From: a virus | Direction: 5' to 3' (one strand) | Length of the DNA: 64,000 nt | IMG/VR virus record: IMGVR_UViG_3300032173_000004 | Location: 11,816 to 75,815 of that record | Shown: positions 1 through 64,000 of the stretch, in pieces | Layout of the letters: every line of letters starts with the position of its first letter | How positions within the stretch are numbered: the stretch's first letter is position 1 | Notes under the pieces: generated by a model | Told to the model about the DNA's origin: nothing | The model's database searches: none | What the model saw: the letters and a program-made list of their open reading frames with translations, nothing else | Program-made: the position numbers and the translations under genes

Positions 1-526
1 CCCCGCCTGTAACGAGAGACACACGATCTCCAGCAGAGTGGTTGTAGATCAACGTGGCGGCCTTGAGCTGGTGGTTCGTTGTGTCGTTGTTGGTGATGGT
101 CACGTCTTCAACCGAAGGTGTTCCCTCGCCGACCCTGGTGGTGAACGGGGCTACCGGAAAGTTGCTAGTGTCCGGCAACGTCAACAGCACGTTCGATCCT
201 GCCAGGACGTTGAACTCCAGCAGCTCAGTGGTGAGTCCGCCATTCTGAAACACGATCGAATCCGTGAAGGCTGACTTCGAGCCATAGCGAACGATGTTGT
301 AGTCCGCCACTCGCTCGTCCAGCTCGGTTCCTGTTGCTGTCTGGATTCGGAAGGCGTCTAGCAGCCTCACCATCTGGTAATACTGTTCGTCGTCTTCGAG
401 AGCAGAGGCCTCGAGGATGGTACGGATTGCCGATCCTACGGTGAAGTCTGTCAGCGTCGAATTGGCGCGGACATGGGTGATCATGTCGTTGAGAATCTGC
501 TCAAAGTTGCGAGGTACGAACGCCAT
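1..526 (-). CDS. Baseplate J-like (wedge) protein, N-terminal part; runs off the window edge
   Basis: Not in the ORF track. Manual translation from ATG at 526 gives MAFVPRNFEQILNDMITHVRANSTLTDFTVGSAIRTILEA...ATGTELDERVADYNIVR, typical of a baseplate-J N-terminus. Follows the gp25-like gene. Confidence 0.85.
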   Translation of the reverse strand, partial: MAFVPRNFEQILNDMITHVRANSTLTDFTVGSAIRTILEASALEDDEQYYQMVRLLDAFRIQTATGTELDERVADYNIVRYGSKSAFTDSIVFQNGGLTTELLEFNVLAGSNVLLTLPDTSNFPVAPFTTRVGEGTPSVEDVTITNNDTTNHQLKAATLIYNHSAGDRVSLVTGG

Positions 527-528
527 GA

Positions 529-2418
529 CTATCTCCTCACCGAGAACGAGATCGGGAGCTGTGAATCCGAGCCTCTCAGGTTGATGACAGCAGTGATCCA
601 AACCTGATCTGCGTTCACGAAGATTCGCAGGTTGTCTATGCTTTCAGTTCGCGGATCTTGACGAATCGTCCGCTGAAAGTTCATCGAGTACTCATGCAGA
701 CGGACCAGCGACGGAAACTTGGTGCCAATAGGGAACTTGGCTCCGAACGTGGGATGAGTAGCCAACTCTCCTTGCTCTGTGTTCAACTTGATCGCAAGAG
801 CTTGATTTACATTGTCCACACCCTCGATGATATCTAAGTCACCCCTACTGTTCACCATCAGATCGAACTGTTCAGTCTTCTCGTTAAGCGATAGCTTGAT
901 GTCTCTGCCGTACTTCTTCATCATCGGAGACATTTCGTCCGACGACTCGTCCGAATTGGTCACACGGGGCACCATACTGGACTGATCAACTCCGTTGGCT
1001 TCTTTCGGTATCAAAATCTTGCTACCTGGACCAAGAACCCCATCACCAGCAGATGTGGAGATATAGGGCGGCTTCAGACCATTCAAGATCGCCAGCTTCT
1101 TCCACTGATTCGCGTTGCCCAAAAACTTCTTGGCCAACGTCATGATCGTGTCACCTGAGGTGACTTGCTGCTCAACAGCTGACGACGGAATCGTGATGTT
1201 GGAGACATTGAGTGGGGAGCCAGCAGTGAGCGGTGGCTCACCGTACTGATCCAGATAGGCATTAGCATAGTCCCTGACCTGGTAACTCCTCTGCTCTGTC
1301 CACAGAAAGTCCAAGGACAGCAGGCCCTCGCCTGTGCGAACGCAGTCCCTCAAAATCTTGGCAACTTCCATGTCCCCTGCGGACGGTATCTCACCGGGGA
1401 CAGAAAATGAATCGGTGAACGAAGCGAACGCCTCGTTGCATGACTGAGTCCACCGCTTGGTGGCGTCCTCGGTGAGCTTGCTGAAGTTGGTCGAGTTCTT
1501 GATCGCGGATACACCCTCGAGGATGCCAAGGCCGGCACCTAGAACACCGTCCACGATGTTGAACGGGAACCTCGTCACGTAGTTGATGACGCCTGCCAGC
1601 TCGTTGAGATGGCGAGCCAAGTCCTTGCCGAACTTGTTGAAGAAGTCCAGCCCGCTGTTGATCTGGTTAATAAAACCAGCAGACTCGGTGATCGCCTTGA
1701 AGGTCAGGTCCAGCGGATACAGCGTTCGACACTGGATCTGATAGGTCCAGCTGAGGGGGTTCTTGGAATCCCGGTTTGTGGTGAAGGACAGTGGCTCTAC
1801 AACCCAAGCCTCGCTCTCCTTGCTATAGATCCACACCAAGGCCGTGAAGCGAGCGACCTCGGGCGACAGCTGCTTGATGTCGTAGTAGGCCCGGAAGAGG
1901 TTCCGCAGGAAGATGATGTCGTCGAACCCGGTCGCTTCCTTCTTGTGCAGTCCGCGCTCGTCGTTGTAGAGGATGCTGTTCAGCGTGCTGGGCATCGTGA
2001 TTTGAATGCCCGTGTTCTTCGCCAGACCACCGAACATCTCCGTCGACGGAGGGCTTGGACGAAAGCCAACGGTGCCACCGATGCGGACGTCCTTGAAGAT
2101 GCCGCCCTGGCTCTCAACGAACTTTCCACCTCCCTGCGTCGGAACGATGGTCGTAGCCGCTGGCTCTACCAGCTCGTATTGCTGCGGAGGTGTGGGGAAC
2201 TGATAGAGGGCCAGGTTGCCCTGGCCGCGATACTTGCCAGCCGGATCAAGTCCTGGGTACTCCATCACCTCTTCTGTGGCCAGATTCATCAAGAAGAAAG
2301 AGAAGGCACTGGACAGGACGATACCAGCATCCGTCTTGATGTCGTCGAGGCTTCCCCAGAAGCGTCGATCCACATTCCTACGAACTGTCGCCAAGGTGAA
2401 CAGTGAGGTATCAGCCAT
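529..2418 (-). CDS. Baseplate protein with LysM-like and C-terminal gp25/GPW-like domains
   Basis: LysM-like segment VTSGDTIMTLAKKFLGNANQWKKLAILNGL...GSKILIP. gp25-like C-terminus GDLDIIEGVDNVNQALAIKLNTEQGELATHPTFG...IRQDPR. Confidence 0.8.
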   Translation of the reverse strand: MADTSLFTLATVRRNVDRRFWGSLDDIKTDAGIVLSSAFSFFLMNLATEEVMEYPGLDPAGKYRGQGNLALYQFPTPPQQYELVEPAATTIVPTQGGGKFVESQGGIFKDVRIGGTVGFRPSPPSTEMFGGLAKNTGIQITMPSTLNSILYNDERGLHKKEATGFDDIIFLRNLFRAYYDIKQLSPEVARFTALVWIYSKESEAWVVEPLSFTTNRDSKNPLSWTYQIQCRTLYPLDLTFKAITESAGFINQINSGLDFFNKFGKDLARHLNELAGVINYVTRFPFNIVDGVLGAGLGILEGVSAIKNSTNFSKLTEDATKRWTQSCNEAFASFTDSFSVPGEIPSAGDMEVAKILRDCVRTGEGLLSLDFLWTEQRSYQVRDYANAYLDQYGEPPLTAGSPLNVSNITIPSSAVEQQVTSGDTIMTLAKKFLGNANQWKKLAILNGLKPPYISTSAGDGVLGPGSKILIPKEANGVDQSSMVPRVTNSDESSDEMSPMMKKYGRDIKLSLNEKTEQFDLMVNSRGDLDIIEGVDNVNQALAIKLNTEQGELATHPTFGAKFPIGTKFPSLVRLHEYSMNFQRTIRQDPRTESIDNLRIFVNADQVWITAVINLRGSDSQLPISFSVRR

Positions 2419-2816
2419 TACAACTTCTCCTGGACCTTGTCAGGGCATGAAAACGACAACGACAGATCTGGAAGGGTCGGCAAAGACGGAAGCTCAGGTA
2501 TCGCTGGAATCAGCGGAATTTTGATCGACAGAGACGGCAACGACGGGAGATCCGGCACGGGAATCTCCACGTTGAACGATGGCAACGATGGCAGCTTCAG
2601 CGTCGGCAGCGTTGGCAGCTCTGGAATTGCTGGCAGCAGAGGTATGCTGATCGACAAAGACGGGAGCGACGGCAGCTCTGGTACCGGAATTTCTGGGTTA
2701 AACGACGGAAGCGACGGCAGCTTGAGAGTAGGCAGCGTCGGCAGATCAGGGATCGCCGGAATCAACGGAATGTTGATCGACAGCGTCGGCAGATCTGGGA
2801 AAACCGCGCAGCTCAT
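2418..2816 (-). CDS. Pro/Leu-rich repeat protein (about 2.6 copies of a 42-aa unit), putative baseplate component
   Basis: ATG at 2816 overlaps the upstream TGA (ATGA). PxL triad repeats, with one Cys near each terminus. Confidence 0.7.
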   Translation of the reverse strand: MSCAVFPDLPTLSINIPLIPAIPDLPTLPTLKLPSLPSFNPEIPVPELPSLPSLSISIPLLPAIPELPTLPTLKLPSLPSFNVEIPVPDLPSLPSLSIKIPLIPAIPELPSLPTLPDLSLSFSCPDKVQEKL

Positions 2817-4282
2817 GTCGTTGTTGTGTTCTTTGCCAAGTACGTGTTCGCCGGTGGAGGCAGAGCAGCCTTCGTCATGAATGCCGTGATCGCCTCGACG
2901 TACTTCTGCCAAGCCGTTGCAAGGGCAGCAAACGGTGGATTTAGAGGCGTCAGCGGAGGAGCCTTGGTGGCGGCATCAAGGGCCTGCCACTGCGCATAGG
3001 TAGTGGAGGCACAAGCAAGCTCTTTGGCCAAATAGTCTGTCCCGAGATCGGTCAGGAATGGTGGTCCAAGAACTGGTGGAACGCCCACACCACCAATGGC
3101 CAGCGGACCGGTGATGTTCACTTTTCCGCTGACCGTCATGGTGCTACCCTTCAGGTCAATCACCCCTCCGCTCTTTGTCACGATCTGTATTTCATCGCTG
3201 AGAACATTGATCTGGGAGCCATCGTTGCTCCAGATCTGCAACTTGCCCTCGGCGATGTTGATCATAGTCCCTTTGGCAGTACCTTTGCTGACTACGATCG
3301 AGATCGTGTCTTCGGCCTTGACGGCGCACTCGCCTTTCTTGCCACCATCGCTTTCGGTGTTCTCGCAGAAGAGGTTAAAGCTGGAGGTCTTCTCCAGGGT
3401 CTCCCACTCCTTCGATCGTCGATAGGTTCTCTTGGTTGCCCGGGTCTTCGGAGACCCTGTTACAGGCTGATCTGGGTGTGGAAGATCAACGTCAGTCACA
3501 GGAGTGGACTTGGTACTTCCGGCTCCCAGACGAGGGTTCTGATGTTCCTTCTCGTTGAAGTTGATCTCGAGCTGGCAGGTCTTACCAACATCGACCTGTA
3601 CGTGGCCACCTTTGTCGACCAGCTTCCGAGTCAGCTTCCCATCCTTGATCGAAACCTGAGAGTTGGCTTCCGTGGTGTCCAGGTACACATCTCCGGTCTT
3701 GTTGATCGCGAAGATGGTACCATTGACCCTACGAATAAACCGAGATCGATTCTTCTTGATGTCGGTCTGAACAAGGGCCTTCTCTTTGTACCCATGACCG
3801 CTCGTAGCCAGATCGAACGGGTTCGACGGATGTGGCCACCACCCCATGATGAACGGAAGCTCGATACGACCACCAATGAAGCCAATCAAGCACCACTCAC
3901 CGTCGAGCTTGGCGTAGTTGACCTTGCTGAAATCGCTGCTCAGCGTGGACCCATCCACCAACTCCGAGCATCCACGAGGAAGGTCTTCCTCGTAGTTGTC
4001 GACGCCAGAGTGTCGGCCAGGAGGAACCGTGACATGCTTGATCAGAATATCCGGCTGCTGGCCGATGTGGTCCGTGGCCAGGACCGTGCATTCGTGTCGG
4101 ATACCTCGGAAGTCATCCGACTGCAGCGCTGTGTAGTTGTCTACAGCGTCCGCCGGAACTACGGACAGGATGATCCCAACCAGAGGGTGCATGCCCTGGT
4201 CGGCTTCGAGAGACCGAAACTGGTGTTGCGAAGACGAGAGGACAGTTCCGTCCTCCATGTAGCAGTTGACTCTGGCCGTCAT
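2813..4282 (-). CDS. Putative baseplate central spike (gp5/Vgr-like)
   Basis: OB-fold-like LDGEWCLIGFIGGRIELPFIMGWWPHP followed by beta-rich repeats. Sits after the hub gene. Confidence 0.65.
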   Translation of the reverse strand: MTARVNCYMEDGTVLSSSQHQFRSLEADQGMHPLVGIILSVVPADAVDNYTALQSDDFRGIRHECTVLATDHIGQQPDILIKHVTVPPGRHSGVDNYEEDLPRGCSELVDGSTLSSDFSKVNYAKLDGEWCLIGFIGGRIELPFIMGWWPHPSNPFDLATSGHGYKEKALVQTDIKKNRSRFIRRVNGTIFAINKTGDVYLDTTEANSQVSIKDGKLTRKLVDKGGHVQVDVGKTCQLEINFNEKEHQNPRLGAGSTKSTPVTDVDLPHPDQPVTGSPKTRATKRTYRRSKEWETLEKTSSFNLFCENTESDGGKKGECAVKAEDTISIVVSKGTAKGTMINIAEGKLQIWSNDGSQINVLSDEIQIVTKSGGVIDLKGSTMTVSGKVNITGPLAIGGVGVPPVLGPPFLTDLGTDYLAKELACASTTYAQWQALDAATKAPPLTPLNPPFAALATAWQKYVEAITAFMTKAALPPPANTYLAKNTTTT

Positions 4283-6597
4283 GTGTCACTTCCTCCAACC
4301 TTCTCCGCGGCACCTCCAGCTTCCTCTAGGAACTTGAACGCCTCACGAAGCTTGGTCAGAGCCTTCTGCAGGATGGTCTGATCTTTCGACGATGTGATCG
4401 GGGTTCCTCCTGAGGCTACGAATGCCTCTTCATTGGCGCCCCAGTTGAACTTCCCATTCTTGTTGAGACCAGGAAGGTCGGTCTCGTTGTCGAGAAGATG
4501 CTGCTCCGACGTGGATGAATCTCCATACCACAGAGATGATGCTGACGTGGCTTGCACGTCCTTCATTCTGAAGCAGTCGGCCAATCGGCTCTGGTCATCC
4601 CGGCAGTTGGAGCCGCCCCAGGCTTTTAGAGGCGGCATGACGTACACAGGGAGAGGATTGTTTCGCTGTCCACGACTGACAGCCACGGTCGTGGTCAACA
4701 TGGTACCACTTTGGTCGATCTTCCAGTTCTGGCTGACGGCCTCGATGTAGTACGACTCGTTCCGCTCTTTGATGTCAAGTCGGTACCCTACACGAAGCTC
4801 TGGAAACGCTCGTAGGTTGAACGTCCCATTCAGGTACTCTCGATTGTGCTGGTACCAGTGATCCAGAAGCATAGCCCAGCGGATGGTCTGGAACCGACTT
4901 CCGGGTCCATCAACCCCCTCGATCATCTTCAGCTGTGTAGGCCATCTGGCGAACTTGGTGGTGTAGGACCTAACCCTAAGGCCATCACGAACCACTGAAA
5001 TAGGGTTACAGATGGGGATCAAGTCCTGGAACATGTACTTCGCAGCCTCACCGATACCTGTGTCGGCATAGGCCTCGAGCAGGTTCACCACGTCATTATC
5101 ACTACGACCGATCGACTCATTCGTGATGTCCTGGATGCTGATCGCAAACGTGTCCAGATGCTTCTGGGCCTTCACTCCCGAGGCTGCTAGCGGGTTGAGG
5201 GCTTCGATCTTGGATACTTGTCTACCAGTCTTTCCGATCCCCTTGGCAAATACCGCCTCGTCACCGAACCCGCCAAGAGCGATCGGACCCAGCTTCTTCT
5301 GTCCCGGCAGGATGATGGAACCAGTCGGCTTAACCCCCTCCACCGTCGAGAATGGATACTCTCGCATCACGATCGCCGGGACCATCGTGACACCAGTGTT
5401 CTCTTTGAGCAGATCTGGCCGCCGTGCGTAGCCGCCAGTTTGTAGATCGAAGTTCTCGTTCTCTCCAACAGGACGAAGATCGCAGAAAAGCTCGTTGACC
5501 ATGTCGTTGGACCACGAGTTCATGATCGACCACAGTGGTCCCTGCGACGACCAGATCTGTGGAGACAATATTGATCCGTCGATCGCGTTGTATTCCACAA
5601 ACCTGAAATCGATCAGATCGAGCAGAGTGAGTTTGACCCCAGGAGGGTTCATGATGGACTTCCCCTCCTGGATAACAGTGGTGAACTCAGGTCTCTGCAT
5701 CTTCATCCAGGCGGCCCACTTCGTCTGGATTCGATCTTGCTCAGCAGCAGACGTCTTTTTCTTGTCCTTGATGACGTTTTCAGGAAGAGCATTCGTCAGC
5801 TCTGACGCTGGCCGACCCGTCAGCTGCTCCAGCTCTTTCGTAGCATCCTTCTTGAGCTTCTCCAACTGATCAGGGCTATCAAGAGCCCCGTAGTCATCGG
5901 GTAGAACCGTAAGGAGGTTCTTGAATCTTGTCTTACGAGCGTTGGTGACCAGTGCCTGATCAATCACAGGGAAAGTGGCAGGCACAGCAAATTGAGCACT
6001 GAATCCCAACAGTCGCTCAGCTAAGGTGAGAACGATATCCGCAGGATTTCCCTTAATCGTTAGACCTTTGGTCTGCAGAAGGGCTCCCGCGATCATCTTG
6101 GTACCAGCAAAATGCTGAGATACGAAATCACCACGTTGCACAATGCTGGGGTTGAAGTACAGCTGAGTCTTGTCGAACGCTTTGGTGAAATCAGAACAAG
6201 TGACGTTGAAGACCGTAGTCTGTGTTCCGTCTCCGTTTACAGTGATCGCCCTTTCGATCCTGTCCACGAACCCGAAGAAAGACATGATGAATCCACGTCC
6301 ATCACCAGGATCAAAATAGATGAAGACGTAGTCGTTGGGAAAGATGTAGTTGAGATAGTTCCTGCGAGGAACTAGAACAAACGAGGCGCCTCCACCACTC
6401 TTGATCGTCTTGCTGGTTTGGCACTGAATGACATCTCGGGTACAGTCAACGGCTTTGGACGACTCCTTTCCCTTCTCGTCTTTGCCACCACCTGTTCCAT
6501 CAGAGATGTGAGAATAGATCAGAATCCTGCAGACAGAAGACTGCCTCGGAATATCGAAGATCTCAGCGCCATATACGTCGCGAACTGAATCAGCCAT
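4279..6597 (-). CDS. Putative baseplate hub protein
   Basis: Directly downstream of the tape measure. Hub-like motifs FFGFVDRIER and LNGTFNLRAFPELRVGYRL...YYIEAVSQNW...TTVAVSRGQR. Confidence 0.65.
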   Translation of the reverse strand: MADSVRDVYGAEIFDIPRQSSVCRILIYSHISDGTGGGKDEKGKESSKAVDCTRDVIQCQTSKTIKSGGGASFVLVPRRNYLNYIFPNDYVFIYFDPGDGRGFIMSFFGFVDRIERAITVNGDGTQTTVFNVTCSDFTKAFDKTQLYFNPSIVQRGDFVSQHFAGTKMIAGALLQTKGLTIKGNPADIVLTLAERLLGFSAQFAVPATFPVIDQALVTNARKTRFKNLLTVLPDDYGALDSPDQLEKLKKDATKELEQLTGRPASELTNALPENVIKDKKKTSAAEQDRIQTKWAAWMKMQRPEFTTVIQEGKSIMNPPGVKLTLLDLIDFRFVEYNAIDGSILSPQIWSSQGPLWSIMNSWSNDMVNELFCDLRPVGENENFDLQTGGYARRPDLLKENTGVTMVPAIVMREYPFSTVEGVKPTGSIILPGQKKLGPIALGGFGDEAVFAKGIGKTGRQVSKIEALNPLAASGVKAQKHLDTFAISIQDITNESIGRSDNDVVNLLEAYADTGIGEAAKYMFQDLIPICNPISVVRDGLRVRSYTTKFARWPTQLKMIEGVDGPGSRFQTIRWAMLLDHWYQHNREYLNGTFNLRAFPELRVGYRLDIKERNESYYIEAVSQNWKIDQSGTMLTTTVAVSRGQRNNPLPVYVMPPLKAWGGSNCRDDQSRLADCFRMKDVQATSASSLWYGDSSTSEQHLLDNETDLPGLNKNGKFNWGANEEAFVASGGTPITSSKDQTILQKALTKLREAFKFLEEAGGAAEKVGGSDT

Positions 6598-6600
6598 GGA

Positions 6601-9003
6601 TCACTTCGTTGTGGCAGATGTTCTGCCTTCGCCCTTCATCCCCGACTGCACATTTACGTTGGACCCGGCGATACGGGACTCACCAACAGGTGTGGCGCCA
6701 GCCGCTGTTTTGACCTGCCCTCGTCGAGCACGTAGGAATTCGGGATCGCTTACCTCTTCGATCTCACTTCTAAGCTTCTTTACTGGCTTGTCCCTTTCCG
6801 CAGCAGCACCCTCCACAGACTTACGGGCCTGAGCAAAAACTTCTTTCGCCGCCCTGACCATCGTGGCTCGATCACCAGACTGAGCGGCGTGAGCAAGACG
6901 TCGTGTCTGACCAGAGGTAATGGCCTCGAGGTATTGATTTGCCTTCTCCCCACCTTGCTTCTTGAAGTAGGCCTCGACGATGTTCGCGTAATCAATCTGA
7001 CGCTGAGCCATCTGCTTTTCAGCTGTGGGAGCGCCTACCATGGCCTCGGTAACAGACTTTCGATAGGCCGAGCTTCCGATCATTCCGATCATACCCATCG
7101 GACCTGAAGTCAGGTGCTCGAGAGCTTTCCTATTCTGCATCAGATTTGCAGCACCAAGCTCAGCCTGTCCACGCTCACGAAGACCTTTGGTTCCTTTCCA
7201 GCTGGACTTCTCAATGGCATTCGTCATCTTGTTGAAGTCACTACTAATCTCCTGCCATGCCTTTGCAGGATCGGGCATCTTCATTGTCTTGGACCACCAA
7301 GTGACAATGGTCTTCCAGATGTCCTCCAGAATCTTGAAAATCTTAGGAAGGTAGTCAGCAACAGTCTTGATCATTTCAAGCTGAGCCATCTGCAGCTTCA
7401 TCATCACCGGAGCGATCTTCGATCCGATATGTATCTGCATGGCTTCCACACCAGCCATATGCTTCTTGATGCCGGCGAAGCCCTCCTTGGAAACCTTGAG
7501 CGCTTGCTCGTCGATGGGCTTGGTCTCTTCGAGAACCTTGTTGATCTCTTCATTCTTCTTGGCCAAGGACAGGTTGGAATCGTAGATGTCCTTGAGTTTC
7601 TCGACCTGCTCGATGGAGAGACGACCGCCGCTCATCTGCTCCATGACCAAGTTGGCCATCTGATTCTCAGGAGCCCGGCCAGGGGCATTCATGTTGCCAT
7701 GCTGACCGTAGACCTCTTTCATCATCCGGGTGACGTTCTCTGGGTCTTGGATTCCCTTCTGCTGCATCTTGCGAGCGTCGTAGTAGCTGACCCCGCTTCC
7801 CGGCTTTCCGAAGCCCATGGCCTGCATCATCATGGCCTGCCCGGCTTCGCCAGCACCTGGATTCTTGATCATCTGATCAACAGCGCTGAGCATCTGCTGA
7901 CCACGTTGACCCTGGAAGCCAACACCACCGTACTTGCCCATCATGGCAAGCTGTTTGGAGATGGCCGTCATGTCGACCTTGCCAGCTGCCGTAGAGAACT
8001 GCTGCTGGGTCAAGGCCTGCACGCCTTGGAAGAACTCCGGCAACCTCGCCTTCTCGAGGCCGGAGTACATGCCCAAAGAGATCGTCTTCTCGAGCTGCTT
8101 AGCAGCAGCTTTCTGGTTGACCGCTCCTGTGAAAGACTGGCCTGCCTGGCGCATCGTGCCCATGTGGGCAATGGCTTCGCCGATGCGACCAGGACCGAAC
8201 CCACCAGCCAGGGATAGCTGCTGAGCCATCCCAACCGAGCCCAGATTGCCTGTTGCAGCTGCTGCAGCAGGTGCCAGGGTGGCCGTTTCAGTGGGGGTGA
8301 AGCCGAGAGCCCCTCCAGACTTCCCACGACCCCTTCTGCGGAAGTCCCGAGGGGTGCCCAGACCGGTCATCCCGAACTGGGCCGCCCCATACTGCATGTA
8401 CTGTTGGTAGCCGGACTGGAGGCCTCCGGTGACCATACCCAGAAGACCAGAGCCGAGCCCAGCGATCCCTCGTCCAGCAGCTGCACCGAGCCGGTAGCGC
8501 TTATTGGGACCCTGGAAGGCCTGAATCAGCCCAGCCAGGCCCGAACCGCGTCCCAGGCCTGCCAGGAACCCCCCACCTTCTCCTAGGAAGCCTGGACCCT
8601 TCTTGCCACCACCAGGAGGAGGCGCTCCTGGAGCGGGACCTCGACCAGCACCAGGACCAGTGCCTCCACCGAAGTTGAACCCTACGCTTTTGGCAAGAGC
8701 GGCAATGCTCTTCATCCGCTCTTCGGTGGTCTTCAGTCGTCGATTGAGGATCGAGAGAGTGTCGGATGCCCGCTTGAAGGCATCCGACATCTCATTGACC
8801 GCGCCTGCAGCTCCCTTCTTGCGTCGACCACCAGCGCCTCTGGACCCGGCGCCCTGACCACCCTCGATTCTGCCTAGACCTTTGTCCCCAGTGGCACGCT
8901 TGGCGAAGTTTTCGAGGCGCTGGGTAGCTTCCCGAAGGTTCTTCTCGAGTTCTTTGATCTTGATCTCGAGTTCAATTTGAATCTTGTTTTCGTCGCCCGG
9001 CAT
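6601..9003 (-). CDS. Tape measure protein
   Basis: 800 aa, G/A/M/Q-rich and helical. Lies between the tail chaperones and the hub. Confidence 0.8.
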   Translation of the reverse strand: MPGDENKIQIELEIKIKELEKNLREATQRLENFAKRATGDKGLGRIEGGQGAGSRGAGGRRKKGAAGAVNEMSDAFKRASDTLSILNRRLKTTEERMKSIAALAKSVGFNFGGGTGPGAGRGPAPGAPPPGGGKKGPGFLGEGGGFLAGLGRGSGLAGLIQAFQGPNKRYRLGAAAGRGIAGLGSGLLGMVTGGLQSGYQQYMQYGAAQFGMTGLGTPRDFRRRGRGKSGGALGFTPTETATLAPAAAAATGNLGSVGMAQQLSLAGGFGPGRIGEAIAHMGTMRQAGQSFTGAVNQKAAAKQLEKTISLGMYSGLEKARLPEFFQGVQALTQQQFSTAAGKVDMTAISKQLAMMGKYGGVGFQGQRGQQMLSAVDQMIKNPGAGEAGQAMMMQAMGFGKPGSGVSYYDARKMQQKGIQDPENVTRMMKEVYGQHGNMNAPGRAPENQMANLVMEQMSGGRLSIEQVEKLKDIYDSNLSLAKKNEEINKVLEETKPIDEQALKVSKEGFAGIKKHMAGVEAMQIHIGSKIAPVMMKLQMAQLEMIKTVADYLPKIFKILEDIWKTIVTWWSKTMKMPDPAKAWQEISSDFNKMTNAIEKSSWKGTKGLRERGQAELGAANLMQNRKALEHLTSGPMGMIGMIGSSAYRKSVTEAMVGAPTAEKQMAQRQIDYANIVEAYFKKQGGEKANQYLEAITSGQTRRLAHAAQSGDRATMVRAAKEVFAQARKSVEGAAAERDKPVKKLRSEIEEVSDPEFLRARRGQVKTAAGATPVGESRIAGSNVNVQSGMKGEGRTSATTK

Positions 9004-9018
9004 GCCGCCATCCTTCGC

Positions 9019-9462
9019 TCAGTAGGTCTCAGAGAATCCGTCGGCTAGGCCGATCTCTTCAGCTACTTGCACGCTCTGCTGTGTGAGACGCGCCTTGGCT
9101 TCTTCTTCTTTCCTCCTCTCCTCGGTGTCCACACCATCGAGAAGATCAGGTTCGAGACCCTCGGCGATCTCTTTCTCCCACTTGTCGATGAGAGAGTCGC
9201 CGGTATTGCTGAAGACTACTTGTCCGTCCCTCGTCTGCCTCGCTTCGATCGGGTTCTTCCGGTAGTAGTCCTCCCAGAACAGCGTCAACAGCTCCAGCAG
9301 CGTGAGCTGTTCGAACGCATCATGGGTCGATGGAAGGTGGTACTTGGCCTCCCACCAGCTGCGGAGGATGTCCAGCGTGTCCGGGTTCCTGACCCGTTTG
9401 GCTGCGATCATCCGCGCTGCTTCTTCCAGTCGATAGCTCTTCTCGGAGCCTGGCAGGGAGAA
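9019..9462 (-). CDS. Tail assembly chaperone second ORF (GT-like), probably reached by a +1 frameshift
   Basis: Overlaps the upstream chaperone in the +1 frame. Contains WWEAKYHLPSTHDAF. No clear SD before the internal ATG. Confidence 0.6.
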   Translation of the reverse strand, partial: FSLPGSEKSYRLEEAARMIAAKRVRNPDTLDILRSWWEAKYHLPSTHDAFEQLTLLELLTLFWEDYYRKNPIEARQTRDGQVVFSNTGDSLIDKWEKEIAEGLEPDLLDGVDTEERRKEEEAKARLTQQSVQVAEEIGLADGFSETY

Positions 9463-9916
9463 ACGAATTCTCGAACTTGAGAACCTCCTCGTAAAGAACC
9501 TGCAGGAGGTCCGGGTCAATGATCTCGTCGAGATTGAACCAGGTCGGGGCCTGGATGACAGCGAACTCGAGGTGCGCCATCATCCCGTTCATGTTGTTGA
9601 TGTGTCGCTCGATGCCGTGACCAGGATTGTTCTCGTCGAAGTGAAGCCCACCATTGAGCTGTACTTTCCTGACTCCGATCTGGGCCAAGTCACGAACCGA
9701 CATCTTCTTGATCGTGAAACTGCCCTCGTACACCTTGTTCTCCATCTCCGACATGTATCGGAAAGGAAAACTGTGGGTACGGTTGATCGGAGTTGTCATC
9801 ACGTTCGCCTGCTGAGGATGCTGAGGGTACGGTGGCATCGGCTGCGAGGGCGAAGTGGAGGGGTTGGTCTGTCGGAACTGCGGCTGACCACCCACAATTG
9901 CTGCTGGATCTACCAT
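9320..9916 (-). CDS. Tail assembly chaperone (G-like)
   Basis: Between tube and tape measure. YEGSFTIKKMSVRD...APTWFNLDEI...LYEEVLKFENSF resembles SPO1/Twort-type chaperones. Confidence 0.7.
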   Translation of the reverse strand: MVDPAAIVGGQPQFRQTNPSTSPSQPMPPYPQHPQQANVMTTPINRTHSFPFRYMSEMENKVYEGSFTIKKMSVRDLAQIGVRKVQLNGGLHFDENNPGHGIERHINNMNGMMAHLEFAVIQAPTWFNLDEIIDPDLLQVLYEEVLKFENSFLPARLREELSTGRSSADDRSQTGQEPGHAGHPPQLVGGQVPPSIDP

Positions 9917-9956
9917 CTTCTTATCTCCTATTGTCGCCAGGTCTCTGGACGGCCCG

Positions 9957-10406
9957 TTACGGACGCTCGTACTCGTCCGCCACCTTGATCGCCACGAAGG
10001 GGACGTTCTCGCTCACGATGCCGCGGGCGGTAACATCGAAAGAGTGCCCGCCGCAGCGGACACCGGTGAAGAGAGCCACGGTCTTGCGGGTGACACCAGC
10101 GTCCTCGATGGCGGCATCCATCGCGTTCGACGTGATGATGTCCTTGGGCTTGGGGAAGATCCCTTGCTTCTTGATGGAGTCCCCGATGATCCTGAAGATC
10201 TGAGCCGAGAGCGTGCATCGGTACGCCACCGGCACATGCTCGCGAACCTCAAGAAGATCAAGTACTTCCACCGGTTCGTAGTCGATCGTCTCCTCGCCGC
10301 TCACTCCTGCGGCGTAGCCAACCGTCACTCCGCTGACCTTGAAACGAGCCCGAGCGCCGGAGAACACCTGAGGTGCGCCGGCAACGTTCGCAGTGGCTTC
10401 CGCCAT
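9957..10406 (-). CDS. Tail tube protein
   Basis: 149 aa with VFSGARARFKVSGVTVGYAAGVSGEETIDYEPVEVL. Strong SD (AGGAGG); downstream of the sheath. Confidence 0.8.
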   Translation of the reverse strand: MAEATANVAGAPQVFSGARARFKVSGVTVGYAAGVSGEETIDYEPVEVLDLLEVREHVPVAYRCTLSAQIFRIIGDSIKKQGIFPKPKDIITSNAMDAAIEDAGVTRKTVALFTGVRCGGHSFDVTARGIVSENVPFVAIKVADEYERP

Positions 10407-10514
10407 AGGATCCTCCTATCCTTGGTTGATCTTGTTTTCTACTACCGAGCATGCTGGGGGTGCCGAAGGGTGACCGCTACGTGTCAGCTCCAGAGCACTC
10501 CGCTGGCGAGCAAG

Positions 10515-10552
10515 GTGAAACCCCGGGGAGGACTTGCCTCCCCGGGGATCAC
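10515..10552 (-). terminator. GC-rich hairpin with CAAGU loop in the tail-tube leader (terminator or attenuator)
   Basis: Minus strand CCCCGGGGAGG-CAAGT-CCTCCCCGGGG-TTTC. 11-bp perfect stem, short U tract. Confidence 0.6.
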
Positions 10553-10594
10553 ACTGTTTCCTGTGGCCTGGCGGACAACAGGATCTTGACAACC

Positions 10595-10624
10595 AGCCTA
10601 TCTCAGGTGGTAGACCCGCGTCAA
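10595..10624 (-). promoter_or_regulatory. sigma70-like promoter TTGACG-N18-TAGGCT
   Basis: Intergenic. Same spacing as the copies at 31242-31271 and 46842-46871. Confidence 0.55.
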
Positions 10625-10662
10625 GAAATCGGGATCTTAGAAAAGCTGAACGATCTCAGCTG

Positions 10663-11346
10663 CTAGGAGGGCTTGGTGTAGAGGGCGATCGTGTCCCGGA
10701 CCAGCTGCAGCGCAGAAGCGATGAGAGCCCCGCCACCGTGGCCGCCAGCAGATCCGCCCGCGAAGGGGCTGCCGACCGTGAAAGGGACCGTGGCTGCACT
10801 CAACCAGGCCGGCACGGCACCTCCCAGCTGTCCGATGAGTCTCACCAGGGCTGAGATCATCGTGGGGCCGAAGCCATAAGGATTGCTGGCAGAGTCGCCG
10901 AGCCCCTTGCCACCACTCATCGAATCGATCTCCGCGTCGACGGCAGCGTACTCGACGCTGAAGGTGTCGTTGTCGCCTGGAGCCGACGGCAGAACCTTGT
11001 TCAGGTTCAGCGTGTTGGTCGTGTTGCTCACCACGAACGCTGTGACACCAGCCAGGGCTGGGGTCACATCGCCGAGGAACGTCACCTTGGCGCCGACGAG
11101 GCTATTGACCCTGGTGAAGGCACCTGCCGTCTTCACCGCCGTGGTCGAACTACCGATGGCTACCGCCAGCAGTCCCGTGGTGTCGATGAGTGCCGTCAGG
11201 CACCTCAACAGGTCTCCCACCCGATTGCCCCGAACGAATAGATCTGTGGCTGCCGCGGTGTGAGTGGTCGCATCCGTGTGAGGCAGGACAGAAGCCTTGA
11301 GGTTTGCCAGCTGGGTGTCCAGGATGGCCGGAATCGAGATCGACAT
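10663..11346 (-). CDS. Putative virion protein with a beta-rich domain like the sheath inserts
   Basis: 227 aa between sheath and tube. VGAKVTFLG...VVSNTTNTLNL...PSAPGDNDTFSV. Confidence 0.6.
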   Translation of the reverse strand: MSISIPAILDTQLANLKASVLPHTDATTHTAAATDLFVRGNRVGDLLRCLTALIDTTGLLAVAIGSSTTAVKTAGAFTRVNSLVGAKVTFLGDVTPALAGVTAFVVSNTTNTLNLNKVLPSAPGDNDTFSVEYAAVDAEIDSMSGGKGLGDSASNPYGFGPTMISALVRLIGQLGGAVPAWLSAATVPFTVGSPFAGGSAGGHGGGALIASALQLVRDTIALYTKPS

Positions 11347-11373
11347 GACTCAGTCTCCTTTCTTTCTTGTCTT

Positions 11374-13980
11374 CTACGCAGCCTGCCTGGGCAGCTGGAG
11401 GTAGATATCGTTGAGCTGGAAGTTGATCCCCACCGCGGGGTAGATCATGACCTTGATGGTGGCGATGTCGCCACTGATCGTCACCCGGAGCTGCTCATAG
11501 CCCGGCACCGTCTCGCCGTTGTCGTTGAGCGAGGTGACGACAATGTTGTCGGCGTTGCATGCATCCAGGTACGCCACCGCGGTGTCTTTGATCGAAGCCG
11601 CGTTGGCTGGGCTGCCCTTGACACCGGTGAACCGGTCTTCAAGGGTCGTGCGAAGCCCGTAGGCCACGTACCGAACCACATCGCGAGTCGAACCTTCCAT
11701 GTAGGCCAGGTTGTCATCCTTCAGGTACGTCGTGAGGTCGCGGACCCACCTGATGCCCTTGCCTTGGACGAACTCCGCGAACAGAACTCCACCTGCGATC
11801 ATCTGATTCGCGTCCGTCCGGTCACGAGGATCCCAGGACGTGTCCTGAGTGATCGCAAAGGCCTTGAGGTACTTGTGGGTGAGGGGCTCGCCAACCTCAG
11901 GAGCACCAGACCTCATACCGGCAGCCTCAACTGCTTGCGCCCACGCATCCTGGGTCACCAGATTGCTGTCAACATCGAGAACATCGATCCTCTGTCCACA
12001 GAGTTGAATGTCTTCGTTGTTGATAGCTTGCACCTGAGACAGAATCTGGGTTTTCGTTCCCTTGTAGCCGATGATGCCACCACACTCATTCTTGGCAACA
12101 CCTCGAGCCATCGAAACGTGAGCCGACAGCTGAGCTGCTACTGCAGACCAAGTGGCATCCGAAGTAAGGCCTTCGTTGGCCAGATCTTCAACGATGAGAG
12201 GCACCACGAAGTTGTGGCGCACCTGCAGCATCATGTCGAACGCCGTCTGCCAGTCACTGTTGTGACTGTGACCGCGAGAACCGCCGGACAGGTACCTGTA
12301 TGTGTCTCCGACGACACCTACTGATCCACCCGTCCACTCTGGCCGACCACCACCGGTTCCGGTTCCTCCCGTCGTAGCCTTCGCCGCCGTGATCCACTGA
12401 TTCTTGACGTTGATGTCGTCAACCAGCTGCGACAGGTTCCGCTTGAAGTTGTTCGGCCACGGAACAGTGTAGGCCAGCGTCGGAGTCGGCTGAGTTGTCA
12501 CCGTGGCCAGATCGTTCCTCAGGTCTGATCCGGTGGCACCGAGATCGAAGTCGAACGACGAGGCCAGCGTCGTCTGCTTGTTGACATAGCTCGGGATCGT
12601 GGCCTTGTAGTTGGTGTTGGCGTTGATCGTCGCTGCCAGCTGCTCGACCGTGTCCAGCGGACTGATGGTGATGTTCAGCTCCTGAGTCGGAGAGACCGCC
12701 CCGTTGACCGCTGTCATCGTGCGAAAGGCTGTTGCCTTTCCAAGGGACCCGACAAACGATCCAGTGGCCTGGGTGACATAGTGAATCTCGTAGACATCAC
12801 CGACGCCAGGAAGCGTGGTCCACGGGCAGTCCAACGTGAGAACTGGAGCCGTACCAGCCGTGTTGCTGGTGATCGAGCGACGCTGACCGGCTCCCACGCC
12901 AGTCGTAATCGCCACGACCATGCCTGCCAGCTCGTTGGCAGCCACATTGATGGCATCGACACCCGTACCGGGCAGAGTCAACGATGATCCAGAGCCAGCG
13001 GCAAGCAGGGCCCCGGTCAAGATCTGACCCTTCCTGATCTCGTACGTGGCTCCGATGCCAGGAGCCAGCTGGAAGGCGTTGGTAACGCTGACCGTGGTCG
13101 CTCCATTGGCGCTGATCTTGCGAAAGTTCGGAGTGGTCAGAGCACCACCCGTCGCCTTGACGAAGAATCCGATCCACGCGCTCGGAGTCCACGCTTTGGT
13201 GGAGTCAGCGATCTGTGTCGTAGAGCCAGCTCCGTCGGCTGTTCCTCCGTCCAAGAGCACACGAGTCGACTGACCAATGTACTCTACTTGGAGGAATGAC
13301 TTGTCACCGAGGTCATCGCTAACCTGGGACAGATCTCCGAACGAAGTGGACCAGGCGCCGCCGCTGGTCACGCCAGGCTCCCACTCCTGTTTGATCTGAT
13401 TGGTGTGAGCACCGTAGTCCTTGCTCGTGAAGACGATCATCGGGGCAAGAACATACAACGTGGCCGAGGTAGCCGGAATCGCCGAGAACGGAGTTGCCAG
13501 CGTGATGGCTGTCGCCGTGTTGGTCAGGATCACTCGATCCTCTGAGCCACTCCGAAGGATGTTGTTCTTCAGCTCGTCCACGGTGAACGACTCGGCAGGA
13601 ACCTGGATAACCGATGTGGTGGATCCAGGCCCCACAACCACGCTGTCGATGCGGTTGTAGAGAGTCAACGCAGCCTGTGTGCTGTTGTTGACCTTGAGGC
13701 AAAGGCAGCGGAACGCGCCACCAGGGATACGTGGATCGTTCGACGCGTCGAACGCCACCCTGATGGCATCAGCCAGCTTGCCGTTGCGGAAGGCACCCTT
13801 GGCCAAGGCCGGATCGTCGATGGTGACGATCGTGAGAGGCGGTCCGCCCTCGGCCTCGCCAATCAGACCGACGATGCCATTGGTGGCGAGACCGATCTGG
13901 GCAAGAGCGCTGGAGTTGATCCTCGTGAGACCACCCGGTCGAAACTGGGTGATCCCGTTGAACGTTACTGAGCGTGCCAT
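11374..13980 (-). CDS. Tail sheath protein with inserted repeated beta domains
   Basis: N-terminus FNGITQFRPGG...GLIGEAEGGPP; C-terminus GIRWVRDLTT...LEDRFTG...VMIYPAVGINF, typical of SPO1/Twort-like sheaths. Confidence 0.9.
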   Translation of the reverse strand: MARSVTFNGITQFRPGGLTRINSSALAQIGLATNGIVGLIGEAEGGPPLTIVTIDDPALAKGAFRNGKLADAIRVAFDASNDPRIPGGAFRCLCLKVNNSTQAALTLYNRIDSVVVGPGSTTSVIQVPAESFTVDELKNNILRSGSEDRVILTNTATAITLATPFSAIPATSATLYVLAPMIVFTSKDYGAHTNQIKQEWEPGVTSGGAWSTSFGDLSQVSDDLGDKSFLQVEYIGQSTRVLLDGGTADGAGSTTQIADSTKAWTPSAWIGFFVKATGGALTTPNFRKISANGATTVSVTNAFQLAPGIGATYEIRKGQILTGALLAAGSGSSLTLPGTGVDAINVAANELAGMVVAITTGVGAGQRRSITSNTAGTAPVLTLDCPWTTLPGVGDVYEIHYVTQATGSFVGSLGKATAFRTMTAVNGAVSPTQELNITISPLDTVEQLAATINANTNYKATIPSYVNKQTTLASSFDFDLGATGSDLRNDLATVTTQPTPTLAYTVPWPNNFKRNLSQLVDDINVKNQWITAAKATTGGTGTGGGRPEWTGGSVGVVGDTYRYLSGGSRGHSHNSDWQTAFDMMLQVRHNFVVPLIVEDLANEGLTSDATWSAVAAQLSAHVSMARGVAKNECGGIIGYKGTKTQILSQVQAINNEDIQLCGQRIDVLDVDSNLVTQDAWAQAVEAAGMRSGAPEVGEPLTHKYLKAFAITQDTSWDPRDRTDANQMIAGGVLFAEFVQGKGIRWVRDLTTYLKDDNLAYMEGSTRDVVRYVAYGLRTTLEDRFTGVKGSPANAASIKDTAVAYLDACNADNIVVTSLNDNGETVPGYEQLRVTISGDIATIKVMIYPAVGINFQLNDIYLQLPRQAA

Positions 13981-13998
13981 GGTTTGCTCCTACCCTGG

Positions 13999-14259
13999 TT
14001 AGTAGTTCTTGAAGAGCTTGTCCCACTCTTCGACTGTTCGCCGCCCCGTGGTGTCCGCGAACGCCTCCATGCCACCTCTCCAGTGGGGCTTGAATCCCTT
14101 CGACTGGAACCACCTGGCAAACGACACCAAGGGGGCCAGCTCCTTCTTCGGAGAGGCGACCTTTGGCTCCTCTGCGGGGGTTGAGGCTTCCTTCAGCTCG
14201 GGCTGCGGAGCAGAAGGAGCCGGGTTCTCCTTTACGTCCTCACGCGTTGTCTTCGCCAT
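13999..14259 (-). CDS. Hypothetical protein upstream of the sheath
   Basis: 86-aa ORF with SD and a P/E/K-rich N-terminus. Confidence 0.6.
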   Translation of the reverse strand: MAKTTREDVKENPAPSAPQPELKEASTPAEEPKVASPKKELAPLVSFARWFQSKGFKPHWRGGMEAFADTTGRRTVEEWDKLFKNY

Positions 14260-14271
14260 TGGCCGGTCCTC

Positions 14272-15330
14272 CTACGGAGCAAGGTTCAAAGTCGTTTCAG
14301 AGACAGTTCGGCTCACTCCCGAGCTATCCCCAACATTCGGATCACGAACACTGAGAGCGACGGCGATCCTCTTGATCGTCTCGACCGTGAGATAGACATC
14401 AAAGCCGTACTGGAACTCGAGGATCAGAGCACGCAGATATGACGGATCAGGAAGGTACTCTGGTTTCTGAACAAAATCCGTCCCGCTAACCTTCGGCTCG
14501 ATGATTCCTCGTTGCTGCATCCACTCGCAGAAGATAAAGAAGATCGCCTTGACCATAGCATACAAGCAGATCGTGATCTCTGGATTCGGACCGGCGATCG
14601 AAAGCTGGTACGACGTTCGGTACAAGGCTCCCTTTCGCTCCACGACAGCTCCAGTGCCGAAGAGCTTAGAAGGCTCACCCGTGATGTGCCCGGCGTCCTG
14701 GAACTGGAAATCGAACACAGACGTCGCATCTGGGATCGTCATCCAGTTCGAAGTGACCTCCACCGTGATGGCTTTGGAGGCAGCATTCCTGGACATGGTA
14801 TTGACCACGCGTCGTTGACCAGCACCCTGGCCCTCCCTAATCACCACCAACACTTCTGGCACCTCAAACGGATCGGAGATGTTGAAGATTTCATCTGTGG
14901 TCTCGAAGATGAGTGTGGAGATCGTTGCCGCGGTGACACGGTACGGACCAGCCAAAGTGAACGTCTCGTTGGCCAGGTTAGACAAGGAGCCACTGCCAAC
15001 TTCATTCGCTGGATCACCAGCCTCGTCTTCGAAGTCGAATGGCGTTCCTGTGTCCTCTACGTTCCTTGGGCCCTGCATCACGTCCCCCAAGAACGCTTGG
15101 CTCTCAGCCTCGCTCTTGAGGGCTATGATGATCGCCGGCAGCTGCGGCGGGGTGGCAGGCCAATTGATCGCAATGTCGATTGAGCTGTTGACGATGAAAT
15201 CCCGCAACCCCATGACATCTTCTTGGGTGAGATTTCGAAACAGCATGTCGATCAGATCAGGATTCTCTCGGAAGGTGCGAATGCCCTTCACCAGAACTTC
15301 CTGAATGACCATCTCTGGCATGAGGCTCAT
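14272..15330 (-). CDS. Putative tail terminator/neck protein
   Basis: PAIIIALKSEAESQAFLGD...YLRALILEFQY. Position just upstream of the sheath. Confidence 0.6.
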   Translation of the reverse strand: MSLMPEMVIQEVLVKGIRTFRENPDLIDMLFRNLTQEDVMGLRDFIVNSSIDIAINWPATPPQLPAIIIALKSEAESQAFLGDVMQGPRNVEDTGTPFDFEDEAGDPANEVGSGSLSNLANETFTLAGPYRVTAATISTLIFETTDEIFNISDPFEVPEVLVVIREGQGAGQRRVVNTMSRNAASKAITVEVTSNWMTIPDATSVFDFQFQDAGHITGEPSKLFGTGAVVERKGALYRTSYQLSIAGPNPEITICLYAMVKAIFFIFCEWMQQRGIIEPKVSGTDFVQKPEYLPDPSYLRALILEFQYGFDVYLTVETIKRIAVALSVRDPNVGDSSGVSRTVSETTLNLAP

Positions 15331-15929
15331 ACGAGCACCCGTGCAATCAACGGCACGAAGACCGTCGCAATCTGCTTCCTGATGTACTCGATCACTGCCG
15401 GTCTCAGCGGCCCAGGACCGCCCGTACCGATGGGCTTGAAACCTGGATGAACCCAGCCACTGGACTTCGGCAGCATCCGTCGGTAGCTATTCGGATCACC
15501 CTGCTCCTTGTTCTTGGTGCGAAACGGGATGTCCACGAATGGTGGATTCGGCTTCTTTCCGCCAGGATTCGTCTTATGCAGCTGGGACCAATGATCTCCG
15601 GCGTGGCCCTCGAGGCGCGGTGGCTTCAGGTCGAATGCCGACACACCCTGTTCCAGCTTGGAGACAAGCCAGTTCGTTGACTTGTCTCGAGCGAACAGAG
15701 TGATGCACGAATGCGAGGCATCGTCGATGGAGTAGTGCAGAGCGTCTTGGTAGCGACGTCGTGTTGACTTCAGCTTGCGCCCAGCTTCGTTCTGCCATTC
15801 CTCATAGGCCGCCTGCGTGATCTGACGAAGACCTTTCTCGCAAGCTTCCTCGAGGCGCTGGGGCAGCTTCTCCATCTTGTTGATGAGTCGATCCGCCAAC
15901 ACCTTGACTTTGATAACCAACGTGATCAT
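15327..15929 (-). CDS. Putative tail completion/neck protein
   Basis: Start reassigned to ATG 15929, which overlaps the upstream stop (TGATG). LEQGVSAFDLKP...PFR...YRRM...SGWVHPGF motifs of SPO1-like neck proteins. Confidence 0.6.
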   Translation of the reverse strand: MITLVIKVKVLADRLINKMEKLPQRLEEACEKGLRQITQAAYEEWQNEAGRKLKSTRRRYQDALHYSIDDASHSCITLFARDKSTNWLVSKLEQGVSAFDLKPPRLEGHAGDHWSQLHKTNPGGKKPNPPFVDIPFRTKNKEQGDPNSYRRMLPKSSGWVHPGFKPIGTGGPGPLRPAVIEYIRKQIATVFVPLIARVLV

Positions 15930-16726
15930 CAGCATCCCCCCAGTCGCGTGCAGAAAGCCACGCGGTCCAGTGCCCGAATCGACGGGTCCTTCGTGGGAAG
16001 AACGATGTGCCTCTTGCGCAAAGGGCACCTCATGCCAAGGTCACGACCTCGATCCTGTCTCGTGTTCGGAGGATTGAAAACGATCCACTCCAGGTACGCC
16101 ATGTACTTCAGGGTGTAGGGCTTGAACATCTGCGGTCGGTTTCCCTTCCAGCGGACCACTCTGCTTCCATCAAGCTCAAAGTCCGCTCCACCTTCGTAGA
16201 CCTTGCCATCAAGATCTTCGCACCATACCGACTCTGCGGCGTTGTACCAAAGAAGATCCTCATCGTCGTCAACACCGATGTTCTTCCTGGTACCGTTCTC
16301 GTCCTGAGATCCAGCTCCTCGAACGATGACTTGTCCCTCATCCACGGCCTGAGGCCAGGTGTAGGTGATCCGATCTCCAGTGCAAACCTGGTAGCCCGGA
16401 GCGATGGACATGATGGCGTCGCCTGGAACCATCCAGCCCATCTCATCGCGATTACGGGTCTCGGAGATCCCTGTGAGGATGGCCACGACCTTGCGAGGAT
16501 CTCGGAAGAGGAATCCGATGCCGTTGCACAGCTCGCAGCGGAAGGTCGTTCTCTTCCGCAGAACGTGAGGACGCTCCAGAAGCCCAGCCGGCATGTCATC
16601 AGCGCCACACGGGCAGCGGATCGCCGTCTCGTGGATCACGATCTCGCCCCGGTTGTTCACCTGGCCGGTGTGGAGCTTGAGGTTCCAATCGATCCCCAGC
16701 CCTCGGTATGGTCCTCTCGTCGTCAT
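15929..16726 (-). CDS. Putative head closure/neck protein with Cys motifs
   Basis: RGEIVIHETAIRCPC...CELCNGIGFLF, as in Herelleviridae neck proteins. Confidence 0.7.
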   Translation of the reverse strand: MTTRGPYRGLGIDWNLKLHTGQVNNRGEIVIHETAIRCPCGADDMPAGLLERPHVLRKRTTFRCELCNGIGFLFRDPRKVVAILTGISETRNRDEMGWMVPGDAIMSIAPGYQVCTGDRITYTWPQAVDEGQVIVRGAGSQDENGTRKNIGVDDDEDLLWYNAAESVWCEDLDGKVYEGGADFELDGSRVVRWKGNRPQMFKPYTLKYMAYLEWIVFNPPNTRQDRGRDLGMRCPLRKRHIVLPTKDPSIRALDRVAFCTRLGGC

Positions 16727-16773
16727 GATCCTCGCTATAGTAACCGAAACAAAGAGAATTCGGCCACTTATAT

Positions 16774-18186
16774 CTACAGAACCACCACTCCCAGCCCCTT
16801 GTACCTGCCCTTGACCCCTTTGATCTCCCGGTTGATGAACTTGTTGTAATCCTCGATAGTTGCAGCGTAGATCCCGTAGACGGCGCTGGCAGTGTAGGAC
16901 ACGCTCTCCGACACCCCGTCTCGGGATAGGGACTGGGAGGAGAACCCGCCGCGGTAGGCGTGCCCAGCGACCGTCAGAGCGTCGATGGCGGCCTTCTTGC
17001 CCAAGATCTCCAGAAGAACAGGATCCACTTGCCTCAAACCAGCCCGCCCGTTGAAGTGCCAGAAGTTCGGCAGCTCGATCTGACCACGGATGCTCTCGAC
17101 CCAGACAAGGCCGATGAACTGGAAAGCGATCTGCTGATTGAAAGGCACCAGCTGCGAGTACCCACTACGCTCAGCAATCTCTAGCCATTCCAGGGCTGTA
17201 TCGATGATCCTGGTATTGGCGATCTGGCCAAACAGGTTGTCGAGCCTCAGCAGGCCAGGGTAAGGGAACATGATGTCGATCCAACGAGCTGGGGTCGACG
17301 GGAAGAACGTGATTGGCGGAACAAGGAAGTCCCAGTCCACTACCGGGCCACCTGGAACCGGAACCAAATCCGTGGTGATCCGAGTAGGCTCTAGAAACAC
17401 GCCCGCGAGCTTGTCGTTCTCCAACCAGTCGCACGACTGGTTGATCCAGCGACGTAGCATGTCGTCAGTGATTTCGGCTGCCGTGACGAACAGCTCCTCA
17501 GCTTTGTTGGCAGTGGGAAGAGCAGTCACGTTTCGAACCTGGATGACGATGTAGTCGCTGCCCTGGCAATCTCTCTTGAGAAGATAACGACCAGGGGAGT
17601 TGATCACGATCAGAGGACCAGCTCCCCATGAGATCTGTCTCGAGACGGTTGCTGTTCCGTGGTAGACGTAGGTGAGCTTCTCGAACCCCGTGGCATGGGA
17701 CGTGCTGACCTGGACCACCTCAACGCCGGTGATCTCCGACGGCTGAAACTTCACAGCCCGCACATCGTTGGCTTCCAGAGGCAGACCGAAGATGTACGTG
17801 TCCCGGAGCTGCTGAGCCGTCAGGATCGAAATAAGGAAGTCAGCTGTCACACCCGCCACCGAGGGATTGGACTTCACGAACGCTTTGACGAAGTAGTACC
17901 CCCTACGGATGAGGTTGATCTGATACTGGTCAACTACATCTTCGTAAAGGTTGATCGACACAACTCCTACTTGTGGATCGGTAGTGCCAGAGATCGTGAC
18001 GTCCTTCGAGTACACTGCGACGCTTCGATCTCTACGCGCCTTGACAAGCTGCACCGTCAAGACAGTCCCTGACATGTTGCCGCCGCCAGACGCAGTCCAT
18101 TGGACATTGATCACCTGACGAGGACGCTCGAACTTGCTGTACTCGTCGAGATCAACAGTGACTTGGACAGTGGTTGGTGCCGCCAT
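16774..18186 (-). CDS. Head-tail adaptor with N-terminal extension
   Basis: C-terminus GGFSSQSLSRDGVSESVSYTASAVYGIYAATIEDYNK resembles SPO1/Twort adaptors. Confidence 0.7.
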   Translation of the reverse strand: MAAPTTVQVTVDLDEYSKFERPRQVINVQWTASGGGNMSGTVLTVQLVKARRDRSVAVYSKDVTISGTTDPQVGVVSINLYEDVVDQYQINLIRRGYYFVKAFVKSNPSVAGVTADFLISILTAQQLRDTYIFGLPLEANDVRAVKFQPSEITGVEVVQVSTSHATGFEKLTYVYHGTATVSRQISWGAGPLIVINSPGRYLLKRDCQGSDYIVIQVRNVTALPTANKAEELFVTAAEITDDMLRRWINQSCDWLENDKLAGVFLEPTRITTDLVPVPGGPVVDWDFLVPPITFFPSTPARWIDIMFPYPGLLRLDNLFGQIANTRIIDTALEWLEIAERSGYSQLVPFNQQIAFQFIGLVWVESIRGQIELPNFWHFNGRAGLRQVDPVLLEILGKKAAIDALTVAGHAYRGGFSSQSLSRDGVSESVSYTASAVYGIYAATIEDYNKFINREIKGVKGRYKGLGVVVL

Positions 18187-18195
18187 GTCTGTCCC

Positions 18196-18831
18196 CTATG
18201 GGATGTCGAACAGATTGTCCGACGCGTTAGCCGGCACAGTCAGAGTGCGCCGATAGTTGATCACCGGGATAACGATGTCCACGATTGAGCCCTGCAGAAT
18301 CTCGAGGGCGAAGAAGCCTCCTTGATCTGTTTTGGCGCTGATGATTCCAGAACAGATGCCACCACGGTTCGGAGTGATCCCCATGATAGCCGGCGCTGAC
18401 AGTACTCTGGCGCTGATCGACTCTCCGATGAGAGCCTGCCCCTTGAGGTCGACCAGGTTTCCTGTGATGACATTGGTCGCCAGGCTGATCGTTCCTGGAG
18501 TGTAGGTGCTCGACGACTCCACGAATGCCTGGCCCACCGACTGACGGATGGCCGGAGACGGCAGAGCCCCGTTCCCGTTAACGACATAGAGGAACGTGCC
18601 CAGAACAGCCAGCTCTGGAGCGGAGAACAGAATCTCGTAGAAGCCGTTGCCGTTCTCTCGGAAGTCAGCCCCCGAGAGCAGCTTCAGAGTGAAGGTTGGA
18701 TCAGTGGACTTCTTGAAGCTGACATCCACTTGGTTGTAGAGAATGCCCACTCGCGGATCACCAGTGCCGACGTCCGCAGCGAGGAAAGGCAGCCAGGTTG
18801 GTGTTCCTTGAAGAATCTCGATGTAGGACAT
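18196..18831 (-). CDS. Putative virion structural protein (beta-rich)
   Basis: 211 aa with Ig-like pattern, inside the structural operon. Confidence 0.55.
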   Translation of the reverse strand: MSYIEILQGTPTWLPFLAADVGTGDPRVGILYNQVDVSFKKSTDPTFTLKLLSGADFRENGNGFYEILFSAPELAVLGTFLYVVNGNGALPSPAIRQSVGQAFVESSSTYTPGTISLATNVITGNLVDLKGQALIGESISARVLSAPAIMGITPNRGGICSGIISAKTDQGGFFALEILQGSIVDIVIPVINYRRTLTVPANASDNLFDIP

Positions 18832-18841
18832 CGTCTGTCTC

Positions 18842-19261
18842 CTAGAAGATCACCGGGTACCGATCCTCGACCACATCGTCGACGAATCCACCCATCTTGA
18901 TCTCCCCAATCTGGGGCATGTTAGCCGCATCGCCGCCGCCATCCATCACAGCCGTCACGACGTAGGATTCGATCGGCTGTGTCGGACCCAATGTCGAGGT
19001 ATCGAACCCATCCACATGCGTCGGCGTGTTCAAGTAGTACTCTCCTGGGCTGAGTGCAGACGACACCTCGTCCAGCTCCTGCAACAGCTGAGTGGGTGAC
19101 GCTTTGAACTCGTTGTCGCTCCAGTCCAGATAGAAATTGTCGCTTGTCCTCCGAACCTTGATCTTCACATTGGTAAGACCAGTCATAGGTTGATCGACAG
19201 AATCGACCACCATGACGATGATGGGTTCCTTCTCGCCGGTTTTTATCCGAGCACTGAACAA
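18842..19261 (-). CDS. Putative virion structural protein (Ig-like)
   Basis: 139 aa. PMTGLTNVKIKVRRTSDNFYLDWSD. Confidence 0.55.
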   Translation of the reverse strand: MFSARIKTGEKEPIIVMVVDSVDQPMTGLTNVKIKVRRTSDNFYLDWSDNEFKASPTQLLQELDEVSSALSPGEYYLNTPTHVDGFDTSTLGPTQPIESYVVTAVMDGGGDAANMPQIGEIKMGGFVDDVVEDRYPVIF

Positions 19262-19273
19262 GACGACCTCGCG

Positions 19274-19654
19274 TCATGTTGGCTTTTTCGACGACAACAA
19301 CCCCGCCGTCACTGCCGGGAATGTGTCGCCGGTTGCCCTCTTCTTCGCTGCGCTTGATTTCTCTCTCACCGATGCCGCCAGGGCTATCACCTGAGCGCTG
19401 CCCTCTTCAGCGATGGCGGCCTGAGCTTTGGCTTTCACATCCCTCTTTCTGCTTCTCAGTCCTACCTGTGCGCTAAGAGCCATGTCAAGCTGATCGCTGG
19501 AGATCAGGCCATTCGCTATGAGAAGCTTTCCCAGCATCACCTCAATCGACGAATCAGCTTGCTCCTCAACAGCACATTCAAGCTGATGAGAATTGATAAT
19601 CCCCATCGCAAGCAGGATAGCCCCCAAAGATGTCGGGTCATCCTTCGGATTCAT
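19274..19654 (-). CDS. Stand-alone MshEN-like (T2SSE_N, c-di-GMP-binding fold) protein
   Basis: Two 24-aa motifs, SLGAILLAMGIINSHQLECAVEEQ and MLGKLLIANGLISSDQLDMALSAQ, match RLGxxLLxxGLIxxxxLxxxLxxQ apart from the first Arg (and Val for one Leu in motif 1). Confidence 0.8.
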   Translation of the reverse strand: MNPKDDPTSLGAILLAMGIINSHQLECAVEEQADSSIEVMLGKLLIANGLISSDQLDMALSAQVGLRSRKRDVKAKAQAAIAEEGSAQVIALAASVREKSSAAKKRATGDTFPAVTAGLLSSKKPT

Positions 19655-19881
19655 CGCGGACTCCTCCGTATCTCATCAAGATCTCGTTCCACCTTCTGTA
19701 GCGTACCGTTGAACTCAGTGTTCGTCTTGGTCATGGCCATACCAAGATCGTATAGCTTGTCAGCCAGTTGATTGATCCTCTTCTGGCTGTTGATGAACAG
19801 AATGATAAACACCGCGCACACAATCCACGGCGCCCCTAGTTTCAACAACGCAGTGATGACTGGTCCAAGAGCGGCGTCCAT
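19651..19881 (-). CDS. BhlA/UviB-like holin candidate
   Basis: 76 aa. One N-terminal TM segment (GAPWIVCAVFIILFI) then a coiled coil. Confidence 0.55.
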   Translation of the reverse strand: MDAALGPVITALLKLGAPWIVCAVFIILFINSQKRINQLADKLYDLGMAMTKTNTEFNGTLQKVERDLDEIRRSPR

Positions 19882-19988
19882 GGGTACCCCTTACCGAAGC
19901 CTATCAATGTAGTCGTTAAGCCTGAAGAACTTCTCCAGCAATTGCTGAATCAGCTCAAGGCCATCCTCCTCAGTAATCTCTCCATCGT

Positions 19989-20192
19989 TTATCCTACCAA
20001 CCAGCCTTTCAGGTCTCCTAGATCAATACCGAACTTAGCCTTGATCTTCTTGGCTAACGCTCTGAGGTCCGCAAGTTGTTGATCAAGAGTCTTCACCATT
20101 GGACACTCTACTACCTCACAAGAAAAGATCGAACGAAGTCGATCTTCCAAACTTGAAACCAGCCTAATGGCTGGAAACTCATTCGAGGACAT
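19989..20192 (-). CDS. Hypothetical protein
   Basis: 67-aa ORF in a lower-GC stretch. Confidence 0.4.
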   Translation of the reverse strand: MSSNEFPAIRLVSSLEDRLRSIFSCEVVECPMVKTLDQQLADLRALAKKIKAKFGIDLGDLKGWLVG

Positions 20193-20390
20193 CTACCACT
20201 CAACCTTCGTGATGGCCTCAGTCAAGGATACTCTGGGTATACCCAAAGAATCACAGGCTGCTGCAATCAGCTCATCCACAGTCTCACCCACCACCAATAA
20301 CCTTAGCTCGGCACAAGTGGCCAAGTAGCCACACGTCAGAGTGCTCACCTCCCACACTGAGCCTTCCAGCACAAACGAAGTGAGAGGCAC
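20193..20390 (-). CDS. HicB-like small protein
   Basis: GYLATCAELRLLVVGETVDELIAA resembles the HicB N-terminal pattern. Confidence 0.45.
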   Translation of the reverse strand: MPLTSFVLEGSVWEVSTLTCGYLATCAELRLLVVGETVDELIAAACDSLGIPRVSLTEAITKVEW

Positions 20391-20394
20391 ATTC

Positions 20395-20640
20395 TCACTC
20401 CTCTACAGTGGTCAGCAATTCGTTCAGACGTGCTGCGACCATCTCATCGGTGTACTGCCCCGCCGCGACGTAGGCTTCCTTATCCCAGAGAAGGATGTTC
20501 TGCCGCTGGGCACCGAGGCGGTACATGCACGTCACCCGCTGATTGATCGTGTCATCGGTGAACACCACGATCTCTGCTTCAGTAACTTCACCCACCACGG
20601 TCTTCTTGCACGAGACCGGCTTGGACAGCGTGACCTTCAT
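20395..20640 (-). CDS. Hypothetical protein
   Basis: 81-aa ORF with SD (GAGGG). Confidence 0.6.
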   Translation of the reverse strand: MKVTLSKPVSCKKTVVGEVTEAEIVVFTDDTINQRVTCMYRLGAQRQNILLWDKEAYVAAGQYTDEMVAARLNELLTTVEE

Positions 20641-20655
20641 GGTTCCCTCTCTTCG

Positions 20656-20763
20656 GTGATCGCCTCAACCCTGCAAGGAATGGACAGCGCAGGCAGCCCA
20701 TTAGAGGCAGCGTGGCAGCCGTAAACGACGGCGCGGCTCTCCTTGCAGGGTTCAAGCGATCAC
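20656..20763 (-). other. 108-nt element with 24-bp terminal inverted repeats (structured RNA or MITE-like)
   Basis: Arms GTGATCGCCTCAACCCTGCAAGGA and TCCTTGCAGGGTTCAAGCGATCAC match at 22/24. Small internal hairpins. Confidence 0.6.
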
Positions 20764-21531
20764 TCATCGGTTGATCCACAGGTTGTAGCGGCATGGCCCG
20801 GACCCGTTGTGCTGATCGGGCTTGGTCCCCGCCGAGATGATGACTTCAGACGATAGGGAGCTCCGCGCCCCGTTCGTCGGGTTGTAGTAGCAGACTCGAT
20901 AGTGCCGCCACGGGCGAGCATCCGAGCCCTGATCAAACTGGGTCCGCAGGAACAGGCCCTCGTTATCCGTTCCCGCCGACGGCCCCCGGAACACCGGGAG
21001 GTAGCGGCGCCCGGCTCGGTATCCGGTTCCGGCCCCGTGGTCGCCGCCCTTCTGCCTGGTCAGCCTCCACCACTCGACCACGTAGCCCTCGGGAGGGAGA
21101 GCCACCTGGATCGCGTCGGGGGCGAGGAGCGGATCGTTCTGCTTCCAACCGTGGACGGTGTAGTCCGGGCGGTAGATGCCCCCGACCAAGTGAACATGCA
21201 CGAGCATGACGGACGGCGGGGCATGAAGGATGATCCGCTGCTTCCAGCGCAGCGTGAGCGCCACTCCGGCCGGGGGAGGAGTGGTCAGCGCGATGCCGAT
21301 CTTGATGTCCCCCACGTTCATCCAGGGCGGGATGCTCCGTCCAATGTGACTGTAGAATCCGTCTCCCGGGTAGTGCATCGCCCCGCCGTAGTCCAGCTCC
21401 GTCTCGCTCACCGCATCGAAGAAGTGCTCCCCAAGCGGCAAAAAGTAGGCAGTCTGGTTGAGGACCGTGTTCATACCGACCGAGCGGTCCACGGTCACTT
21501 CTGGCAGTTGAGAGGATGGTGTGATCAGCAT
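20764..21531 (-). CDS. Hypothetical protein, possibly virion-associated
   Basis: 255 aa, coupled to the upstream gene, high GC. Confidence 0.6.
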   Translation of the reverse strand: MLITPSSQLPEVTVDRSVGMNTVLNQTAYFLPLGEHFFDAVSETELDYGGAMHYPGDGFYSHIGRSIPPWMNVGDIKIGIALTTPPPAGVALTLRWKQRIILHAPPSVMLVHVHLVGGIYRPDYTVHGWKQNDPLLAPDAIQVALPPEGYVVEWWRLTRQKGGDHGAGTGYRAGRRYLPVFRGPSAGTDNEGLFLRTQFDQGSDARPWRHYRVCYYNPTNGARSSLSSEVIISAGTKPDQHNGSGPCRYNLWINR

Positions 21532-22826
21532 TAGCGCACCGGCTCCGACGTTTCGATCATGCGGACGTTGCAGACCACATGCACCATAGCCTGGGCTGCG
21601 CCTGTGCGGAACATCACTCCCATCCTCGTCTGGTGTGTTGGGAATGGAACGGAGACGACCCTCAAGTCCCAGGTGGCCGCGCCCTCGGTGTAGAGCTTCT
21701 CCTGCACTCCCTCTGCGGTCAGATCGAAGATAGCCCGGAACAGCGGACCGATGGTCGACTTAGCCAGCACCATTTGCTTGAGGCACATGCGGTCAGTGCC
21801 GCTTGTCGCCACGGCCTCTACCAGGATGCACCACGTTCTTCGTGGTAGCCCCAGCACCAAGTCACCATCAACACCGAACTTCAGCTCCACCTCCTCGCCG
21901 ACCGCATCCCCAGGGGTCTCTCCCCTGAGGACGAAGTGAGATCCCTGTGCGTCTCCAGCCTCAGAGAAGCACCCACCCGCCCAAGCGTGCTGGGTGTCAT
22001 TGGTCGCGCGGCTCCACACGCCCTGGGCATGCGAGGCCGTTGCCTCTGCCTGCGAGCCGGTGCCTTGAGCAAAGGAGTCCGGCCCCGATGCTAGCGACGT
22101 CGAATCGCCCTGGGTCAGCGGACCATAGAAGCGGGAGGACTTGTCGCCGTAGACGATGAAGCACACCTCATCGTCGCTGTTCTGAACCAGGGCGTAGGAA
22201 TTCTGGTCATTGCCCAGGAGGTGGCTCTCTTCGGTCACCGCATTCTTGAAGAAGGAGCGGTCATCATCCCCCTGAACAGTGATCTCGAAGTTGCCCGAAT
22301 TCCTCTTGAGGGTGACCTTTTGCACCCCGTCCGTGTGGCTGAGCACCACACCCTGGCCATCAGTAATGGGAACCAGATTCCCGGTGAGCAACTTCCACAG
22401 TAGTGCTGCATCAAGTTGTCTGATTGCCTCTTGTACCTGATTGGCAGTGATATGAGTAAGACCAACAGGATCAAAACCAGTTCTCAGTGCTCCAGGAGGA
22501 TGACGAAATTCTACCAACCCTCCTGTGGAATCTGGAATGTTTTCTACGACAGTGAAAGTGAGATCATCAATAACACTTGCAACTGTGTAGTTTCCGTCGG
22601 CTGACCCTCCAGATGTCCCAGATAGTGTAACTCTATCCTTCGGCTCAATCCTTTGATCTGGCTCTTGGATAAGGTATACACCACTGACCACCACACGTTT
22701 GGTGGAGTGCGTCGTGGACACCACCGTTACCCCCGTTTGGATAACTGTGGTACCGTCGCTGTTCAACTCGACGGCATCGACGATATCAAGATCGTCGATA
22801 TCCCATCTGGACAGACCACGCGGCAT
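21531..22826 (-). CDS. Putative head fibre/decoration protein
   Basis: N-terminal beta domain, HITANQVQEAIRQLD hinge, short YadA-like repeats (ASGPDSFAQG/ATASHAQG). Confidence 0.55.
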   Translation of the reverse strand: MPRGLSRWDIDDLDIVDAVELNSDGTTVIQTGVTVVSTTHSTKRVVVSGVYLIQEPDQRIEPKDRVTLSGTSGGSADGNYTVASVIDDLTFTVVENIPDSTGGLVEFRHPPGALRTGFDPVGLTHITANQVQEAIRQLDAALLWKLLTGNLVPITDGQGVVLSHTDGVQKVTLKRNSGNFEITVQGDDDRSFFKNAVTEESHLLGNDQNSYALVQNSDDEVCFIVYGDKSSRFYGPLTQGDSTSLASGPDSFAQGTGSQAEATASHAQGVWSRATNDTQHAWAGGCFSEAGDAQGSHFVLRGETPGDAVGEEVELKFGVDGDLVLGLPRRTWCILVEAVATSGTDRMCLKQMVLAKSTIGPLFRAIFDLTAEGVQEKLYTEGAATWDLRVVSVPFPTHQTRMGVMFRTGAAQAMVHVVCNVRMIETSEPVR

Positions 22827-22828
22827 TG

Positions 22829-23509
22829 CTACTTGTCCTTGGCCTTTCTGCGCCGTTTCTTTTCTTCGGCCTGGGCGACTACAGGCTTCTCTTTCACCGG
22901 AACCTCTTTCAGGCTGTCACCTACCACCTCCTGAATGGCCCGGGACTCCTGAGCCCTGGTATTCGGTGGTGCCTGACCAAGGATGCCACCAAGAATACCC
23001 TGAGTCTGGTTGATCGCCTCTCGAGTGATCTCTTGTTCCTTCGCACCACCCAACGCCAATGCCTCATCTGCAGCAAGATCAGCTTCACGCTGAACGATGT
23101 CTTTCTCCAACTCGTCAGCCTGCTCTGTCTCTCCACTGGCTTTCAGCTCAGCCAAACGAACTCGATCTTCTTCCAATGCCCGGCGCTCGATTATGCGAGC
23201 CCCAGCCAAGATTCGAAGACGCTCTCGAGTACGAGCATCCACTATGTTCATCACCAGGCTGCCCATCATGGAACACACGTTGGTCGCTGCCTGGTGATAT
23301 GCCTTCTGCCGCTCCAACTCCATCAGGGCGGCCTCGTTCTTGAGTCTCAGGGCCTCTACAGCCTTGAGAATCTGAAGAAGAGTCCCCTGATACTCTTCTG
23401 GAGTCGCTGCACCCTGCTCTACGGCCCTGGTCAGGACATCTTGCAGATGGCTAAATTGCTCGGTGAAAGTACCGTGCTCCATCTGCCCTGACTTCGATCC
23501 AATTGGCAT
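22829..23509 (-). CDS. Hypothetical coiled-coil protein
   Basis: 226 aa, E/A/L-rich, SD AGGAG. Confidence 0.6.
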   Translation of the reverse strand: MPIGSKSGQMEHGTFTEQFSHLQDVLTRAVEQGAATPEEYQGTLLQILKAVEALRLKNEAALMELERQKAYHQAATNVCSMMGSLVMNIVDARTRERLRILAGARIIERRALEEDRVRLAELKASGETEQADELEKDIVQREADLAADEALALGGAKEQEITREAINQTQGILGGILGQAPPNTRAQESRAIQEVVGDSLKEVPVKEKPVVAQAEEKKRRRKAKDK

Positions 23510-23532
23510 CGCAATTTTCTCCTATACAAGCC

Positions 23533-23886
23533 TTACTTGCACTCCTCTATGAACCTTTCCCACTCTGGCTTCTCTTGTGACTCTGTTTCAGCAATACCTC
23601 CTGTGAAACCCAACATGATCATTTTTCTTCTCAGCTGAGAAAAGCTGAGAACCTCAGGTTCGTCTGGCACGGATTGAGAAACGTTAGCCTTCTTCCGTGC
23701 CGCTACGATCTGATTAACGATCGTAATGCAATCTTGACAGTAGTCTCCCCACGATGACTTGGGCAATGTGTTTCCACTGACCTTGTACATCCGACAACCC
23801 GATGGAACATCGTGACCACTCTTGCACCACAGCACAGAGGGGTTCAGGATTTCATCGATCGTCAGATCTGCCTTCAATGTAAACAT
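23533..23886 (-). CDS. Hypothetical Zn-finger-like protein
   Basis: CKSGH...YCQDC. Confidence 0.55.
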   Translation of the reverse strand: MFTLKADLTIDEILNPSVLWCKSGHDVPSGCRMYKVSGNTLPKSSWGDYCQDCITIVNQIVAARKKANVSQSVPDEPEVLSFSQLRRKMIMLGFTGGIAETESQEKPEWERFIEECK

Positions 23887-23896
23887 GTTGATCCTT

Positions 23897-23944
23897 AAAA
23901 CCTAGATAGGGAACGCAGGTGTTATTCCACGTTCCCTATCTAGG
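23897..23944 (-). terminator. Intrinsic terminator
   Basis: 15-bp perfect inverted repeat CCTAGATAGGGAACG/CGTTCCCTATCTAGG followed by TTTT on the minus strand. Confidence 0.75.
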
Positions 23945-23956
23945 GTCAATCAGTTG

Positions 23957-25927
23957 CTACCCAACCACGAAGTAGTTGATGTGATCACCTGCATTGATCT
24001 TGGTGTACGGAGTGATGTGCGTGGTGTCCGTCTCCTCGTAGTCATCTCCGTTGGCAACAGTGCCAGGATCACGCAACAGGCCGCGCCAGAACACCCACAA
24101 ACGACGACCATTGCCAGTGCCATCGAGGACGTAGGTCACACCACCGGCGATATGATTGGTGAACTTCGGAACACCTGGTCCACCTGAGGCCAAACGCTCG
24201 ATGGTACGCACCGATCCTGCCGCTCCGATGGCATCAGAGAGACGCTGTAGCGACTGAGTGATCGTCTCGCCATCATGCGGAGCCAGTACACCAGTTCCAC
24301 TGTAGGTACGGTTGCCGATCTGATCGTTGATCGCCTGCACGATCTCTTCGAGACTGGACATCGCCGGACTCGGCAGGTTGTTGAAGATGTAATAGGCACC
24401 CGTGTTGGTGAGAACTGGGTGCTGCTCTCCTGGAGCGGCACCCGTGAAGAGCTGAAGATTGTGGATCGCCGTAGCCAGAGCTGCATCACTCGTGATGCCT
24501 CCAACCATGGTGGTACGGAAAGCGGTGTCGTCGAGCTGGTCAAGACGATACCGATCTCCATTGTAAAAGTCCCACAAATTGCCTTCCTGGGAGACCGCCC
24601 ACTTGATGGACCCGCTGTTGGCATCAGCAGAGAAGTTCCCTGTCCTCGTGACAGTGACCTGCGTAGCAGAATCCACCGTCTCGATCTGGTAGATCCCGCA
24701 GTCGCCAGCAGTGCCGCAGTTGTACAACGTGATGAATCGGCCCACGTCTTCGGCAACCATGCCAGTGAGGCCACCGATCTGCTTGTTTCCGCCAGCAAGA
24801 GTAGCAACTGACCCGTTGCGGCCAGCAAGCATCTGAAGAACTGCATTGGTGGCGGTACCGTCGTTGAGCCCCGTCAGAAGCTGCACGAAGAACCGAACGC
24901 CTTCATTGTCAGCAGTGCGCTTGGGGTCCTTGATGTTGCCGAAGCTTCGACCGAAAAGAGCCAGATCAGCGTTCGTGAGAGGATGGAACCCTGTGACCGT
25001 GCTGATCATCTCCACGAAAGTGGCATCGTAGTGAGTGTTGTCGAATGCTCCAGCATCCGCGATGGGGATACCTGTCGTGTCCGTGGCGTCCGCGTAATTA
25101 CGGGCACTGAGAACACCCTTGAGACCGGCGACGAGGGCCCAGTTGCAGGCCTCAGCCGTGGCCGAATTGAGGCCATCCAACTCAACCGAGTTGTTGGCAT
25201 TGACAGTCTTGATCCGATAGGTTCCATCTGCATCCGTGGAACCAGATATCGTGATGAAGCTGTTGAGATCCAACGCCGTGAAGTGCATCTTGGTGGTGGT
25301 GAAGGTCTCATCACCGATCAGAAGAGCACCGTCAACATCATTGATCGGAGGACGAAGCTGGATGTTGTGCTGCAGCTCATCCCTCACGATGGGCTTGGCA
25401 TCCGTGGTCTTGCCAGCGATGTTGGTGAGGTTGGCTGGAACTGGGGTTCCCGTGGCATCCGGCCTGGTGTAGGTCGGAACGGCGGTGTAGTGCTGAGCAG
25501 TACCTTTGATGTTCTTGCGGTCGGTTCGAGCGAAGTTGATGTCGTCCGCGATGGTGTACGCATCGTTCGTCTTGAACGTGGCTGCACACGGAGCCACTTC
25601 GATCCCACCACCAGTGATGGCAAGAAAGGTGAGACTCGTGGCAGTTCGAGAAACGATCAACGAAGTACCGTTGTTGCCAGCCACCGAGTTCTCGATCGTG
25701 ATGAACCGACCGATCTCAGCGTCAGTGAATGCCGCCCCCGTATCCGTCAGCGTCTGCAGACCGAGAGCTGGAGCCGAGATGTCCTCATTCGCTGCTGCCG
25801 TCGGTCCGGTCGTCCCCTGCGCTCCCAGAAGACCAGCCTCGTCTACCGGGAGGTTCTTGCTGTTGTTGACCGGTACTGTTCCCATCATGTCGATGGATGG
25901 ATCCAACACATTTCTTCTCGTACTCAT
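23957..25927 (-). CDS. Putative capsid decoration/fibre protein with three repeated beta domains
   Basis: 656 aa, T/G/A-rich. Repeats IGRFITIEN, LNSFITISG and VGRFITLYN. Confidence 0.6.
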   Translation of the reverse strand: MSTRRNVLDPSIDMMGTVPVNNSKNLPVDEAGLLGAQGTTGPTAAANEDISAPALGLQTLTDTGAAFTDAEIGRFITIENSVAGNNGTSLIVSRTATSLTFLAITGGGIEVAPCAATFKTNDAYTIADDINFARTDRKNIKGTAQHYTAVPTYTRPDATGTPVPANLTNIAGKTTDAKPIVRDELQHNIQLRPPINDVDGALLIGDETFTTTKMHFTALDLNSFITISGSTDADGTYRIKTVNANNSVELDGLNSATAEACNWALVAGLKGVLSARNYADATDTTGIPIADAGAFDNTHYDATFVEMISTVTGFHPLTNADLALFGRSFGNIKDPKRTADNEGVRFFVQLLTGLNDGTATNAVLQMLAGRNGSVATLAGGNKQIGGLTGMVAEDVGRFITLYNCGTAGDCGIYQIETVDSATQVTVTRTGNFSADANSGSIKWAVSQEGNLWDFYNGDRYRLDQLDDTAFRTTMVGGITSDAALATAIHNLQLFTGAAPGEQHPVLTNTGAYYIFNNLPSPAMSSLEEIVQAINDQIGNRTYSGTGVLAPHDGETITQSLQRLSDAIGAAGSVRTIERLASGGPGVPKFTNHIAGGVTYVLDGTGNGRRLWVFWRGLLRDPGTVANGDDYEETDTTHITPYTKINAGDHINYFVVG

Positions 25928-25945
25928 CTGCTCCTCCTGATCCGG

Positions 25946-26245
25946 TTAAATCGCGGTGTAATCAGCGACAAGCTGTGTCCTTGAACTCGGTGCCCACGAT
26001 GTCAACTTCACACGATCATAGTTACCAGATCCGGGCACACTCTCTAGAACCTGGTATTCGTAATCGTTCAGCTTCCGTCCGCCGTGGTATACTCTCACCA
26101 CCGAGTATGGAAGATCAACAAACGCAGGCTCCGGCAGGATGAACAATCTGTTCAATCCATCACAAACACCCGACAATGGAATGTTCCACCGAAACCGACC
26201 CAATAGGATCGCGGCAGCTTTAGATCCTATGGGTTGAAGGATCAT
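25946..26245 (-). CDS. Small beta-rich putative virion protein
   Basis: SGVCDGLNRLF...VRVYHGGRKL...DY, related to the C-terminus of the downstream 656-aa protein. Confidence 0.55.
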   Translation of the reverse strand: MILQPIGSKAAAILLGRFRWNIPLSGVCDGLNRLFILPEPAFVDLPYSVVRVYHGGRKLNDYEYQVLESVPGSGNYDRVKLTSWAPSSRTQLVADYTAI

Positions 26246-26257
26246 TCGTTCTCCTTC

Positions 26258-26581
26258 CTACGCGATGATCCCCATCACCGAATACTTCGCGACTGCACCA
26301 GAAGTCCCTCTCACCCGACAGCGATGAATCACCACTGGAAACGGAATCGTGGTGAGCGGAGCAATGGCAAACCACCTGCCGTCGACACCGTCAGCAAAGC
26401 TCACCTCGAGGGTATTGCCAGCAGAACCCTCCATGTTGGTGACGATGACAGCAGCTGTGGATTGACGGTTTCGATTTGGCCCCATGTCGAACGAAATCTC
26501 TATGCCTTCCGGTGTTGACGCTGCATCCGGCGCACTCCCGATTCCATTCGTGGGGTGGATAGGCCTACCAGGCTTGAACAT
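26258..26581 (-). CDS. Hypothetical virion protein
   Basis: 107 aa with SD (GGAG). Confidence 0.55.
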   Translation of the reverse strand: MFKPGRPIHPTNGIGSAPDAASTPEGIEISFDMGPNRNRQSTAAVIVTNMEGSAGNTLEVSFADGVDGRWFAIAPLTTIPFPVVIHRCRVRGTSGAVAKYSVMGIIA

Positions 26582-26711
26582 GATGTGCTCCGTTTGTCAA
26601 AGCCCCAAAGGTGGGAGGGGCACATAGAGGGAATTCACATGCCGGCGCATGGCGCCGGATCATCGTCTGCGCATCACCATCTTGCGCAGATATGACAGCC
26701 GGAAGTGCATC

Positions 26712-26960
26712 CTACGTGTGCAGCGCCGGAGCCGGGTTCAGCCTGATGTTGGGCTTCGCCTGCAGCTTGTAGACGAGCGTCTGCATGGAAGCTTCCGCCG
26801 TCACGGCCAGGGCATTGACCGCCCCGATGTTGGCAGCCGTCTTGAGGTCTGTGATCAGCGTGCCCAGCATGTCGAGCAGCTGGTTGTAGCTGTGGATCAA
26901 CTGAGCCGTCTCCTGAGACGGGGTGTCGCCGACTACCTTCTGAGTCATCAGGTTCGCCAT
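26712..26960 (-). CDS. Hypothetical virion protein
   Basis: 82 aa, SD AGGAG, codon bias similar to the capsid gene. Confidence 0.6.
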   Translation of the reverse strand: MANLMTQKVVGDTPSQETAQLIHSYNQLLDMLGTLITDLKTAANIGAVNALAVTAEASMQTLVYKLQAKPNIRLNPAPALHT

Positions 26961-26969
26961 TGTCTTCTC

Positions 26970-27596
26970 CTAGCGTTTGCCCTTCGGCGGCATCCGACGT
27001 CGAGGGGTTGCCTTATCTGCGTCGTTTTCTACCTCAGCATCCACTGAAGCAGCGTCTTGATGCTCTTGCTCGTCGATCTCCTGTGCCAGCTCCTGTTCGG
27101 CAATCAGAGCTGCATCTTCTTTTGCCTCTGCGCGGGCCTCTGCACGAGCTTCCTTGGCCTCTGCACGAGCTTCCTTGGCCTCTGCGCGGGCCTCTGCACG
27201 AGCTTCCTTGGCCTCTTCTTTTGTCATCTTGACATCAAGATCCGGCGCAATTGCCACCGGAAGATCCTCAGCAGTCTTTTGAGGATCGACGATCTTTGCC
27301 AAACCTCGAGCACTGCGGATGTAGGTCTCGCAGTCGTATCTGGCATTCCCCGCGTCACGAATCTTCGCGATCCCCTGTCCGTCAAACGCGATGACTGTGG
27401 ATCCTACTACCACGTTTCGATTCTTCATCCAGCGGTGTTCAATGAGGATCATCGGCATGGCCTCCCACGGATTCACACGATCCTCCATCGAAGCTTGAGC
27501 CAGTTTGATCGCCAATTCGGGGTACATCTTCCCGACGGCTCTTTGGTGCTTCAGGAGATCCGCGATCGTCAGGTTGTCTTCGATCGTACCAGGCAT
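26970..27596 (-). CDS. Hypothetical protein with EAKEARA/EARA repeats
   Basis: Immediately downstream of the MCP terminator. Confidence 0.6.
   Translation of the reverse strand: MPGTIEDNLTIADLLKHQRAVGKMYPELAIKLAQASMEDRVNPWEAMPMILIEHRWMKNRNVVVGSTVIAFDGQGIAKIRDAGNARYDCETYIRSARGLAKIVDPQKTAEDLPVAIAPDLDVKMTKEEAKEARAEARAEAKEARAEAKEARAEARAEAKEDAALIAEQELAQEIDEQEHQDAASVDAEVENDADKATPRRRMPPKGKR
27124..27216. repeat. Compound tandem repeat (12-bp and 21-bp units in the order 12-21-21-12-21)
   Basis: Perfect copies of GCCTCTGCGCGG and GCCTCTGCACGAGCTTCCTTG. Confidence 0.9.
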
Positions 27597-27620
27597 CGCA
27601 AACCTGCGCAGCTTTTCTAG

Positions 27621-27663
27621 AAATACCCTTGGGCGAGGGGCCTAAACCCTTGTCGCCCAAGGG
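27621..27663 (-). terminator. Terminator downstream of the major capsid gene
   Basis: CCCTTGGGCGA...TCGCCCAAGGG stem followed by TATTT on the minus strand. Confidence 0.65.
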
Positions 27664-27702
27664 GATCCACCACCATCCTACTTCAACCCAGCCGTACCCC
27701 TA

Positions 27703-29145
27703 CTAGGATACCAGCTGGCCGATGTTCACCATCCGCAGCCACTTCTTCGGCGCGAACAGGATCGGCGTGCCGTACAGGAGGATCTGCCACCTGTAGGCCG
27801 GAGCCAGAACCGCGAGGTCCAGGCGCATCATCGGAGCCAGCTGCCGGAACGTGAGCACCTGCGGAGTCAGCTCGCCCATGTAGGCGATGCTGGTGAACGG
27901 CAGGAGGAAGTTCACGTCGTTGCCTGTGGTCGTGCCACTGCCGGCCTGAGACGCTGCCGGGATCTGCATGATCAGGCTGTAGGAAGCGCCCGTCGAGGGA
28001 ACTCCCGCGCTGGATGCACGAGCCTTGGTGCGGTACACGCGGAAGAACTCTGGAGGGAAAGCGCCGATGGCAGCTGCGTTGGTGATCGTCAGCGGCAGGT
28101 GCTGGCCCGAATCCTTGTTGCCCTGAGTCAGGCTGCCCGCTGCGGACACCATGACCGGTGCGCTCTCGCCGAAGCGATTGCATGCGGTCACGGCATAGCA
28201 GTACTCGTTGGTCCCGGCGAAGGCGCCCTTGTTGAAGTCGCCATCCGTGCCGGCGCCAGCGCCCGCTGCGATCGAGGTGGGGGTGGCGGGAGCGTTGGGG
28301 TGCGTCGCCGCCGCAGGCGGGATCGGGAGCGGACGAATGAACACGTCCGGGTTGAACTCGATGTGACCCGCCTGCGTCGCCATCGAGTTGATCGCCTGGC
28401 CGATGACGCCGTTGACCGGCGCCGGCAGGCTGACCCGCTCACGCGGGTACATCGTCTTGGTGAGGTCGCTGAGGGCCCGCGGGTTGAGGAACAGATCCGT
28501 CGGGTAGGCGTAGTTCTCGACGAGGATGTTGCTGGCCTCTTCGATGTCCGCCTCGGTCAGACTGTTGCCCTGCAGATCCACGAACGCCGTCGGATCGATC
28601 AGCGCGTCGAGACCATCCCACTGCTCTGCCTCGCCGTCGTAGGCGAGAGCGCTGTCAGCCGTGAAGAGTGCCGTCTCGACACGCTCCAGCAGCCACAGGA
28701 TGCCGTTCTGGTTCTCGAGCGCGATGATGTCACCGTGCGCGGGGTGGACCAGCGTGGCCGGGTGGGTCACTTCCCGGGTCGTGCCCAGGAACTTGACCAG
28801 CTGCGTACGGCGGACGTAGCTCGAGTCAGTGCTGGGAGGCAGCTCGCCTTCCATCGTGAACGCGAAGCTCCCGGGGCCGTACGACGTCAGCTGGTTGTAC
28901 TCCTCGACGGTGGAGTACGCCGGGCTCTTGGGGATCTTCTTCCAGAACTTGATGTGGTGGTTGGTGTAGGTGACCACCTTGAGACTGGCCTCGAGCGACT
29001 CCACGCGGAGTGCGCTACCACCGGTCTGGTTGGTGATCTGGTAGCCGGCCTCGAGGGCCTTGCTCAGCTCACGGATGTCCTGCGCGGGGGCCAGGCCGAA
29101 ACCGTTGAGCCCCTCGTAGTGCGCCAGGGAAACCTGCGGGTACAT
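27703..29145 (-). CDS. Major capsid protein (SPO1/Twort-like)
   Basis: ELSKALEAGY...GGSALRVESLEASLKVVTY...KSPAYSTVEEY...VKFLG...EQWDGL...LYGTPILFAPKKW. Confidence 0.95.
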   Translation of the reverse strand: MYPQVSLAHYEGLNGFGLAPAQDIRELSKALEAGYQITNQTGGSALRVESLEASLKVVTYTNHHIKFWKKIPKSPAYSTVEEYNQLTSYGPGSFAFTMEGELPPSTDSSYVRRTQLVKFLGTTREVTHPATLVHPAHGDIIALENQNGILWLLERVETALFTADSALAYDGEAEQWDGLDALIDPTAFVDLQGNSLTEADIEEASNILVENYAYPTDLFLNPRALSDLTKTMYPRERVSLPAPVNGVIGQAINSMATQAGHIEFNPDVFIRPLPIPPAAATHPNAPATPTSIAAGAGAGTDGDFNKGAFAGTNEYCYAVTACNRFGESAPVMVSAAGSLTQGNKDSGQHLPLTITNAAAIGAFPPEFFRVYRTKARASSAGVPSTGASYSLIMQIPAASQAGSGTTTGNDVNFLLPFTSIAYMGELTPQVLTFRQLAPMMRLDLAVLAPAYRWQILLYGTPILFAPKKWLRMVNIGQLVS

Positions 29146-29175
29146 GTTTGATCCTCCTTGGTTGCTCGAGGGCCG

Positions 29176-30192
29176 TTAGCGGCCATTGCCCTGGATGCGT
29201 GCCTGAATCTGCGTGAGCAGGTCAGGACGGATCTCCCCGGTCGTGTCGAACTTGATCACCTCGAGAGGGTTGATCTGGCTCTTCTCGACCATCTCCTGCA
29301 GCACCGCGATCACCTGACCCTTGGACAGGTTCTCCCCGCCCGCGGGACCGCCGAACGACTTGTTCAGCACGGTGCTCTGCTGGCCACCCGGGAGAGCCCG
29401 AAGCTGGCTCTTGGGGGCGCCAACAGGCAGCTGAGCGACCTGCTCGACCTGCTGCAGGCTGCCCGCGATGCCGTGACCGATGTTCGCCACGGCCTCGGCA
29501 AGCGACTTGTTGAACTCGGCCTGCTCGGACGCGAACTGCTGCAGAGCCGCGAAGAGCTGGTTGCCGATGTCCAGGGAGTAGGCCTGCTGACGCTGCTCGA
29601 CGGCAGCCAGACCCGTGCCGAAGGACTTGGCGAACTCGGCCAGGAACTCGGAGACCTCAATCCCCTTGTGGACCGTATCGTTGCTCGAAAGAACCTCGGA
29701 CATGGACTTGCCGAACGGGAACCCGCCCTTGTCGTCCTTGCCCTTGTCCTTCTTGCCATCCTTCTTGTCGTCCTTGTCGTCGTCATCGTCGTCCGCGTCC
29801 ATGCCCTTCATGGCCGGGGGCTTCATGCCGCCGCCGACACCCATCCCGCCAGCGCCGGTGATCGGACCGGCCTTGTCGAGATCCGACTTGAGGAGCGCCA
29901 GCTCGTCGACGGACAGCGGAAGGCCCTTCTTGACCTTCATCCGAATCGACTTGCGAACACCACGCTCGTTGTAGTCGGTCCCATCGGGCTTGATGTCGTC
30001 GGCGCCGGGGCCGTTGCCCGGGACGTCGGTGACCTTGCCTGCCGGCCAGTCGCGACGCTCGCTGTTCGGGCCGGTGCAGATCTGGGACTTGTTCATCGGT
30101 TCCCCGGTCTGACCACCCTTCGCGAGAGCCTCCAGGCGAGCCAGGCTCTTGTAGAACTCCTCGCTGCGGATCGTGGCCTCCTGCGGTGCCAT
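29176..30192 (-). CDS. Putative scaffold protein
   Basis: Between protease and MCP. ATG 30192 with SD AGGAGG. Acidic tract and many x-K-[S/A/G] sites. Confidence 0.75.
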   Translation of the reverse strand: MAPQEATIRSEEFYKSLARLEALAKGGQTGEPMNKSQICTGPNSERRDWPAGKVTDVPGNGPGADDIKPDGTDYNERGVRKSIRMKVKKGLPLSVDELALLKSDLDKAGPITGAGGMGVGGGMKPPAMKGMDADDDDDDKDDKKDGKKDKGKDDKGGFPFGKSMSEVLSSNDTVHKGIEVSEFLAEFAKSFGTGLAAVEQRQQAYSLDIGNQLFAALQQFASEQAEFNKSLAEAVANIGHGIAGSLQQVEQVAQLPVGAPKSQLRALPGGQQSTVLNKSFGGPAGGENLSKGQVIAVLQEMVEKSQINPLEVIKFDTTGEIRPDLLTQIQARIQGNGR

Positions 30193-30203
30193 CTCTTCGC
30201 CTC

Positions 30204-31163
30204 CTAGTTTGTGAGTCCGTTCATTCGAAAGACAGCCTTGGCCACGATCTGGGCCTGTGGCTGTGTGAGTTTGCGTTCCACCATCAGCCATGCAACGGAC
30301 TCTCCGAAGCTCATGGCCTCCGGCAACGACTTCCGAACATGCTCAGGATCAGAGTGACCGTACCGAAGATCACTCATCCGACCTTCCAGACTTTGAACCG
30401 TGATCGCACGACCTGAAGCTCCAGTAGCTGCGAACGCCTTGGCTGACTCGTTTCGCTTCTGGAGATCCATCTCTTCCTGGGTCAGAGAACGAATTGCCTT
30501 CTTCTGATCCCTTCCACCACCAGAACAGTTGCAGGCTCCACAGCACTTGCCGCCCGAAGACTCTTGGCACGATCCACGCTCTTCGCGGTGAGCTTTGTAG
30601 ACCATGTCTGGAGTAATCGAGATCGACTTGGCATCATCTGCGGCCCACCACTCCACTGGCAGGGCGTTCAACGACTTCACGACTTCGAGCCAGGTGTTGG
30701 TGTTGATCGGAGCTGCCGTGATGGCAATGTCCTGGATCCAGCACTTGATGATGGTCTTGCCAGTGCGGCGAAGAACCTTGCCCTGGATCGAGAAGCCCAC
30801 CTTACGGTTCGATCCTGATGCCTCGAGAGCCAGAATCAGCTCCCAGATCGAATCAGCCTCCTTGTGGTTCTGGAAGAGGAAGCCCTTGACGTAGAGACCC
30901 TTGGCAGTCACTCGACACTCGGTCGGCTGACCTACCTTGTTCTCGAATCCGGGCTTGTGGTCGTTGTTGAAAAAACCGTGCTTGAGGAAGTAAGAAAAGT
31001 CGATCCCGTGCTGCTTTACGATCTCATCCTGGAGATCCATGTCCTCCGTGGACGCGATGCCTTCGATCCATCGCTTCCCGTCCGCGGGCTTCTTGGTCTC
31101 AGGAGTGGATTTCGTGATCGGCAACCAGAAGGAAAAACCACTCTCTTGAAGAAGATCAAGCAT
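30204..31163 (-). CDS. Prohead (capsid maturation) protease
   Basis: IEGIASTEDMDLQDEIVKQHGIDFSYFLKHGFFNNDH...VGFSIQGKV...AITAAPIN. ATG 31163 preferred because the upstream GTG lies inside a terminator hairpin. Confidence 0.9.
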   Translation of the reverse strand: MLDLLQESGFSFWLPITKSTPETKKPADGKRWIEGIASTEDMDLQDEIVKQHGIDFSYFLKHGFFNNDHKPGFENKVGQPTECRVTAKGLYVKGFLFQNHKEADSIWELILALEASGSNRKVGFSIQGKVLRRTGKTIIKCWIQDIAITAAPINTNTWLEVVKSLNALPVEWWAADDAKSISITPDMVYKAHREERGSCQESSGGKCCGACNCSGGGRDQKKAIRSLTQEEMDLQKRNESAKAFAATGASGRAITVQSLEGRMSDLRYGHSDPEHVRKSLPEAMSFGESVAWLMVERKLTQPQAQIVAKAVFRMNGLTN

Positions 31164-31178
31164 CCAGGATCCAGAAAC

Positions 31179-31217
31179 AAAAAAAGGGAGGTCGAGCACT
31201 TGGCTCGGTCTCCCTTT
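31179..31217 (-). terminator. Promoter-proximal terminator/attenuator with CAAGU loop
   Basis: Minus strand AAAGGGAG-ACCGAGC-CAAGT-GCTCGAC-CTCCC-TTTTTTT. Confidence 0.75.
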
Positions 31218-31241
31218 GTTGGAGTCGTCAGGTTTTGGAGA

Positions 31242-31271
31242 ACGCTACAGTGGATCGGATCGTTCTGTCAA
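31242..31271 (-). promoter_or_regulatory. sigma70-like promoter TTGACA-N18-TAGCGT
   Basis: Perfect -35 box, intergenic, upstream of the protease. Confidence 0.6.
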
Positions 31272-31278
31272 GAAGATC

Positions 31279-31506
31279 CTACGCAGGTTTCTTTTGCGTC
31301 TGCAAGAAAAGTTTTGGCCTTCGATCACTTGGCTGAATCTTCGACGAGTCCAGCAAGACAGGCACCGGCACTTCCTCGCCGCAGTTCTTGCACACGGCGA
31401 AGGCTTTGCCATCGCGGAACACCATAACCTTGTTAAGGATTTTGACAGTCCCGTTGGCGGACTTCACCACCACACCACCACAAGGGCAGGTGATGACGTG
31501 CTCCAT
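31279..31506 (-). CDS. Zn-ribbon protein
   Basis: CPCGG...CKNCG. Confidence 0.65.
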   Translation of the reverse strand: MEHVITCPCGGVVVKSANGTVKILNKVMVFRDGKAFAVCKNCGEEVPVPVLLDSSKIQPSDRRPKLFLQTQKKPA

Positions 31507-34500
31507 CAGGCGACGGCCTGGATCCTGGAAATCATCGAATCGAGCAAGGATTTCGCAACGTTGCTATCTTGTCCCTGCTGTGGCCGATCTTCCTCGATCG
31601 GAGAGGTATCAGGCTCATCTTGCAGCTCGAAGCCGTCCGCACCGTCGTCCAGATCTCCCTTGCCCCCGTCCGCGTACTCTCTTCCATCGGGAGGAAGAGG
31701 TGGATCAGAAACACCCGTTGCCTGCTTGAACGACGCCCACTCTTGATCGTGCTCATGGAGCGGGTGACTGTGAATCCACTCGCTGAAGGCCTGCTCATCC
31801 GGCAGACGATCAGGGTGAGTTGCCGTTACGTGCCAGACCACAGGTCCGTACGTTCCCTGCGCAAGACTCTTCTCGATCTTCTTCAGCTTCTGGTAGTACT
31901 TCGGATCCTCTGTGAGATGATCCTTTGCGATCTCGTACGCAACGCTGGGATCATTGGTGTGCTCCATCTCCACCTTGATCCCCTCCATCACGCTGTCGAA
32001 GTCGAAATCCTTGTCAGCTCTTCCCTCTGCCAAACCACCAGGGATCTTATCCTTGGTGATCATGTAGGGATGCTTGTGAGTCCCGAAGACCTTGCTCTTG
32101 AACTCACGCATGGTCATCTGAGTCATCGATCCGAAAAAGTTCGGATTGTCGTAGTGCTTGAGGTAGGCCTTCTTCGCCTGCTTGGCCGAATCAAAGCCAA
32201 GCATACACTTGTCCTCGTCATACTGCTTGAAGTCCGGCCCCTTCATCTGGTGGATGACGAACACCTTGTCGGAGTTCCGACGTGGACCGACGTAGACGTC
32301 GACCTCTCCATTGTCCGTCCCCTCCGTCTTACGGATGAATCCGTACGGGTAGAGCATCTTCGTCTCACCCGTCTCTCCTGTCGCGTGATCCTCCCAACGG
32401 CGTATACTGCCGGCAGGATTCTCAATGGAGATCGGCAGGCCCTGAAACACCATCTTGCCTACGACACCGATCGAAGCTCCTGACTCTCGGTCGTCGATCT
32501 TCTGATGAAACGGCTGAGCTTTGCCAAGCTGGTGCTCGCTGCCTTCGAAGGCCGAATTCTCCGACGCCGGCTTCACATGCAACCAACGACCGGTCTTCTT
32601 GCTATCGACCCACCGGTAGCTACCGTGAACAGCGCCCGTTTCGGGATGAACCACGTCTCCGTGCCACTCCGACTTTGGATGAAGCTTCAGCTCCGTTCCA
32701 CTGTGGTCGGTGACCACTGCACGACCCATGCGTCCGCCTGGATCATGAGGAATGTTGATCTCACCTGGCTTCGTGCCGTACGACTTGTTCAGATCTGGGT
32801 TGTGGTGATGGATGGCCGCGATGTAGAGGGCCTCAACCAGCAGAGGATCGACGTACAGCTCCTGAGCAATCCTGTGGAAGCTGCCACCGCGGTGACCAAG
32901 CATCTGAGCCACTTGAGCCATCGCCTGCTTCGTGATCGCAGGCAGATTGTTCGGCTTCAGGTTGGCTTTCTTGGCAACCAGATTCTGGAAGACCTTCGAG
33001 AACAGCTCAGACCCGTGATAGACACGGAACTGGTTGAGTAGCAACCCAAACTGCTGATCCATGATCTGGGCCAACAGCGACTGGGGAATCCTCTGTCCGT
33101 TGATCTGAAACAGGTAGTCCTCTGGAGACTTGCCCTGCATCAGTTCCTGAAGGACTGCAGATGACTCGGAGTCCATGGTGACCACGGACTGATGCGGTCC
33201 ACCCGTCTTGTCCTTGTAGGTGAACTGGATCGTGTTGCCCTGAGGCGCCACGTCTTTCACCTTGATCGACAGAAGTCCACTTTCGTCGCCATCGGCCACC
33301 ATCTTGGCCTGATCCACCAGGGCCATGATGAGACCGAGAGCCCTCTCGCCCGGATCCTGGGACTGGAACAGGCTCGCATACCACTGACGAACCTTCTCCA
33401 GCTGCGCATCGACATGCTTCAGATCCTCATTGAACTTACGCCGAGGATCCTTCACACAGTCGCGGTGGAAGTAGTTGTGCTCGGTCTTGCCAGTCTCTGG
33501 GTCCTGATACCTCTGAGCCCAGTGATAGATATCAGGATCATAGTGATTATTGTCCTCAACCTCAGCACCCTCTGGAGCCGGGCGATTGAGCTTTCGACCA
33601 CGATGATCGAAGAACTGCGGTGCTACATCCGGCGTTGGCTCATGCGGGTGAACCTGAGGCGGACCTGCATTGGGATCATGGTGGGGGTGACCCTCAGGAG
33701 CGTTGGTTCCTCGGACCACGTTGCCTTGTGGATCTTCCCACATGTGCCGATGAGCACCAGGCTCTCCCTCTCTCCAGAGGTACTTCATGGTGTTGGAGTG
33801 CATCGGCTCTCCAGCCATTGCCTTGGCCAGAACATCCAGAGCCTCTTCGAAAAGAAGATCATCGAAGGCCTTGCGGGTGTACTCATACTGCGAATAGTCC
33901 GGCTCGTACTCCTCACCGGCAACGTCAGCGTACCTTTGGGCGTACTCGTCCTCCGGTTCTTTCGCAGCTGGACGGGACATGGCAGCCATGCGCTGCCGGT
34001 AGGCCTCTTCTTCTTTTCTACGCTGAGCCTGAATCTCCGGTGGGGCGAGATGAGCATACGGATCCTCTGTCGTCCCCGCCTCTACTGCTTCCGGCTCCAT
34101 CATGTGGCCGCCGCCAGCCAGCTCGTGAGCTGCTCCCTGATAGCCTTGCGTCTGCTGAAGCTGCTGTTGACGGGCTACCATCTGCTCTGGACCTGCCTGG
34201 TATCCAGTCCCCATCTTCAGACCCACACCACCAGGCTCACGACCCTGCCGAGCTTGGCCTCCCGGAGCCGGGCGTGCTGTCCACGACACCTCTGGCTCCT
34301 GGTACGGAACCGCACCAGCCTTCGGGCTGCGCATCACCTCTCCGGTCTCAGGATCGGCGAACTCAGCAGCACTTACCTGCATCGCACCCTTCGGCTTGGC
34401 AGCCTTGGCACCTTGCCTCTTGATCTCAGGCTGATCACGATACTCCCGCATCTGCTGTTCCTGTGCTGCCGACAAGAACTGAGGCAGACTTCGGATCATC

Positions 34501-36677
34501 TCACCGCGAGCAGTGTTGAGCAGGTGATTCTGAAACCGACCTCGATGCGGATTGTAGGTGTTGATGGCGTGCTCTACTGACGCGCCGATGGCGTGGCTGG
34601 CTAGCTCTTTGGCCAAGTCGTGAGATTGCGGATCCATGTGGCCACTGTACAGACCTCGAGGGCGCAGAACTCCATAGGCAGCCATGTTGTAGAGAGGGCC
34701 CATGTTCTCGGTCTGGATGTCTCGCTTGACCTTCCGTTCCAGCTCAGGACTGTTGAACTGAAGCTTGGGCGCCATACGAACATTGCGAATCTCGTGACCC
34801 AGAGAGTTGATCGTCGTTCTGACAGCTGTCGGTGCCTCACCCCACGTCCACGTTCCATGCTCCCCGTGCTCAAGAGCATTCGTGGTCTTCATCGGCTTGC
34901 GAGACTCTTTTCCTTCAGGACCACGACGAGGACGCCAGTCTGCGTCGTGCTCCACGTACGACGTGGGTTCCCATCCTGCCGTGTGCTTCAACTTCTGCCG
35001 TTCTGCGGGTGGCGTCGCTCCTCGCTCTTCCTCATCCTTGAGAAAGCGCATCGTCGATGCGTGCTTCGCCACGAAGTTTCGCAGATTGTCCGGCGTCTCC
35101 GCATGGCCGCGGGACCACTCTCCGGGCTCCTCGCCGTAGGCCTCAGCAAGAGCCTTTCCGTACTTGCTGGTCGTGTCGAACTGAGTCAGTGGCTTTCCAG
35201 TCCCTGTCTTCGGGCTGCGCCAGTGAAGCCACGGCTGACCATGAGGATCGTACTCCGTGTTGACCTGGTTCTGCAGCAGATGCCTTTCGAAGTCAGCCAT
35301 TGATCCAGGTCGATATGCCTGCTGCACGTTGGTCTTGCCAGGGGTCTGTCCGGGACCGTAGACGACAACAGAGCCCTTGGTGAACTTGGGCACACCTTTT
35401 TCGTCAACTGCGATCTCTTTCTGTTTGCCTGGCTGATCTCCCTTGCCACGGCGTCCCGCACCTCGGGCAGAGCCAGGCATGTGGATGATCTTGTCCTCGG
35501 TCTTGCCCGTGTCCTTGTTGAACAGCTGAGCCGGGAACGAACCACCCTCAGCGACATGCCACGCTCTCGAGTGATGATAGGCCTCCTCGGGAGAAGACAC
35601 GTTGGCAGCCTTGGTCTCTGGGTGGATGTCCATCGTGTGACCTGACAGACGACCCATGTGTTGAATGCCGTGGTGGCCCTCGGGATGCATCTCACCCGTG
35701 TAGGCGTACTGCCAACGGCCATTCTCCCACCACCTTTTGACGTACTGGTGACCCTGCTTCTCAGGAGCCGCCACAGGCTTCTGGGGCGCCGCAGCTGCCA
35801 CTGGGGCTGCCGGAGCCTTGGGAGCCGCTGCGGGGGCTTCCTGAGCCGCTGGAGCGCCTCCAGCAGCCTCTGCTTCGCCCAGAGCTTTGGACAGCAAGCC
35901 GCCCTCGAAATCCGGCCTCCAGCACCACAGGATACCGGTGGCTCCATCCAAAGAGCGTGCCAGGATGTTGGTGAACTTCTCCATACCAGCTCGGTCACCA
36001 GCCCCAAGATACCGGCGGATCTCCTGAATCGGATTGGTCATGGGAACCTTGATCCCGAGCACCTCCGACCAGGGCCTGCGCTGATTCTTTCCCGGTCGGA
36101 TCGGTCCCGGAGCTTTGTACTTGGTGTCTGACGTTCTCTCGTAGCCATACTTGAGAGCCAGAGGATCACCATTGGCGTCACGCGGCGTGTAGTCTCCGAA
36201 GGTGTCGACAGGCGACACTTGAGACGACATCACAGCGATCGACTTGGTGGCTTCCTTCTCTTCGTCCTTCTCCGTTTGCTCTTGAGCTTCTTCCTGCGCT
36301 TCGCCACTGTCCTGAGCATCCTGGGCAGCCTGCTCGTTCTCCTCTGCTTGACCAGAGTTGATCATGTCCTGGCGCTTCTCTTCACGCTTTCGCTGCAACT
36401 CTTCAGGATCACCACCGCGGAAGGTGCCTTCTTCTGACGGGTCCTTGGCCTTGCGAACCACAGGATTCTTGCGATCTGTGGTATTGACCCAGCTTGGCTC
36501 CATCCAGTCCGGCAGGCCGTCTGGTGTCGACTTGTCCACCTCAGCTTCCTGCCGCTTCTCTTCCCTCTTCTCCTGCATGTCCACCGGGTCACCACCGCGG
36601 AAGGTCCCATCCCCATCGCTATCGGACGCTTTGGAGATCATCTCATTGATGAGGTCGTGAGAGCTGCTAAGCCGCAT
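31506..36677 (-). CDS. Large multidomain (polyvalent-type) protein: sigma70-r2-like, topoisomerase IB-like, InPase and DUF5661-like modules
   Basis: ATG 36677 with SD GGAGG. InPase: GLPISIENPAGSIR...YGFIRKTEGTDNGEVDVYVG...DEDKCMLGF. TopIB-like: IQFTYKDKTG...FRVYHG...VAQMLGH...LYVDP. DUF5661-like: DKIPGGLA...GIKVEMEHT...IAKDHLTEDPKYY. Confidence 0.8.
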   Translation of the reverse strand: MRLSSSHDLINEMISKASDSDGDGTFRGGDPVDMQEKREEKRQEAEVDKSTPDGLPDWMEPSWVNTTDRKNPVVRKAKDPSEEGTFRGGDPEELQRKREEKRQDMINSGQAEENEQAAQDAQDSGEAQEEAQEQTEKDEEKEATKSIAVMSSQVSPVDTFGDYTPRDANGDPLALKYGYERTSDTKYKAPGPIRPGKNQRRPWSEVLGIKVPMTNPIQEIRRYLGAGDRAGMEKFTNILARSLDGATGILWCWRPDFEGGLLSKALGEAEAAGGAPAAQEAPAAAPKAPAAPVAAAAPQKPVAAPEKQGHQYVKRWWENGRWQYAYTGEMHPEGHHGIQHMGRLSGHTMDIHPETKAANVSSPEEAYHHSRAWHVAEGGSFPAQLFNKDTGKTEDKIIHMPGSARGAGRRGKGDQPGKQKEIAVDEKGVPKFTKGSVVVYGPGQTPGKTNVQQAYRPGSMADFERHLLQNQVNTEYDPHGQPWLHWRSPKTGTGKPLTQFDTTSKYGKALAEAYGEEPGEWSRGHAETPDNLRNFVAKHASTMRFLKDEEERGATPPAERQKLKHTAGWEPTSYVEHDADWRPRRGPEGKESRKPMKTTNALEHGEHGTWTWGEAPTAVRTTINSLGHEIRNVRMAPKLQFNSPELERKVKRDIQTENMGPLYNMAAYGVLRPRGLYSGHMDPQSHDLAKELASHAIGASVEHAINTYNPHRGRFQNHLLNTARGEMIRSLPQFLSAAQEQQMREYRDQPEIKRQGAKAAKPKGAMQVSAAEFADPETGEVMRSPKAGAVPYQEPEVSWTARPAPGGQARQGREPGGVGLKMGTGYQAGPEQMVARQQQLQQTQGYQGAAHELAGGGHMMEPEAVEAGTTEDPYAHLAPPEIQAQRRKEEEAYRQRMAAMSRPAAKEPEDEYAQRYADVAGEEYEPDYSQYEYTRKAFDDLLFEEALDVLAKAMAGEPMHSNTMKYLWREGEPGAHRHMWEDPQGNVVRGTNAPEGHPHHDPNAGPPQVHPHEPTPDVAPQFFDHRGRKLNRPAPEGAEVEDNNHYDPDIYHWAQRYQDPETGKTEHNYFHRDCVKDPRRKFNEDLKHVDAQLEKVRQWYASLFQSQDPGERALGLIMALVDQAKMVADGDESGLLSIKVKDVAPQGNTIQFTYKDKTGGPHQSVVTMDSESSAVLQELMQGKSPEDYLFQINGQRIPQSLLAQIMDQQFGLLLNQFRVYHGSELFSKVFQNLVAKKANLKPNNLPAITKQAMAQVAQMLGHRGGSFHRIAQELYVDPLLVEALYIAAIHHHNPDLNKSYGTKPGEINIPHDPGGRMGRAVVTDHSGTELKLHPKSEWHGDVVHPETGAVHGSYRWVDSKKTGRWLHVKPASENSAFEGSEHQLGKAQPFHQKIDDRESGASIGVVGKMVFQGLPISIENPAGSIRRWEDHATGETGETKMLYPYGFIRKTEGTDNGEVDVYVGPRRNSDKVFVIHQMKGPDFKQYDEDKCMLGFDSAKQAKKAYLKHYDNPNFFGSMTQMTMREFKSKVFGTHKHPYMITKDKIPGGLAEGRADKDFDFDSVMEGIKVEMEHTNDPSVAYEIAKDHLTEDPKYYQKLKKIEKSLAQGTYGPVVWHVTATHPDRLPDEQAFSEWIHSHPLHEHDQEWASFKQATGVSDPPLPPDGREYADGGKGDLDDGADGFELQDEPDTSPIEEDRPQQGQDSNVAKSLLDSMISRIQAVA

Positions 36678-36957
36678 TGGGACCCTCCGGGACGTCGCTC
36701 TGCGCACCAAGACCGCCGCCTTCCTGACCAGCGTTCTGCTTCATGTACAGGACATGATCTCGACCCTTGGCCGTACGGAGAAGCTCATCGATCTTGGTGT
36801 GAAGCTGCTCGTCGTGGATGTACATCTGCTCCAGCTTCTCAAGGCGCTGGATGATCTGTCTCATCTCGTCCAGGTCTTGAACCTGAAACAGGTAGCTCTC
36901 GTCAGGAAGAGCTGCTTGAGAAGCATTCAGAAGCGAATGAGCCTTGGAGTCGATCAT
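36667..36957 (-). CDS. Hypothetical protein
   Basis: 96 aa, closely packed between MuF and the large ORF. Confidence 0.6.
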   Translation of the reverse strand: MIDSKAHSLLNASQAALPDESYLFQVQDLDEMRQIIQRLEKLEQMYIHDEQLHTKIDELLRTAKGRDHVLYMKQNAGQEGGGLGAQSDVPEGPNAA

Positions 36958-36960
36958 TGT

Positions 36961-37860
36961 TCAGTCCTTATCAGGAAACGCCTTGTCAGGATCAACAAGC
37001 GTGTACTCACCCTTCTTGTTCCACCCCCAACCAGGGGGCACGTATCGCATCCGACAGAAACAGTGCGGATGAAGAGGGGGTATGACAGGACGAGCATGCT
37101 GCCGCCATGGCCTGACATAGTTCGATCCCTCATTCGACATCAGCACCGACAGCTTGAAGATCTTTGGGTTGCCAGTTTTTGGATCAAGGTACAAACGCTT
37201 GCAGTCTTCACATGCGTCTGGAGCAGGAACAATCGCCACATCGCTGTCGATTCCGTCGGAGTCCTTGTAGAAGTCAACCTTGCCAATGATCGACTGTGCG
37301 ATGCCGCGCTGCCTGACCGAGTGCATCTCTGTTGAGGCCACCCGGGACCAGTTGCGCTTGTCCTCCTTCAGACTGACAACCAGCTCCTTCATCACGTCCA
37401 GATATTTCTGGTTGAGGATGACACCAGTCTTGACCGCATCCTTGATCACACCACGTACCTGAGCCTCTGACACCGCTGCCTTGGTTTCAGCTGCCAGCTT
37501 GGAGTAGAGACCGTTGGCAATGTCCTCTCCTAGCGCCCGGTACTTGGAGTGGGCTGACAGCTCTGAGGCCTTGACCTGCAGGTTCTCGATGGGAGTCAAA
37601 GGACGCTCAGCGTCTTTTGTCAGGTCCGTCCAACCGTACTGCGTCCACTCCGTCTGCTTCATGACCGCTTCTTGCTCGCCCAGCACGAAAGCAAGTTGGA
37701 TCAAAGACGACGGAAGCTGTGTCGACATCTCAGCCGGAACAGCCACTGATCCTGGGTGTGGAGTTTGAGCGTCACCAAACAGACGCCATAGAAACCAACT
37801 CACATGGCGTTGGATGATCTCGAGGATCTTCTCCAGCTGTTGCTTGGTGAGCACCGACAT
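36961..37860 (-). CDS. MuF (Mu gpF/SPP1 gp7-like) minor head protein
   Basis: WSRVASTEMH...DACEDCKRLY...PPLHPHCFC. Confidence 0.85.
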   Translation of the reverse strand: MSVLTKQQLEKILEIIQRHVSWFLWRLFGDAQTPHPGSVAVPAEMSTQLPSSLIQLAFVLGEQEAVMKQTEWTQYGWTDLTKDAERPLTPIENLQVKASELSAHSKYRALGEDIANGLYSKLAAETKAAVSEAQVRGVIKDAVKTGVILNQKYLDVMKELVVSLKEDKRNWSRVASTEMHSVRQRGIAQSIIGKVDFYKDSDGIDSDVAIVPAPDACEDCKRLYLDPKTGNPKIFKLSVLMSNEGSNYVRPWRQHARPVIPPLHPHCFCRMRYVPPGWGWNKKGEYTLVDPDKAFPDKD

Positions 37861-37877
37861 TCAAGCACGACCTGATC

Positions 37878-38849
37878 CTACACCGTGACGTAGAGGGATT
37901 TCTTTGCCTTCTTCTTGGACCGACCTGCCATGCTGTACGCGATGGCGATGGCTTGGTCCTGAGGCTTTCCCTCGTGCATCAGCAACCTGATCTTGTCACT
38001 GACCCACTGGTCGCTCTTAGACTTGCGCATCATCCCTTCCAGAATTGATCTGGCAAATGTAGCTCCATGTGGATCTACAATCTGCGACTGACGAGCCTGA
38101 GTCAAAAGATCAGACATTGGTTTCTTACTACCCTTCAGCCGATCAGACTGCTCCAACTGACGTTCGGCCATAGGTGTGGCAACCTGGTACGTTGGACCAC
38201 CTTCTTCTGTACCAATCTTCCACGGCGCCCGAGCTTCCTGGGTTGCTTTTCCTCCCAGGACTCCTATGTGCGCAGACAAGGCAGCACTGACGTGAGGTTC
38301 CGAATAGCTCTTCGGATTCCTCGCATAGTGCATCATCATATCGTAGTGATGATCTGGCCCTGAAGTGATCCCCAAACCTTCGAGGTGTTGAATCTTGCGA
38401 TTGGTATCGGCAAGCAGATTAATCCGGCGCTGAACGTCAGGGTGAGTGGCGTCGTGACCAGAGGCCTGGTGACCATTCAGCTTCTCGGTCAGATGCACCT
38501 TCATCGCCTGCAGACGAGCATGCTTGTGCTCTGGAGAAGAAACATCAGGACCCTCGGGATGCGCCCCCTCGGACACGTCAATCGCCGCCTTGTGCAGATA
38601 GTCCGCGTGTGCCCGAACAGCTTTGAACAGATCCATTCCCTTCGTCAGGTCATCACGGATCACGAGCGCCGGCTGCGGAGGTGACGGAGGACGAAGACCG
38701 GTGATCACACCGTTCACCATTCCTTGCGTCGACACAGGACCCACTTCTGCTTGCAGAGGCGACTTCTCCATAACGATTCCACCAAGAAACGCAGATGGCC
38801 GCTCAGCGGAAACAAGTCGTCGGGGACCAATCATGTCAGCTCGGATCAT
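37878..38849 (-). CDS. Putative internal head protein
   Basis: His-rich with several x-K-[S/A/G] sites. C-terminal IRLLMHEGKPQDQAIAIAYSMA. Confidence 0.6.
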   Translation of the reverse strand: MIRADMIGPRRLVSAERPSAFLGGIVMEKSPLQAEVGPVSTQGMVNGVITGLRPPSPPQPALVIRDDLTKGMDLFKAVRAHADYLHKAAIDVSEGAHPEGPDVSSPEHKHARLQAMKVHLTEKLNGHQASGHDATHPDVQRRINLLADTNRKIQHLEGLGITSGPDHHYDMMMHYARNPKSYSEPHVSAALSAHIGVLGGKATQEARAPWKIGTEEGGPTYQVATPMAERQLEQSDRLKGSKKPMSDLLTQARQSQIVDPHGATFARSILEGMMRKSKSDQWVSDKIRLLMHEGKPQDQAIAIAYSMAGRSKKKAKKSLYVTV

Positions 38850-38853
38850 CGGT

Positions 38854-39015
38854 CTACCTCGTCATCGCCATGAGTGCTATTGCCAGCGGTGCCTTCCCAT
38901 CCTGCATCAGGCGAACCGCGTTGTCTCTCGTCATCCCGTACTTGATGATGAGGAGCTTCAACACCTTCTCCCCATCTGTCGACAACCTCGTCGATTTTTT
39001 GACCCTGGACTTCAT
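38854..39015 (-). CDS. Small hypothetical protein (53 aa)
   Basis: Below the ORF-track cutoff. ATGA-coupled; MKSRVKKST...LMQDGKAPLAIALMAMTR. Confidence 0.5.
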   Translation of the reverse strand: MKSRVKKSTRLSTDGEKVLKLLIIKYGMTRDNAVRLMQDGKAPLAIALMAMTR

Positions 39016-39257
39016 ACCAGGAGCATCTTCTTGATCCGAAACAACACCACCAGTTCCTGCATCATGCTGTCGATCATCGCGTCGTAGGTGTCAGACACTT
39101 CTTTGGAGAGCCTCCTCGTTGCCTCGTTCTGAGACGTGAAGAAGTCCTCCTGCTCCGATGGCTCGCCCAGAGCCTTCTCGAGAGCATCATGCATCACTTC
39201 CAGCTTTTCCGCTGGAACGGTGATGCTAACTGCGGCTGACGGATCGACCCGGGACAC
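39012..39257 (-). CDS. Hypothetical protein
   Basis: 81-aa acidic ORF. Confidence 0.55.
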   Translation of the reverse strand: MSRVDPSAAVSITVPAEKLEVMHDALEKALGEPSEQEDFFTSQNEATRRLSKEVSDTYDAMIDSMMQELVVLFRIKKMLLV

Positions 39258-39702
39258 TTCCGCCTCCGCGGCCTGCGTTCCAGTTGACCTCTTCCTGCAA
39301 GTGAGCGTTCACTAGCAGGGCGACAGCGATCTTCTCCTCGTCGGTCATCCTGGCATGAACCCCGGCGAGCCGCTTGTCCATGAGGCCTTCGAACTTCCCC
39401 GGAAGGATCGAAACCAGCATGGCCTTCTCGAAGCTCGTCAGGTTTCCACCATCCTGCAGCTTGTGCAGGGTGTCGATGATCTGGTTCGCAACGTACTTGA
39501 AGTCCAGCTTGCCGTTCGGATAACGGCGAAGCGGAGTGCAGCCCTCGTTGCGATCCACACCGTCGATCTGCGGAGAACGAACTTCGGTCTTGTGCGTGAC
39601 ACCGTCACGGAAGCTCGTCTCGGTGCTGGTGGACTTGGCCACCGTGTCGGGATCCCTCCGAAGGTTCAGTGGGACACGACCTGCGTATGGACTGTTGGAC
39701 AT
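39226..39702 (-). CDS. Hypothetical protein
   Basis: Start reassigned to ATG 39702 (SD GAGGAG): MSNSPYAGRV... Confidence 0.6.
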   Translation of the reverse strand: MSNSPYAGRVPLNLRRDPDTVAKSTSTETSFRDGVTHKTEVRSPQIDGVDRNEGCTPLRRYPNGKLDFKYVANQIIDTLHKLQDGGNLTSFEKAMLVSILPGKFEGLMDKRLAGVHARMTDEEKIAVALLVNAHLQEEVNWNAGRGGGSVPGRSVSRS

Positions 39703-39712
39703 GGTGGCTCCT

Positions 39713-40138
39713 CTACTTGCACAGCTCTTTGCGGATATACAGACTCGCGTGCTTGAACGCGGGCTGTAGCTCCGACATCGCCTGCTTGAAGTGTTCAGCC
39801 CTCGGAGTGGCACCTTGTGCCACGAGGCTGTCGAACTTCTGTTTGTGGAACGCAGCCTGCTGCTGACCTCCAGGACGCCGGCTGTGAAATTCGTGCTGGA
39901 TGTAGTGCTTCGCAGCCTCGATGTGAGGACCCTGCGTGGCCAGATGCTCGTGGTGGGCATACATCGGATCTCCTGATCCGATCTTGCCAGAGAACTCCTG
40001 CTGTCCCTCGATCGCTTTCTCAGCAGTCAGTGCTTTGACCAGATCACTTTTACTAAGACGAACAAGCAGGGGCACATGGTGGCGAGACGTCGCCCCGCCA
40101 CGTACGCCTATGAACAATCCAAGACGATCGCCACTCAT
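39713..40138 (-). CDS. Putative internal head protein
   Basis: LSKSDLVKAL followed by a His-rich helical region. Confidence 0.55.
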   Translation of the reverse strand: MSGDRLGLFIGVRGGATSRHHVPLLVRLSKSDLVKALTAEKAIEGQQEFSGKIGSGDPMYAHHEHLATQGPHIEAAKHYIQHEFHSRRPGGQQQAAFHKQKFDSLVAQGATPRAEHFKQAMSELQPAFKHASLYIRKELCK

Positions 40139-40150
40139 GAGCCTTCTCCG

Positions 40151-42121
40151 CTAGTCGATGAAAGAAGAGATCAGGGTGCCGTTCTGACTCTTGGCCATGT
40201 TGGTCTGACCCATCGTGCTGCAGGACGGGCACTTGTCCTCCATGCCCTTGTGCAACGTGTAGGTTCGTCCACAGCCGTCGCAGCTCTTAATGATCGGAGA
40301 GCGATGCGTCCTCTCGTCCTCGTCATGCTCGAGGATGTTGAGCACCTCAGCATTGAGGGGACCTGCACCAGCGTGCTTGGCAAACACCGAGTTGCCACGA
40401 GTCATCGCCTGGGTGGCGGACCTCCAGGTGTCCATCGACACAGCCAGAGCCCTCGGCAAGCGAGGAACCGACATCGAAGTCACAGCCTTGCTGACCTCGG
40501 ACTCGTTGCCAGCCGCAGCGGCACCGTGAACCGGACCCTGCTCCTTCTTGGGACAGCCAGCAGACTGCTTCCCGTGAACCTTGCCCTGAGAAGGACCCTT
40601 TCCAGCGTAGTCCTCCTCGTCGGACTTGTTCATCTGAGAAACGTTACCAGGTGCTGCTGTTCCGTGAACCGAGCCCTGGCTTGACCGAGAACCAACGTGA
40701 TCCTCTTCTTCATTTGGAGCGACGCTCGTTTGGGCTGGCCCGATCCCCATGTGCGCCGAACCGTGAACTGGGCCCTGGCTGGCGCGAGCCGCCACATGGT
40801 CCTCTTCGGCGTTGGGAGTGACACTCATCTGAGCAGGTCCAGCGTTCGGATGCTGTGCCCCGCGGACTGGCCCCTGCCGGTTGGCATCATTGCCGGCGAA
40901 GCACTTCATCATGTCCTGCAGCATCTCGATCGCTGACTTCTTCATGCTCTTCTCCTTGGCGGCAGCAGCTGGGATGGGTGGTGGAGTAGCTCTAGCGGAT
41001 GTCAGAACGTCGCCACCGTGAGACACCGTGTGCAGACCCGAGGCTCCACCCACTCTAACCGATCCCATAGACAACCTCGGCTTCGCCGCAGCGGCTGGAG
41101 TGCTTGGGGCGAACTTGGTTGGTTGCGGCTTTCCCTCCTGAGCCAAGATCGTTCGATGCTCTTCTTCTTTGACAACATGCTCCGGGAGCTTCACCCCTCC
41201 CGCCGTCGGAGTCCCCGCTGGTCTAGTCCCTGATCCAGAGAACGTGGCCCCCTGCTTCCCGATATTCACGCTGCCGAGGTAGGCCTTCTCTGTCGTGTCA
41301 GACTTGATGGCTGGCTCTGGGAACAGCCGTATGCCCTTTGCCGAGCACGACTTGCCCATGGCCCTGTTGACGCTGCCACTGAGAAAGTTCGCGTTGGCAC
41401 TCGATCGCCACGCCTTCTGACGATTTGCGGGAGTAGGGTTGTGAGCAGCGACGTGATGATCCATCGCCGCCTGCATATTCGCGTGGAAGGCCTTCTCGTG
41501 ATGCTCCTTGAGCGGCCCGCCCTTCGCTGCATGACTCTGATGCTCTTGGGCCGCGTCGAAGTACGGCTTCACGTTGCCCGCATGAATCTCACGGGGCTCA
41601 TAGCCGAGCTGCTTCGCTTCTTCGGAAGACTTCATCATGGAGTCCAGCATGTCTCCAGCTTGCGATTTTCCCATCATCTTGCTCCCGGTTTCTTTGATCC
41701 GTTTTTCACGATGTTCTTGAGAAAGACGAGCACCCGGCCTGTCTATCCCAAGCTTTGGAAGCCCGGGAGCCGGCTTGTCCAGAATCGATTCCACTTCTTT
41801 TGAACCACCTTCGAAGTCCTTGTGAACGGCAACAGACTTCTCGGCCCCGACCTGAACGTTGTGACGGATGGTGTGAGTGATCCTAGATGGAATCACTCTC
41901 TGACCACGGTACTTCGGAGCCAATCTCTTGGCTCCGCTAGTCAGCACCTTCTGCTTCTTGCTCTTGGCCGGCTTGAGCTTCTTCTTCTTTTCAAGTGCCT
42001 TGTCCATGAGACACTCCATAGCTTTCTGGGCCGACGTGTGAAGCTTTCCCGGCTCCCACTCCTTGACAGAACCACCAGGATCAAAACGACCCTGTTCTCG
42101 TCTGGGCTCAGCGGGATTCAC
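40151..42121 (-). CDS. Low-complexity putative internal head protein with internal repeats
   Basis: Repeated (S)QG(P/S/K)VHG and PNxEEDHV. Many x-K-[S/A] sites. C-terminal CxxC...CPSC. Confidence 0.65.
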   Translation of the reverse strand: MNPAEPRREQGRFDPGGSVKEWEPGKLHTSAQKAMECLMDKALEKKKKLKPAKSKKQKVLTSGAKRLAPKYRGQRVIPSRITHTIRHNVQVGAEKSVAVHKDFEGGSKEVESILDKPAPGLPKLGIDRPGARLSQEHREKRIKETGSKMMGKSQAGDMLDSMMKSSEEAKQLGYEPREIHAGNVKPYFDAAQEHQSHAAKGGPLKEHHEKAFHANMQAAMDHHVAAHNPTPANRQKAWRSSANANFLSGSVNRAMGKSCSAKGIRLFPEPAIKSDTTEKAYLGSVNIGKQGATFSGSGTRPAGTPTAGGVKLPEHVVKEEEHRTILAQEGKPQPTKFAPSTPAAAAKPRLSMGSVRVGGASGLHTVSHGGDVLTSARATPPPIPAAAAKEKSMKKSAIEMLQDMMKCFAGNDANRQGPVRGAQHPNAGPAQMSVTPNAEEDHVAARASQGPVHGSAHMGIGPAQTSVAPNEEEDHVGSRSSQGSVHGTAAPGNVSQMNKSDEEDYAGKGPSQGKVHGKQSAGCPKKEQGPVHGAAAAGNESEVSKAVTSMSVPRLPRALAVSMDTWRSATQAMTRGNSVFAKHAGAGPLNAEVLNILEHDEDERTHRSPIIKSCDGCGRTYTLHKGMEDKCPSCSTMGQTNMAKSQNGTLISSFID

Positions 42122-44129
42122 GTTGCGACCTCATGAAGTCGATGAAGTTGTCGAAGGTGACCGACTTGCCAAACAGCCCCGCATACTGCTTCTTCGTGTC
42201 GGGATGATTCGGCCCGGCAGGAGCGGCAGCCTCGGGTGCTTGTTCGTCACTTGTTGCGCTCAGATCTGGTTCGGCTGACTCGTCAGCTGGTGGAGTCATC
42301 TCAGGTTCGCCAGGCTGCATGCCAGCACCCGCCAGCTGTGCCCCACCTTGAGCCACCTTCTGCTGAAGTAGCTCCATTTCCAGAGGATGCTTGTCCTCGT
42401 TGTGACGGACCTTCTGCTCCTTTTCAGGATCTGGTGGCTCCTGCTGCTGATCCTGCTGCATACCTTGCTCTTGCTGAGCCTGTTGTTCCTGTCGATCACG
42501 CAAGGTATCTTCTCGCTGCTGCTGAATTTGGAGCAGCTGCACCAGCGTAGGATTGAGAGGAATCTCACCGATGCCACCAGGGATGTCAGGAAGATCAAGC
42601 TGACGACGAGCTTCATTCAGCGTCAGATAGCTACCGATCTGCTCCGTCAGAAGCTCGTGCTTCTCTTGTTCTGTCAGCTCATCAAGTCCAGCAAACTCGA
42701 ACACAAAGTGATCATCGATCTTGTCGATGATGTACTCGTTGATGAGTCCAGCAATGAACTTGAGAAGCGGCTTGAGACCACGGTCACGAGATGCCTTGAG
42801 CTTCCACTCCTGGCTGCTCTCGAAAAGTGGAGTCTGCTGTACGCCACCGTGCAGGTCGAAGTTGATCTCAGCCGGGTCAATAAGGTACACACCGCAGGTA
42901 ATCTTGATCAGGTATTCCAACCAACCCTGAAACCCCATCTCCTGATTCGATCGCTGCAGATCAACCCACTCGAGGCCTTCAGACTGAGTGACAGGGGTCT
43001 TCCACGCGTTCTCAGCACCTGCCACCTGGGCCGCCCACTGTCGACGAAAAGCCTCAAGCTGCTCCAAGGTCCAGTTGTCACCCTTGAAGTTGAGGATGCC
43101 TTTCGGGTTGGCGCCTTGGCTGAAGAAACGACGATTGTACTCTTCGGCGTACAGAACACCGGTGATGATCGTGATCAGCTGCTCCAGCTCTCCGTACCCA
43201 TACCCCTGAATGTAGATGTCCGATCGAGGGTTACGGATGCCGAATGCCATCTCGTCCTCGAAGTAGACATTTTCGATCTGACCGTTCACAACCTGGACGT
43301 AACGAACCGATTGCCCGACGACATCTTGCTCACCGTACGTCTGTCCCTCGTAGAGGTTGGTGAACCGGTGAGGCCTCTGCGTCGGGATCATCGAGTTGCG
43401 CTGATGATAGCTGAAATGCATTCCGGCGTCTCGATCTGGGGACGCCAACCGCATCGTCGACGCGTCCGTCGCCCAGAATTCGAAGGGAATGCCGTTTCGA
43501 CGAGGAACGACTTCGAAAGTGAGCTGGTCGAAGGTCAACGTGTCTCGGACGATGCACTTCAAGAAGGCTTCGAACTTGGGCCTCCTCATGCGAGTCCACG
43601 GATTCGATTGACCGGGCTCTCCACAGCACGCGATGAAGGCCTCAGCCCTCTGAATGAAGTCGCGCTCTGCATCATCAGTGTGATGGTCTGGGCTCTTGTG
43701 CTTGATCTGATAGCCAAGAGACTTGGTCGTTCGATAGGGCTCGGAGAACGCAGCCACCTGAGCGATACGCGTGTTGATGATCGCGCCAATAATTGACACC
43801 TGATGTGCAACCCGGCGCAGCGTATCGTAGGTCAGATTGTACCGACGATCCTTGTAGCCAAGAGAGTACTGCAGCGTCAATGGATCGAAGAATACCGACT
43901 TCGGTCCACGCTTGGCTGGGTCGTTATGGATGCCAGCAGTCGGGTCTTCCGCCTTCCTCAGCATCGCCGGGATGTGGCGAGTCATCTGTCTCAGCTCGTG
44001 AACAGCCGAGAAGATCTCGTCGGGATTGGTGGTTTCCCCGAGGGACTTGACTATATCCGTGTAGTCGATCGGTGTTCGGTTCACGATAGCAACTCCCCAA
44101 TCGACTTCTGGACCGTCGCGGTCAGCCAC
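42108..44129 (-). CDS. Portal protein
   Basis: IIGAIINTRIAQVAAFS...VRDTLTFDQ...GIRNPRSDI...GYGYGELE...YNRRFFSQG...WLEYLIKITCGVYLIDPAEINF...SRDRGLKPLL (Twort/SPO1-type). Confidence 0.93.
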   Translation of the reverse strand: MADRDGPEVDWGVAIVNRTPIDYTDIVKSLGETTNPDEIFSAVHELRQMTRHIPAMLRKAEDPTAGIHNDPAKRGPKSVFFDPLTLQYSLGYKDRRYNLTYDTLRRVAHQVSIIGAIINTRIAQVAAFSEPYRTTKSLGYQIKHKSPDHHTDDAERDFIQRAEAFIACCGEPGQSNPWTRMRRPKFEAFLKCIVRDTLTFDQLTFEVVPRRNGIPFEFWATDASTMRLASPDRDAGMHFSYHQRNSMIPTQRPHRFTNLYEGQTYGEQDVVGQSVRYVQVVNGQIENVYFEDEMAFGIRNPRSDIYIQGYGYGELEQLITIITGVLYAEEYNRRFFSQGANPKGILNFKGDNWTLEQLEAFRRQWAAQVAGAENAWKTPVTQSEGLEWVDLQRSNQEMGFQGWLEYLIKITCGVYLIDPAEINFDLHGGVQQTPLFESSQEWKLKASRDRGLKPLLKFIAGLINEYIIDKIDDHFVFEFAGLDELTEQEKHELLTEQIGSYLTLNEARRQLDLPDIPGGIGEIPLNPTLVQLLQIQQQREDTLRDRQEQQAQQEQGMQQDQQQEPPDPEKEQKVRHNEDKHPLEMELLQQKVAQGGAQLAGAGMQPGEPEMTPPADESAEPDLSATSDEQAPEAAAPAGPNHPDTKKQYAGLFGKSVTFDNFIDFMRSQRESR

Positions 44130-44749
44130 TTATTGAATGCGGCACGCAGTCTGGGAGGCATGATGAATCCCCGGTCGATATCCTCGTCCGAGTACCCATG
44201 CATCTGCAAGAACTGCTTTTCCCGAGGGGCCACGAACGGACCAGGGCTGAAGCGGGGAGCTGCCACGAAGGCCTTCTTGGCCTCCTCATTTGCCCCCTGC
44301 ATGATCTTCTGAACAGCCTTGTCCGCGTCTGGTTCCTGATCAACTAGGTTGATCGGAGGCTTGTCGACGTTCTCGTTCTTCGGCTCTGGACTCTCAGGCC
44401 AGTGAGCGCCGCGGTTCGGCAGATCTGGAGTCTCAACACCGCGAATTCCAGAAGTACTGTGACCGTCACTGTACTGAGTAGCTCTCTGGCCCTCAGTCTG
44501 CGGAAGCAGAGCAGTCGATCCAGGATTGGCCTTTACCGCCATTGCTCGCAGCAGATCCGTGGCCTTCTTCGTCGTCGCTGCGGCAGTCTCAAGACCATTC
44601 TCTGGGTCTGGCTCCAGCTTCTCGAACTGAGAGTCAGGCATGGACTTGATTTTGATCTTCACCTTCCTGTCCCGGTCCGAGTTGTCCCGAACATCACGGA
44701 CAGGCCGATGAAACAGCTTCGAGTGGAGATACAATGACGGGATGCTCAT
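44081..44749 (-). CDS. Hypothetical protein (head cluster)
   Basis: ORF upstream of the portal; start uncertain. Confidence 0.55.
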   Translation of the reverse strand: MSIPSLYLHSKLFHRPVRDVRDNSDRDRKVKIKIKSMPDSQFEKLEPDPENGLETAAATTKKATDLLRAMAVKANPGSTALLPQTEGQRATQYSDGHSTSGIRGVETPDLPNRGAHWPESPEPKNENVDKPPINLVDQEPDADKAVQKIMQGANEEAKKAFVAAPRFSPGPFVAPREKQFLQMHGYSDEDIDRGFIMPPRLRAAFNKWLTATVQKSIGELLS

Positions 44750-44757
44750 TCGAAGCC

Positions 44758-46002
44758 TCACCTCGCCGCTTGATCCGACATGCGGCGTAGCATCTCAGCT
44801 CGCTGCTGATAAGCGTCACGATCCGATCGTCCACGCTCTTGCGGAGACGGATGGGACGCAACACCGTGTGCCGCTCCCATGACCTTGTGAGCCAGCATGG
44901 CCGCAGTTGCAGCCCCACCACCAAGCGTTCCACCCTGCAACCCGATCTGATATCCAGTACCGAAGTTGCCGAGGATATTTGGTCCCATGGCCCGCTTGGC
45001 CCTGGCTGACAGCTGCGGAGCCGCCCCAGTTCGTCCACCACCCACACCAGCTCCAGCTGCAGCTTGTGAAGGCTGACTTGGATTGGAGCGTCCCGTCTTT
45101 CCTCTGGCAGCCGCCCCTTCTGGTGGAGGGGGAAGCGTACCGCCTGCAGTGGCAGGAGGTGTCAAAGACATGGCAGGATTTGCAGCACCAGCAGCCGGAG
45201 ATGGAGCTTCTGCCTCACGTTCCCTCTGGCGATGAGACAGCATGGCACCGGCGCGTTTCATCGCAGCGGTGCGCTCTGCGCCAGAGCCCTGCGTGATGGC
45301 AGAAACACCCTCGCCTATGATCTCCTTCTGCCTGCCGGCGACACTCAACTCAGGCTTGGCAGAAGGAACAATCAATGGTCCACCTGCCGCGGGCTTGAGA
45401 CCAGGAGTTTCAATCTCAGCTTCCGGTCTGGGCGTAGCTCCTGGGACTTCGAGCTTAACTGACTCCTTCTTCGGAGACGCCATCATCGTCTCTCGACCCA
45501 GGTGCGACGGCATCACCCTGGTCACCGGTGCTCCGGCACCGTAGGTCGTCAAGCCTGGCTTTCGACTCTGCAGCTCTAGTGCTGGTCCTTCGTGTGGGCT
45601 TTTCGTCGGAGGACGATACCCAGCCGATCCAGGACCAAACGAAGGAAGCTCTGCAGGCTTGCCACCTGGAGTGACCAGTTTTGCTGCTGGCCGCGGTGCC
45701 GGCCCTGGAGTGATCAACGGACCACCCGTCTTAGGTGCCGCCAGCTTCGCTGCTGGTTTTGGTGCCGCTCCAGGCGTGATGATGGAACCTGAAGGCTTGG
45801 TTGTGGCCGCCGATGGATTAAGAATAGATCCACCCGTCGCCTGCGGTGCGCTGGGATGGATGATCGATACTGGGGGTCGCTCCTCACTCGCACCGATGAT
45901 GGGAGTGGCCTTCTGAATCTGCAGAAGAGAGGAGATTCCCCCGATCGCTTTTCCGCCTACCACAGTAGGCGGCGACCACTGCCGAAAGCAGATCGGGTTC
46001 AT
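44758..46002 (-). CDS. Pro/Ala/Gly-rich putative internal head protein
   Basis: 414 aa, predicted disordered, with IITPG/LITPG/LVTPG repeats. Confidence 0.6.
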   Translation of the reverse strand: MNPICFRQWSPPTVVGGKAIGGISSLLQIQKATPIIGASEERPPVSIIHPSAPQATGGSILNPSAATTKPSGSIITPGAAPKPAAKLAAPKTGGPLITPGPAPRPAAKLVTPGGKPAELPSFGPGSAGYRPPTKSPHEGPALELQSRKPGLTTYGAGAPVTRVMPSHLGRETMMASPKKESVKLEVPGATPRPEAEIETPGLKPAAGGPLIVPSAKPELSVAGRQKEIIGEGVSAITQGSGAERTAAMKRAGAMLSHRQREREAEAPSPAAGAANPAMSLTPPATAGGTLPPPPEGAAARGKTGRSNPSQPSQAAAGAGVGGGRTGAAPQLSARAKRAMGPNILGNFGTGYQIGLQGGTLGGGAATAAMLAHKVMGAAHGVASHPSPQERGRSDRDAYQQRAEMLRRMSDQAAR

Positions 46003-46013
46003 GAAGCCTCCAG

Positions 46014-46790
46014 CTAGTCACCGAATCCTGATGCACCTATCGGACGCGGGTTCACGCCAATTACGGTTTGACCAGCCAGGGGTGGACGACGAGGAGGCCG
46101 ACGCGAACTTCCCTCTGCTGCCTCAGCAATAGCAGCAGCATCAGCCTGCACTGACTCTTCCGCTGTCATCGGATGCTGAGGCTGTCGACCTTTGACGATC
46201 TCTCGACGCTGCAGCTCGCGCTGATGACGCTGCGATGCCTGCTGCTCCGCATACCGACGAGCTTGCTCGGAAGGAACTCTCTCCGCACGTTGCAGACCAG
46301 AGGGAAGAGACACATCCGTCTGAGCGTTCACAGCCTCGGGCGCAGTCAGCTGTTCCAGAGTCTCCTCGTAGTTCGGTCCTTGGCAGAAGATCAACTCCAC
46401 ATCTCCAACACCGGATGTGGCCATCTCGTACTCGGTGTTCTTCGGCAGCGAGAACGACAGACCTCCATGAAGCCGGGTCTGGTGACCGTTCACAGTCACG
46501 AAGATCTCTCCCGACAGAACCCGCACAGCTCGGTCTTGCTCACTCTTCACGAGACCTGTGGCATTGCGAGCACAGATGTACTCGTAGATCATCTCGAACT
46601 CGTCACCGCGGTGGATCACCACTTTCCACCCACGCGACGTTGGCTCACGGTCCCGAACATCAACGATGCTTGCCGACTCGGGCCCACGTCCTGCCACAAT
46701 GTCGCTGTGACGGACTCCGGCTCGGGGATCCAACCTGCGCTCGCGTCGAGGTCTGATGAGTCCCTGCTGCCGTCTTGGGTTGTATGACAC
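46014..46790 (-). CDS. Cupin-fold protein
   Basis: VRVLSGEIFVTVNG...LHGGLSFSLPKNTEYEMATSGVGDVELI. SD AGGAGG. Confidence 0.6.
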   Translation of the reverse strand: MSYNPRRQQGLIRPRRERRLDPRAGVRHSDIVAGRGPESASIVDVRDREPTSRGWKVVIHRGDEFEMIYEYICARNATGLVKSEQDRAVRVLSGEIFVTVNGHQTRLHGGLSFSLPKNTEYEMATSGVGDVELIFCQGPNYEETLEQLTAPEAVNAQTDVSLPSGLQRAERVPSEQARRYAEQQASQRHQRELQRREIVKGRQPQHPMTAEESVQADAAAIAEAAEGSSRRPPRRPPLAGQTVIGVNPRPIGASGFGD

Positions 46791-46841
46791 GCTGTGCCTC
46801 CTGTTGTTTGCCAGGCTTGAGGATCGGTCGAGGATCTTACT

Positions 46842-46871
46842 GAGCTACACCAACAATCGACAATTTGTCAA
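46842..46871 (-). promoter_or_regulatory. sigma70-like promoter TTGACA-N18-TAGCTC heading the morphogenesis module
   Basis: AT-rich intergenic region, perfect -35 box. Confidence 0.55.
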
Positions 46872-46996
46872 CCAATCCAATTAGCTACCGATGATACATG
46901 AGGGATCACACCGTCACCACAAATTTCGCGGATCTTCAAGAACAAACCGATTATTACAGTAATTATGCTGTCTTGTAGATGATCCGAGGTAAGACT

Positions 46997-47602
46997 TCAG
47001 GGCACGATCTGGAGACCTGGCACGTTTTCCTCGAGCCAGTTGATAGCGATGATCGCTGCCCGACTTTCAATCGCACCCTGCTGAACCACACCCGCACGGA
47101 TGGTCATCATCTGCTTCGCCATCTCGATGTCGGCATCGCTGCAGTTATAGTCCTTGAGCACCAACACACGAGAATCGATGTCGTAGATCTGACCGGTACG
47201 CCAGAATTCCATCTCGATCTCTGTTCCGAAGGCCTCAGCCTCATAGCCGGCGCGGAACGAGGCCGAGGTCAAGTACCTCATAGCGAACGTGGGAAGACCT
47301 TCTCGACCAGCCTGTTCGACATGCTGATGCTCGTGGACACAGACTCTGATCTGATTCCACAGAGGCCAGCGATCTACATTCGAGCCAAGCTCGAATGGGA
47401 TGTAGATCGTCTTGTCCAGGGTCGTGACGAAGTCCTTCATGAAGTGCTCTTTGTTCTGGATGTGAAGAGCATCCAGAACCTCAGAGGCGATCTTCATAAT
47501 CTCCGAGTTGTCCTTCTGCACTGCGTAGCTTCCGAACTCCTTCTGCATGTGGGCCCAGAAGGCCTTCACCAGATCTGGAGTGAGAATCTCGTCGCTCATC
47601 AC
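46997..47602 (-). CDS. HExxH zinc-metallopeptidase-like protein
   Basis: VCVHEHQHVEQ...YEAEAF. Confidence 0.7.
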   Translation of the reverse strand: MMSDEILTPDLVKAFWAHMQKEFGSYAVQKDNSEIMKIASEVLDALHIQNKEHFMKDFVTTLDKTIYIPFELGSNVDRWPLWNQIRVCVHEHQHVEQAGREGLPTFAMRYLTSASFRAGYEAEAFGTEIEMEFWRTGQIYDIDSRVLVLKDYNCSDADIEMAKQMMTIRAGVVQQGAIESRAAIIAINWLEENVPGLQIVP

Positions 47603-47832
47603 TTACCTCCTGCCGGAACGCAAGTGCAGCCCGTGGTAGTCTGGCCACAGATCCACTTCGTCGGTGCTCCAGGACGAATGGCCTTGACCTGCGTGCAGTC
47701 CATTACACGCTGCCACTTCTTGTTCGAACCACAGGCCTCTACTACACTACCGTTGCATCTCGTCTCTTTGATCTGCTGGCATGGAGAACCACACCCGCTC
47801 AGCAGGATGCCAGAAATCAAAACCCATCTCAT
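47599..47832 (-). CDS. Small Cys-rich lipoprotein
   Basis: MRWVLISGILLSG|C lipobox followed by multiple Cys. Confidence 0.65.
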   Translation of the reverse strand: MRWVLISGILLSGCGSPCQQIKETRCNGSVVEACGSNKKWQRVMDCTQVKAIRPGAPTKWICGQTTTGCTCVPAGGK

Positions 47833-47837
47833 GGCGA

Positions 47838-48047
47838 TCATTCTTTCTTCCTCCGATCTCGTCTTGGTGTTTGTGCTTCTTGCTCTCGGCGCCAATTCTC
47901 CATGCGCTGCCGCTCCATCACCTGTTGTTGTCTGGCGCCCTCGCAGTCGCAAACGATAACTTTTCCAGCCTCGACAGGTTGCTCCTTTCCGCAGAAGGAA
48001 CAAGTGAACGTCAACGATGGGGACGGATCAATGAATGGATTGGTCAC
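47838..48047 (-). CDS. Small Zn-finger protein
   Basis: CSFC...CDC. Confidence 0.5.
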   Translation of the reverse strand: MTNPFIDPSPSLTFTCSFCGKEQPVEAGKVIVCDCEGARQQQVMERQRMENWRREQEAQTPRRDRRKKE

Positions 48048-48316
48048 CGAGACGGCTCCTTGCTGTACATGGAAGACTTACCCTGCTCCCAGTTACCAGA
48101 CAGAGTCTTGATCCCCCAATGGCCAGCAATGTCCACTTCTGTGATTGCCCCACTCTGTCCTGCCAGAAGCTCCGAAGCCAACACAGCTTCGTCGGTATCG
48201 GGGACACCGCGGTGGTCTGTTAGAATGGCCGCTTTGGCCCCGTCCAAGTCCACCATCTCCACACGGTGATCGGTAGAAGTGATCTTCTGACACAGTGGAC
48301 AGTCATCCAGCTTCAT
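48044..48316 (-). CDS. Hypothetical protein
   Basis: MKLDDCPLC...HRG...GHW. Confidence 0.5.
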   Translation of the reverse strand: MKLDDCPLCQKITSTDHRVEMVDLDGAKAAILTDHRGVPDTDEAVLASELLAGQSGAITEVDIAGHWGIKTLSGNWEQGKSSMYSKEPSR

Positions 48317-48488
48317 CGTCTTCCTTCCGTCGTTTGGACTTCCCACTCATCTGAGGTCCAGCTGCGATCGATATTTCCAGGATAGCCTGCCGAAGCAGAG
48401 GAAGCTGATCGCACCAAGGAGAGTCCATGGCCTTCTCAGCATCTCGTATGATAGACCTGATCTTGGCTAGACGCTCCTCTGGCTTCAC
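48303..48488 (-). CDS. Hypothetical protein
   Basis: 61 aa, coupled to the upstream gene. Confidence 0.5.
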   Translation of the reverse strand: MKPEERLAKIRSIIRDAEKAMDSPWCDQLPLLRQAILEISIAAGPQMSGKSKRRKEDDEAG

Positions 48489-48919
48489 GGCTTCCTCACC
48501 AATCGATCACGCCTAATCACACGAGCGATGTCTGGAGGTGTCCAACCCGGCGGCTTGGCCACCTTTCCATTCTCGAGCTTTCTAGATCCAGGGCCGAACT
48601 TGTCGAGGTTGGCCTGTTGAATCTCTTGCATAATATCCGGCATTGGGAGGCCCCACGCCAGCCCATTCCACGTCACCACATAGAGAAGATCTCCCAGGGC
48701 ATCTGCAACCTCTGCAAGCGCCTCTACCAGGTCTTCTTCAGACGACTCTTCCTGCAGACGATCGACGACATGAACTGCTTTCTGCAGCTCTTCCCATTCC
48801 TCTCTAATCAGATCTAGTCCTAGTCGGGCATTGCTTGCCGACGGGACACCGGGACGGTTCAGGATTGGTTGACCAGCCAGTTTCATGAACTGGCGCACTT
48901 GGGAGAACAACGTTCGCAT
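48485..48919 (-). CDS. MazG-like/PRA-PH nucleotide pyrophosphohydrolase
   Basis: LIREEWEEL...EVADALGDLLYV...ANLDK...GKVAKPPGWTPPDI. Confidence 0.85.
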   Translation of the reverse strand: MRTLFSQVRQFMKLAGQPILNRPGVPSASNARLGLDLIREEWEELQKAVHVVDRLQEESSEEDLVEALAEVADALGDLLYVVTWNGLAWGLPMPDIMQEIQQANLDKFGPGSRKLENGKVAKPPGWTPPDIARVIRRDRLVRKP

Positions 48920-48979
48920 GGGCCAGCTCCTGTTGTAGATTCTACCGAATCTACTCCAGTCAACTGACCTTGGCTAGAC

Positions 48980-49747
48980 CTACCCGCGCCAGCCAGGAGG
49001 GGGCTTGCAACCCTGATCTGCGGGGAACGGGTTCGGATGAGCCGCCTCAGGCTTACGATCCAGGTTCACGCCACGACGCTTGAGGCCCTCTCTCGTATCG
49101 TAAGTGATCTCAAAAGACTCATCCGGCGTTGCCGAAGACCTCTCGAAGTTCACCTTGACGGTGTGGAAGTCCTGCTTGGCTCCGAATCCGGTTCCGATCT
49201 CAGACTGCACATTGTAAACCGAGATCGGTGGTTCTTCCCCAGAGGGTGTCACACAACAGTCGGTGTCAGCGGAAAAGAAGCTGCTGTCGCCACCCAGCAT
49301 CATGCCACGGGCGCCCTTGGAATGACCCCTCAAGTAGCGATAGCGGATATCGGAATCCTCGGGCTCCTCTTTCTCCTTGAACAGGGCACACCCGATGACA
49401 CCGATGTTGCGCTTGTCCTGTCCAGACTGAGCGTTGTAGCTCTGACCCTCCTTGGCGAAGATGAACTTCGCCACAGCCTTGTCATCCAGACTCCATCCCG
49501 GAATGTTGATCTCGGCCTGAGGGTACAGAATGTACCCGCTACCATCAATGCTGGCTGGCTTTCCGTCCATGATCGACAGTCCATCGACTGACAGAACGAC
49601 CAAAAGACGCTTCCAGGTCCGATTGCGGACTCGGAGCGTGAACTCTGATCCTTTTCTACCTTCGATGAAAAATCGACCTTCGTGCGGGTATTCGTGGCAA
49701 GGCTTACCGTGGACACAGACCTCGAGTTCGCAGAGTTCTCCTCGCAT
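48980..49747 (-). CDS. Hypothetical protein of a recurrent phage type
   Basis: FIEGRKGSEFTLRVRN...VLSVDGLSIMDG...IPGW...VAKFIF...NIGVIGCALF...NPFPAD. Confidence 0.65.
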   Translation of the reverse strand: MRGELCELEVCVHGKPCHEYPHEGRFFIEGRKGSEFTLRVRNRTWKRLLVVLSVDGLSIMDGKPASIDGSGYILYPQAEINIPGWSLDDKAVAKFIFAKEGQSYNAQSGQDKRNIGVIGCALFKEKEEPEDSDIRYRYLRGHSKGARGMMLGGDSSFFSADTDCCVTPSGEEPPISVYNVQSEIGTGFGAKQDFHTVKVNFERSSATPDESFEITYDTREGLKRRGVNLDRKPEAAHPNPFPADQGCKPPPGWRG

Positions 49748-49843
49748 GGGCTTCTCCTCGCAGCGGAACTGTTCTGCCTGGCACCACGCCAGGACTTCGA
49801 CCGCCGCTCTTTGGGTCTACCCTACGGAGAACTACAAGGCGGG

Positions 49844-50056
49844 TCAAGCAGCTTCTTTGAGAGGGCGTGCCACTACCTGACCCGCCACATGGGCAGTCAA
49901 GGCCAGAACGATGTTCTGAGCCCGATTCAGCTCCTCACGAGCTTTGCGCAGCTCCAGAACCGCCTGGCAGCAAGCCCAGCACAGGTGCTTCATTAAATTA
50001 TGCAGGTGAGCCAATCCCGCCTGGGCATGTCCTCCACAGTGTTCGCAACGCAGCAT
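49844..50056 (-). CDS. Small Zn-finger protein
   Basis: MLRCEHC...LCWACC, SD AGGAGG. Confidence 0.5.
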   Translation of the reverse strand: MLRCEHCGGHAQAGLAHLHNLMKHLCWACCQAVLELRKAREELNRAQNIVLALTAHVAGQVVARPLKEAA

Positions 50057-50251
50057 GGCGGGCCTCCTTTCCAGGACAGCCCGCCTGCCAAGGCGGGCCG
50101 TCAGTTGGTCATCCGTTCCGCTGTTGTAAAGGCGGCAGGATACGGTCCTGTGCGCCACCTTGATCCATCTATGCAGCGGAGATTGACCATCATCTGAGTG
50201 ATGAAGGATCGGAGAAGGAAAGTCAAGAAGAAAAAGATCAATGACCACATC

Positions 50252-50599
50252 TCAACACAGCATAACCACAGGTCGTATGCCGTTAGAGGTACCGTAGGGT
50301 TTTGTCGGAGGGTGGCGCTTCGGCGCCTTGCCCCAGTTCCTCTGGCAGACATGATCCACAAACTCCCAGAATGACACCTTATTCTGGATCGATACCAGCG
50401 ACCTCCTCTCCTCCTTTTCAAGTCGCTCCAGAGCAGGCGGAAGACGTGTAGCCGCTGCTGGACCCCGCAGCACTACCACCTGCTGTGTCTGGTTGGTAAC
50501 GTAGCACGTACTCCCACCCATGCTGTTGGTCCAGAAAGACCATGGATGGGACATAGGAGCAGTCCCAGAGGTGTCAGAATTCGGGTCGTAGGGAATCAC
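50252..50599 (-). CDS. Hypothetical protein
   Basis: 115-aa ORF. Confidence 0.45.
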   Translation of the reverse strand: MIPYDPNSDTSGTAPMSHPWSFWTNSMGGSTCYVTNQTQQVVVLRGPAAATRLPPALERLEKEERRSLVSIQNKVSFWEFVDHVCQRNWGKAPKRHPPTKPYGTSNGIRPVVMLC

Positions 50600-50622
50600 G
50601 GCTGCCTGGGCCTATGAGGGCC

Positions 50623-50952
50623 TCAGTTTACCATGGGCTCAGAAGCAGAACGCAACCACCTTTTCACCACAGCCGGGACAGGAGGAACAGCCAACGAATG
50701 ACCCTTCGGGCAGGGTGGGTGCTTGATCTTGGACCAATGCTGCTTGATGGCCCACTGCTCAGCCTGGGCCCTTCTGTGAATGCTCCATTTCTGAAGGGCC
50801 TTCAGTGGAACCACGGCACCAACCAACTTCAACTCGTCTTGGATGATCTCCAATTCTACCTTGACGCACTCGTGCATCATTGGCTCCTCCGGCTGTTGGG
50901 TGATTTGAATCTGAGTCGTTCTAGTTGTCAAAGAAAAAGCAGATTCGCACAC
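50623..50952 (-). CDS. Hypothetical protein
   Basis: ORF; true start probably the internal ATG near 50880 (SD GGAGG). Confidence 0.45.
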   Translation of the reverse strand: MCESAFSLTTRTTQIQITQQPEEPMMHECVKVELEIIQDELKLVGAVVPLKALQKWSIHRRAQAEQWAIKQHWSKIKHPPCPKGHSLAVPPVPAVVKRWLRSASEPMVN

Positions 50953-51820
50953 GGTCCGGTGGCAGTCCTAGGGACTGCAACCACGGAAGAACCTCGCGAT
51001 GGAATCCGTATGTCGCCTCCGCATAGGTCATCGTCCAGCTCACCTGGGTGTACAGGTGATCCCAACCAGTGACTGCTGCACTGATCCTGGTCAACAGCAC
51101 TTTGTCTTTGGGAGTACCGAACCCGTTTAATGATCCGTAGCCTTCGCAGTCCGTCAACAAAGGCAACAACTTCTCGGCAACAAACGTATCCATTTCTTCA
51201 TTCGACACATGCCGCACATTTGGACCCGAAACACCACCACTCCAACAATGCGGACCCTTTCCAGCGGCCTTGTCTCCAGATTTGATCCACAATGCGTATA
51301 CAATAGAAGATACCGTCCCGTGCAACACAGTCGTCTGTTGCCAATCGTACTCAAGAAGCTCCTTGAGAGTCAGATACGAATGGCTGTGACCGTCGCCGTT
51401 CCACCGCTTCGCCTCGTCGCGATACTCCCTCGAGGCATCCGATGGAATCCCCTTCGGTGACGAGATAGGGCTGAACCCCTCACCCGTCTTGCAGCCCGCA
51501 AAACCTCGTCCGTTGCGCACGCCGGCTAGGATAGCGAACGTGTTGTAGCATCGCTCGTCCAGCGTCAGAATAGGATGCTTGCACTTGTGGTACTTGCCGC
51601 TGTCGAGCTTCGTCCGATCCTCCGTCAGAAAGTCCTCGATGTTGAAAGGAAGATCAATCGGCAAAGGACGAATCCCGTGGACGTACTCGGCGTGCAGTTC
51701 CGCCAGAAATGCATCGTAGTTGCTGTCACCGCGACCAAAGAAGTGACGAGGCTCCGGCAGCAGAACCCAGCGTCCTTTTTGATCTCGAACCTCAACATAC
51801 GGATGGATGTCGCAACCCAT
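50921..51820 (-). CDS. Phage protein of the MGCDIH type
   Basis: MGCDIH...RCYNTFAILAGVRNG...HSHSYLTLKELL...RICFFFDN. Confidence 0.75.
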   Translation of the reverse strand: MGCDIHPYVEVRDQKGRWVLLPEPRHFFGRGDSNYDAFLAELHAEYVHGIRPLPIDLPFNIEDFLTEDRTKLDSGKYHKCKHPILTLDERCYNTFAILAGVRNGRGFAGCKTGEGFSPISSPKGIPSDASREYRDEAKRWNGDGHSHSYLTLKELLEYDWQQTTVLHGTVSSIVYALWIKSGDKAAGKGPHCWSGGVSGPNVRHVSNEEMDTFVAEKLLPLLTDCEGYGSLNGFGTPKDKVLLTRISAAVTGWDHLYTQVSWTMTYAEATYGFHREVLPWLQSLGLPPDRVRICFFFDN

Positions 51821-51839
51821 GGAACCTCCCGTTTTCCAG

Positions 51840-51867
51840 TTGTACTGGCAGCGACACCTGTTCTAAC
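51840..51867 (-). promoter_or_regulatory. Phage-type promoter GTTAGAA-N14-AGTACAA
   Basis: One of four identically spaced copies upstream of genes. Confidence 0.75.
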
Positions 51868-51874
51868 CAAAAAT

Positions 51875-52096
51875 CTACCGACCGATGCGAACCCCGTGAT
51901 AGTTCGACATGAGCTGCATTTCCACTTCCGTTCTGGGCCCCTCCCAGTCTAGAATGCCCAGCCGCTGGTCCACCTCCAGCTGCTGCTTGAGCGTGAGGTC
52001 GAAGTAGTTCTTGGGCCTGCGCAACGCTGCCTCGAACATCTCCTCATGAGTCCGGGGTACTTGAAGTTCTGGAAGAGCTACTGCTGCCTGTCCCAT
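51875..52096 (-). CDS. Hypothetical protein
   Basis: RPKNYFDLTLKQQLEVDQRLGILDWEG. Confidence 0.6.
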   Translation of the reverse strand: MGQAAVALPELQVPRTHEEMFEAALRRPKNYFDLTLKQQLEVDQRLGILDWEGPRTEVEMQLMSNYHGVRIGR

Positions 52097-52125
52097 GGTG
52101 TCTGCCCTCTGTTGGAAAAGATCAT

Positions 52126-52153
52126 GTTAGAATCGATGGGCGCCGCAGTACAA
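52126..52153 (+). promoter_or_regulatory. Phage-type promoter GTTAGAA-N14-AGTACAA
   Basis: Heads the plus-strand gene block. Confidence 0.75.
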
Positions 52154-52175
52154 TACCCAAAATGAAGAGGCTCTC

Positions 52176-52454
52176 ATGTGCATGATTTGCAAGTTGCAAG
52201 ACCAGATGCTGAAGCTAGCGCTACGGACAGCCAAGCTGCAGCAGAAGAACGACGACTTACCCGAGGCCGTCCAACGTCGTCTTCAAGCATCGGCTCTTCT
52301 CATCACGGCTGCGGCCAGGATCATTGACGGCATCAGCGATGACAGAGCAGATCTCATGGCCACTCTGGCGGTGAACCAGGCCAACTCCATCCTTCACCAC
52401 ACTGAAGGGTGCCACATCACCAACCAGCAGAAGCCTGAAAGCGCACCGAACTAG
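52176..52454 (+). CDS. Hypothetical protein
   Basis: 92-aa ORF after the promoter motif. Confidence 0.55.
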   Translation: MCMICKLQDQMLKLALRTAKLQQKNDDLPEAVQRRLQASALLITAAARIIDGISDDRADLMATLAVNQANSILHHTEGCHITNQQKPESAPN

Positions 52455-52461
52455 GAGACCG

Positions 52462-52650
52462 ATGATGCTCAAGATCAACACGAATCGACCAGCACAAATC
52501 GTGCTTCCAGACTGGAAGAAGCAGCCCATCCGGCGCCTGCGCTGGTCCGTAGGGATGCATCTCATCGACCTAGGGGCACGCGTCATGAGCATGTCGAAAC
52601 CGGGCAAGGCTGGACTCGTCATGGTGCTGGCCAACGAGCTTAGGCGCTGA
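52462..52650 (+). CDS. Hypothetical protein
   Basis: SD AGGAG. Confidence 0.5.
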   Translation: MMLKINTNRPAQIVLPDWKKQPIRRLRWSVGMHLIDLGARVMSMSKPGKAGLVMVLANELRR

Positions 52651-52895
52651 TGATTACCCCAAGATCACAGCAAGAGATTCTAAACGAGATCGTCTCGTTG
52701 TTGCCGGTATCCATGCAGGAGGCAGCGCTTCGTCCAGACTCCAACATGAACCTGCTGCTAATGGCGATCAGCTTAGGAGTGGCCAGTTCAGAGATTCGTC
52801 TGGTGGCCATGCTCAATGAGCATCTGAAACATCACGAACCGTCCATCACCCCACTGCCCACGCCTTTGGATCGGTCCCCGAAGGCGCCATGGTGA
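52650..52895 (+). CDS. Hypothetical protein
   Basis: TGATG-coupled. Confidence 0.5.
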   Translation: MITPRSQQEILNEIVSLLPVSMQEAALRPDSNMNLLLMAISLGVASSEIRLVAMLNEHLKHHEPSITPLPTPLDRSPKAPW

Positions 52896-52902
52896 TCACC
52901 AC

Positions 52903-53295
52903 ATGCGTCCTCCTGCACGAAAGCCGGCGCCGCCCGCTAAGAAGCCTCCTGCGAAGCCACCTGCGAAACGATCTGAGCCCGAGGACCCGCTCCAGGAGTC
53001 GGTCACCAACATCGAGTCCACGATCAAAGACCGTGACCGAGACGAAGCTGCAGAAGCCAAAGAGGCTCAGAAACCAGAGCCCATACCGACCCTGAGAATC
53101 TTTGATCGCAAGCATTTGTGGGCTTGGTTACACCAAGCACCGGATGAGGTTCTCCGGGAACTCTACCAGACCTGTATGGACCGGCACGGACTCAGTGACC
53201 TCGGTTGCCTGCTCCGGGAGTACTTCACCATGAGGAAGTACTACCCCAACAACCCCCTGTCCGCCTCTCGTTGTCCTTTCTGCAAGGATCACTGA
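52903..53295 (+). CDS. Hypothetical protein with basic PPAKK N-terminus
   Basis: 130 aa, C-terminal CPFC. Confidence 0.55.
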   Translation: MRPPARKPAPPAKKPPAKPPAKRSEPEDPLQESVTNIESTIKDRDRDEAAEAKEAQKPEPIPTLRIFDRKHLWAWLHQAPDEVLRELYQTCMDRHGLSDLGCLLREYFTMRKYYPNNPLSASRCPFCKDH

Positions 53296-53377
53296 TTTTC
53301 TACTTGCATTCTTCTCGTGATCCACTACTATGATTCTTAATTCGACGCCAACAGGCGGACTACACAGGAGAAGATCA

Positions 53378-53602
53378 ATGCGTCTGAGTGACACCCAGAA
53401 GAAGATCCTCAAGAAGGTCGATGGCAAGGCCAAGGTGACTCCGGGCGATCTGGCCCACACCATGAAGAGCTACCCCGGCCCCATCTCCAGATCCCTTCAG
53501 GCCCTCGAAGGCATGGGACTGATGGTCAGCCAGGAGAACAAGGCCGGTGTGACGTCCTACAGCCGCAGCGCCGAAGGCAGCAAGATCGCCAAGACCCTCT
53601 AG
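53378..53602 (+). CDS. Winged-helix (MarR-like) DNA-binding protein
   Basis: MRLSDTQKKIL...VTPGDLAH...ISRSLQALEGMGLM...SAEG. SD AGGAG. Confidence 0.7.
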   Translation: MRLSDTQKKILKKVDGKAKVTPGDLAHTMKSYPGPISRSLQALEGMGLMVSQENKAGVTSYSRSAEGSKIAKTL

Positions 53603-53631
53603 GCCTTTTCGCACCTCCCCGCACTTTTTCC

Positions 53632-53659
53632 GTTAGAACAGCTTCTCACCCTAGTACAA
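53632..53659 (+). promoter_or_regulatory. Phage-type promoter GTTAGAA-N14-AGTACAA
   Basis: Upstream of the histone-fold gene. Confidence 0.75.
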
Positions 53660-53701
53660 CTAGGCAGACACCAAAATGCCCAACGGGCCATGGAGACTGC
53701 C

Positions 53702-53899
53702 ATGCTAGTTGTCGTATCCAAGATCAAGGCGATGGGAAAGAAGGTCAACCTGCGCATCGGCATGGACTTCTGCACCAAGCTTTCAGAGGTCATCGTCCAG
53801 ATCGTGATCGCCGCCGCCAAGAACGCCAGAGAAGAGGGCATGGGAACCGTCAAGGCGCGGCACATGCCAACCTCCATGGACTTCAATCTGGAGAACTAG
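53702..53899 (+). CDS. Bacterial-type histone-fold protein (Bd0055-like)
   Basis: MLVVVSKIKAMGKKVNLRIGMDFCTKLSEVIVQIVIAAAKNAREEGMGTVKARHM aligns with the LVVxSKVK...AKxxGRKTVxxRD pattern of bacterial/archaeal histones. Confidence 0.8.
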   Translation: MLVVVSKIKAMGKKVNLRIGMDFCTKLSEVIVQIVIAAAKNAREEGMGTVKARHMPTSMDFNLEN

Positions 53900-53900
53900 G

Positions 53901-54179
53901 TTGGCCACCTACGACCGACAGACCTGCGAGGACTTCGTAGAACGTGCCCGAGTCATCCTCACCGAGAATGCGTTTGTAGAACTGTGGGCATGGGTCAGCA
54001 AGGGAACAAGCTGGACCATGGGACAGAACTACTGTGACGGCTTTGTGGCCGAGTGGATCAACATGCCAATCTGGAACAAGCAAGCTGTGCTGTTCTTGAT
54101 GGCGCCGCACATCGATCGCATCGCCCGAGACCGCGCCAAGCGCCTCGCTGACAAAGCTCGTATTGAGGACCCAGAGTGA
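53901..54179 (+). CDS. Hypothetical protein
   Basis: 92-aa ORF in the operon. Confidence 0.5.
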   Translation: MATYDRQTCEDFVERARVILTENAFVELWAWVSKGTSWTMGQNYCDGFVAEWINMPIWNKQAVLFLMAPHIDRIARDRAKRLADKARIEDPE

Positions 54180-54373
54180 TCCTACGTGTTCGAAAGTCCT
54201 GCATGATCGACAACGATGGGTGGGCACTGTACGAACTTCTAGATAAAGATCAAAGATTGTCCGTTTTCTCTGCACCCGTTGATGCAGAACCTGACGATGT
54301 CCTAGCCGAAGCCTGGGACCACGCACCAGACCCAAGTCGGGTCGAAGACATCATCCTGGAGAAGCCATCATGA
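54176..54373 (+). CDS. Hypothetical acidic protein
   Basis: GTGA-coupled. Confidence 0.5.
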   Translation: MILRVRKSCMIDNDGWALYELLDKDQRLSVFSAPVDAEPDDVLAEAWDHAPDPSRVEDIILEKPS

Positions 54374-54768
54374 GCGAAGGATCATCCCCACTGTCCATCG
54401 TAGGGTATAAAGATGATCAAGACCTACGATACGTCACCTGGAACCAGAACTTCCTAACGTATGTTGCCACGGACGCACACCTCAAACACCGGGAGGCAAT
54501 AGTCTACTGCAACGTCGCAAAGAATCGCGTTCGCATCGTTGCCGTCTTCTACGGCTTGCCAGTCCTCATCCTGCCGCCAATCGATCCGAGCGACAGAATC
54601 AGCCTGTATCTGAAGATCAACGAGTTCCTTCGAAAGTTCAGCGGAACCAAGAAGGCCACGGAGTTCTTCGATACCGAGATCTCCAGTGCCAAGGAACGCC
54701 TGGAACAGCTGCAGGAGCGCCAAGCTTTGGCACACCAAGCGCAGCAGAAACGGAGCAAGAAGAGATGA
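54370..54768 (+). CDS. Hypothetical protein, weakly IS66 TnpB(Orf2)-like
   Basis: DLRY...AIVYCNVAKNRVRIV loosely recalls DMRK...LFVFRNRRRDRIKIL. Confidence 0.4.
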   Translation: MSEGSSPLSIVGYKDDQDLRYVTWNQNFLTYVATDAHLKHREAIVYCNVAKNRVRIVAVFYGLPVLILPPIDPSDRISLYLKINEFLRKFSGTKKATEFFDTEISSAKERLEQLQERQALAHQAQQKRSKKR

Positions 54769-55142
54769 CTAAGAAACGAGAGGTGAAGTTCACAGAGGCC
54801 AACGCAGTCAAAGCCTGGGTTCTCTACAACACACCCGGCAGCGGTACCACCCGGGGACAAATCGGAGAGAAATTCGGCGTTGGAGCCGGTGCCATTGACC
54901 ACTGGATCAAGAAAGTAGAAGACAACCCCGCCCTATTGGCGAGGGCCAAGGATCAGCTCAAAAGAAAGACCAAGCCCTTGCCGTACTCTGAGGGAGGACC
55001 AGCCGAGAGCCCGCTGGAACGATCTGTCGACAAGATCATCGCACTGGAAGAAGAGAACAAGTTCCTGAAGTGGTGGAACGAGGGCGAGCGCAGTGGATGG
55101 GTCAACGAGCTTCTGAAGCGCATCGGTCGCACTGAAGAATGA
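54765..55142 (+). CDS. HTH_Tnp_1-like helix-turn-helix plus coiled-coil protein
   Basis: KFTEANAVKAW...TRGQIGEKFGVGAGAIDHWIKK...IIALEEENKFLK. Confidence 0.6.
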   Translation: MTKKREVKFTEANAVKAWVLYNTPGSGTTRGQIGEKFGVGAGAIDHWIKKVEDNPALLARAKDQLKRKTKPLPYSEGGPAESPLERSVDKIIALEEENKFLKWWNEGERSGWVNELLKRIGRTEE

Positions 55143-55354
55143 GCGGTTGGCCATCTCCAGAAGAAATTGCCAATCGACAGCTGAAGGCGTACGAATCCGC
55201 CGATGAAAACGGCGACTGGGATCCGATCTGCGACTGCGGAGAATCAGGGTATGCTTGCCGGTGCTCAGAGCTAGAGGAAACATACGGTCCCAATCCATAC
55301 AAGATTTTCGCCGTATGGACACGGCGCCTAGAGCGCCCACCAGGACGGTGGTGA
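55139..55354 (+). CDS. Hypothetical protein
   Basis: CDC...CRC. Confidence 0.5.
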   Translation: MSGWPSPEEIANRQLKAYESADENGDWDPICDCGESGYACRCSELEETYGPNPYKIFAVWTRRLERPPGRW

Positions 55355-55357
55355 TCC

Positions 55358-55765
55358 ATGAACGAGTACCACGTACAGCTGGCATCCATCCTGGACACTA
55401 TCAAGAGAAGAACAGTCGAAGAGCTGATCAAGGTCTGCGGCTACATCTTGGTGGTGTTCGTGGTTGAAGACGTAGAGCTGTCGCCGCAAGCAAGATCGAA
55501 GATCGCTGAGAACGGCACCTTAGGAATTCACGTAGGCTACGATCTCATCCCCAACCTAGTTCTGGACGAGACAGGCTTCCGTGGCGACTTCTCCTTCGAT
55601 CAGGTGATGTCCCAGCTCAGTGTCCCTTGGAGCTACGTGATGGCCCTGGCCATACCGGTAGGCAGGCCCCCCAACGCGCACCTCCCGGTGGCCACCTTCG
55701 CACCTTACAACACACCTCCGGTGGCTCCCAAGCCCAAAGAGAAGCCAAATCTCAAGCTTGTCTAA
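55358..55765 (+). CDS. sspB: SspB-like ClpXP adaptor
   Basis: NLVLDETGFRGDFSFDQVMSQLSVPWSYVMAL core, Pro-rich linker and C-terminal KPNLKLV resembling the ClpX-binding tail. Confidence 0.7.
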   Translation: MNEYHVQLASILDTIKRRTVEELIKVCGYILVVFVVEDVELSPQARSKIAENGTLGIHVGYDLIPNLVLDETGFRGDFSFDQVMSQLSVPWSYVMALAIPVGRPPNAHLPVATFAPYNTPPVAPKPKEKPNLKLV

Positions 55766-55849
55766 ATTAGGATCGACATCACTTCTGCTATAAGTAAACT
55801 GATCCGCATTTTTTATACTACATGTGATCCATAAGTACGACATGTAGAA

Positions 55850-55871
55850 AGTGTCTCAGGCGGAAGCGCGA
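55850..55871 (+). repeat. 22-bp start-associated motif AGTGTCTCAGGCGGAAGCGCGA
   Basis: 21/22 identical to 63511-63532. Ends 11 bp before ATG 55883. Confidence 0.8.
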
Positions 55872-55882
55872 GGTATGGCCAC

Positions 55883-56896
55883 ATGGACCCAATTCTCCGA
55901 GTCATCGCTCAGACCCCGAAGAACCCGAACGACCTAGCCCGTCTTTCGTTGGTGAGCATGACACTGGCCGATGAACAGCACATCGAGATCAACCCCAGCT
56001 TCACTCGATTCGCCAATTCCAAAGCTTCTCTGGAGTTCCTGCGACACATCGGCTACCAAGGAGCCGGCAGCGGACCCCCTCCGGCGCAGCTCGTGGTCTT
56101 CTTCATGTACTGCCAATGGGCCAAAGCGGGTCTACCCGTGTTCCGACCCTCCGAAAGTCTTGCCGCCGGTCTGGCACTAACCGACATTGACAACGTCCCA
56201 ACGGACGAATGGAAGTGGCCATTCGACTGCTTCCTCATCCACGTACCCTACGAGTTCTGGGTCATGAAGTCTCCAGCAGACGGATCACCTGATCCAGTAT
56301 GCATGATGATCGTCTCCAAGATGGAGACCATGTTTCACGAGCCGGCGGCGATGATGCTGATGATCGGTCGCAACGGCTCCCTGTCCTTCTCCCAGGTCAT
56401 GCTACCCGCCGAAGGTTCCATGTTCGAGGACTGGTTCAAGATCGTGACCGAGCAGAACAAGCTACCGGTCGGAGGGATGGACACTTTCGATCTTGAGCCC
56501 ACCGAGCAGACCTCCATGACCAACGGCTGGCGTCTGATGACCAACCTCTGCTTCTACGTCAACGAACGAGGTCGCGGCCAGCGCCAGAACACCTACACCA
56601 CCAAGAGAGCCAAGCGCCGCATACCTTCCAAGTCGTCCATGCCGATACCCAGCGTGTGGATTCTGGGACAAGAGATCAAGCTGGACCGTGAGCTGATCAC
56701 CGCCGCGAAGAACCAGGCGCTGGGTTCCCCAGCCTGGACCGTGAGCAAGCGCTTCGTGGTCCGTGGTCACTACCGCGAGCAACCCTACGGTCCCGGTCGC
56801 AGCCTTCGCAAAAGATTGTGGATCGAGTCGTTCTGGAAGGGTCCCCGGGAAGGGGCAACCCTCACCCACCTCTACACGGACGGAGACCCCAAGTGA
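55883..56896 (+). CDS. Phage hypothetical protein
   Basis: C-terminal VRGHYREQPYGPGRSLRKRLWIESFWKGP, a recurrent phage motif. Confidence 0.7.
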   Translation: MDPILRVIAQTPKNPNDLARLSLVSMTLADEQHIEINPSFTRFANSKASLEFLRHIGYQGAGSGPPPAQLVVFFMYCQWAKAGLPVFRPSESLAAGLALTDIDNVPTDEWKWPFDCFLIHVPYEFWVMKSPADGSPDPVCMMIVSKMETMFHEPAAMMLMIGRNGSLSFSQVMLPAEGSMFEDWFKIVTEQNKLPVGGMDTFDLEPTEQTSMTNGWRLMTNLCFYVNERGRGQRQNTYTTKRAKRRIPSKSSMPIPSVWILGQEIKLDRELITAAKNQALGSPAWTVSKRFVVRGHYREQPYGPGRSLRKRLWIESFWKGPREGATLTHLYTDGDPK

Positions 56897-57105
56897 GCGA
56901 GCCTCGAAAGTACCTGGGCGGCGACAACCAGATGCGCTCCAAGGAAGAGCACCTGGCGTACCTCGAGCGGTGTGCCAAAGACTGGGAGAACCAGTTCGTC
57001 CCGCCCTGGTATGGAAAGGAGTCTCAGCAGCGGATGCGCGACAGCCACCTGGAACAGGCTGAACGCATCCGCGCCAAGATCAAGCGCCTTCGAGAGGAGG
57101 AGTAG
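56893..57105 (+). CDS. Hypothetical protein
   Basis: GTGA-coupled. Confidence 0.5.
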   Translation: MSEPRKYLGGDNQMRSKEEHLAYLERCAKDWENQFVPPWYGKESQQRMRDSHLEQAERIRAKIKRLREEE

Positions 57106-57107
57106 CC

Positions 57108-64000: not shown

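Follow-up and report, generated by a model that had tools for sequence, protein, structure and literature searches.

Do two RNA hairpins with the same CAAGU loop, one ahead of the capsid genes and one ahead of the tail-tube gene, belong to a single system of late-gene control? We examined this question in a 64,000-nucleotide stretch of viral DNA (positions 11,816 to 75,815 of IMG/VR record IMGVR_UViG_3300032173_000004), referred to here as the window. An earlier note had pointed out the two hairpins behind promoter-like boxes, and all of the features that it described are present, all on the minus strand. Both hairpins are real, and they are members of two different conserved RNA leaders of one uncultured phage, which we call element A (capsid side) and element B (tube side). 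The identical CAAGU loop is private to one genome. The best explanation, which we consider moderately probable on the basis of comparative sequence analysis, is that A is a promoter-proximal terminator, that B is a structured leader and not a terminator, and that the shared apex is a private feature. Both elements are alignable and new to Rfam, no family of which reached its gathering threshold across the whole window, and each now has a covariance model (R1 for A and R2 for B). Both bear on the timing of late genes in large uncultured myoviruses with SPO1-like capsids.

The genes that flank the two elements are as follows.

31279-31506, minus strand: 75-aa zinc-ribbon gene directly upstream of A, a candidate factor only
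30204-31163, minus strand: prohead protease (PHROGs), with its ATG at 31163, 15 nt past the U-tract of A
29176-30291, minus strand: scaffold, downstream of the protease
27703-29145, minus strand: major capsid protein, downstream of the scaffold
9957-10417, minus strand: tail-tube gene with its Shine-Dalgarno sequence (AGGAGGA, 10417-10411) and ATG at 10406

Searches with PHROGs confirmed the protease, scaffold, major head protein, tail sheath, a 149-aa virion protein in the tube position, and the tail chaperone. The protease start is supported by tblastn alignments of relatives, which begin at residue 1. In tblastn, identity between the capsid protein and Herelleviridae capsids does not exceed 46%; a blastn search of 27000-33000 against the phage collection gave no match, and no relatives of the capsid protein were found in prokaryote genomes. 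The zinc-ribbon gene is syntenic in 20/20 related loci, and its product matched no Pfam or PHROG family, showing only a generic zinc-ribbon likeness, in Atlas.

Each hairpin lies downstream of a promoter-like element.

31242-31274, minus strand: promoter-like element of A, TTCTTGACA at 31274-31266, an 18-nt spacer, and TAGCGT at 31247-31242
10595-10627, minus strand: promoter-like element of B, TTCTTGACG at 10627-10619, an 18-nt spacer, and TAGGCT at 10600-10595

Evidence for promoters comes from the relatives and not from the phage's own genome, because the 75.8-kb record contains only 3 matches to TTGAC[AGT]-N16-18-TAnnnT, no more than chance by our own estimate. Among the relatives, TTGAC-N17/18-TA stands at the same relative place before A in 17/17 distinct sequences (estimated chance, ∼0.016 per sequence), and in the window this element begins 5 nt past the stop codon of the upstream zinc-ribbon gene. 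Similarly, TTGAC-N17-19-TAnnnT precedes B in 20 of the 21 distinct relatives, its −10 box ending 7 to 12 nt from the first hairpin of B (12 nt in the window). These patterns suggest that both elements sit behind one class of sigma-70-like promoter (TTGAC, 17 to 18 nt, TAG/TAC). Relatives carry a small ORF with a Sigma70_r2 domain, and many have a TTCTAGAA-type palindrome in the promoter spacer. The earlier proposal of a conserved promoter-like element plus a conserved RNA structure before high-copy virion genes was borne out at both loci.

Element A comprises the following parts.

31179-31274, minus strand: element A as a whole, consisting of the putative promoter, CUCCA-N4-5-AAAGGGAG, a covarying upper stem, a free loop and CUCCCUUUUU, then the protease ATG
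31220-31224, minus strand: CUCCA box, 4 to 5 nt upstream of AAAGGGAG (alignments A1 and A5)
31179-31217, minus strand: intrinsic-terminator-like hairpin with U7, the first of the two hairpins noted earlier

From 31217 to 31183 the hairpin reads AAAGGGAG-AC-CGAGC / CAAGU / GCUCG-AC-CUCCCUUU, with a T7 run at 31185-31179, and in the window it folds at −22.7 kcal/mol (z −3.4). The element is kept in 17 distinct relatives, with one copy per record even in a record of 115 kb, at loci whose proteases are only 44 to 68% identical. Across these 17 sequences the hairpin energies range from −18 to −29 kcal/mol (median, −21.6 kcal/mol), and a U-tract of U4 to U7 is present in 17/17, followed by 1 to 3 nt and a second U run. 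The lower stem, AAAGGGAG/CUCCCUUU, is invariant in sequence, the upper stem covaries, and the loop is free; two compensatory A-U to G-C changes occur in the lower stem. Overall, 92% of cells in the alignment are paired, with 15 double changes versus 4.9 in shuffles and with slid controls at 38 to 66%, and in most relatives it is the sense strand that carries the G-U pairs. With its G+C-rich hairpin, short loop, and conserved adjacent U-tract, A looks like a canonical intrinsic terminator set after its own predicted promoter.

The pattern of A also gave 22 matches in prokaryote genomes at 23 to 37 bits with R1, compared with 47 to 75 bits for true members, and because of these low scores we regard them as generic terminators that offer no clue to the host. 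Coding through the hairpin from an in-frame GTG at 31199, which has GGGAG before it, was rejected because the GGGAG-ATG distance in relatives is not a multiple of three and their loops have no start codons.

Ahead of the terminator, the CUCCA box is invariant but for one change of its first base from C to U. Its CUCC can pair with GGAG of the terminator 5′ arm in 17/17 sequences, giving a mini-hairpin of −4.3 to −10 kcal/mol. This pairing is weak (about −5 kcal/mol versus −21.6 kcal/mol for the terminator hairpin) and, since the bases never vary, lies beyond the reach of covariation.

The hairpin and U-tract of A lie 56 to 76 nt past the predicted transcription start, and the protease start codon follows 4 to 51 nt later (15 nt in the window). 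Polymerase coming from the putative A promoter, or from the upstream portal/ejection-protein operon, would meet a hairpin of about −20 kcal/mol followed by U5 to U7. We propose that the protease, scaffold, and capsid genes are expressed by read-through alone, because the terminator precedes them. Given the invariance of CUCCA and AAAGGGAG/CUCCCUUU next to a covarying upper stem, we infer that a specific partner reads A; the likeliest would be a factor that blocks the terminator by holding the mini-hairpin of CUCC and GGAG in place. A is most likely a conditional attenuator or insulator, a promoter-then-terminator unit that would guard the capsid operon. If a factor does control A, an unrelated phage group would supply a further example of late logic like that of lambda.

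The strongest competing explanation, which we nevertheless think unlikely, holds that A is a plain terminator and 3′-end stabilizer of the upstream portal/ejection-protein operon, with a promoter that lies before it by chance, constitutive partial read-through, and no dedicated factor. The canonical shape of A is consistent with this, as is its location at an operon boundary with the last upstream gene immediately before it, and other strong hairpins occur at late-region gene boundaries (after the capsid gene and at 23901-23944). Also in its favor, the phage RNA-binding antiterminator postulated earlier was not found in a search of the record, which is only about 45% complete. However, the predicted promoter lies upstream of the terminator in 17/17 relatives and never downstream, an order that would waste the promoter, and the ∼22 invariant bases, including the unpaired CUCCA, exceed what a generic terminator needs.

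A conditional terminator at this position has parallels in known systems. Like the lambdoid PR′/tR′ (6S RNA)/Q arrangement, A combines a putative sigma-70-type promoter with a close intrinsic terminator-like hairpin and virion genes beyond, and only a short RNA would be made unless termination is overcome. The TTCTAGAA palindrome of the relatives sits where a Q-binding element would (for Q loading, see bioRxiv 10.1101/2022.03.25.485794). In contrast to the lambdoid case, the spacers in the window itself carry no such palindrome, a sigma-dependent pause element was not recognized, and the terminator lies 4 to 51 nt before a start codon between two structural operons, whereas lambdoid phages have a single late promoter. 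No Q homologue (PF06530) was detected in five records that are 45 to 89% complete, in a search whose Escherichia coli control was positive. In RAT/terminator leaders of the BglG/SacY/LicT type, a small RNA hairpin overlaps a strong terminator, much as the short conserved sequence of A that could form the CUCC/GGAG hairpin overlaps the terminator 5′ arm. The mini-hairpin differs from these in having 4 to 6 pairs and no RAT consensus, and no CAT-domain protein was found.

Element B has a different architecture.

10457-10627, minus strand: element B as a whole, a putative promoter and then a leader of ∼126 nt with three hairpins
10567-10582, minus strand: hairpin P1, CCUG / loop UUGUCCGC / CAGG
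10505-10561, minus strand: hairpin P2, a long irregular helix and the second of the hairpins noted earlier (core, 10521-10547)
10457-10501, minus strand: hairpin P3-P5, a long hairpin with conserved internal loops CUCUGG and CCUUCGG

B is kept in 21 distinct sequences, with the tube gene downstream wherever the flank is present. Over the whole modeled structure, pairing holds in 97.6% of cells, and double changes number 44 versus 13.7 in shuffles, with slid controls at 21 to 44%. The metagenome members were retrieved with a pattern that forces several motifs (CCAGG, CTGG, CGRTC, and CCTTCRG), and the invariance of these motifs is partly by construction. A fragmented strain that is 98 to 99% identical (contigs X1 to X3 over 10300-30299) has no difference listed in B. 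The P1 loop is conserved as UYGUCCRC, and a second CAGG at 10563-10560 offers an alternative P1 partner. We rejected a pseudoknot joining the P1 loop to the linker that follows P2, since such pairing is inconsistent across sequences and clashes with P3. Rfam searches around B with E values up to 10 returned chance-level matches only (E 0.07 to 6).

The hairpin noted earlier is the variable middle helix of this leader. Its core (10547-10521) reads CCCCGGGGAGG / CAAGU / CCUCCCCGGGG, and an upstream CAGGAA-type sequence is predicted to pair with the pyrimidine stretch 3′ of the core. The tube-side hairpin folds at −31.9 kcal/mol in the window (z −5.1), and a hairpin folds at P2 in 21/21 distinct relatives at −15 to −44 kcal/mol, each with a different loop. 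In place of a terminator U-tract, P2 is followed by UUUCACC in the window and by CUUUCC, CCCUCUCC, or ACUUUC in most relatives. Judged by these folds and flanks, P2 is a structural helix, neither a terminator nor an attenuator. The suggestion that both hairpins serve as attenuators or short RNAs is reasonable for the capsid side, where every relative has U4 to U7, and does not extend to the tube side, where most sequences lack a U-tract.

The predicted transcript start is a few nucleotides from the beginning of B, which probably acts on the transcript or on polymerase. Between B and the tube gene lie ∼40 to 90 nt of A/CA-rich leader, with no modeled or conserved structure, and then a strong Shine-Dalgarno sequence. 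We propose that B does not act through the ribosome-binding site, because the conserved structure excludes that site. An expression platform of the riboswitch type was not seen: there is no terminator after P5, and the ribosome site is not sequestered. This strongly covarying three-hairpin leader of the tail-tube message is most likely a structured 5′ leader and no attenuator, with likely roles as a 5′ stabilizer, a protein-binding site, or a put-like anti-pausing RNA.

Known 5′ mRNA stabilizers include the ompA 5′ hairpins and the STAB-SD elements of SP82 and cryIIIA. B resembles them in its stable hairpins at the extreme 5′ end of an mRNA that encodes an abundant protein, and in the A/CA-rich leader and strong ribosome site that come after the hairpins. 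Its conserved loop and internal loops, however, exceed what a plain protective hairpin needs. STAB-SD elements also recall A, where AAAGGGAG is Shine-Dalgarno-like, although in A those bases are paired.

A rather unlikely elaboration is that B is a protein-free RNA for processive antitermination or anti-pausing, similar to HK022 put, that rides polymerase through the long tail operon. The put RNA has two stems in ∼70 nt and binds the beta′ zinc-binding domain (PMC9378689). Like putL, which starts at A3 of its transcript (PMC9378689), B is a folded RNA within a few nucleotides of its predicted start and adjoining the promoter, with several stems, no expression platform, a free ribosome site, and no obvious need for an adjacent protein gene. 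However, B has three hairpins in ∼126 nt, shares no sequence likeness with put, and does not qualify as a member; moreover, the available part of the tail operon showed no convincing terminators downstream of B. If polymerase is the target of B, put-type RNAs would have a second example.

More speculative, and in our view quite unlikely, is the idea that A and B jointly form a dedicated RNA-level layer of late-gene control. A would then be a terminator switch flipped by a partner on the invariant CUCC-(A-rich)-GGAG mini-hairpin or on the Shine-Dalgarno-like AAAGGGAG arm. Candidates for this partner are the zinc-ribbon protein, whose gene lies immediately upstream in all relatives, and the 30S subunit. 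In this scheme B, acting without a protein in the manner of put, would help polymerase to continue through the tail operon, and the GAGN-CAAGU-N′CUC apex, in one lineage only, would offer one trans factor a handle common to both elements.

It is distinctly improbable that A is instead the gene for a short trans-acting RNA, predicted at 56 to 76 nt, with CUCCA as an anti-Shine-Dalgarno-like seed on other messages. A promoter, a terminator with a long U tail, and a conserved unpaired CUCCA do make an sRNA-like layout. However, no target was found, and the closeness of the terminator to the protease start codon in every relative (4 to 51 nt; 15 nt in the window) suggests that A acts in cis. When the rest of the record was searched for sequences complementary to the CUCCA region or to the P1 loop of B, the matches were at chance level only.

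Returning to the preferred reading, in which A and B are separate elements, the 13-nt apex GAGS-CAAGT-SCTC (GAGSCAAGTSCTC) is present twice in the window versus 0.04 copies expected, a count that this reading leaves unexplained. At least 2 copies were seen in 0/100 shuffles, and TTCTTGAC alone is unremarkable (5 copies versus 2.45 expected). The two copies, both behind the same promoter type, favor one kind of attenuator at both hairpins, with CAAGU read by a single antiterminator that coregulates the capsid and tail-tube units, as does the presence of CAAG in the A loop of relatives L002 and L016. We nonetheless rate this as very unlikely. The apex occurs in 0/198 fetched loci, and every relative has a different loop (UCAG, UUCG, AUGA, AAAA, GAAA, UUUG, GAUU, UUUU, and others across both loci), so conservation of CAAGU fails at both, and the eye-catching identical loop turns out not to be a conserved feature. 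In the sole other record with both elements (L007/L073), the apexes of A and B are unlike. Neither do the hairpins form one family: R1 found no match at 10521-10547 with E up to 1, R2 found none at A, and the B hairpin has no consistent U-tract.

Least probable of all is that CTCCA-N4-5-AAAGGGAGA works at the DNA level, as a promoter within the terminator 5′ arm that a phage sigma factor or polymerase would use, so that late transcripts would begin inside the hairpin and escape termination: it resembles the T3/T7 promoter end, CTCACTAAAGGGAGA, would explain the invariant 5′ arm and hence the complementary 3′ arm, and could be tied to the small sigma-like ORF of the relatives, but it is present in a single copy per record, even in 115 kb, and the T7/T3-like reading was rejected on that count. 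A search of five records for a single-subunit polymerase (PF00940) gave no match; it had no positive control and is not counted as evidence. The sequencing runs listed as containing the phage are DNA runs from sediment and peat metagenomes.

The window comes from a linear virus record (75.8 kb; sediment metagenome; 45% complete by CheckV), and every absence reported here holds for that fragment only. The capsid protein it encodes shares no more than 46% identity with those of SPO1-like (Herelleviridae) phages, and searches of prokaryote genomes yielded no host clue. PHROGs matches identified the protease, scaffold, major head protein, sheath, a virion protein in the tube position, and a chaperone. 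All genes around the two hairpins under study lie on the minus strand, and the relevant features, in window positions, are as follows.

31281-31279 (-), stop codon of the 75-aa zinc-ribbon gene upstream of element A
31274-31266 (-), TTCTTGACA, start of the element A promoter-like site, followed by an 18-nt spacer
31247-31242 (-), TAGCGT, end of the same site
31224-31220 (-), CUCCA
31217-31183 (-), element A hairpin, AAAGGGAG-AC-CGAGC / CAAGU / GCUCG-AC-CUCCCUUU, then seven U to 31179
31163 (-), ATG of the prohead protease gene
10663 (-), end of a 227-aa gene located after the sheath gene
10627-10619 (-), TTCTTGACG, start of the element B promoter-like site, followed by an 18-nt spacer
10600-10595 (-), TAGGCT, end of the same site
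10547-10521 (-), tube-side hairpin of 11 bp with a CAAGU loop
10406 (-), ATG of the 149-aa tube-position gene, preceded by a strong AGGAGGA

The earlier note had described hairpins with a shared CAAGU apex at both loci, and this observation was correct, based on the PHROGs identities, folding far better than that of shuffled sequence for both hairpins, and two copies of the 13-nt apex GAGS-CAAGT-SCTC in this genome against 0.04 expected. Within this genome, the apex identity is thus no trivial chance event. The promoter-like strings, taken alone, were not above chance in this genome. The two loci do not form one family: the covariance model of element A (promoter-like site, CUCCA, hairpin, and U-tract) had no match at B, and that of element B (promoter-like site and three-hairpin leader) had none at A. 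Neither matched Rfam, and we conclude that each represents a new family of RNA elements, both of a general kind that is already known.

The order of zinc-ribbon gene, intergenic region, and protease gene was kept in all 20 related IMG/VR loci compared (capsid 65 to 83% and protease 44 to 68% identical), which comprise 17 distinct intergenic regions. Shared by these regions is a promoter-like site (TTGAC, 17 to 18 nt, TA(G/C/T)), a variable stretch of 17 to 42 nt, an essentially invariant CUCCA, 4 to 5 mostly A bases, an invariant GGGAG(A), a lineage-specific upper stem and loop, an invariant CUCCC with U4 to U7 and a second U run, and finally a GGA-type ribosome site and ATG. In a model-based alignment, 92% of cells were paired (38 to 66% in slid controls) and double-change cells numbered 15, versus 4.9 in shuffles; in two lineages the lower stem shows compensatory change from A-U to G-C. 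Sense-strand U-G pairs, present in many relatives, argue for structure in the sense-strand RNA. Element A occurs once per record, including one of 115 kb.

Element A has the shape of a strong intrinsic terminator behind its own predicted promoter (median, -21.6 kcal/mol), with a predicted short RNA of 56 to 76 nt. In 17/17 regions, GGAG in the terminator 5' arm is a possible partner of the invariant CUCC (-4.3 to -10 kcal/mol), a potential pairing that gives a predicted antiterminator-like layout; it is beyond the reach of covariation because the bases never vary. Most likely, A acts as an attenuator and insulator in the form of a conditional terminator, at which polymerases from its own promoter or from the upstream operon would stop unless termination were overcome. 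Its ∼22 invariant bases suggest recognition by a specific partner. The chief alternative, that A is an ordinary terminator at the end of an operon and leaks constitutively, is opposed by the fixed promoter-before-terminator order (17/17) and by a CUCCA that is invariant yet unpaired. In logic, though not in components, the conditional terminator parallels lambda PR'-tR'-Q and RAT/terminator leaders. A search of five records found no Q gene, the adjoining zinc-ribbon protein belongs to no known family, and the TTCTAGAA palindrome that occurs in many relatives is missing from the promoter spacers of the window.

The reading of both hairpins as attenuators of late genes is partly supported: it is plausible at A and mistaken at the tube-side hairpin, as it is about the CAAGU loop. 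Close tube-gene relatives and a metagenome pattern scan filtered by covariance model gave 21 distinct B sequences, all of them built from three hairpins, namely P1 (CCUG, loop conserved as UYGUCCRC, CAGG), P2, and a long P3-P5 with conserved internal loops. Modelled pairs were paired in 97.6% of cells (21 to 44% in slid controls) and double-change cells numbered 44 versus 13.7 in shuffles; several invariant motifs were imposed by the retrieval pattern, whereas the covarying pairs were not. The tube-side hairpin corresponds to P2. This long helix varies in sequence and folds in every member (-15 to -44 kcal/mol), each member having its own loop. Since its 3' flank is a pyrimidine stretch predicted to pair with an upstream CAGGAA, and three or four U occur at this position in only a small number of members, P2 is probably a structural helix and no terminator.

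A promoter-like TTGAC-N17-19-TAnnnT is present in 20/21 B sequences, and its -10 end lies 7 to 12 nt before P1, so that the fold begins essentially at the predicted transcript 5' end. Between B and the tube ATG are 40 to 90 nt of A/CA-rich sequence, in which no structure is modelled or conserved, followed by a strong Shine-Dalgarno sequence. B occurs once per record and lacks an expression platform. This anatomy is compatible with three roles: 5' stabilizer, protein-binding leader, or put-like RNA. HK022 putL starts at the third nucleotide of its own transcript (PMC9378689), a position like that of B, but we consider the put-like reading unlikely because no convincing terminators to be overcome were found downstream. 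In distant tube relatives (loci L025-L044), a different leader lies ∼35 to 95 nt upstream of the tube gene. It consists of a long covarying hairpin, whose apical loop GUCGUCCCCUCC is conserved, and a U run after it; the loop is anti-Shine-Dalgarno-like and resembles that of P1.

The CAAGU loop is not conserved in relatives. Loops of A include UCAG, UUCG, GCU, AUGA, AUGC, AAAA, AAUA, GAAA, and others, with CAAGU in the window only. The apex identity is private to this genome, as the motif was absent from 198/198 fetched loci and the sole other record holding both A and B has apexes unlike each other. By sequence comparison, the shared apex lies outside the conserved, presumably functional core of either element, and its identity may have arisen by chance or by local copying, or may serve as a handle specific to this lineage.

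A palindrome of GATTCTAGAATC type lies between -35 and -10 in many relatives, in A promoters (loci L006, L008, L014, and L017) and B promoters (L039, L073, L153, L148, and L142); it is operator-like, common to both late promoters, and missing from the window's own. A third promoter-like site of the record, TTGACA-N17-TACCCT at 59243-59272 (-), shares GAACGATC with the A promoter spacer. A second promoter-like class, GTTAGAA-N14-AGTACAA/AGTAGAA, has four copies before small genes, at 51840-51867 (-), 52126-52153 (+), 53632-53659 (+), and 62386-62413 (-). The SPO1 late -35 box is CGTTAGA, which the first half of this motif recalls. Sigma70_r2 matches in ORFs of ∼190 to 200 aa in relatives (G003:C1:82004-82183 and G008:C1:7816-7983) suggest that the phage group encodes its own sigma factor; the 45% of the genome covered by our record holds no such ORF.

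Between the portal region and the protease, one 1,734-aa protein (31506-36710, -) combines topoisomerase-IB-like, inorganic pyrophosphatase, and DUF5661 domains. GATC is ∼2.8-fold over-represented across the 75.8-kb record (841 copies per strand versus ∼296 expected from length alone), and GGATCC and CGATCG are also frequent. Immediately 3' of the major capsid gene, a very stable hairpin at 27625-27665 (-; -27.5 kcal/mol), followed by UAUUUCU and then TTCTAGAA, is a candidate leaky terminator or 3' stabilizer. An 18-bp perfect hairpin with UUUU at 23901-23944 (-; -30.5 kcal/mol), ending 14 nt before the ATG (23886) of a 117-aa gene, forms a second terminator-before-gene arrangement in the window.

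Follow-up and report, generated by a model that had tools for sequence, protein, structure and literature searches.

The phages analysed here encode a family of minimal MshEN_N proteins, and these are obligatorily co-encoded with a bitopic membrane protein. In the window (the whole stretch of DNA that was analysed, 64,000 nucleotides long) the pair lies on the minus strand and consists of TM76, a 76-aa bitopic membrane protein recognized, across 16 members of its family, by hydropathy and by the charges on either side of the hydrophobic stretch (positions 19651–19881), and a stand-alone MshEN_N-type protein of 126 aa, recognized from profile matches and the family alignment, whose gene follows directly (19274–19654). 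The minimal MshEN_N protein is probably bound to its bitopic membrane partner, and the reading that we favour, with a probability of roughly one in three (about 0.35), is that the 126-aa protein is a membrane-tethered cytoplasmic ligand sensor that tunes TM76, its holin-like partner.

The window is part of a 75.8-kb source record whose CheckV completeness is about 45%; its GC content runs from 52 to 65%, nearly all of its genes are on the minus strand, and no tRNA genes were found in the 64,000 nt. It carries, all on the minus strand, genes for a portal (42108–44129), prohead protease (30204–31199), scaffold (29176–30291), major capsid protein (27703–29145), fibre-like protein (16774–18186), sheath (11374–13980) and baseplate protein (529–2418), and the capsid protein is 41–46% identical to Herelleviridae capsids. 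Next to the prohead protease gene, toward the portal gene, lies a further gene (31506–36710, minus strand) for a 1734-aa protein in which an InPase domain (4.6e-35), DUF5661 and the catalytic core of a eukaryotic-type topoisomerase IB (1.4e-15) were recognized; this protein looks like a "polyvalent" multi-enzyme protein and is possibly packaged and injected.

The first-pass annotation of this DNA had reported that the ATG of the 126-aa gene overlaps the stop codon of the single-TM gene, and this was borne out: stop and start share the sequence ATGA (19651–19654). A GGAGGAG Shine-Dalgarno sequence (19661–19667) lies 7 nt 5′ of that ATG, within the last TM76 codons, and overlap and Shine-Dalgarno sequence together make up a translational-coupling signal (19651–19667, minus strand). 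The two conserved Arg-Arg codons at the end of TM76 (CGG AGG) are in most lineages the Shine-Dalgarno sequence of the downstream gene, and the C-terminal protein sequence of TM76 and the translation signal are jointly constrained. Judged by these signals, the TM76 gene and the 126-aa gene would be expressed as one translationally coupled unit. A promoter and terminator scan around the gene pair gave results no better than those from shuffles.

Conservation of the gene pair, one of the checks that the annotation had asked for, proved to be strong, with no exception among the loci that extend far enough upstream: a single-TM gene of 73–98 aa lies directly upstream of the MshEN-type gene in 8 of 8 viral and 7 of 7 metagenome loci (only seven metagenome loci have enough upstream sequence to be counted), and near-identical contigs collapse these loci to about 11 distinct lineages. 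An ATGA or GTGA stop/start overlap is present in 11 of 12 lineages, the window included, with CGGAGG upstream in most of them. The pair is kept despite flanks that differ and that may be other structural genes or replication genes. In the window and in loci L001–L006, L012 and L015 it directly precedes a conserved set of genes for 139–142-aa, 211-aa and ~470-aa fibre-like structural proteins, an arrangement that could be taken to mean that the pair is a morphogenesis factor, namely a chaperone anchored in the membrane that would help to assemble the neck or fibre proteins whose genes lie just downstream. However, in L007, L013, L008, L014, L016 and L020 the downstream genes differ (they are replication genes in L007) and the pair is nonetheless kept, and no structural-protein homology was found for it, so that we give this explanation hardly any credence. 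In L007, which is a complete 105-kb genome, the pair is grouped with genes for small membrane and coiled-coil proteins beside helicase and primase genes; with replication genes next to the pair in the one complete relative (G003), its late expression is not assured.

The distant lineages L007 (6146–9916) and L013 (896–3277) have the pair within a run of 5–7 small proteins with coiled coils rich in Ala, Glu and Arg and with TM segments at the N- or C-terminus; a "PFAG(V/I)LLT..ALAKL" motif is shared by one of them. None of the proteins in this run has a family assignment, and the run may be a larger membrane module. Neither a DNA nor a protein match to the locus was found in the isolated-phage collection; the family-pattern scan of genome contigs gave no match, and single-protein scans with P0036 and P0049 as queries found nothing.

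Upstream of the pair in the window is a gene (19891–20192, minus strand) that is split between two frames, as its three-frame translation shows on comparison with the L014 and L016 ORFs. A 67-aa ORF (19989–20192) ends in ...GWLVG*, and homology to the L014 and L016 proteins resumes in another frame, whose continuation reads RINDGEITEEDGLELIQQLLEKFFRLNDYIDRLR* with its stop codon at 19891–19893. Homologues of this gene, 90–103 aa long, go with the pair in the relatives L014 and L016. Programmed slippage, a frameshift or an error in the assembly could each account for the split near 19990.

The 126-aa protein, which has neither a signal peptide nor a TM segment, contains two 24-residue MshEN motifs separated by a 7-aa linker, just as had been claimed for it. 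Motif I (residues 9–32; 19559–19630, minus strand) has the pattern S-LG-xx-LL-xx-G-II-xxxx-L-xxx-V-xx-Q and the sequence SLGAILLAMGIINSHQLECAVEEQ; the spacer ADSSIEV (residues 33–39; 19538–19558, minus strand) lies between the two motifs; and motif II (residues 40–63; 19466–19537, minus strand) has the pattern M-LG-xx-LI-xx-G-LI-xxxx-L-xxx-L-xx-Q and the sequence MLGKLLIANGLISSDQLDMALSAQ. The NCBIfam model NF053729 (c-di-GMP_motif, MshE-related; cyclic di-GMP-binding domain), which has 53 positions and a cut-off of 38 bits, matches the protein with 46.7 bits (E 2e-12), a match that is, as measured by this model, far beyond chance. The same model is above cut-off in five of five related phage records, with exactly one such gene in each record. 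The NfrB MshEN region model also matches the protein (1e-6), and a 12-sequence family profile compared with PDB sequences found PilF (1e-9, a value that applies to the full PilF chain), residues 18–80 of Geobacter PilB (3e-8) and MshE 5HTL (1e-4); the regions matched in PilF, PilB and MshE are their N-domains. When the single 126-aa sequence was used in an exhaustive search of 1.8 billion proteins, 517 cluster representatives were found at E ≤ 1e-3.

The HMM match to T2SSE_N/MshEN that the first-pass annotation proposed as a check was obtained with the 53-residue NCBIfam model and failed with the Pfam model, since PF05157 (MshEN/T2SSE_N) had no match in the 126-aa protein at E ≤ 1 nor in 65 relatives at E ≤ 0.1. 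This failure has a simple reason: PF05157 covers the C-terminal α/β subdomain, which is absent from the 126-aa protein. For example, our query aligns to residues 8–63 of the PilF-like control P0087, and PF05157 (90 positions) maps to residues 61–147 of the same protein. Because PF05157 spans the α/β subdomain and not the 53-residue motif, the missing match is not evidence against the motif. PF00437 (the T2SSE ATPase) had no match in the 126-aa protein or the 65 relatives. By these profile comparisons the 126-aa protein is an MshEN_N-only protein, which is modelled to continue into a long helix, without the MshEN_C subdomain or the ATPase.

Proteins that have MshEN_N alone escape Pfam annotation and show weak PatA_N (DUF4388) or FumaraseC_C noise; the Pfam "MshEN" model skips the 53-residue binding motif, and such proteins therefore go unannotated. 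PatA_N/PATAN (PF14332, formerly DUF4388) was considered as an assignment for the 126-aa protein and rejected, with 17.6 bits against a gathering score of 25 and a match limited to profile positions 51–88 of 122. The PATAN domain has a helical insert with a similar LGxxLxxxGxI...Q motif, and weak matches to it were seen in 51 of 65 family members, but all of these are below the gathering score and involve the helical insert only, not the PATAN core.

An AF2 model of residues 1–69 (pLDDT 92.6) places helices at 10–16, 22–34, 37–47 and 53–68, where they are expected for MshEN_N. In the AF2 model of the full 126-aa protein a continuous helix runs from residue 53 to residue 107, and the C-terminal motif has a pLDDT below 60. 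In structure searches with the full model, the long helix governed what was matched; with the N-domain model, which is a small (~60-residue) helical query, Foldseek and VIA-align gave weak matches to unrelated structures and retrieved neither 5HTL nor PilF (best Z 4.0), and the Atlas structure search gave a TM of 0.43 to the T2SSE/MshEN cluster. The long basic helix (residues 64–107; 19334–19465, minus strand), delimited by the AF2 model, its charge and its conservation, is continuous with motif helix 4 and carries a conserved "LRS...RA.A.A" stretch. At its far end is the C-terminal linear motif (R/K)(R/K)xTGxx(Y/H/F)PA(I/V)TxxML (19295–19342, minus strand), which was recognized by its conservation in the family.

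This family comprises more than 100 sequence clusters of 115–135 aa (about 125 aa) that align end to end, and conservation was counted in an alignment of 65 members. Gly11 and Gly42 are present in 65 of 65, Gln32 in 58 and Gln63 in 63; position 25 is Leu in 48 and Val or Ile in 16. Both motifs of the window protein have Leu-Gly at motif positions 2–3 and Gln at position 24, and in the family alignment the hydrophobic motif positions 6, 7, 11, 12, 17 and 21 are kept in both. Position 9, the start of motif I, is Ser in 50 of 65 members and Thr in 9, with one Leu, no Lys and never Arg, and position 40, the start of motif II, is Leu in 34, Met in 11 and Arg in 7. The spacer is 7 residues long in 59 of 65 members, as it is in the Geobacter PilB alignment. 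Specific to the family are the acidic "DDPTS" N-terminus, the "AQxxLRS...RAxAxA" continuation after motif II and the C-terminal linear motif, and its two halves carry opposite charge: the net charge of domain 1–63 is −7 in the window protein (family mean −4.4) and that of the long helix is +7 (family mean +6.6). Motif-rich relatives of the 126-aa protein are mostly from Myxococcota and Planctomycetota.

The best reference point for these residues is the MshEN_N of V. cholerae MshE (5HTL; NF053729), which likewise has two tandem 24-residue motifs; these form four helices in MshE and are predicted to do so in the phage protein. In each motif both proteins have the Leu-Gly, the hydrophobic triads and the Gln at the end, and the numbering of motif I is identical (L10, G11, L25, Q32). 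The phage protein differs from MshE in its spacer of 7 residues rather than 5 (PMC5013675), in having Ser and Met where both MshE motifs lead with Arg, and in its acidic rather than basic N-terminus; it also has no MshEN_C α/β subdomain or ATPase, and has instead a long basic helix fused to the domain and a membrane-protein partner.

Do these differences leave a pocket that can bind c-di-GMP? Hydrophobic residues and glycines weigh most in MshEN binding (PMC5013675). The first-pass annotation had stressed that the leading Arg of both motifs is replaced, and Ser9 and Met40 are indeed present, but their presence is less damaging than was implied, since Arg-free PilF GSPII-B binds: in this domain Lys and Leu replace both arginines and the c-di-GMP affinity is 6 nM, its K167L form has a value of 2 nM, and the consensus has accordingly been widened to (R/K/L)LG (PMC11731258). 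Thermus thermophilus PilF GSPII-B (8PDK) has a hydrophobic start of motif II (Leu196), as does the phage family with its Leu or Met, and because Leu at a motif start binds in GSPII-B, Leu or Met at motif II should be no obstacle; Met40 of the window protein is itself outside the R/K/L consensus, and Leu is the commonest residue at this position in the family. The two proteins differ at the start of motif I, where GSPII-B has Lys and the phage family Ser or Thr, and in the C-terminal subdomain, which adds contacts in GSPII-B and is absent from the phage protein.

Motif I is thus the weaker point. Ser9 of the window protein is none of Arg, Lys and Leu, one guanine would be poorly capped by it, and we counted against c-di-GMP binding both the Ser or Thr found here in 59 of 65 members and the acidic domain, whose N-terminal "DD" stands opposite the basic patch of MshE (PMC5013675). 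In resurrected PilF GSPII-A constructs a Ser at the motif start alone abolished binding (PMC12002112); the Ser of GSPII-A is at the start of motif II and that of the phage protein at the start of motif I. All of these points speak for the main rival to the sensor reading, in which a degenerate MshEN_N fold serves as a nucleotide-free protein–protein adaptor and forms a membrane complex with TM76 in another role, for example superinfection exclusion, envelope host takeover or the anchoring of another phage or host protein. Such an adaptor would also fit with the wide occurrence of the same motif pair in non-ATPase repeat proteins with TPR, Hpt or dockerin domains, with the conserved C-terminal peptide motif, which suggests a protein partner, and with the placement of the L007 and L013 pairs among small membrane and coiled-coil proteins. 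It does not, however, readily account in structural terms for the invariant glycines and near-invariant glutamines, which are the contacts lost in non-binders (PMC5013675). In the non-binders XpsE and PilF GSPII-A the Gly and Gln contact positions are those that are altered (PMC5013675, PMC12002112), with Gln and/or Gly lost (H33 and R62 in GSPII-A; G11V, G40L and Q61V in XpsE), whereas the phage family keeps both. Judging from the alignment, the ligand-contact Gly and Gln positions of the phage family are under selection. We give the adaptor reading slightly less weight than the sensor reading, and consider binding of c-di-GMP or a close analogue by the 126-aa protein a real possibility at a little below even odds.

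Binding, if it occurs, could serve purposes other than sensing. The isolated MshEN_N (residues 1–62) suffices for c-di-GMP binding with a KD of 0.35 µM (PMC5013675), and the high affinity of MshEN_N alone (PMC5013675, PMC11731258), together with a single-copy gene in every related phage checked, would suit a sponge or decoy that takes up c-di-GMP in the infected host and so reprograms its surface polysaccharides, biofilm formation or motility. An abundant soluble sink is, however, poorly served by the apparent membrane tethering and a translational coupling near 1:1; the gene is mostly inside structural operons, the phages supply no c-di-GMP enzymes alongside it (the five related phage records contain neither GGDEF nor EAL genes), and binding itself is uncertain. 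We therefore find a sponge quite improbable.

The profile matches raise a further alternative that does not depend on nucleotide binding. The best sequence matches among solved structures are the N-domains of PilF and PilB, and other phages are known to target PilB, so the 126-aa protein could in principle be a dominant-negative mimic of the N-terminus of a PilB/GspE-type ATPase that blocks type IV pili or type II secretion and so brings about superinfection exclusion. Yet no protein of the pilus machine is known to bind the four-helix MshEN_N subdomain, the 126-aa protein has neither the MshEN_C subdomain nor the ATPase, and its nearest relatives among long proteins are repeat proteins that are not ATPases; such a mimic is very unlikely.

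TM76, the membrane partner, has a 14-aa N-terminus, one TM segment at about residues 15–31, and a 45-aa helical tail that is about 40% charged and contains 9 K/R and 7 D/E residues. The basic cluster that follows the TM segment (SQKR in the window TM76, ERKRK in most relatives) predicts, by the positive-inside rule, that the tail is cytoplasmic, with an N-out/C-in topology. TM76 has 13 close homologues; Pfam, NCBIfam and other searches found no homology to any known family, holins included, and its profile found no solved relatives. The single TM segment of the gene that the first-pass annotation called holin-like is as described, but "holin-like" holds for shape only: TM76 is small, has at least one TM segment and ends in a charged hydrophilic C-terminus, as holins do, and has no homology to holin families. 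Weak Pfam matches to Phage_holin_10 in two family members were treated as spurious, there being none in the five phage records. We also rejected a spanin: the tail of TM76 falls short of the length needed and is predicted to lie in the cytoplasm, and the 126-aa partner lacks a lipobox.

Complex prediction with the TM76 tail and the 126-aa protein gave a score of 0.45, and the best of three controls gave 0.00. Of 80 solved complexes 58 come up to that mark, as do 2 of 110 mismatched pairs; those that do so with a score of 0.60 or under are only 7 of the 80 complexes, together with both mismatched pairs. At least 91% of contacts are common to the runs, and the partner has a pLDDT of at least 71. 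We read the prediction as a weak indication that the TM76 tail and the 126-aa protein may form a complex.

The surroundings of the pair in its relatives give a further lead toward the cell envelope. In L001, L002, L006, L012, L014 and L016 (3–4 lineages) a 3-TM protein of 110–130 aa and a cysteine-hydrolase candidate lie just upstream of the pair, the hydrolase candidate being one or two genes away in these six loci. The candidate is 183–189 aa long, with 183–233 aa as the range in its family, and has an invariant His and Cys (SH...MCSE); members of the family are at 6780–7331 in L001, 3867–4568 in L002, 4137–4706 in L014 and 472–1041 in L016. It has no Pfam, NCBIfam or PDB-sequence match, and the Atlas, by features (score 0.94) and by structure (TM 0.75), groups it with cysteine hydrolases of the YiiX/C92 type, which are permuted NlpC/P60 enzymes. 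A PHROGs label of "enoyl-CoA hydratase-like" was set aside, as the SH...CSE motif and the Atlas point to YiiX/C92 instead. As a lead only, the SH...MCSE family is a candidate unannotated endolysin. At the same spot L008 (6556–7383) has a patatin-like phospholipase (2.5e-28), and L003 (6290–7423), L005 and L015 have a secreted 377-aa protein with a signal peptide, for which no relatives were detected and none are solved. The exchange of hydrolase, patatin and 377-aa protein looks like non-orthologous replacement of an envelope-active enzyme, and enzyme swapping beside conserved small membrane proteins resembles the organization of lysis cassettes, a resemblance that we offer as a lead by analogy. 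Of the three roles that the first-pass annotation put forward, a part in lysis timing draws indirect support from the holin-like shape of TM76 and, in relatives, from the nearby 3-TM protein and C92 hydrolase candidate; the sponge and the pilus mimic draw none. In the window phage itself no hydrolase, endolysin or multi-TM gene adjoins the pair (the record is about 45% complete), Amidase_2 candidates in two relatives (G002, G003) are 31–44 kb from the pair, and no Phage_lysozyme was found in the five phage records.

In the sensor reading, TM76 would span the inner membrane, its short N-terminus on the outer face and its charged 45-aa helix reaching into the cytoplasm, and the 126-aa protein would dock on this tail through its long basic helix, the proposed contact being with the TM76 tail and/or acidic lipids. 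Docking would keep the acidic four-helix MshEN_N pocket just below the membrane. The pocket, in which the Gly, Gln and Leu-triad positions known as c-di-GMP contacts from MshE and PilF are kept, would most likely still bind c-di-GMP or a close relative by the arginine-free hydrophobic stacking of PilF GSPII-B. Occupancy by the ligand would alter the hold of the 126-aa protein on TM76, and the altered hold would tune the timing of TM76 membrane action in the manner of a cytoplasmic antiholin, so that the physiological state of the host would feed into lysis timing. In this picture the domain identity, the residue pattern of the family, the coupling signals, the constant pairing and the predicted topology come from the data, and the contact between the two proteins, the ligand and the part in lysis are inferred. 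The lack of GGDEF and EAL genes in these phages counts against the sensor as well. In its fullest form, in which the phage reads host c-di-GMP through a tethered arginine-free MshEN_N receptor to time membrane opening by a holin-like partner, the proposal is on the unlikely side.

Holin and antiholin pairs such as T/RIII of T4 and LydA/LydB of P1 offer a precedent for the logic. In these, as in the phage pair, a small membrane protein with a charged tail goes with an adjacent gene for a soluble regulator, but this is a works-like analogy only, with no sequence similarity to the phage pair and no adjacent endolysin in the window. We know of no ligand-sensing antiholin.

Among c-di-GMP receptor modules MshEN ranks second in how widely it occurs, and to our knowledge it has so far been described only in bacterial proteins; a literature search found no phage-encoded MshEN. 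The 126-aa protein may be the first phage-encoded receptor of the MshEN type. Lysis timed by c-di-GMP, if true, would mean that no c-di-GMP receptor encoded by a phage and no antiholin gated by a ligand had come before this pair. Should the protein not bind, the family would show cleanly, as an experiment of nature, which motif positions binding requires, with Ser at the start of motif I and the rest of the motifs kept. If it does bind, it would be a compact natural sensor of 60 residues, and virulent phages would be eavesdropping on the second messenger by which their hosts choose between sessile and motile life.

What the first reader, a model, noticed from the sequence alone, without database searches (positions are those of the whole stretch)
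31506..36677. Putative capsid-packaged polyprotein cut into effector modules by the prohead protease
Seen: the modules of this ~1720-aa protein are bounded by short hydrophobic-x-K-[S/A] motifs. The order is LLSK|AL (~35890), a module with HQYVKRWWENGRWQYAY and a sigma-r2-like domain, YTRK|AF and VLAK|AM (~33870/33825), a TopIB-like domain, LNK|SY (~32785), a small module, LGK|AQ (~32520), InPase plus DUF5661-like, IEK|SL (~31868), and VAK|SL near the C-terminus. The MCP has ELSK29|ALEAGY. Known: Herelleviridae MCPs such as Listeria phage A511 Cps are matured between Lys and Ser at the equivalent N-terminal site. InPase domains typify polyvalent proteins thought to enter the host with the DNA. 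Inference: this gene, located between MuF and the protease, is a polyprotein loaded into the prohead, processed into separate enzymes and ejected.
Basis: partly seen in the sequence, partly recalled or inferred. Interest (0 to 1): 0.9.

Follow-up and report, generated by a model that had tools for sequence, protein, structure and literature searches.

The report
Phage head polyprotein with protease-site junctions
A 1,723-residue phage head-cluster protein strings together a sigma-like module, a type IB topoisomerase and a pyrophosphatase, and its module borders carry the same Lys|Ser/Ala cut-site that the phage's capsid-maturation protease appears to use, so it is probably cut into separate enzymes inside the capsid; this has not been tested experimentally.

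Summary
All seven quoted sites sit at the stated codons, and the Pfam domains are Topoisom_I, InPase and DUF5661.

The motif phi-x-K|[S/A] is enriched in this protein (10 observed, 3.9 expected, p=0.005). It is far more enriched in the adjacent scaffold (10 vs 1.2). Across 10 related loci the scaffolds have 95 vs 12.3 and the giant-protein homologues 95 vs 41.6. MuF and tail genes are not enriched.

- **Conservation:** seven K|[S/A] sites (K87, K156, K963, K1309, K1397, K1614, K1720) are conserved in homologues of 33-49% identity. K27 and K275 are conserved by motif-anchored inspection.
- **Structure:** all conserved sites lie in low-confidence, inter-domain parts of the AlphaFold models. K[SA] dipeptides inside folded domains are not conserved.
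- **Gene boundaries:** in relatives the same modules are separate genes. Each starts with a 6-16-residue leader ending phi-x-K|A/S.
- **Capsid site:** the capsid site K29|A aligns with K24|S25 of Staphylococcus phage phi812.

Two sites are weak: K947 is not conserved, and the "small module" is a disordered insert. Cleavage, packaging and ejection remain inferred.

Verdict: a new variant of known kinds (polyvalent proteins; prohead-protease-processed head cargo).

The parts
31506..36677 (-). Giant head-cluster gene (1723 aa from ATG 36677; ORF open from TTG 36710)
   Evidence: identical to database protein P0005.
36630..36677 (-). N-terminal leader MRLSSSHDLINEMISK27|A
   Evidence: Homologous genes start with 12-16-residue leaders ending phi-x-K|A/S. 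Predicted helix of low confidence.
35886..36629 (-). N-terminal propeptide-like region (residues 28-275): two GTFRGGDP..KREEKRQ repeats, an acidic stretch, and a conserved QVSPVDTFGDY...WSEVLG block. Sites K60, K87, K156, K275.
   Evidence: Lys87 and Lys156 invariant, P1' S/A in 10 and 11 of 11 proteins. Mostly pLDDT <60. It is a separate gene in L017, L019 and L020.
33822..35885 (-). Module A (residues 276-963): Ala/Pro linker, [HK]xYxKRW..GxWxY hairpin, folded domain about 323-759, then a disordered Gln/Glu-rich tail ending VLAK963|A
   Evidence: AlphaFold pLDDT 80-90 for model residues 312-748. Rare module: 28 representatives among 1.84 billion proteins. No Pfam family.
34473..34898 (-). 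Sigma-factor domain-2-like helical sub-domain (residues about 605-746)
   Evidence: VIA-align: almost all of the top 26 rows are sigma domain-2 chains, Z 5.2-7.0. Foldseek lists many sigma domain-2 chains at E 0.3-1. The sequence has a YNPxxxxGARFSTYL-type motif.
32784..33821 (-). Type IB topoisomerase-like module (residues 964-1309), bounded by K963|A and K1309|S
   Evidence: Pfam Topoisom_I E 1.4e-15. Foldseek E 1.5e-10 to human Topo I; TMt 0.55-0.57 to D. radiodurans and variola TopIB. K1166, R1229, H1273 and Y1286 present. A stand-alone gene in L003 begins VNDINK|AFG.
32520..32783 (-). Lineage-specific insert (residues 1310-1397) between K1309|S and K1397|A
   Evidence: Absent from the homologues. 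pLDDT <35.
31869..32519 (-). InPase + DUF5661 module (residues 1398-1614), ending IEK1614|S
   Evidence: Pfam InPase E 4.6e-35 and DUF5661 E 3.9e-10. Pyrophosphatase fold E 9e-4. Acidic residues invariant. InPase and DUF5661 are separate genes in relatives.
31551..31868 (-). Conserved C-terminal module (residues 1615-1720; FSxWxHSHPxHEHD motif), ending VAK1720|S
   Evidence: Invariant columns. pLDDT about 70-77 for residues 1625-1665. Attached directly to TopIB after VEK|S in L003, and a separate ORF in L017 and L019.
31509..31550 (-). C-terminal tail SLLDSMISRIQAVA after K1720
   Evidence: K|S[LIM][LIM][DE]x[ML][IM] tail conserved in 8 homologues.
30204..31199 (-). Prohead protease (likely start ATG 31163)
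   Evidence: phrog_1028 E 5.8e-53. 39% identity to Bacillus phage CP-51 gp32. Invariant H81, S137 and K175-S176.
29176..30192 (-). Scaffold protein: 10 phi-x-K|S/A sites against 1.2 expected
27703..29145 (-). Major capsid protein with ELSK29|ALEAGY
   Evidence: phrog_752 E 4e-100. 46% identity to Bacillus Herelleviridae MCPs. K29 aligns with K24 of phi812, and PDB chain 9row starts at the next residue.
36667..36957 (-). 96-aa gene that in relatives is fused either to MuF or to the giant protein, with K|[SAG] at the junction
36961..37860 (-). MuF-like minor head protein (weak assignment)
   Evidence: phrog_115 E 2.2e-5. Its L003 homologue hits Phage_Mu_F at E 0.009, below threshold.

Best explanation
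The gene encodes a capsid-interior 'polyvalent' precursor of an uncultured phage with a Herelleviridae-type head module. It is a chain of units that relatives encode as separate head-cluster genes:
- a leader and propeptide-like N-terminal region;
- a rare module containing a sigma-factor-domain-2-like fold;
- a type IB topoisomerase;
- an InPase + DUF5661 unit;
- a conserved C-terminal module.

Each border keeps the recognition pattern that the phage's serine prohead protease appears to use on the capsid protein, on the scaffold and on itself: acidic residues at P6-P4, a hydrophobic residue at P3, Lys at P1, Ser or Ala (sometimes Gly) at P1', and a hydrophobic residue at P2'.

Proposed mechanism: the precursor is co-assembled into the prohead, and the protease then cuts at K27/K87/K156/K275, K963, K1309(/K1397), K1614 and K1720. 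This removes the leader and tail and separates the enzymes. The enzymes stay with the DNA and probably enter the cell with it.

Shown here: the sites, their enrichment, their conservation, their inter-domain position, their coincidence with gene boundaries, and the folds. Inferred: packaging, cleavage and ejection.
For: 1. **Position.** The gene lies inside the head module: portal (PF04860), then a MuF-like gene, this gene, protease, scaffold and MCP. The same order is found in 12 related loci with MCPs 72-83% identical.

2. **Protease specificity.**
- Window scaffold: 10 phi-x-K[SA] against 1.2 expected.
- Scaffolds of 10 relatives: 95 against 12.3.
- Cultured Bacillus phage CP-51 scaffold: 11 against 1.0.
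- Control motifs are flat.
- An invariant K175-S176 follows the protease domain in six proteases, two of them from cultured Herelleviridae.
- MCP K29|A30 aligns with phi812 K24|S25, and the deposited chain 9row begins at S25.

3. **The giant protein.**
- 10 motifs against 3.9 expected, p=0.005; homologues 95 against 41.6.
- A matrix trained on 68 scaffold sites ranks K1309, K963, K1614, K156, K60 and K1720 at the top of its lysines. K[SA] inside folded domains scores below zero.

4. **Conservation and structure.**
- K87, K156, K963, K1309, K1397, K1614 and K1720 are conserved in homologues of 33-49% identity. All sit in 10-residue blocks with pLDDT <60.
- K367, K519, K1194, K1248, K1514 and K1538 lie inside folded parts and are not conserved as K[SA].
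- The K275 site is conserved 7-12 residues before the HKYVKRW motif in all eight homologues where that motif was found.

5. **Fusion and fission points.**
- MuF|s96, s96|giant, N-region|module A, module A|TopIB and the borders of the C-terminal module are gene boundaries in some relatives.
- They carry K|[SAG] where the parts are fused.
- Separately encoded units start with 6-16-residue leaders ending phi-x-K|A/S.

6. **Domains.**
- TopIB fold E 1.5e-10; pyrophosphatase fold E 9e-4.
- InPase domains are described as hallmarks of virion-delivered polyvalent proteins (PMC5512222).
- PHROG families that match the InPase domain are annotated 'minor head protein' and 'virion structural protein'.
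Against: - There is no experimental evidence of any kind; the phage and its relatives are metagenomic contigs.
- The motif is short and degenerate, and enrichment in this single protein is only about 2.5-fold.
- The AlphaFold alignments had 11 sequences, so low pLDDT partly reflects shallow depth rather than proven disorder. Several sites sit at the ends of predicted helices.
- In the best-studied systems the prohead protease removes N-terminal propeptides rather than separating enzymes. For SPN3US, all identified cleavages other than the protease's self-cleavage give N-terminal propeptides (PMC10052503).
- Some packaged giants, such as the N4 virion RNA polymerase, stay uncut (PMC5512222).
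- The more distant homologues P0013-P0015 lack the K1614 and K1720 sites.
- The protease has no Pfam match. Its family rests on PHROG 1028 and on homology to annotated Herelleviridae proteases.
Confidence: 0.58

Rival explanations
1. The protein is packaged and trimmed only at its ends. The protease removes the N-terminal leader and propeptide region (up to K156 or K275) and the C-terminal tail, as with T4 or phiKZ-type internal proteins. The enzymatic body stays one multi-domain polypeptide. On this view the internal junction motifs are leftovers of the leaders of formerly separate genes.
For: Known prohead-protease substrates lose N-terminal propeptides, often through several cuts (PMC10052503). 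Five of the sites cluster in the first 275 residues. The junctions coincide with former gene starts that carry leaders, so a historical origin is plausible.
Against: The internal sites K963, K1309 and K1614 are the three best matches to the scaffold-trained matrix. They are kept in 9-10 of 10, 10 of 10 and 7 of 7 homologues, while the surrounding linkers have diverged. That pattern argues for selection on the sites themselves.
Confidence: 0.22
2. The protein is a polyvalent head or virion protein that is not cut at all, as with the N4 virion RNA polymerase. The K-S/A dipeptides would then reflect linker or helix-end composition.
For: Lys, Ser and Ala are common in linkers. Uncut packaged giants exist (PMC5512222). 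Enrichment in this one protein is modest.
Against: Shuffling within 40-residue windows keeps local composition and still gives p=0.005. Mirror and Arg or Glu control motifs are not enriched. P3 and P2' hydrophobicity match the scaffold pattern. MuF and tail proteins of the same genome show no enrichment.
Confidence: 0.1
3. The modules work inside the capsid or during assembly rather than as ejected effectors. For example, the TopIB could relieve torsion in DNA during packaging or ejection, while the N-terminal region and the repeats act as an auxiliary scaffold or inner-body component.
For: The gene lies between assembly genes. The N-terminal region is propeptide- or scaffold-like with repeated charged helices. 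Nothing here shows ejection.
Against: The InPase and sigma-like modules have no obvious substrate inside a capsid. InPase-bearing polyvalent proteins are interpreted as delivered with the DNA (PMC5512222). This reading is compatible with cleavage and differs only in the site of action.
Confidence: 0.1

Closest known systems
Polyvalent proteins of phages and conjugative elements (Iyer, Burroughs, Anand, de Souza, Aravind 2017; PMC5512222)
   Same: One long polypeptide combines unrelated enzymatic domains. It includes the hallmark InPase domain and sits in a late/virion gene context. The proposed logic is delivery with the DNA and release of the individual domains by proteolysis.
   Different: That paper attributes release to peptidase domains embedded in the protein (MPTase). 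None was detected here. Instead the borders carry the motif of the separate prohead protease. The words 'topoisomerase IB' and 'sigma' do not occur as domain names in that paper's text.
T4 internal proteins and Alt with a capsid targeting sequence cut by gp21; phiKZ/SPN3US head proteins cut by gp175/gp245
   Same: Head-interior cargo carries short recognition motifs shared with the capsid protein and scaffold. It is processed by the prohead protease after assembly, and some of the products are ejected.
   Different: Those proteases cut after Glu and, as reported for SPN3US, yield N-terminal propeptides plus one mature product. Here the motif is phi-x-K|S/A. The sites also separate several folded enzymes, so the protein would behave as a true polyprotein.
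Herelleviridae head maturation (SPO1, phi812/K, A511/P100-type phages)
   Same: The MCP is 46% identical to those of Bacillus Herelleviridae and matches SPO1 Gp6.1 at E 1e-112. The protease is 39% identical to CP-51 gp32. The MCP cut position is equivalent: phi812 K24|S25, and LMTA-34 has K23|S24 at the aligned place. The CP-51 scaffold shows the same motif enrichment.
   Different: Cultured members have portal, protease, scaffold and MCP directly adjacent. This clade has about 11 kb of extra head genes, including the giant protein, between portal and protease. G+C is about 57%. No cultured phage has the giant protein's architecture; only its InPase domain matches.
Virion-packaged type IB topoisomerase of poxviruses
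   Same: A TopIB enzyme carried in the particle together with the genome. The fold match to variola TopIB has TMt 0.57. That the poxvirus enzyme is encapsidated is recalled from the literature and was not checked here.
   Different: The host domain and capsid lineage are different. Here the TopIB is one module of a precursor. The first catalytic Arg aligns ambiguously (Lys1136 lies two residues upstream).

Membership tests
Polyvalent protein (Iyer et al. 2017) | Two or more unrelated effector or enzymatic domains in one polypeptide of a phage or conjugative element | tested here: met
   Topoisom_I, InPase and DUF5661 by Pfam; TopIB and pyrophosphatase folds; sigma-2-like fold.
Polyvalent protein (Iyer et al. 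2017) | Late or virion gene context | tested here: met
   Between portal/MuF-like genes and protease-scaffold-MCP, in the window and in 12 related loci.
Polyvalent protein (Iyer et al. 2017) | Embedded processing peptidase (MPTase or similar) | tested here: not met
   No peptidase family was found by Pfam on the whole protein or on its unassigned segments. This feature is frequent in the family rather than obligatory.
Prohead-protease-processed head cargo (T4 CTS type) | Shares the cleavage motif of the capsid protein and scaffold of the same phage | tested here: met
   The scaffold-trained matrix ranks the junction lysines highest. The MCP K29|A is equivalent to phi812 K24|S25.
Prohead-protease-processed head cargo (T4 CTS type) | Short N-terminal leader ending in the cleavage motif | tested here: met
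   MRLSSSHDLINEMISK|A in the window. Leaders of 6-16 residues ending phi-x-K|A/S occur in homologues and in separately encoded modules.
Prohead-protease-processed head cargo (T4 CTS type) | Demonstrated presence in proheads and protease-dependent cleavage | not testable with these tools
   Metagenomic phage; no proteomics available.
Type IB topoisomerase | TopIB fold and family profile match | tested here: met
   PF01028 E 1.4e-15. Foldseek E 1.5e-10 to human Topo I; TMt 0.55-0.57 to bacterial and poxviral TopIB.
Type IB topoisomerase | Catalytic pentad Arg-Lys-Arg-His-Tyr | tested here: inconclusive
   K1166, R1229, H1273 and Y1286 are present and kept in the seven closest proteins. The first Arg has no aligned counterpart; K/R1136 lies two residues upstream. 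The distant homologues P0012-P0015 have lost the Tyr, and P0013-P0015 also the Arg and His.
Type I inorganic pyrophosphatase, polyvalent-protein clade (PF18823 InPase) | Profile match above the gathering score, with conserved acidic metal-binding residues | tested here: met
   120.8 bits against a cut-off of 26.8. D1466, D1471 and D1498 are invariant in 11 proteins. Pyrophosphatase fold E 9e-4.
Sigma-70 family, region 2 (domain 2) | Sequence-profile match to Sigma70_r2 | tested here: not met
   No Pfam family at E up to 1 for residues 277-963.
Sigma-70 family, region 2 (domain 2) | Domain-2 helical fold | tested here: inconclusive
   Almost all of the top 26 VIA-align rows are sigma domain-2 chains. 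However Z is only 5.2-7.0, below the level the tool calls decisive for helical folds. Foldseek gives E 0.3-1.
HK97-type serine prohead protease | Conserved His and Ser in the protease core; membership of an annotated prohead protease family | tested here: met
   phrog_1028 E 5.8e-53. H81 and S137 are invariant across six proteases including CP-51 and LMTA-34. No Pfam model matches, so assignment to MEROPS S78 itself was not tested.
Herelleviridae | Head proteins homologous to those of recognised members | tested here: met
   MCP 41-46% identical to Bacillus Herelleviridae MCPs. SPO1 Gp6.1 E 1e-112. Protease 28-39% identical.
Herelleviridae | Genome-wide relatedness and a Bacillota host | not tested
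   The contig is about 45% complete by CheckV, the host is unknown, and G+C is about 57%.

The most novel reading that the evidence does not exclude
This phage clade uses its prohead protease as a polyprotein-processing enzyme. A simple portable code would both mark proteins as capsid cargo and separate fused cargo enzymes. The code is a 10-16-residue amphipathic leader, or an internal junction, ending phi-x-K|S/A. The cargo would be a transcription and DNA-topology starter kit delivered with the genome: a sigma-domain-2-like RNA-polymerase-binding module, a type IB topoisomerase and a pyrophosphatase. If so, this would be the first phage-packaged TopIB and the first packaged sigma-like factor.
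Probability: 0.35. Interest if true: 0.8.

Novelty: new variant of a known kind. Interest (0 to 1): 0.66.

Why it matters
- **A different route to processing.** The domains of phage polyvalent proteins have been proposed to be released by embedded peptidases. Here the evidence points to the capsid-maturation protease acting in trans. That would link two well-studied themes, prohead maturation and polyvalent effector delivery, in a lineage related to the Herelleviridae, a family much used in phage therapy.
- **A readable cargo code.** The motif can be read directly from sequence. It could therefore be used to predict head cargo in uncultured phages, and possibly to target foreign proteins into capsids.
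- **Unreported cargo.** The paper search found no report of a TopIB packaged in a phage virion; packaged sigma-like modules were not searched for. If either is delivered with the DNA, it would suggest a new way for a phage to prime early transcription or DNA topology.
- **Testability.** Every step can be tested by co-expression and mass spectrometry.

Tried and rejected

The context of homologues was obtained with the search for related loci instead.
- Megablast of the gene against cultured phages: no match.
- tblastn of the protein against cultured phages: only the InPase domain matches.
- Pfam on residues 277-963, the N-terminal region, the insert, the C-terminal module and several neighbours: nothing usable.
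- ESM Atlas on residues 300-590 of P0005: no usable hit.
- Pfam on other large proteins that share the N-terminal hairpin region: one InPase, otherwise nothing.
- The 1995 A511 paper on Cps processing is not held. The claim of a Lys|Ser cut in A511 is therefore not verified from the source. Instead, the aligned K23|S24 of the A511-like phage LMTA-34 and the start of PDB chain 9row at S25 of the phi812-type MCP were used.

**Ideas considered and dropped**
- A programmed frameshift joining the 96-aa gene to the giant gene. Relatives P0009-P0011 and P0032 also start at the same leader as separate genes.
- K519 and K947 as cleavage sites. K519 lies in a confident helix and is not conserved; K947 is not conserved.
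- The giant protein's C-terminal tail as a mimic of the scaffold's C-terminus. The resemblance in the window (LLTQIQARIQ against LLDSMISRIQ) is not kept across the clade.

**Not attempted**
- Complex prediction was not used. An enzyme-substrate pair is a poor case for it, and the report does not rest on a binding claim.

Full report
**What is there.** The window is part of a 75.8-kb IMG/VR viral contig, estimated about 45% complete, with about 57% G+C. On the minus strand lies a head-assembly cluster:
- portal, 42108-44129 (PF04860);
- several unassigned genes;
- a weakly MuF-like gene, 36961-37860;
- a 96-aa gene, 36667-36957;
- the giant ORF, 31506-36710;
- the prohead protease, 30204-31199 (phrog_1028, E 5.8e-53);
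- the scaffold, 29176-30192 (phrog_15087);
- the major capsid protein (MCP), 27703-29145 (phrog_752, E 4e-100).

The MCP is 41-46% identical to MCPs of Bacillus Herelleviridae and matches SPO1 Gp6.1 at E 1e-112. The protease is 39% identical to CP-51 gp32. Cultured Herelleviridae have portal, protease, scaffold and MCP directly adjacent. This phage therefore carries about 11 kb of extra head genes between portal and protease.

**Checking the observation.** The giant ORF most likely starts at ATG 36677, giving 1723 aa, identical to database protein P0005. I number residues from the TTG at 36710 (P0005 + 11).
- Pfam finds Topoisom_I (1091-1274), InPase (1418-1540) and DUF5661 (1570-1614).
- The motif [LIVMFYW]-x-K-[SA] occurs 10 times against 3.9 expected. 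The p-value is 0.0056 with global shuffles and 0.0052 with shuffles confined to 40-residue windows.
- The mirror motif, Arg or Glu in place of Lys, and an acidic P1' are not enriched.

**Is this the protease's motif?** The strongest signal is outside the giant gene.
- The scaffold has 10 motif copies against 1.2 expected. The protease has 5 against 1.2.
- Tail genes and the MuF-like gene show nothing.
- The same holds in relatives: scaffolds of 10 related loci have 95 against 12.3. The scaffold of the cultured Bacillus phage CP-51 has 11 against 1.0.
- From 68 scaffold sites the pattern is acidic P6-P4, hydrophobic P3, Lys P1, Ser more often than Ala at P1', and hydrophobic P2'.
- Six proteases, including those of CP-51 and Listeria phage LMTA-34, share invariant His81 and Ser137. 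They also share an invariant K175-S176 immediately after the protease domain, a likely self-cleavage site.
- The MCP site K29|A30 aligns with K24|S25 of Staphylococcus phage phi812 (PDB 5lii). The 439-residue chain of PDB 9row begins exactly at S25, so it was deposited as the mature form.
- The A511-like phage LMTA-34 has K23|S24 at the same place.
- I could not read the 1995 A511 paper.

**Do the sites mark module borders?** Ten homologues of 33-49% identity were aligned.
- An unbiased scan for columns with K[SA] in most sequences returned K87, K156, K963, K1309, K1614 and K1720. It also returned one column inside the InPase fold (HQMK[GA]P) and a homologue-only K[SA] column with no equivalent in the window protein.
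- K1397 is kept in 5 of 6 occupied sequences.
- K275 is kept, as phi-x-K|[GA], 7-12 residues before the HKYVKRW motif in all eight homologues where that motif was found.
- Two AlphaFold models (11-sequence alignments) show folded blocks at about 323-759, 976-1307 (TopIB), 1418-1543 (InPase) and 1625-1665.
- All conserved sites fall in 10-residue blocks with mean pLDDT below 60. Such blocks make up 49% of the protein.
- The K[SA] dipeptides inside confident folds (K367, K519, K1194, K1248, K1514, K1538) are not conserved as K[SA].
- The matrix trained only on scaffolds ranks K1309, K963, K1614, K156, K60 and K1720 as the six best lysines in the protein. It gives in-fold K[SA] negative scores.
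- K947 (YTRK|AF) is not conserved and is probably not a site.
- The 'small module' 1310-1397 is an insert absent from the homologues and is predicted disordered.

**Fusion and fission.** Twelve loci with giant-protein homologues share the same gene order, with MCPs 72-83% identical. The modules are joined differently in different phages, and the joints are the K|[SAG] sites.
- The 96-aa gene is fused to MuF in L009 and L015 (PLSK|GIDQNAHSLL, QLGK|SVDSVSHSLL). It is fused to the giant protein in L011 and L012 (..LLK|AVQLLNGLIEK|A).
- The N-terminal region is a separate gene in L017, L019 and L020. The next gene there starts with a leader such as (V)FALWIDLVK|AHRGEHLGGKYVLRWW in L020 (GTG start), the K275 junction.
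- In the more distant locus L003, TopIB is a stand-alone 454-aa gene starting VNDINK|AFG, the K963 junction. It carries the giant protein's C-terminal module directly after VEK|S. InPase is a separate 380-aa gene next to the portal, with 8 motifs against 1.9 expected.
- Genes of this type begin with 6-16-residue leaders ending phi-x-K|A/S. This resembles the short capsid-targeting leaders of T4 internal proteins.

**What the modules are.**
- TopIB is supported by Pfam and by Foldseek: E 1.5e-10 to human Topo I, and TMt 0.55-0.57 to Deinococcus and variola TopIB.
- K1166, R1229, H1273 and Y1286 are present and kept in the seven closest proteins. The first catalytic Arg has no clear counterpart, and the more distant homologues have lost the Tyr.
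- InPase has invariant acidic residues and a pyrophosphatase fold.
- Residues about 605-746 resemble sigma-factor domain 2. Almost all of the top 26 VIA-align rows are sigma domain-2 chains (Z 5.2-7.0), and Foldseek lists many of them at E 0.3-1. Pfam sees nothing, so this is a fold-level lead and not a membership.
- The rest of module A is rare: 28 representatives among 1.84 billion proteins.

**Interpretation.** The protein is a capsid-interior precursor whose borders are cut by the prohead protease. The main rival is that only the ends are trimmed and the internal motifs are relics of former leaders. I consider this less likely because the internal sites are the best matches to the scaffold pattern and are conserved while the linkers around them have diverged. 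Packaging, cleavage and ejection remain inferences.

**Relation to what is known.** Iyer et al. 2017 describe polyvalent proteins, including InPase-bearing ones thought to be delivered with the DNA. They compare them to polyproteins and assign processing to embedded peptidases. None is found here. T4 and the phiKZ/SPN3US phages show prohead-protease processing of head cargo, but they cut after Glu. In SPN3US the cuts produce N-terminal propeptides only. A search of the paper library found no phage virion TopIB. I therefore rate this a new variant of known kinds. My tests of the cluster-wide enrichment agree with those notes.

Noticed in passing
window 37878-38849, 39226-39960, 40151-42121 (minus strand): Three further unassigned head-cluster proteins (323, 244 and 656 aa) and their homologues are also enriched in phi-x-K[SA]. 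Clade-wide counts are 17 against 5.0, 20 against 2.2 and 51 against 12.3. The 656-aa protein ends in a CxxC...CxxC zinc-ribbon-like tail that is also found on the stand-alone InPase protein of L003. They look like further protease-processed cargo.
   Followed up: partly
window 36667-36957 and loci L009, L011, L012, L015: The 96-aa gene is free in the window. It is fused to the C-terminus of MuF in L009 and L015, and to the N-terminus of the giant protein in L011 and L012. A K|[SAG] site sits at the joint each time.
   Followed up: yes
window 30204-31199 (protease), about 30480-30545: The window's protease carries a Cys-rich insert (CQESSGGKCCGACNCSGGG) in its C-terminal half. The five aligned relatives lack it. 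All six proteases share an invariant K175-S176 right after the catalytic domain.
   Followed up: partly
L004 222-989, L005 8239-9006, L006 613-1380: The proteases of these relatives carry, after the catalytic domain, a 26-residue copy of the MCP N-arm (61% identical to window MCP residues 27-52). PHROG 1028 also matches the window MCP at residues 28-73. This may be a capsid-interior docking mimic.
   Followed up: no
window 36380-36630: There are two copies of a GTFRGGDP(x)5-6KREEKRQ unit, each a few residues after a K|A site. The FRGGDP and KREEK cores are invariant in all homologues, and the motif occurs nowhere else in the window.
   Followed up: partly
window about 35700-35750, 33730-33800, 32600-32660: A hairpin-like motif ([HK]xYxxR..GxWxY) follows three junctions: HQYVKRWWENGRWQYAY after K275, KYLWREGEPGAHRHMWEDP after K963, and SYRWVDSKKTGRWLHV after K1309. 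The first copy is predicted as a beta-hairpin with pLDDT above 85.
   Followed up: no
window 36630-36677 and 31509-31553: The N-terminal leader (HDLINEMISK|A) and the C-terminal tail (K|SLLDSMISRIQ) resemble each other. In homologues the pair reads SLFDEMISK|A and K|SLLDEMIRL. One is cut at its end and the other at its start.
   Followed up: partly
proteins P0012-P0015 (homologues): The more distant homologues keep the TopIB-like fold region but have lost the catalytic Tyr, and P0013-P0015 also the second Arg and the His. In those phages the module is unlikely to be an active topoisomerase.
   Followed up: partly

Follow-up and report, generated by a model that had tools for sequence, protein, structure and literature searches.

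A predicted bacterial-type histone of a large uncultured phage, with a methionine-histidine pair at the site of the arginine-aspartate clamp

Bacterial histones were recognised only in 2023, and the copies encoded by phages are known from computer surveys only. The reference for the present comparison is HBb (Bd0055) of Bdellovibrio bacteriovorus, an alpha3 histone of the "bacterial dimer" type represented by several solved structures (PDB 8fvx, 8fw7, 8cmp, 9ezz, 9f0e; PMC10627809, PMC11317129). Its main contacts with DNA are made by N22, R57, S9, T53, T8, S24, K10, K12, K52 and K16, and its R51 and D58 constitute a structural RD clamp in which R51 makes no DNA contact (Hu et al. 2024). Alpha3-truncated histones are described as having an alpha3 of 3-4 residues and an alpha2 shorter than that of nucleosomal histones (Schwab et al. 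2024, PMC11390915). Among viral proteins, the accessible part of Liu et al. (2025, hLife; PMC13681535; bioRxiv 10.1101/2024.12.06.627149) reports 84 bacterial-like histones of Caudoviricetes from IMG/VR and, among the types it describes, "Bd0055-like viral histones" (BBVH) predicted to be DNA-bending dimers. The "phage histones" of Schwab et al. (2024, PMC11390915; A0A2E7QIQ9) show low similarity to other histones and have a C-terminal alpha-helical tetramerisation domain, with a DNA-bridging tetramer as the predicted assembly.

The histone gene considered here lies in a window of viral DNA (the whole stretch analysed, 64,000 nucleotides) and belongs, as far as the accessible text of Liu et al. 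(2025) allows it to be compared, to the BBVH kind catalogued in 2024-2025: it is phage-encoded, comes from IMG/VR, has a Bd0055-like fold and is predicted to dimerise, whereas BBVH proteins carry a C-terminal helix that replaces the flexible loop of Bd0055 and the window protein has no helix past residue 58. The kind of gene is therefore already known and this one is a clean, well-supported example of it; the details that are new here are the Met51/His58 replacement of the clamp, the sprocket-like R22 and the acidic tail, and that same accessible text (PMC13681535) makes no mention of loss of the RD clamp. With HBb the protein has in common its length class, a short alpha2, a one-turn alpha3, the alpha1 lysines 11, 13 and 17, T53 and R57, the lack of the R and N tetramerisation residues and, as modelled here, the dimer. 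It differs in being only ~30% identical (28-30% in Foldseek alignments), in the changes R51-D58 to M51-H58, K52 to G, N22 to R22 and M55 to K55, in a mildly acidic tail of 10 residues, and in being encoded by a phage and not by a cell. Only a functional analogy connects it with TF1 of Bacillus phage SPO1, the small, abundant, HU-type DNA-bending protein of a large myovirus, whose HU/IHF fold is unrelated. The "phage histones" of Schwab et al. resemble it in their alpha3 fold, their origin in tailed-phage metagenomes and the absence of the full RxTxxxD motif, but the window protein, whose fold is followed by only 10-11 residues, has no tetramerisation domain and clearly resembles HBb as well as HTkC of Thermococcus kodakarensis; the C-termini of its relatives likewise are short acidic tails and form no domain. 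HTkC, a face-to-face alpha3 histone (PDB 9f2c), is the best single-sequence match in the PDB (34% identity in the Foldseek alignment) and also has a histidine at the position of the clamp aspartate (..ARH), with R-V-S in loop L1 where the window protein has R-I-G and its relatives R-T-S; unlike the window protein, which is without the R and N residues, HTkC is tetrameric and has both the clamp arginine and K52 in place (GRKT).

Genomic setting and the promoter-like element

The window makes up the final 64 kb of an IMG/VR virus record of 75.8 kb, which CheckV rates as ~45% complete, a partial genome whose other DNA-binding proteins and replication module are out of view. The DNA comes from a sediment metagenome, with part of it also present in a peat metagenome, has a G+C content of ~56% in the window, and none of the sequencing runs listed as carrying the window sequence is an RNA run. 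From ~0.5 to 46 kb the minus strand encodes baseplate, tail sheath, tail fibre, major head, scaffold, portal and minor head proteins. Among the best matches listed for the major head protein are its counterparts in SPO1-like Bacillus phages, at 42-46% identity. Judged from these genes, the virus is a large uncultured myovirus with an SPO1-like capsid, and the claim of the sequence-only reading that the histone is phage-encoded is borne out by the tail sheath, baseplate, portal, scaffold and SPO1-like major capsid protein together with the virus record itself. From ~51.8 kb onwards the genes are small, mostly on the plus strand and non-structural; the histone gene, which lies in this region, is on the strand opposite to the head and tail genes. 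A search for HU-family genes in four partial phage records found none. Between the head genes there is also an ORF of 1734 aa (31506-36710, minus strand) whose matches to minor head and virion structural PHROGs are confined to residues ~1416-1545, the remainder being unassigned.

The features on which the following account relies are these:

53632-53638, plus strand: GTTAGAA, the -35-like half of the element at the histone gene, one of four bipartite copies
53653-53659, plus strand: AGTACAA, the -10-like half, containing TACAAC (4/6 to TATAAT) 16 nt after TTAGAA; putative promoter function
53690-53899, plus strand: histone ORF in its longest form, 69 aa, an in-frame ATG at 53690 adding 4 residues
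53692-53696, plus strand: Shine-Dalgarno-like GGAGA, read from the sequence, 5 nt before the ATG at 53702
53702-53899, plus strand: histone gene, 65 aa and a TAG stop, likely start ATG 53702
53901-55765, plus strand: six ORFs downstream of the histone gene, packed tightly or overlapping (92, 65, 132, 125, 71 and 135 aa)
51840-51867, minus strand: second bipartite copy, pointing at the gene at 50921-51820
52126-52153, plus strand: third bipartite copy, heading the small upstream plus-strand genes at 52176-53602
62386-62413, minus strand: fourth bipartite copy, the AGTAGAA variant, upstream of a small minus-strand gene

The start is placed at ATG 53702 because GGAGA lies 5 nt upstream, homologues begin with MLVVVSK and the public-collection gene call (P0002) is 65 aa long; the homologue on viral contig L003 has GGAG before its MLVVVSK start. 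With this start the length of 65 aa given earlier holds, while residue numbers throughout refer to the 69-aa form.

The sequence-only reading had placed the gene directly behind a GTTAGAA motif and credited it with its own phage promoter. By itself the heptamer is no more frequent than chance would have it (five copies against 2.48 expected, with five or more in 11 of 100 shuffles). The bipartite pattern GTTAGAA-N14-AGTA[C/G]AA, by comparison, occurs four times against 0.29 expected, and the core pattern TTAGAA-N15-17-TA[C/G]AA four times against 0.14; all four intergenic copies of GTTAGAA extend into this bipartite element, which vindicates the placement of the histone behind a recurring promoter-like motif. 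The element can be read as sigma70-like (TTAGAA, a 16-nt spacer, TACAA[C/T]), and its four copies, all at 51.8-62.4 kb, each point to a gene start 15-45 nt downstream; the structural region and the opening 11.8 kb of the record contain none. We infer that it is a phage-specific promoter, its activity and the timing of expression included. In the loci of the relatives the motif was not found at up to two mismatches, nor was a shared motif seen by eye. What does not stand is the word "own": because the copy at 53632-53659 precedes both the histone gene and the six tightly packed or overlapping ORFs that extend to 55765, the promoter-like element, although directly upstream of the histone, would serve the whole set. 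These six ORFs are probably co-transcribed with the histone gene, which on this arrangement is the first cistron of a predicted seven-gene operon.

Several neighbours deserve mention. The 92-aa gene (53901-54179, plus strand) starts 1 nt past the histone stop and has no family match; a homologue with 43% identity occurs in the histone-bearing phages G002 and G003, ~4.2 kb upstream of their histone, and its product is possibly a functional partner of the histone. The last gene of the predicted operon (55358-55765, plus strand) is SspB-like (Pfam PF04386, E 1.1e-5, 26.0 bits, below the 27-bit cut-off), and a word-based search with it retrieved only itself and no relative. Just upstream of the promoter-like element, a 90-aa protein (53330-53602, plus strand) has weak winged-helix matches, all below cut-off (HTH_24 0.0034, MarR 0.021), and may be a small phage regulator. 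Between the element and the histone start there is a 10-codon ORF, MPNGPWRLPC (53676-53708, plus strand), which overlaps the start in another frame and is probably there by chance.

Fold, dimer and DNA-contact positions

Taken singly, the window protein is recognised as a histone only at the margin. A phmmer search of the PDB gave marginal E-values of 0.011-0.038, all four matches being histones (HTkC 9f2c, HmvA 8bdk, HBb 8fvx and 8cmp), a Pfam scan gave no match at E≤1, including CBFD_NFYB_HMF (PF00808) and DUF1931 (PF09123), a PHROGs scan of the single protein gave nothing, and a word-based protein search returned the protein alone. A HMMER scan of 1.84 billion representatives, however, retrieved 18 relatives (E 3.5e-13 to 5e-4; alignment A1), and the resulting profile of 19 family members matches HBb 8fvx and 8cmp over the full length at 8e-14, HTkC 9f2c at 2e-13, HLp 9qt0 at 2e-9, HmvA at 3e-6 and HMfA at 6e-4. 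The same profile gathers 1554 proteins at E≤1e-3, some of them labelled "histone H3/H4" by JGI, and of 19 relatives scanned against Pfam, five matched PF00808 (best E 0.0024) and three PF09123 (best 0.00014), in each case weakly.

With A1 as input, AlphaFold2 returned a model (pLDDT 92.3, pTM 0.73) with helices at residues 9-18 and 25-48 and a 3-residue helical turn (DSSP H) at 56-58. Its top nine Foldseek matches in the PDB are HBb, HLp and HTkC (TMt 0.83-0.88, rmsd 1.0-2.1 A), those beyond the top nine are histone folds without exception, and in the ESM Atlas the closest clusters comprise Bdellovibrionota histones and, in one case, viral members only. Without an alignment AlphaFold2 produced one long helix (pLDDT 81.5, pTM 0.37), which was set aside as uninformative for an obligate dimer. 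Profile, model and structural matches thus agree with the single Bd0055-like histone fold proposed at the outset, and the outcome that was named as contradicting it, a predicted structure other than a histone fold, did not materialise. A histone fold, an alpha3 of 3 residues, an alpha2 of 24 residues and profile homology to solved members characterise the protein as alpha3-truncated, and by sequence and model alike we regard the gene as a real 65-codon bacterial-type histone of that class.

Modelling of the homodimer, which the sequence-only reading had suggested as a check, passed its controls: the model scored 0.59 against 0.01 for the best control, a mark that 20 of 30 proteins solved as one-chain pairs reached, as did 1 of 23 single-chain structures, although the pass may reflect likeness to HBb because HBb dimers have already been solved. 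Contact agreement among the runs was at least 93% and partner pLDDT at least 77. The modelled contacts are those of a handshake, with L1 (residues 21-24) set against L2 (52-55) of the other chain, R22 with T53, and the alpha2 helices crossing at 35:35, and the protein most likely forms a head-to-tail handshake homodimer. A histone of the face-to-face tetramer type was considered and rejected, the R and N interface residues being absent: the positions in question are occupied by N45 and E49 (D49 in HBb).

Loop L2 reads GMGTVKARH, as had been stated, where the alignment places GRKTVMARD in HBb; only the threonine of the RKTxxxxD motif is kept (M51-G52-T53-V-K-A-R-H58). From this the sequence-only reading had concluded that basic residues were lost. 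Position by position, the comparison with HBb runs as follows:

HBb S9, phage S10: kept
HBb K10, phage K11: kept
HBb K12, phage K13: kept
HBb K16, phage K17: kept
HBb T53, phage T53: kept
HBb R57, phage R57: kept
HBb N22, phage R22: basic replacement
HBb T8, phage V9: lost
HBb S24, phage G24: lost
HBb K52, phage G52: lost
HBb M55 (no listed contact), phage K55: lysine gained

Seven of the ten contact positions are therefore kept or conservatively replaced (S10, K11, K13, K17, R22 for N22, T53 and R57), and K11, K13 and K17 are the conserved alpha1 lysines of HBb-type dimers. The core (residues 5-59) has a net charge of +6; singlets outside the phage type, taken as mostly cellular from the size of their contigs, average +2.7. 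As R51 is a structural clamp residue and not a DNA contact, the premise of lost basic residues is weak; with R22 and K55 also present it was largely a misreading, though K52 is indeed gone. What the alignment indicates is loss of the clamp, not of the basic ridge, the salt bridge of nearly all histones being replaced by a methionine-histidine pair. Even so, the window copy is the most altered at L1 and L2 among its near relatives, with I23/G24 in place of the T23/S24 of HBb, G52 and no clamp, and these changes could have reduced its affinity for DNA or changed its mode of binding.

A phage-type group of singlets and its distribution

Among 163 aligned histone domains, 56 singlets group together by R22, by K55 and usually also by G52. 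None of these phage-type singlets departs from S10, K13, R22, T53 or K55, and few do so at K11, K17 or R57; they end in a short acidic C-terminal tail (mean length 9-11 residues, mean charge about -3), whereas the other singlets have almost no tail. The tail of the window protein, 10-11 residues long, is mildly acidic and non-helical in the model (pLDDT 74 over the last block). The L1 motif of the group, R22-[T/V/I]-S, is the same as the R-V-S of HTkC. HMfB, too, presumably has R-V-S as its L1 motif, with R19 as the sprocket arginine. Bacterial singlets, according to Hocher et al., are without this sprocket arginine.

The clamp varies as a pair. Over the 163 domains it is R/D in 123 and x/H in 32 ([M/V/I/L/S]..H), with three mixed pairs only, and within the phage-type group it is either R..D (27/28) or [M/I/V/L/S]..H (28); the association of R/D versus x/H is a count and does not prove that the two positions changed together repeatedly, as only one independent pair lies on supported branches. 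The nearest relatives of the window protein are R..D proteins of sister phages, P0044 of phage G001 being 64-67% identical to it, and this grouping hints at a second origin of the M..H form, while a single x..H clade was not rejected by an AU test (p 0.319) on a tree built from 54-56 columns.

In IMG/VR, pattern scans turned up relatives on at least 11 further viral contigs (15-190 kb), with one copy per record. Among 185,579 species genomes two such scans gave no relative, and since they are limited by the patterns used they do not prove absence from reference genomes; a tblastn search of 50,697 deposited phage genomes with three family members gave no match. All phage-type members seen came from viral contigs or from unclassified metagenome contigs of up to 152 kb, so that the group looks virus-restricted and uncultured as far as these collections go. 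The hint, made from the sequence alone, that the gene betrays a histone-bearing host finds no support in them, no close relative having turned up in the species genomes within reach of the patterns.

The surroundings of the gene in other phages are varied. G001 (115 kb; L002/L009) and L011 (77.6 kb) have the portal and several other genes in common with this phage, and in both the histone lies a few kb from portal and head genes; in L011 it comes after the gene for a GxxGxGKS P-loop protein that by eye appears deoxynucleoside-kinase-like. A more distant histone-bearing phage (L003:6504-9728, IMGVR_UViG_3300027792_000061) has the order gp32-like SSB, histone (M..H, 65 aa), MazG and RecA, with Pfam matches at 1.2e-8 for gp32, 1.1e-7 for MazG and 3.6e-37 for RecA. 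The same arrangement is also present in L004 and is likewise stated for G002 and G003. The L003 histone is, judging from these annotations, embedded in a replication and recombination module.

Proposed role and alternatives

We consider it likely, with a probability of roughly 60%, that the product is a non-specific DNA-binding homodimer of the HBb type, acting most probably on replicating phage DNA. The homodimer would bind the DNA backbone through its paired L1-L2 loops and the N-terminus of alpha1, independently of sequence, with S10, K11, K13, K17, R22, T53, K55 and R57 as the proposed binding residues; Met51 and His58 would take the place of the Arg-Asp clamp that fixes loop L2, and the bound DNA would be bent or coated inside the infected cell as HBb does with the Bdellovibrio chromosome. 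A DNA-binding dimer is favoured because the contacts are conserved, the core is basic, the dimer can be modelled, the gene is a first cistron with a good ribosome-binding site and relatives have replication and recombination genes as neighbours.

The same dimer could instead be directed at the host nucleoid, being made early so as to compact or silence host DNA and contribute to host shut-off. A neighbourhood of small non-structural genes, HTH proteins and an SspB-like gene is typical of host takeover, and HBb-type binding, lacking sequence specificity, would include host DNA, yet by the same token nothing in such a binder tells host from phage DNA, and the neighbours of the relatives (gp32-like SSB, MazG, RecA, the kinase-like P-loop protein) fit phage DNA metabolism better, which makes a host target unlikely. 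It is quite improbable that the fold no longer binds DNA at all and serves as a protein-protein adaptor, for example through its tail. The RD clamp and K52 have gone, phage-type members typically end in an acidic tail, and there is a precedent in the DUF1931 pseudodimers, described as being without DNA-binding residues (PMC12701072); against this, 56 members show little or no variation in the basic ridge (K11, K13, K17, R22, K55, R57) or at T53, a conservation hard to explain without a nucleic-acid ligand.

The sequence-only reading had suggested, next to coating or protection of phage DNA, a protein that has lost DNA binding and poisons host chromatin by pairing with a host histone. Histone folds do heterodimerise readily, and the window protein has other residues in place of R51, K52 and D58 of the RKT..D signature. 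But the majority of contact positions are intact, the core carries more positive charge than that of other, mostly cellular singlets, the homodimer is modelled with confidence, and relatives in sister phages (P0044 in G001) keep R..D, so that the family overall looks like a working histone; histone-bearing bacteria, moreover, are a minority (Schwab et al. 2024, PMC11390915). None of the evidence assembled here supports such poisoning, and we hold it to be very improbable. Equally slight is the chance that the protein is packaged in the virion, where it would condense the DNA in the head or be injected to protect incoming DNA: Hocher et al. (2023) report that HBb forms a sheath around straight DNA, and in G001 and L011 the gene is only a few kb from portal and head genes, but in this phage the head and tail genes are on the other strand, and the histone gene stands amid small non-structural ones, whose promoter type it shares and the structural genes do not.

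A more specific proposal, which we think distinctly unlikely, is that these are miniature histones found only in viruses, in which the clamp, held to be a hallmark of histone folds, has become a hydrophobic residue plus histidine, R22-T53 has been kept, an acidic tail has been added and the histidine switches binding. If it were true, the histidine would make L2 and its binding to DNA switchable by pH or metal, the phage would coat its DNA during replication and strip the coat before packaging, and the sprocket-type Arg22-Thr53 pair would be without a counterpart in Bdellovibrio-type histones. Whatever the function, relatives with the Arg-Asp clamp and those with its Met/Val/Ile-His replacement make a natural pair for studying the role of the clamp in L2 and in DNA binding, and a protein this small and easily expressed offers a handle on why large phages carry a chromatin protein of their own.

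Other members of the wider family differ from the window protein in ways worth recording. Glu/Asp-rich tails of 15-30 residues occur in many phage-type histones (P0004, P0012, P0016, P0020, P0025, P0028 and P0031 in alignments A1 and A3), and such strongly acidic tails recall those of gp32, SSB or HMGB. The nearest large non-viral group consists of fused doublets of 119-141 aa (P0015, P0040, P0048-P0052 and others) with R..D in both halves, some of them on contigs of 0.5-3 Mb that are presumably cellular. One viral contig of 101 kb (L018:5944-6165, IMGVR_UViG_3300006056_000002) encodes a far more HBb-like copy, with N22 and GRKTVMARD, so that phages carry the HBb type as well as the R22/K55 type.
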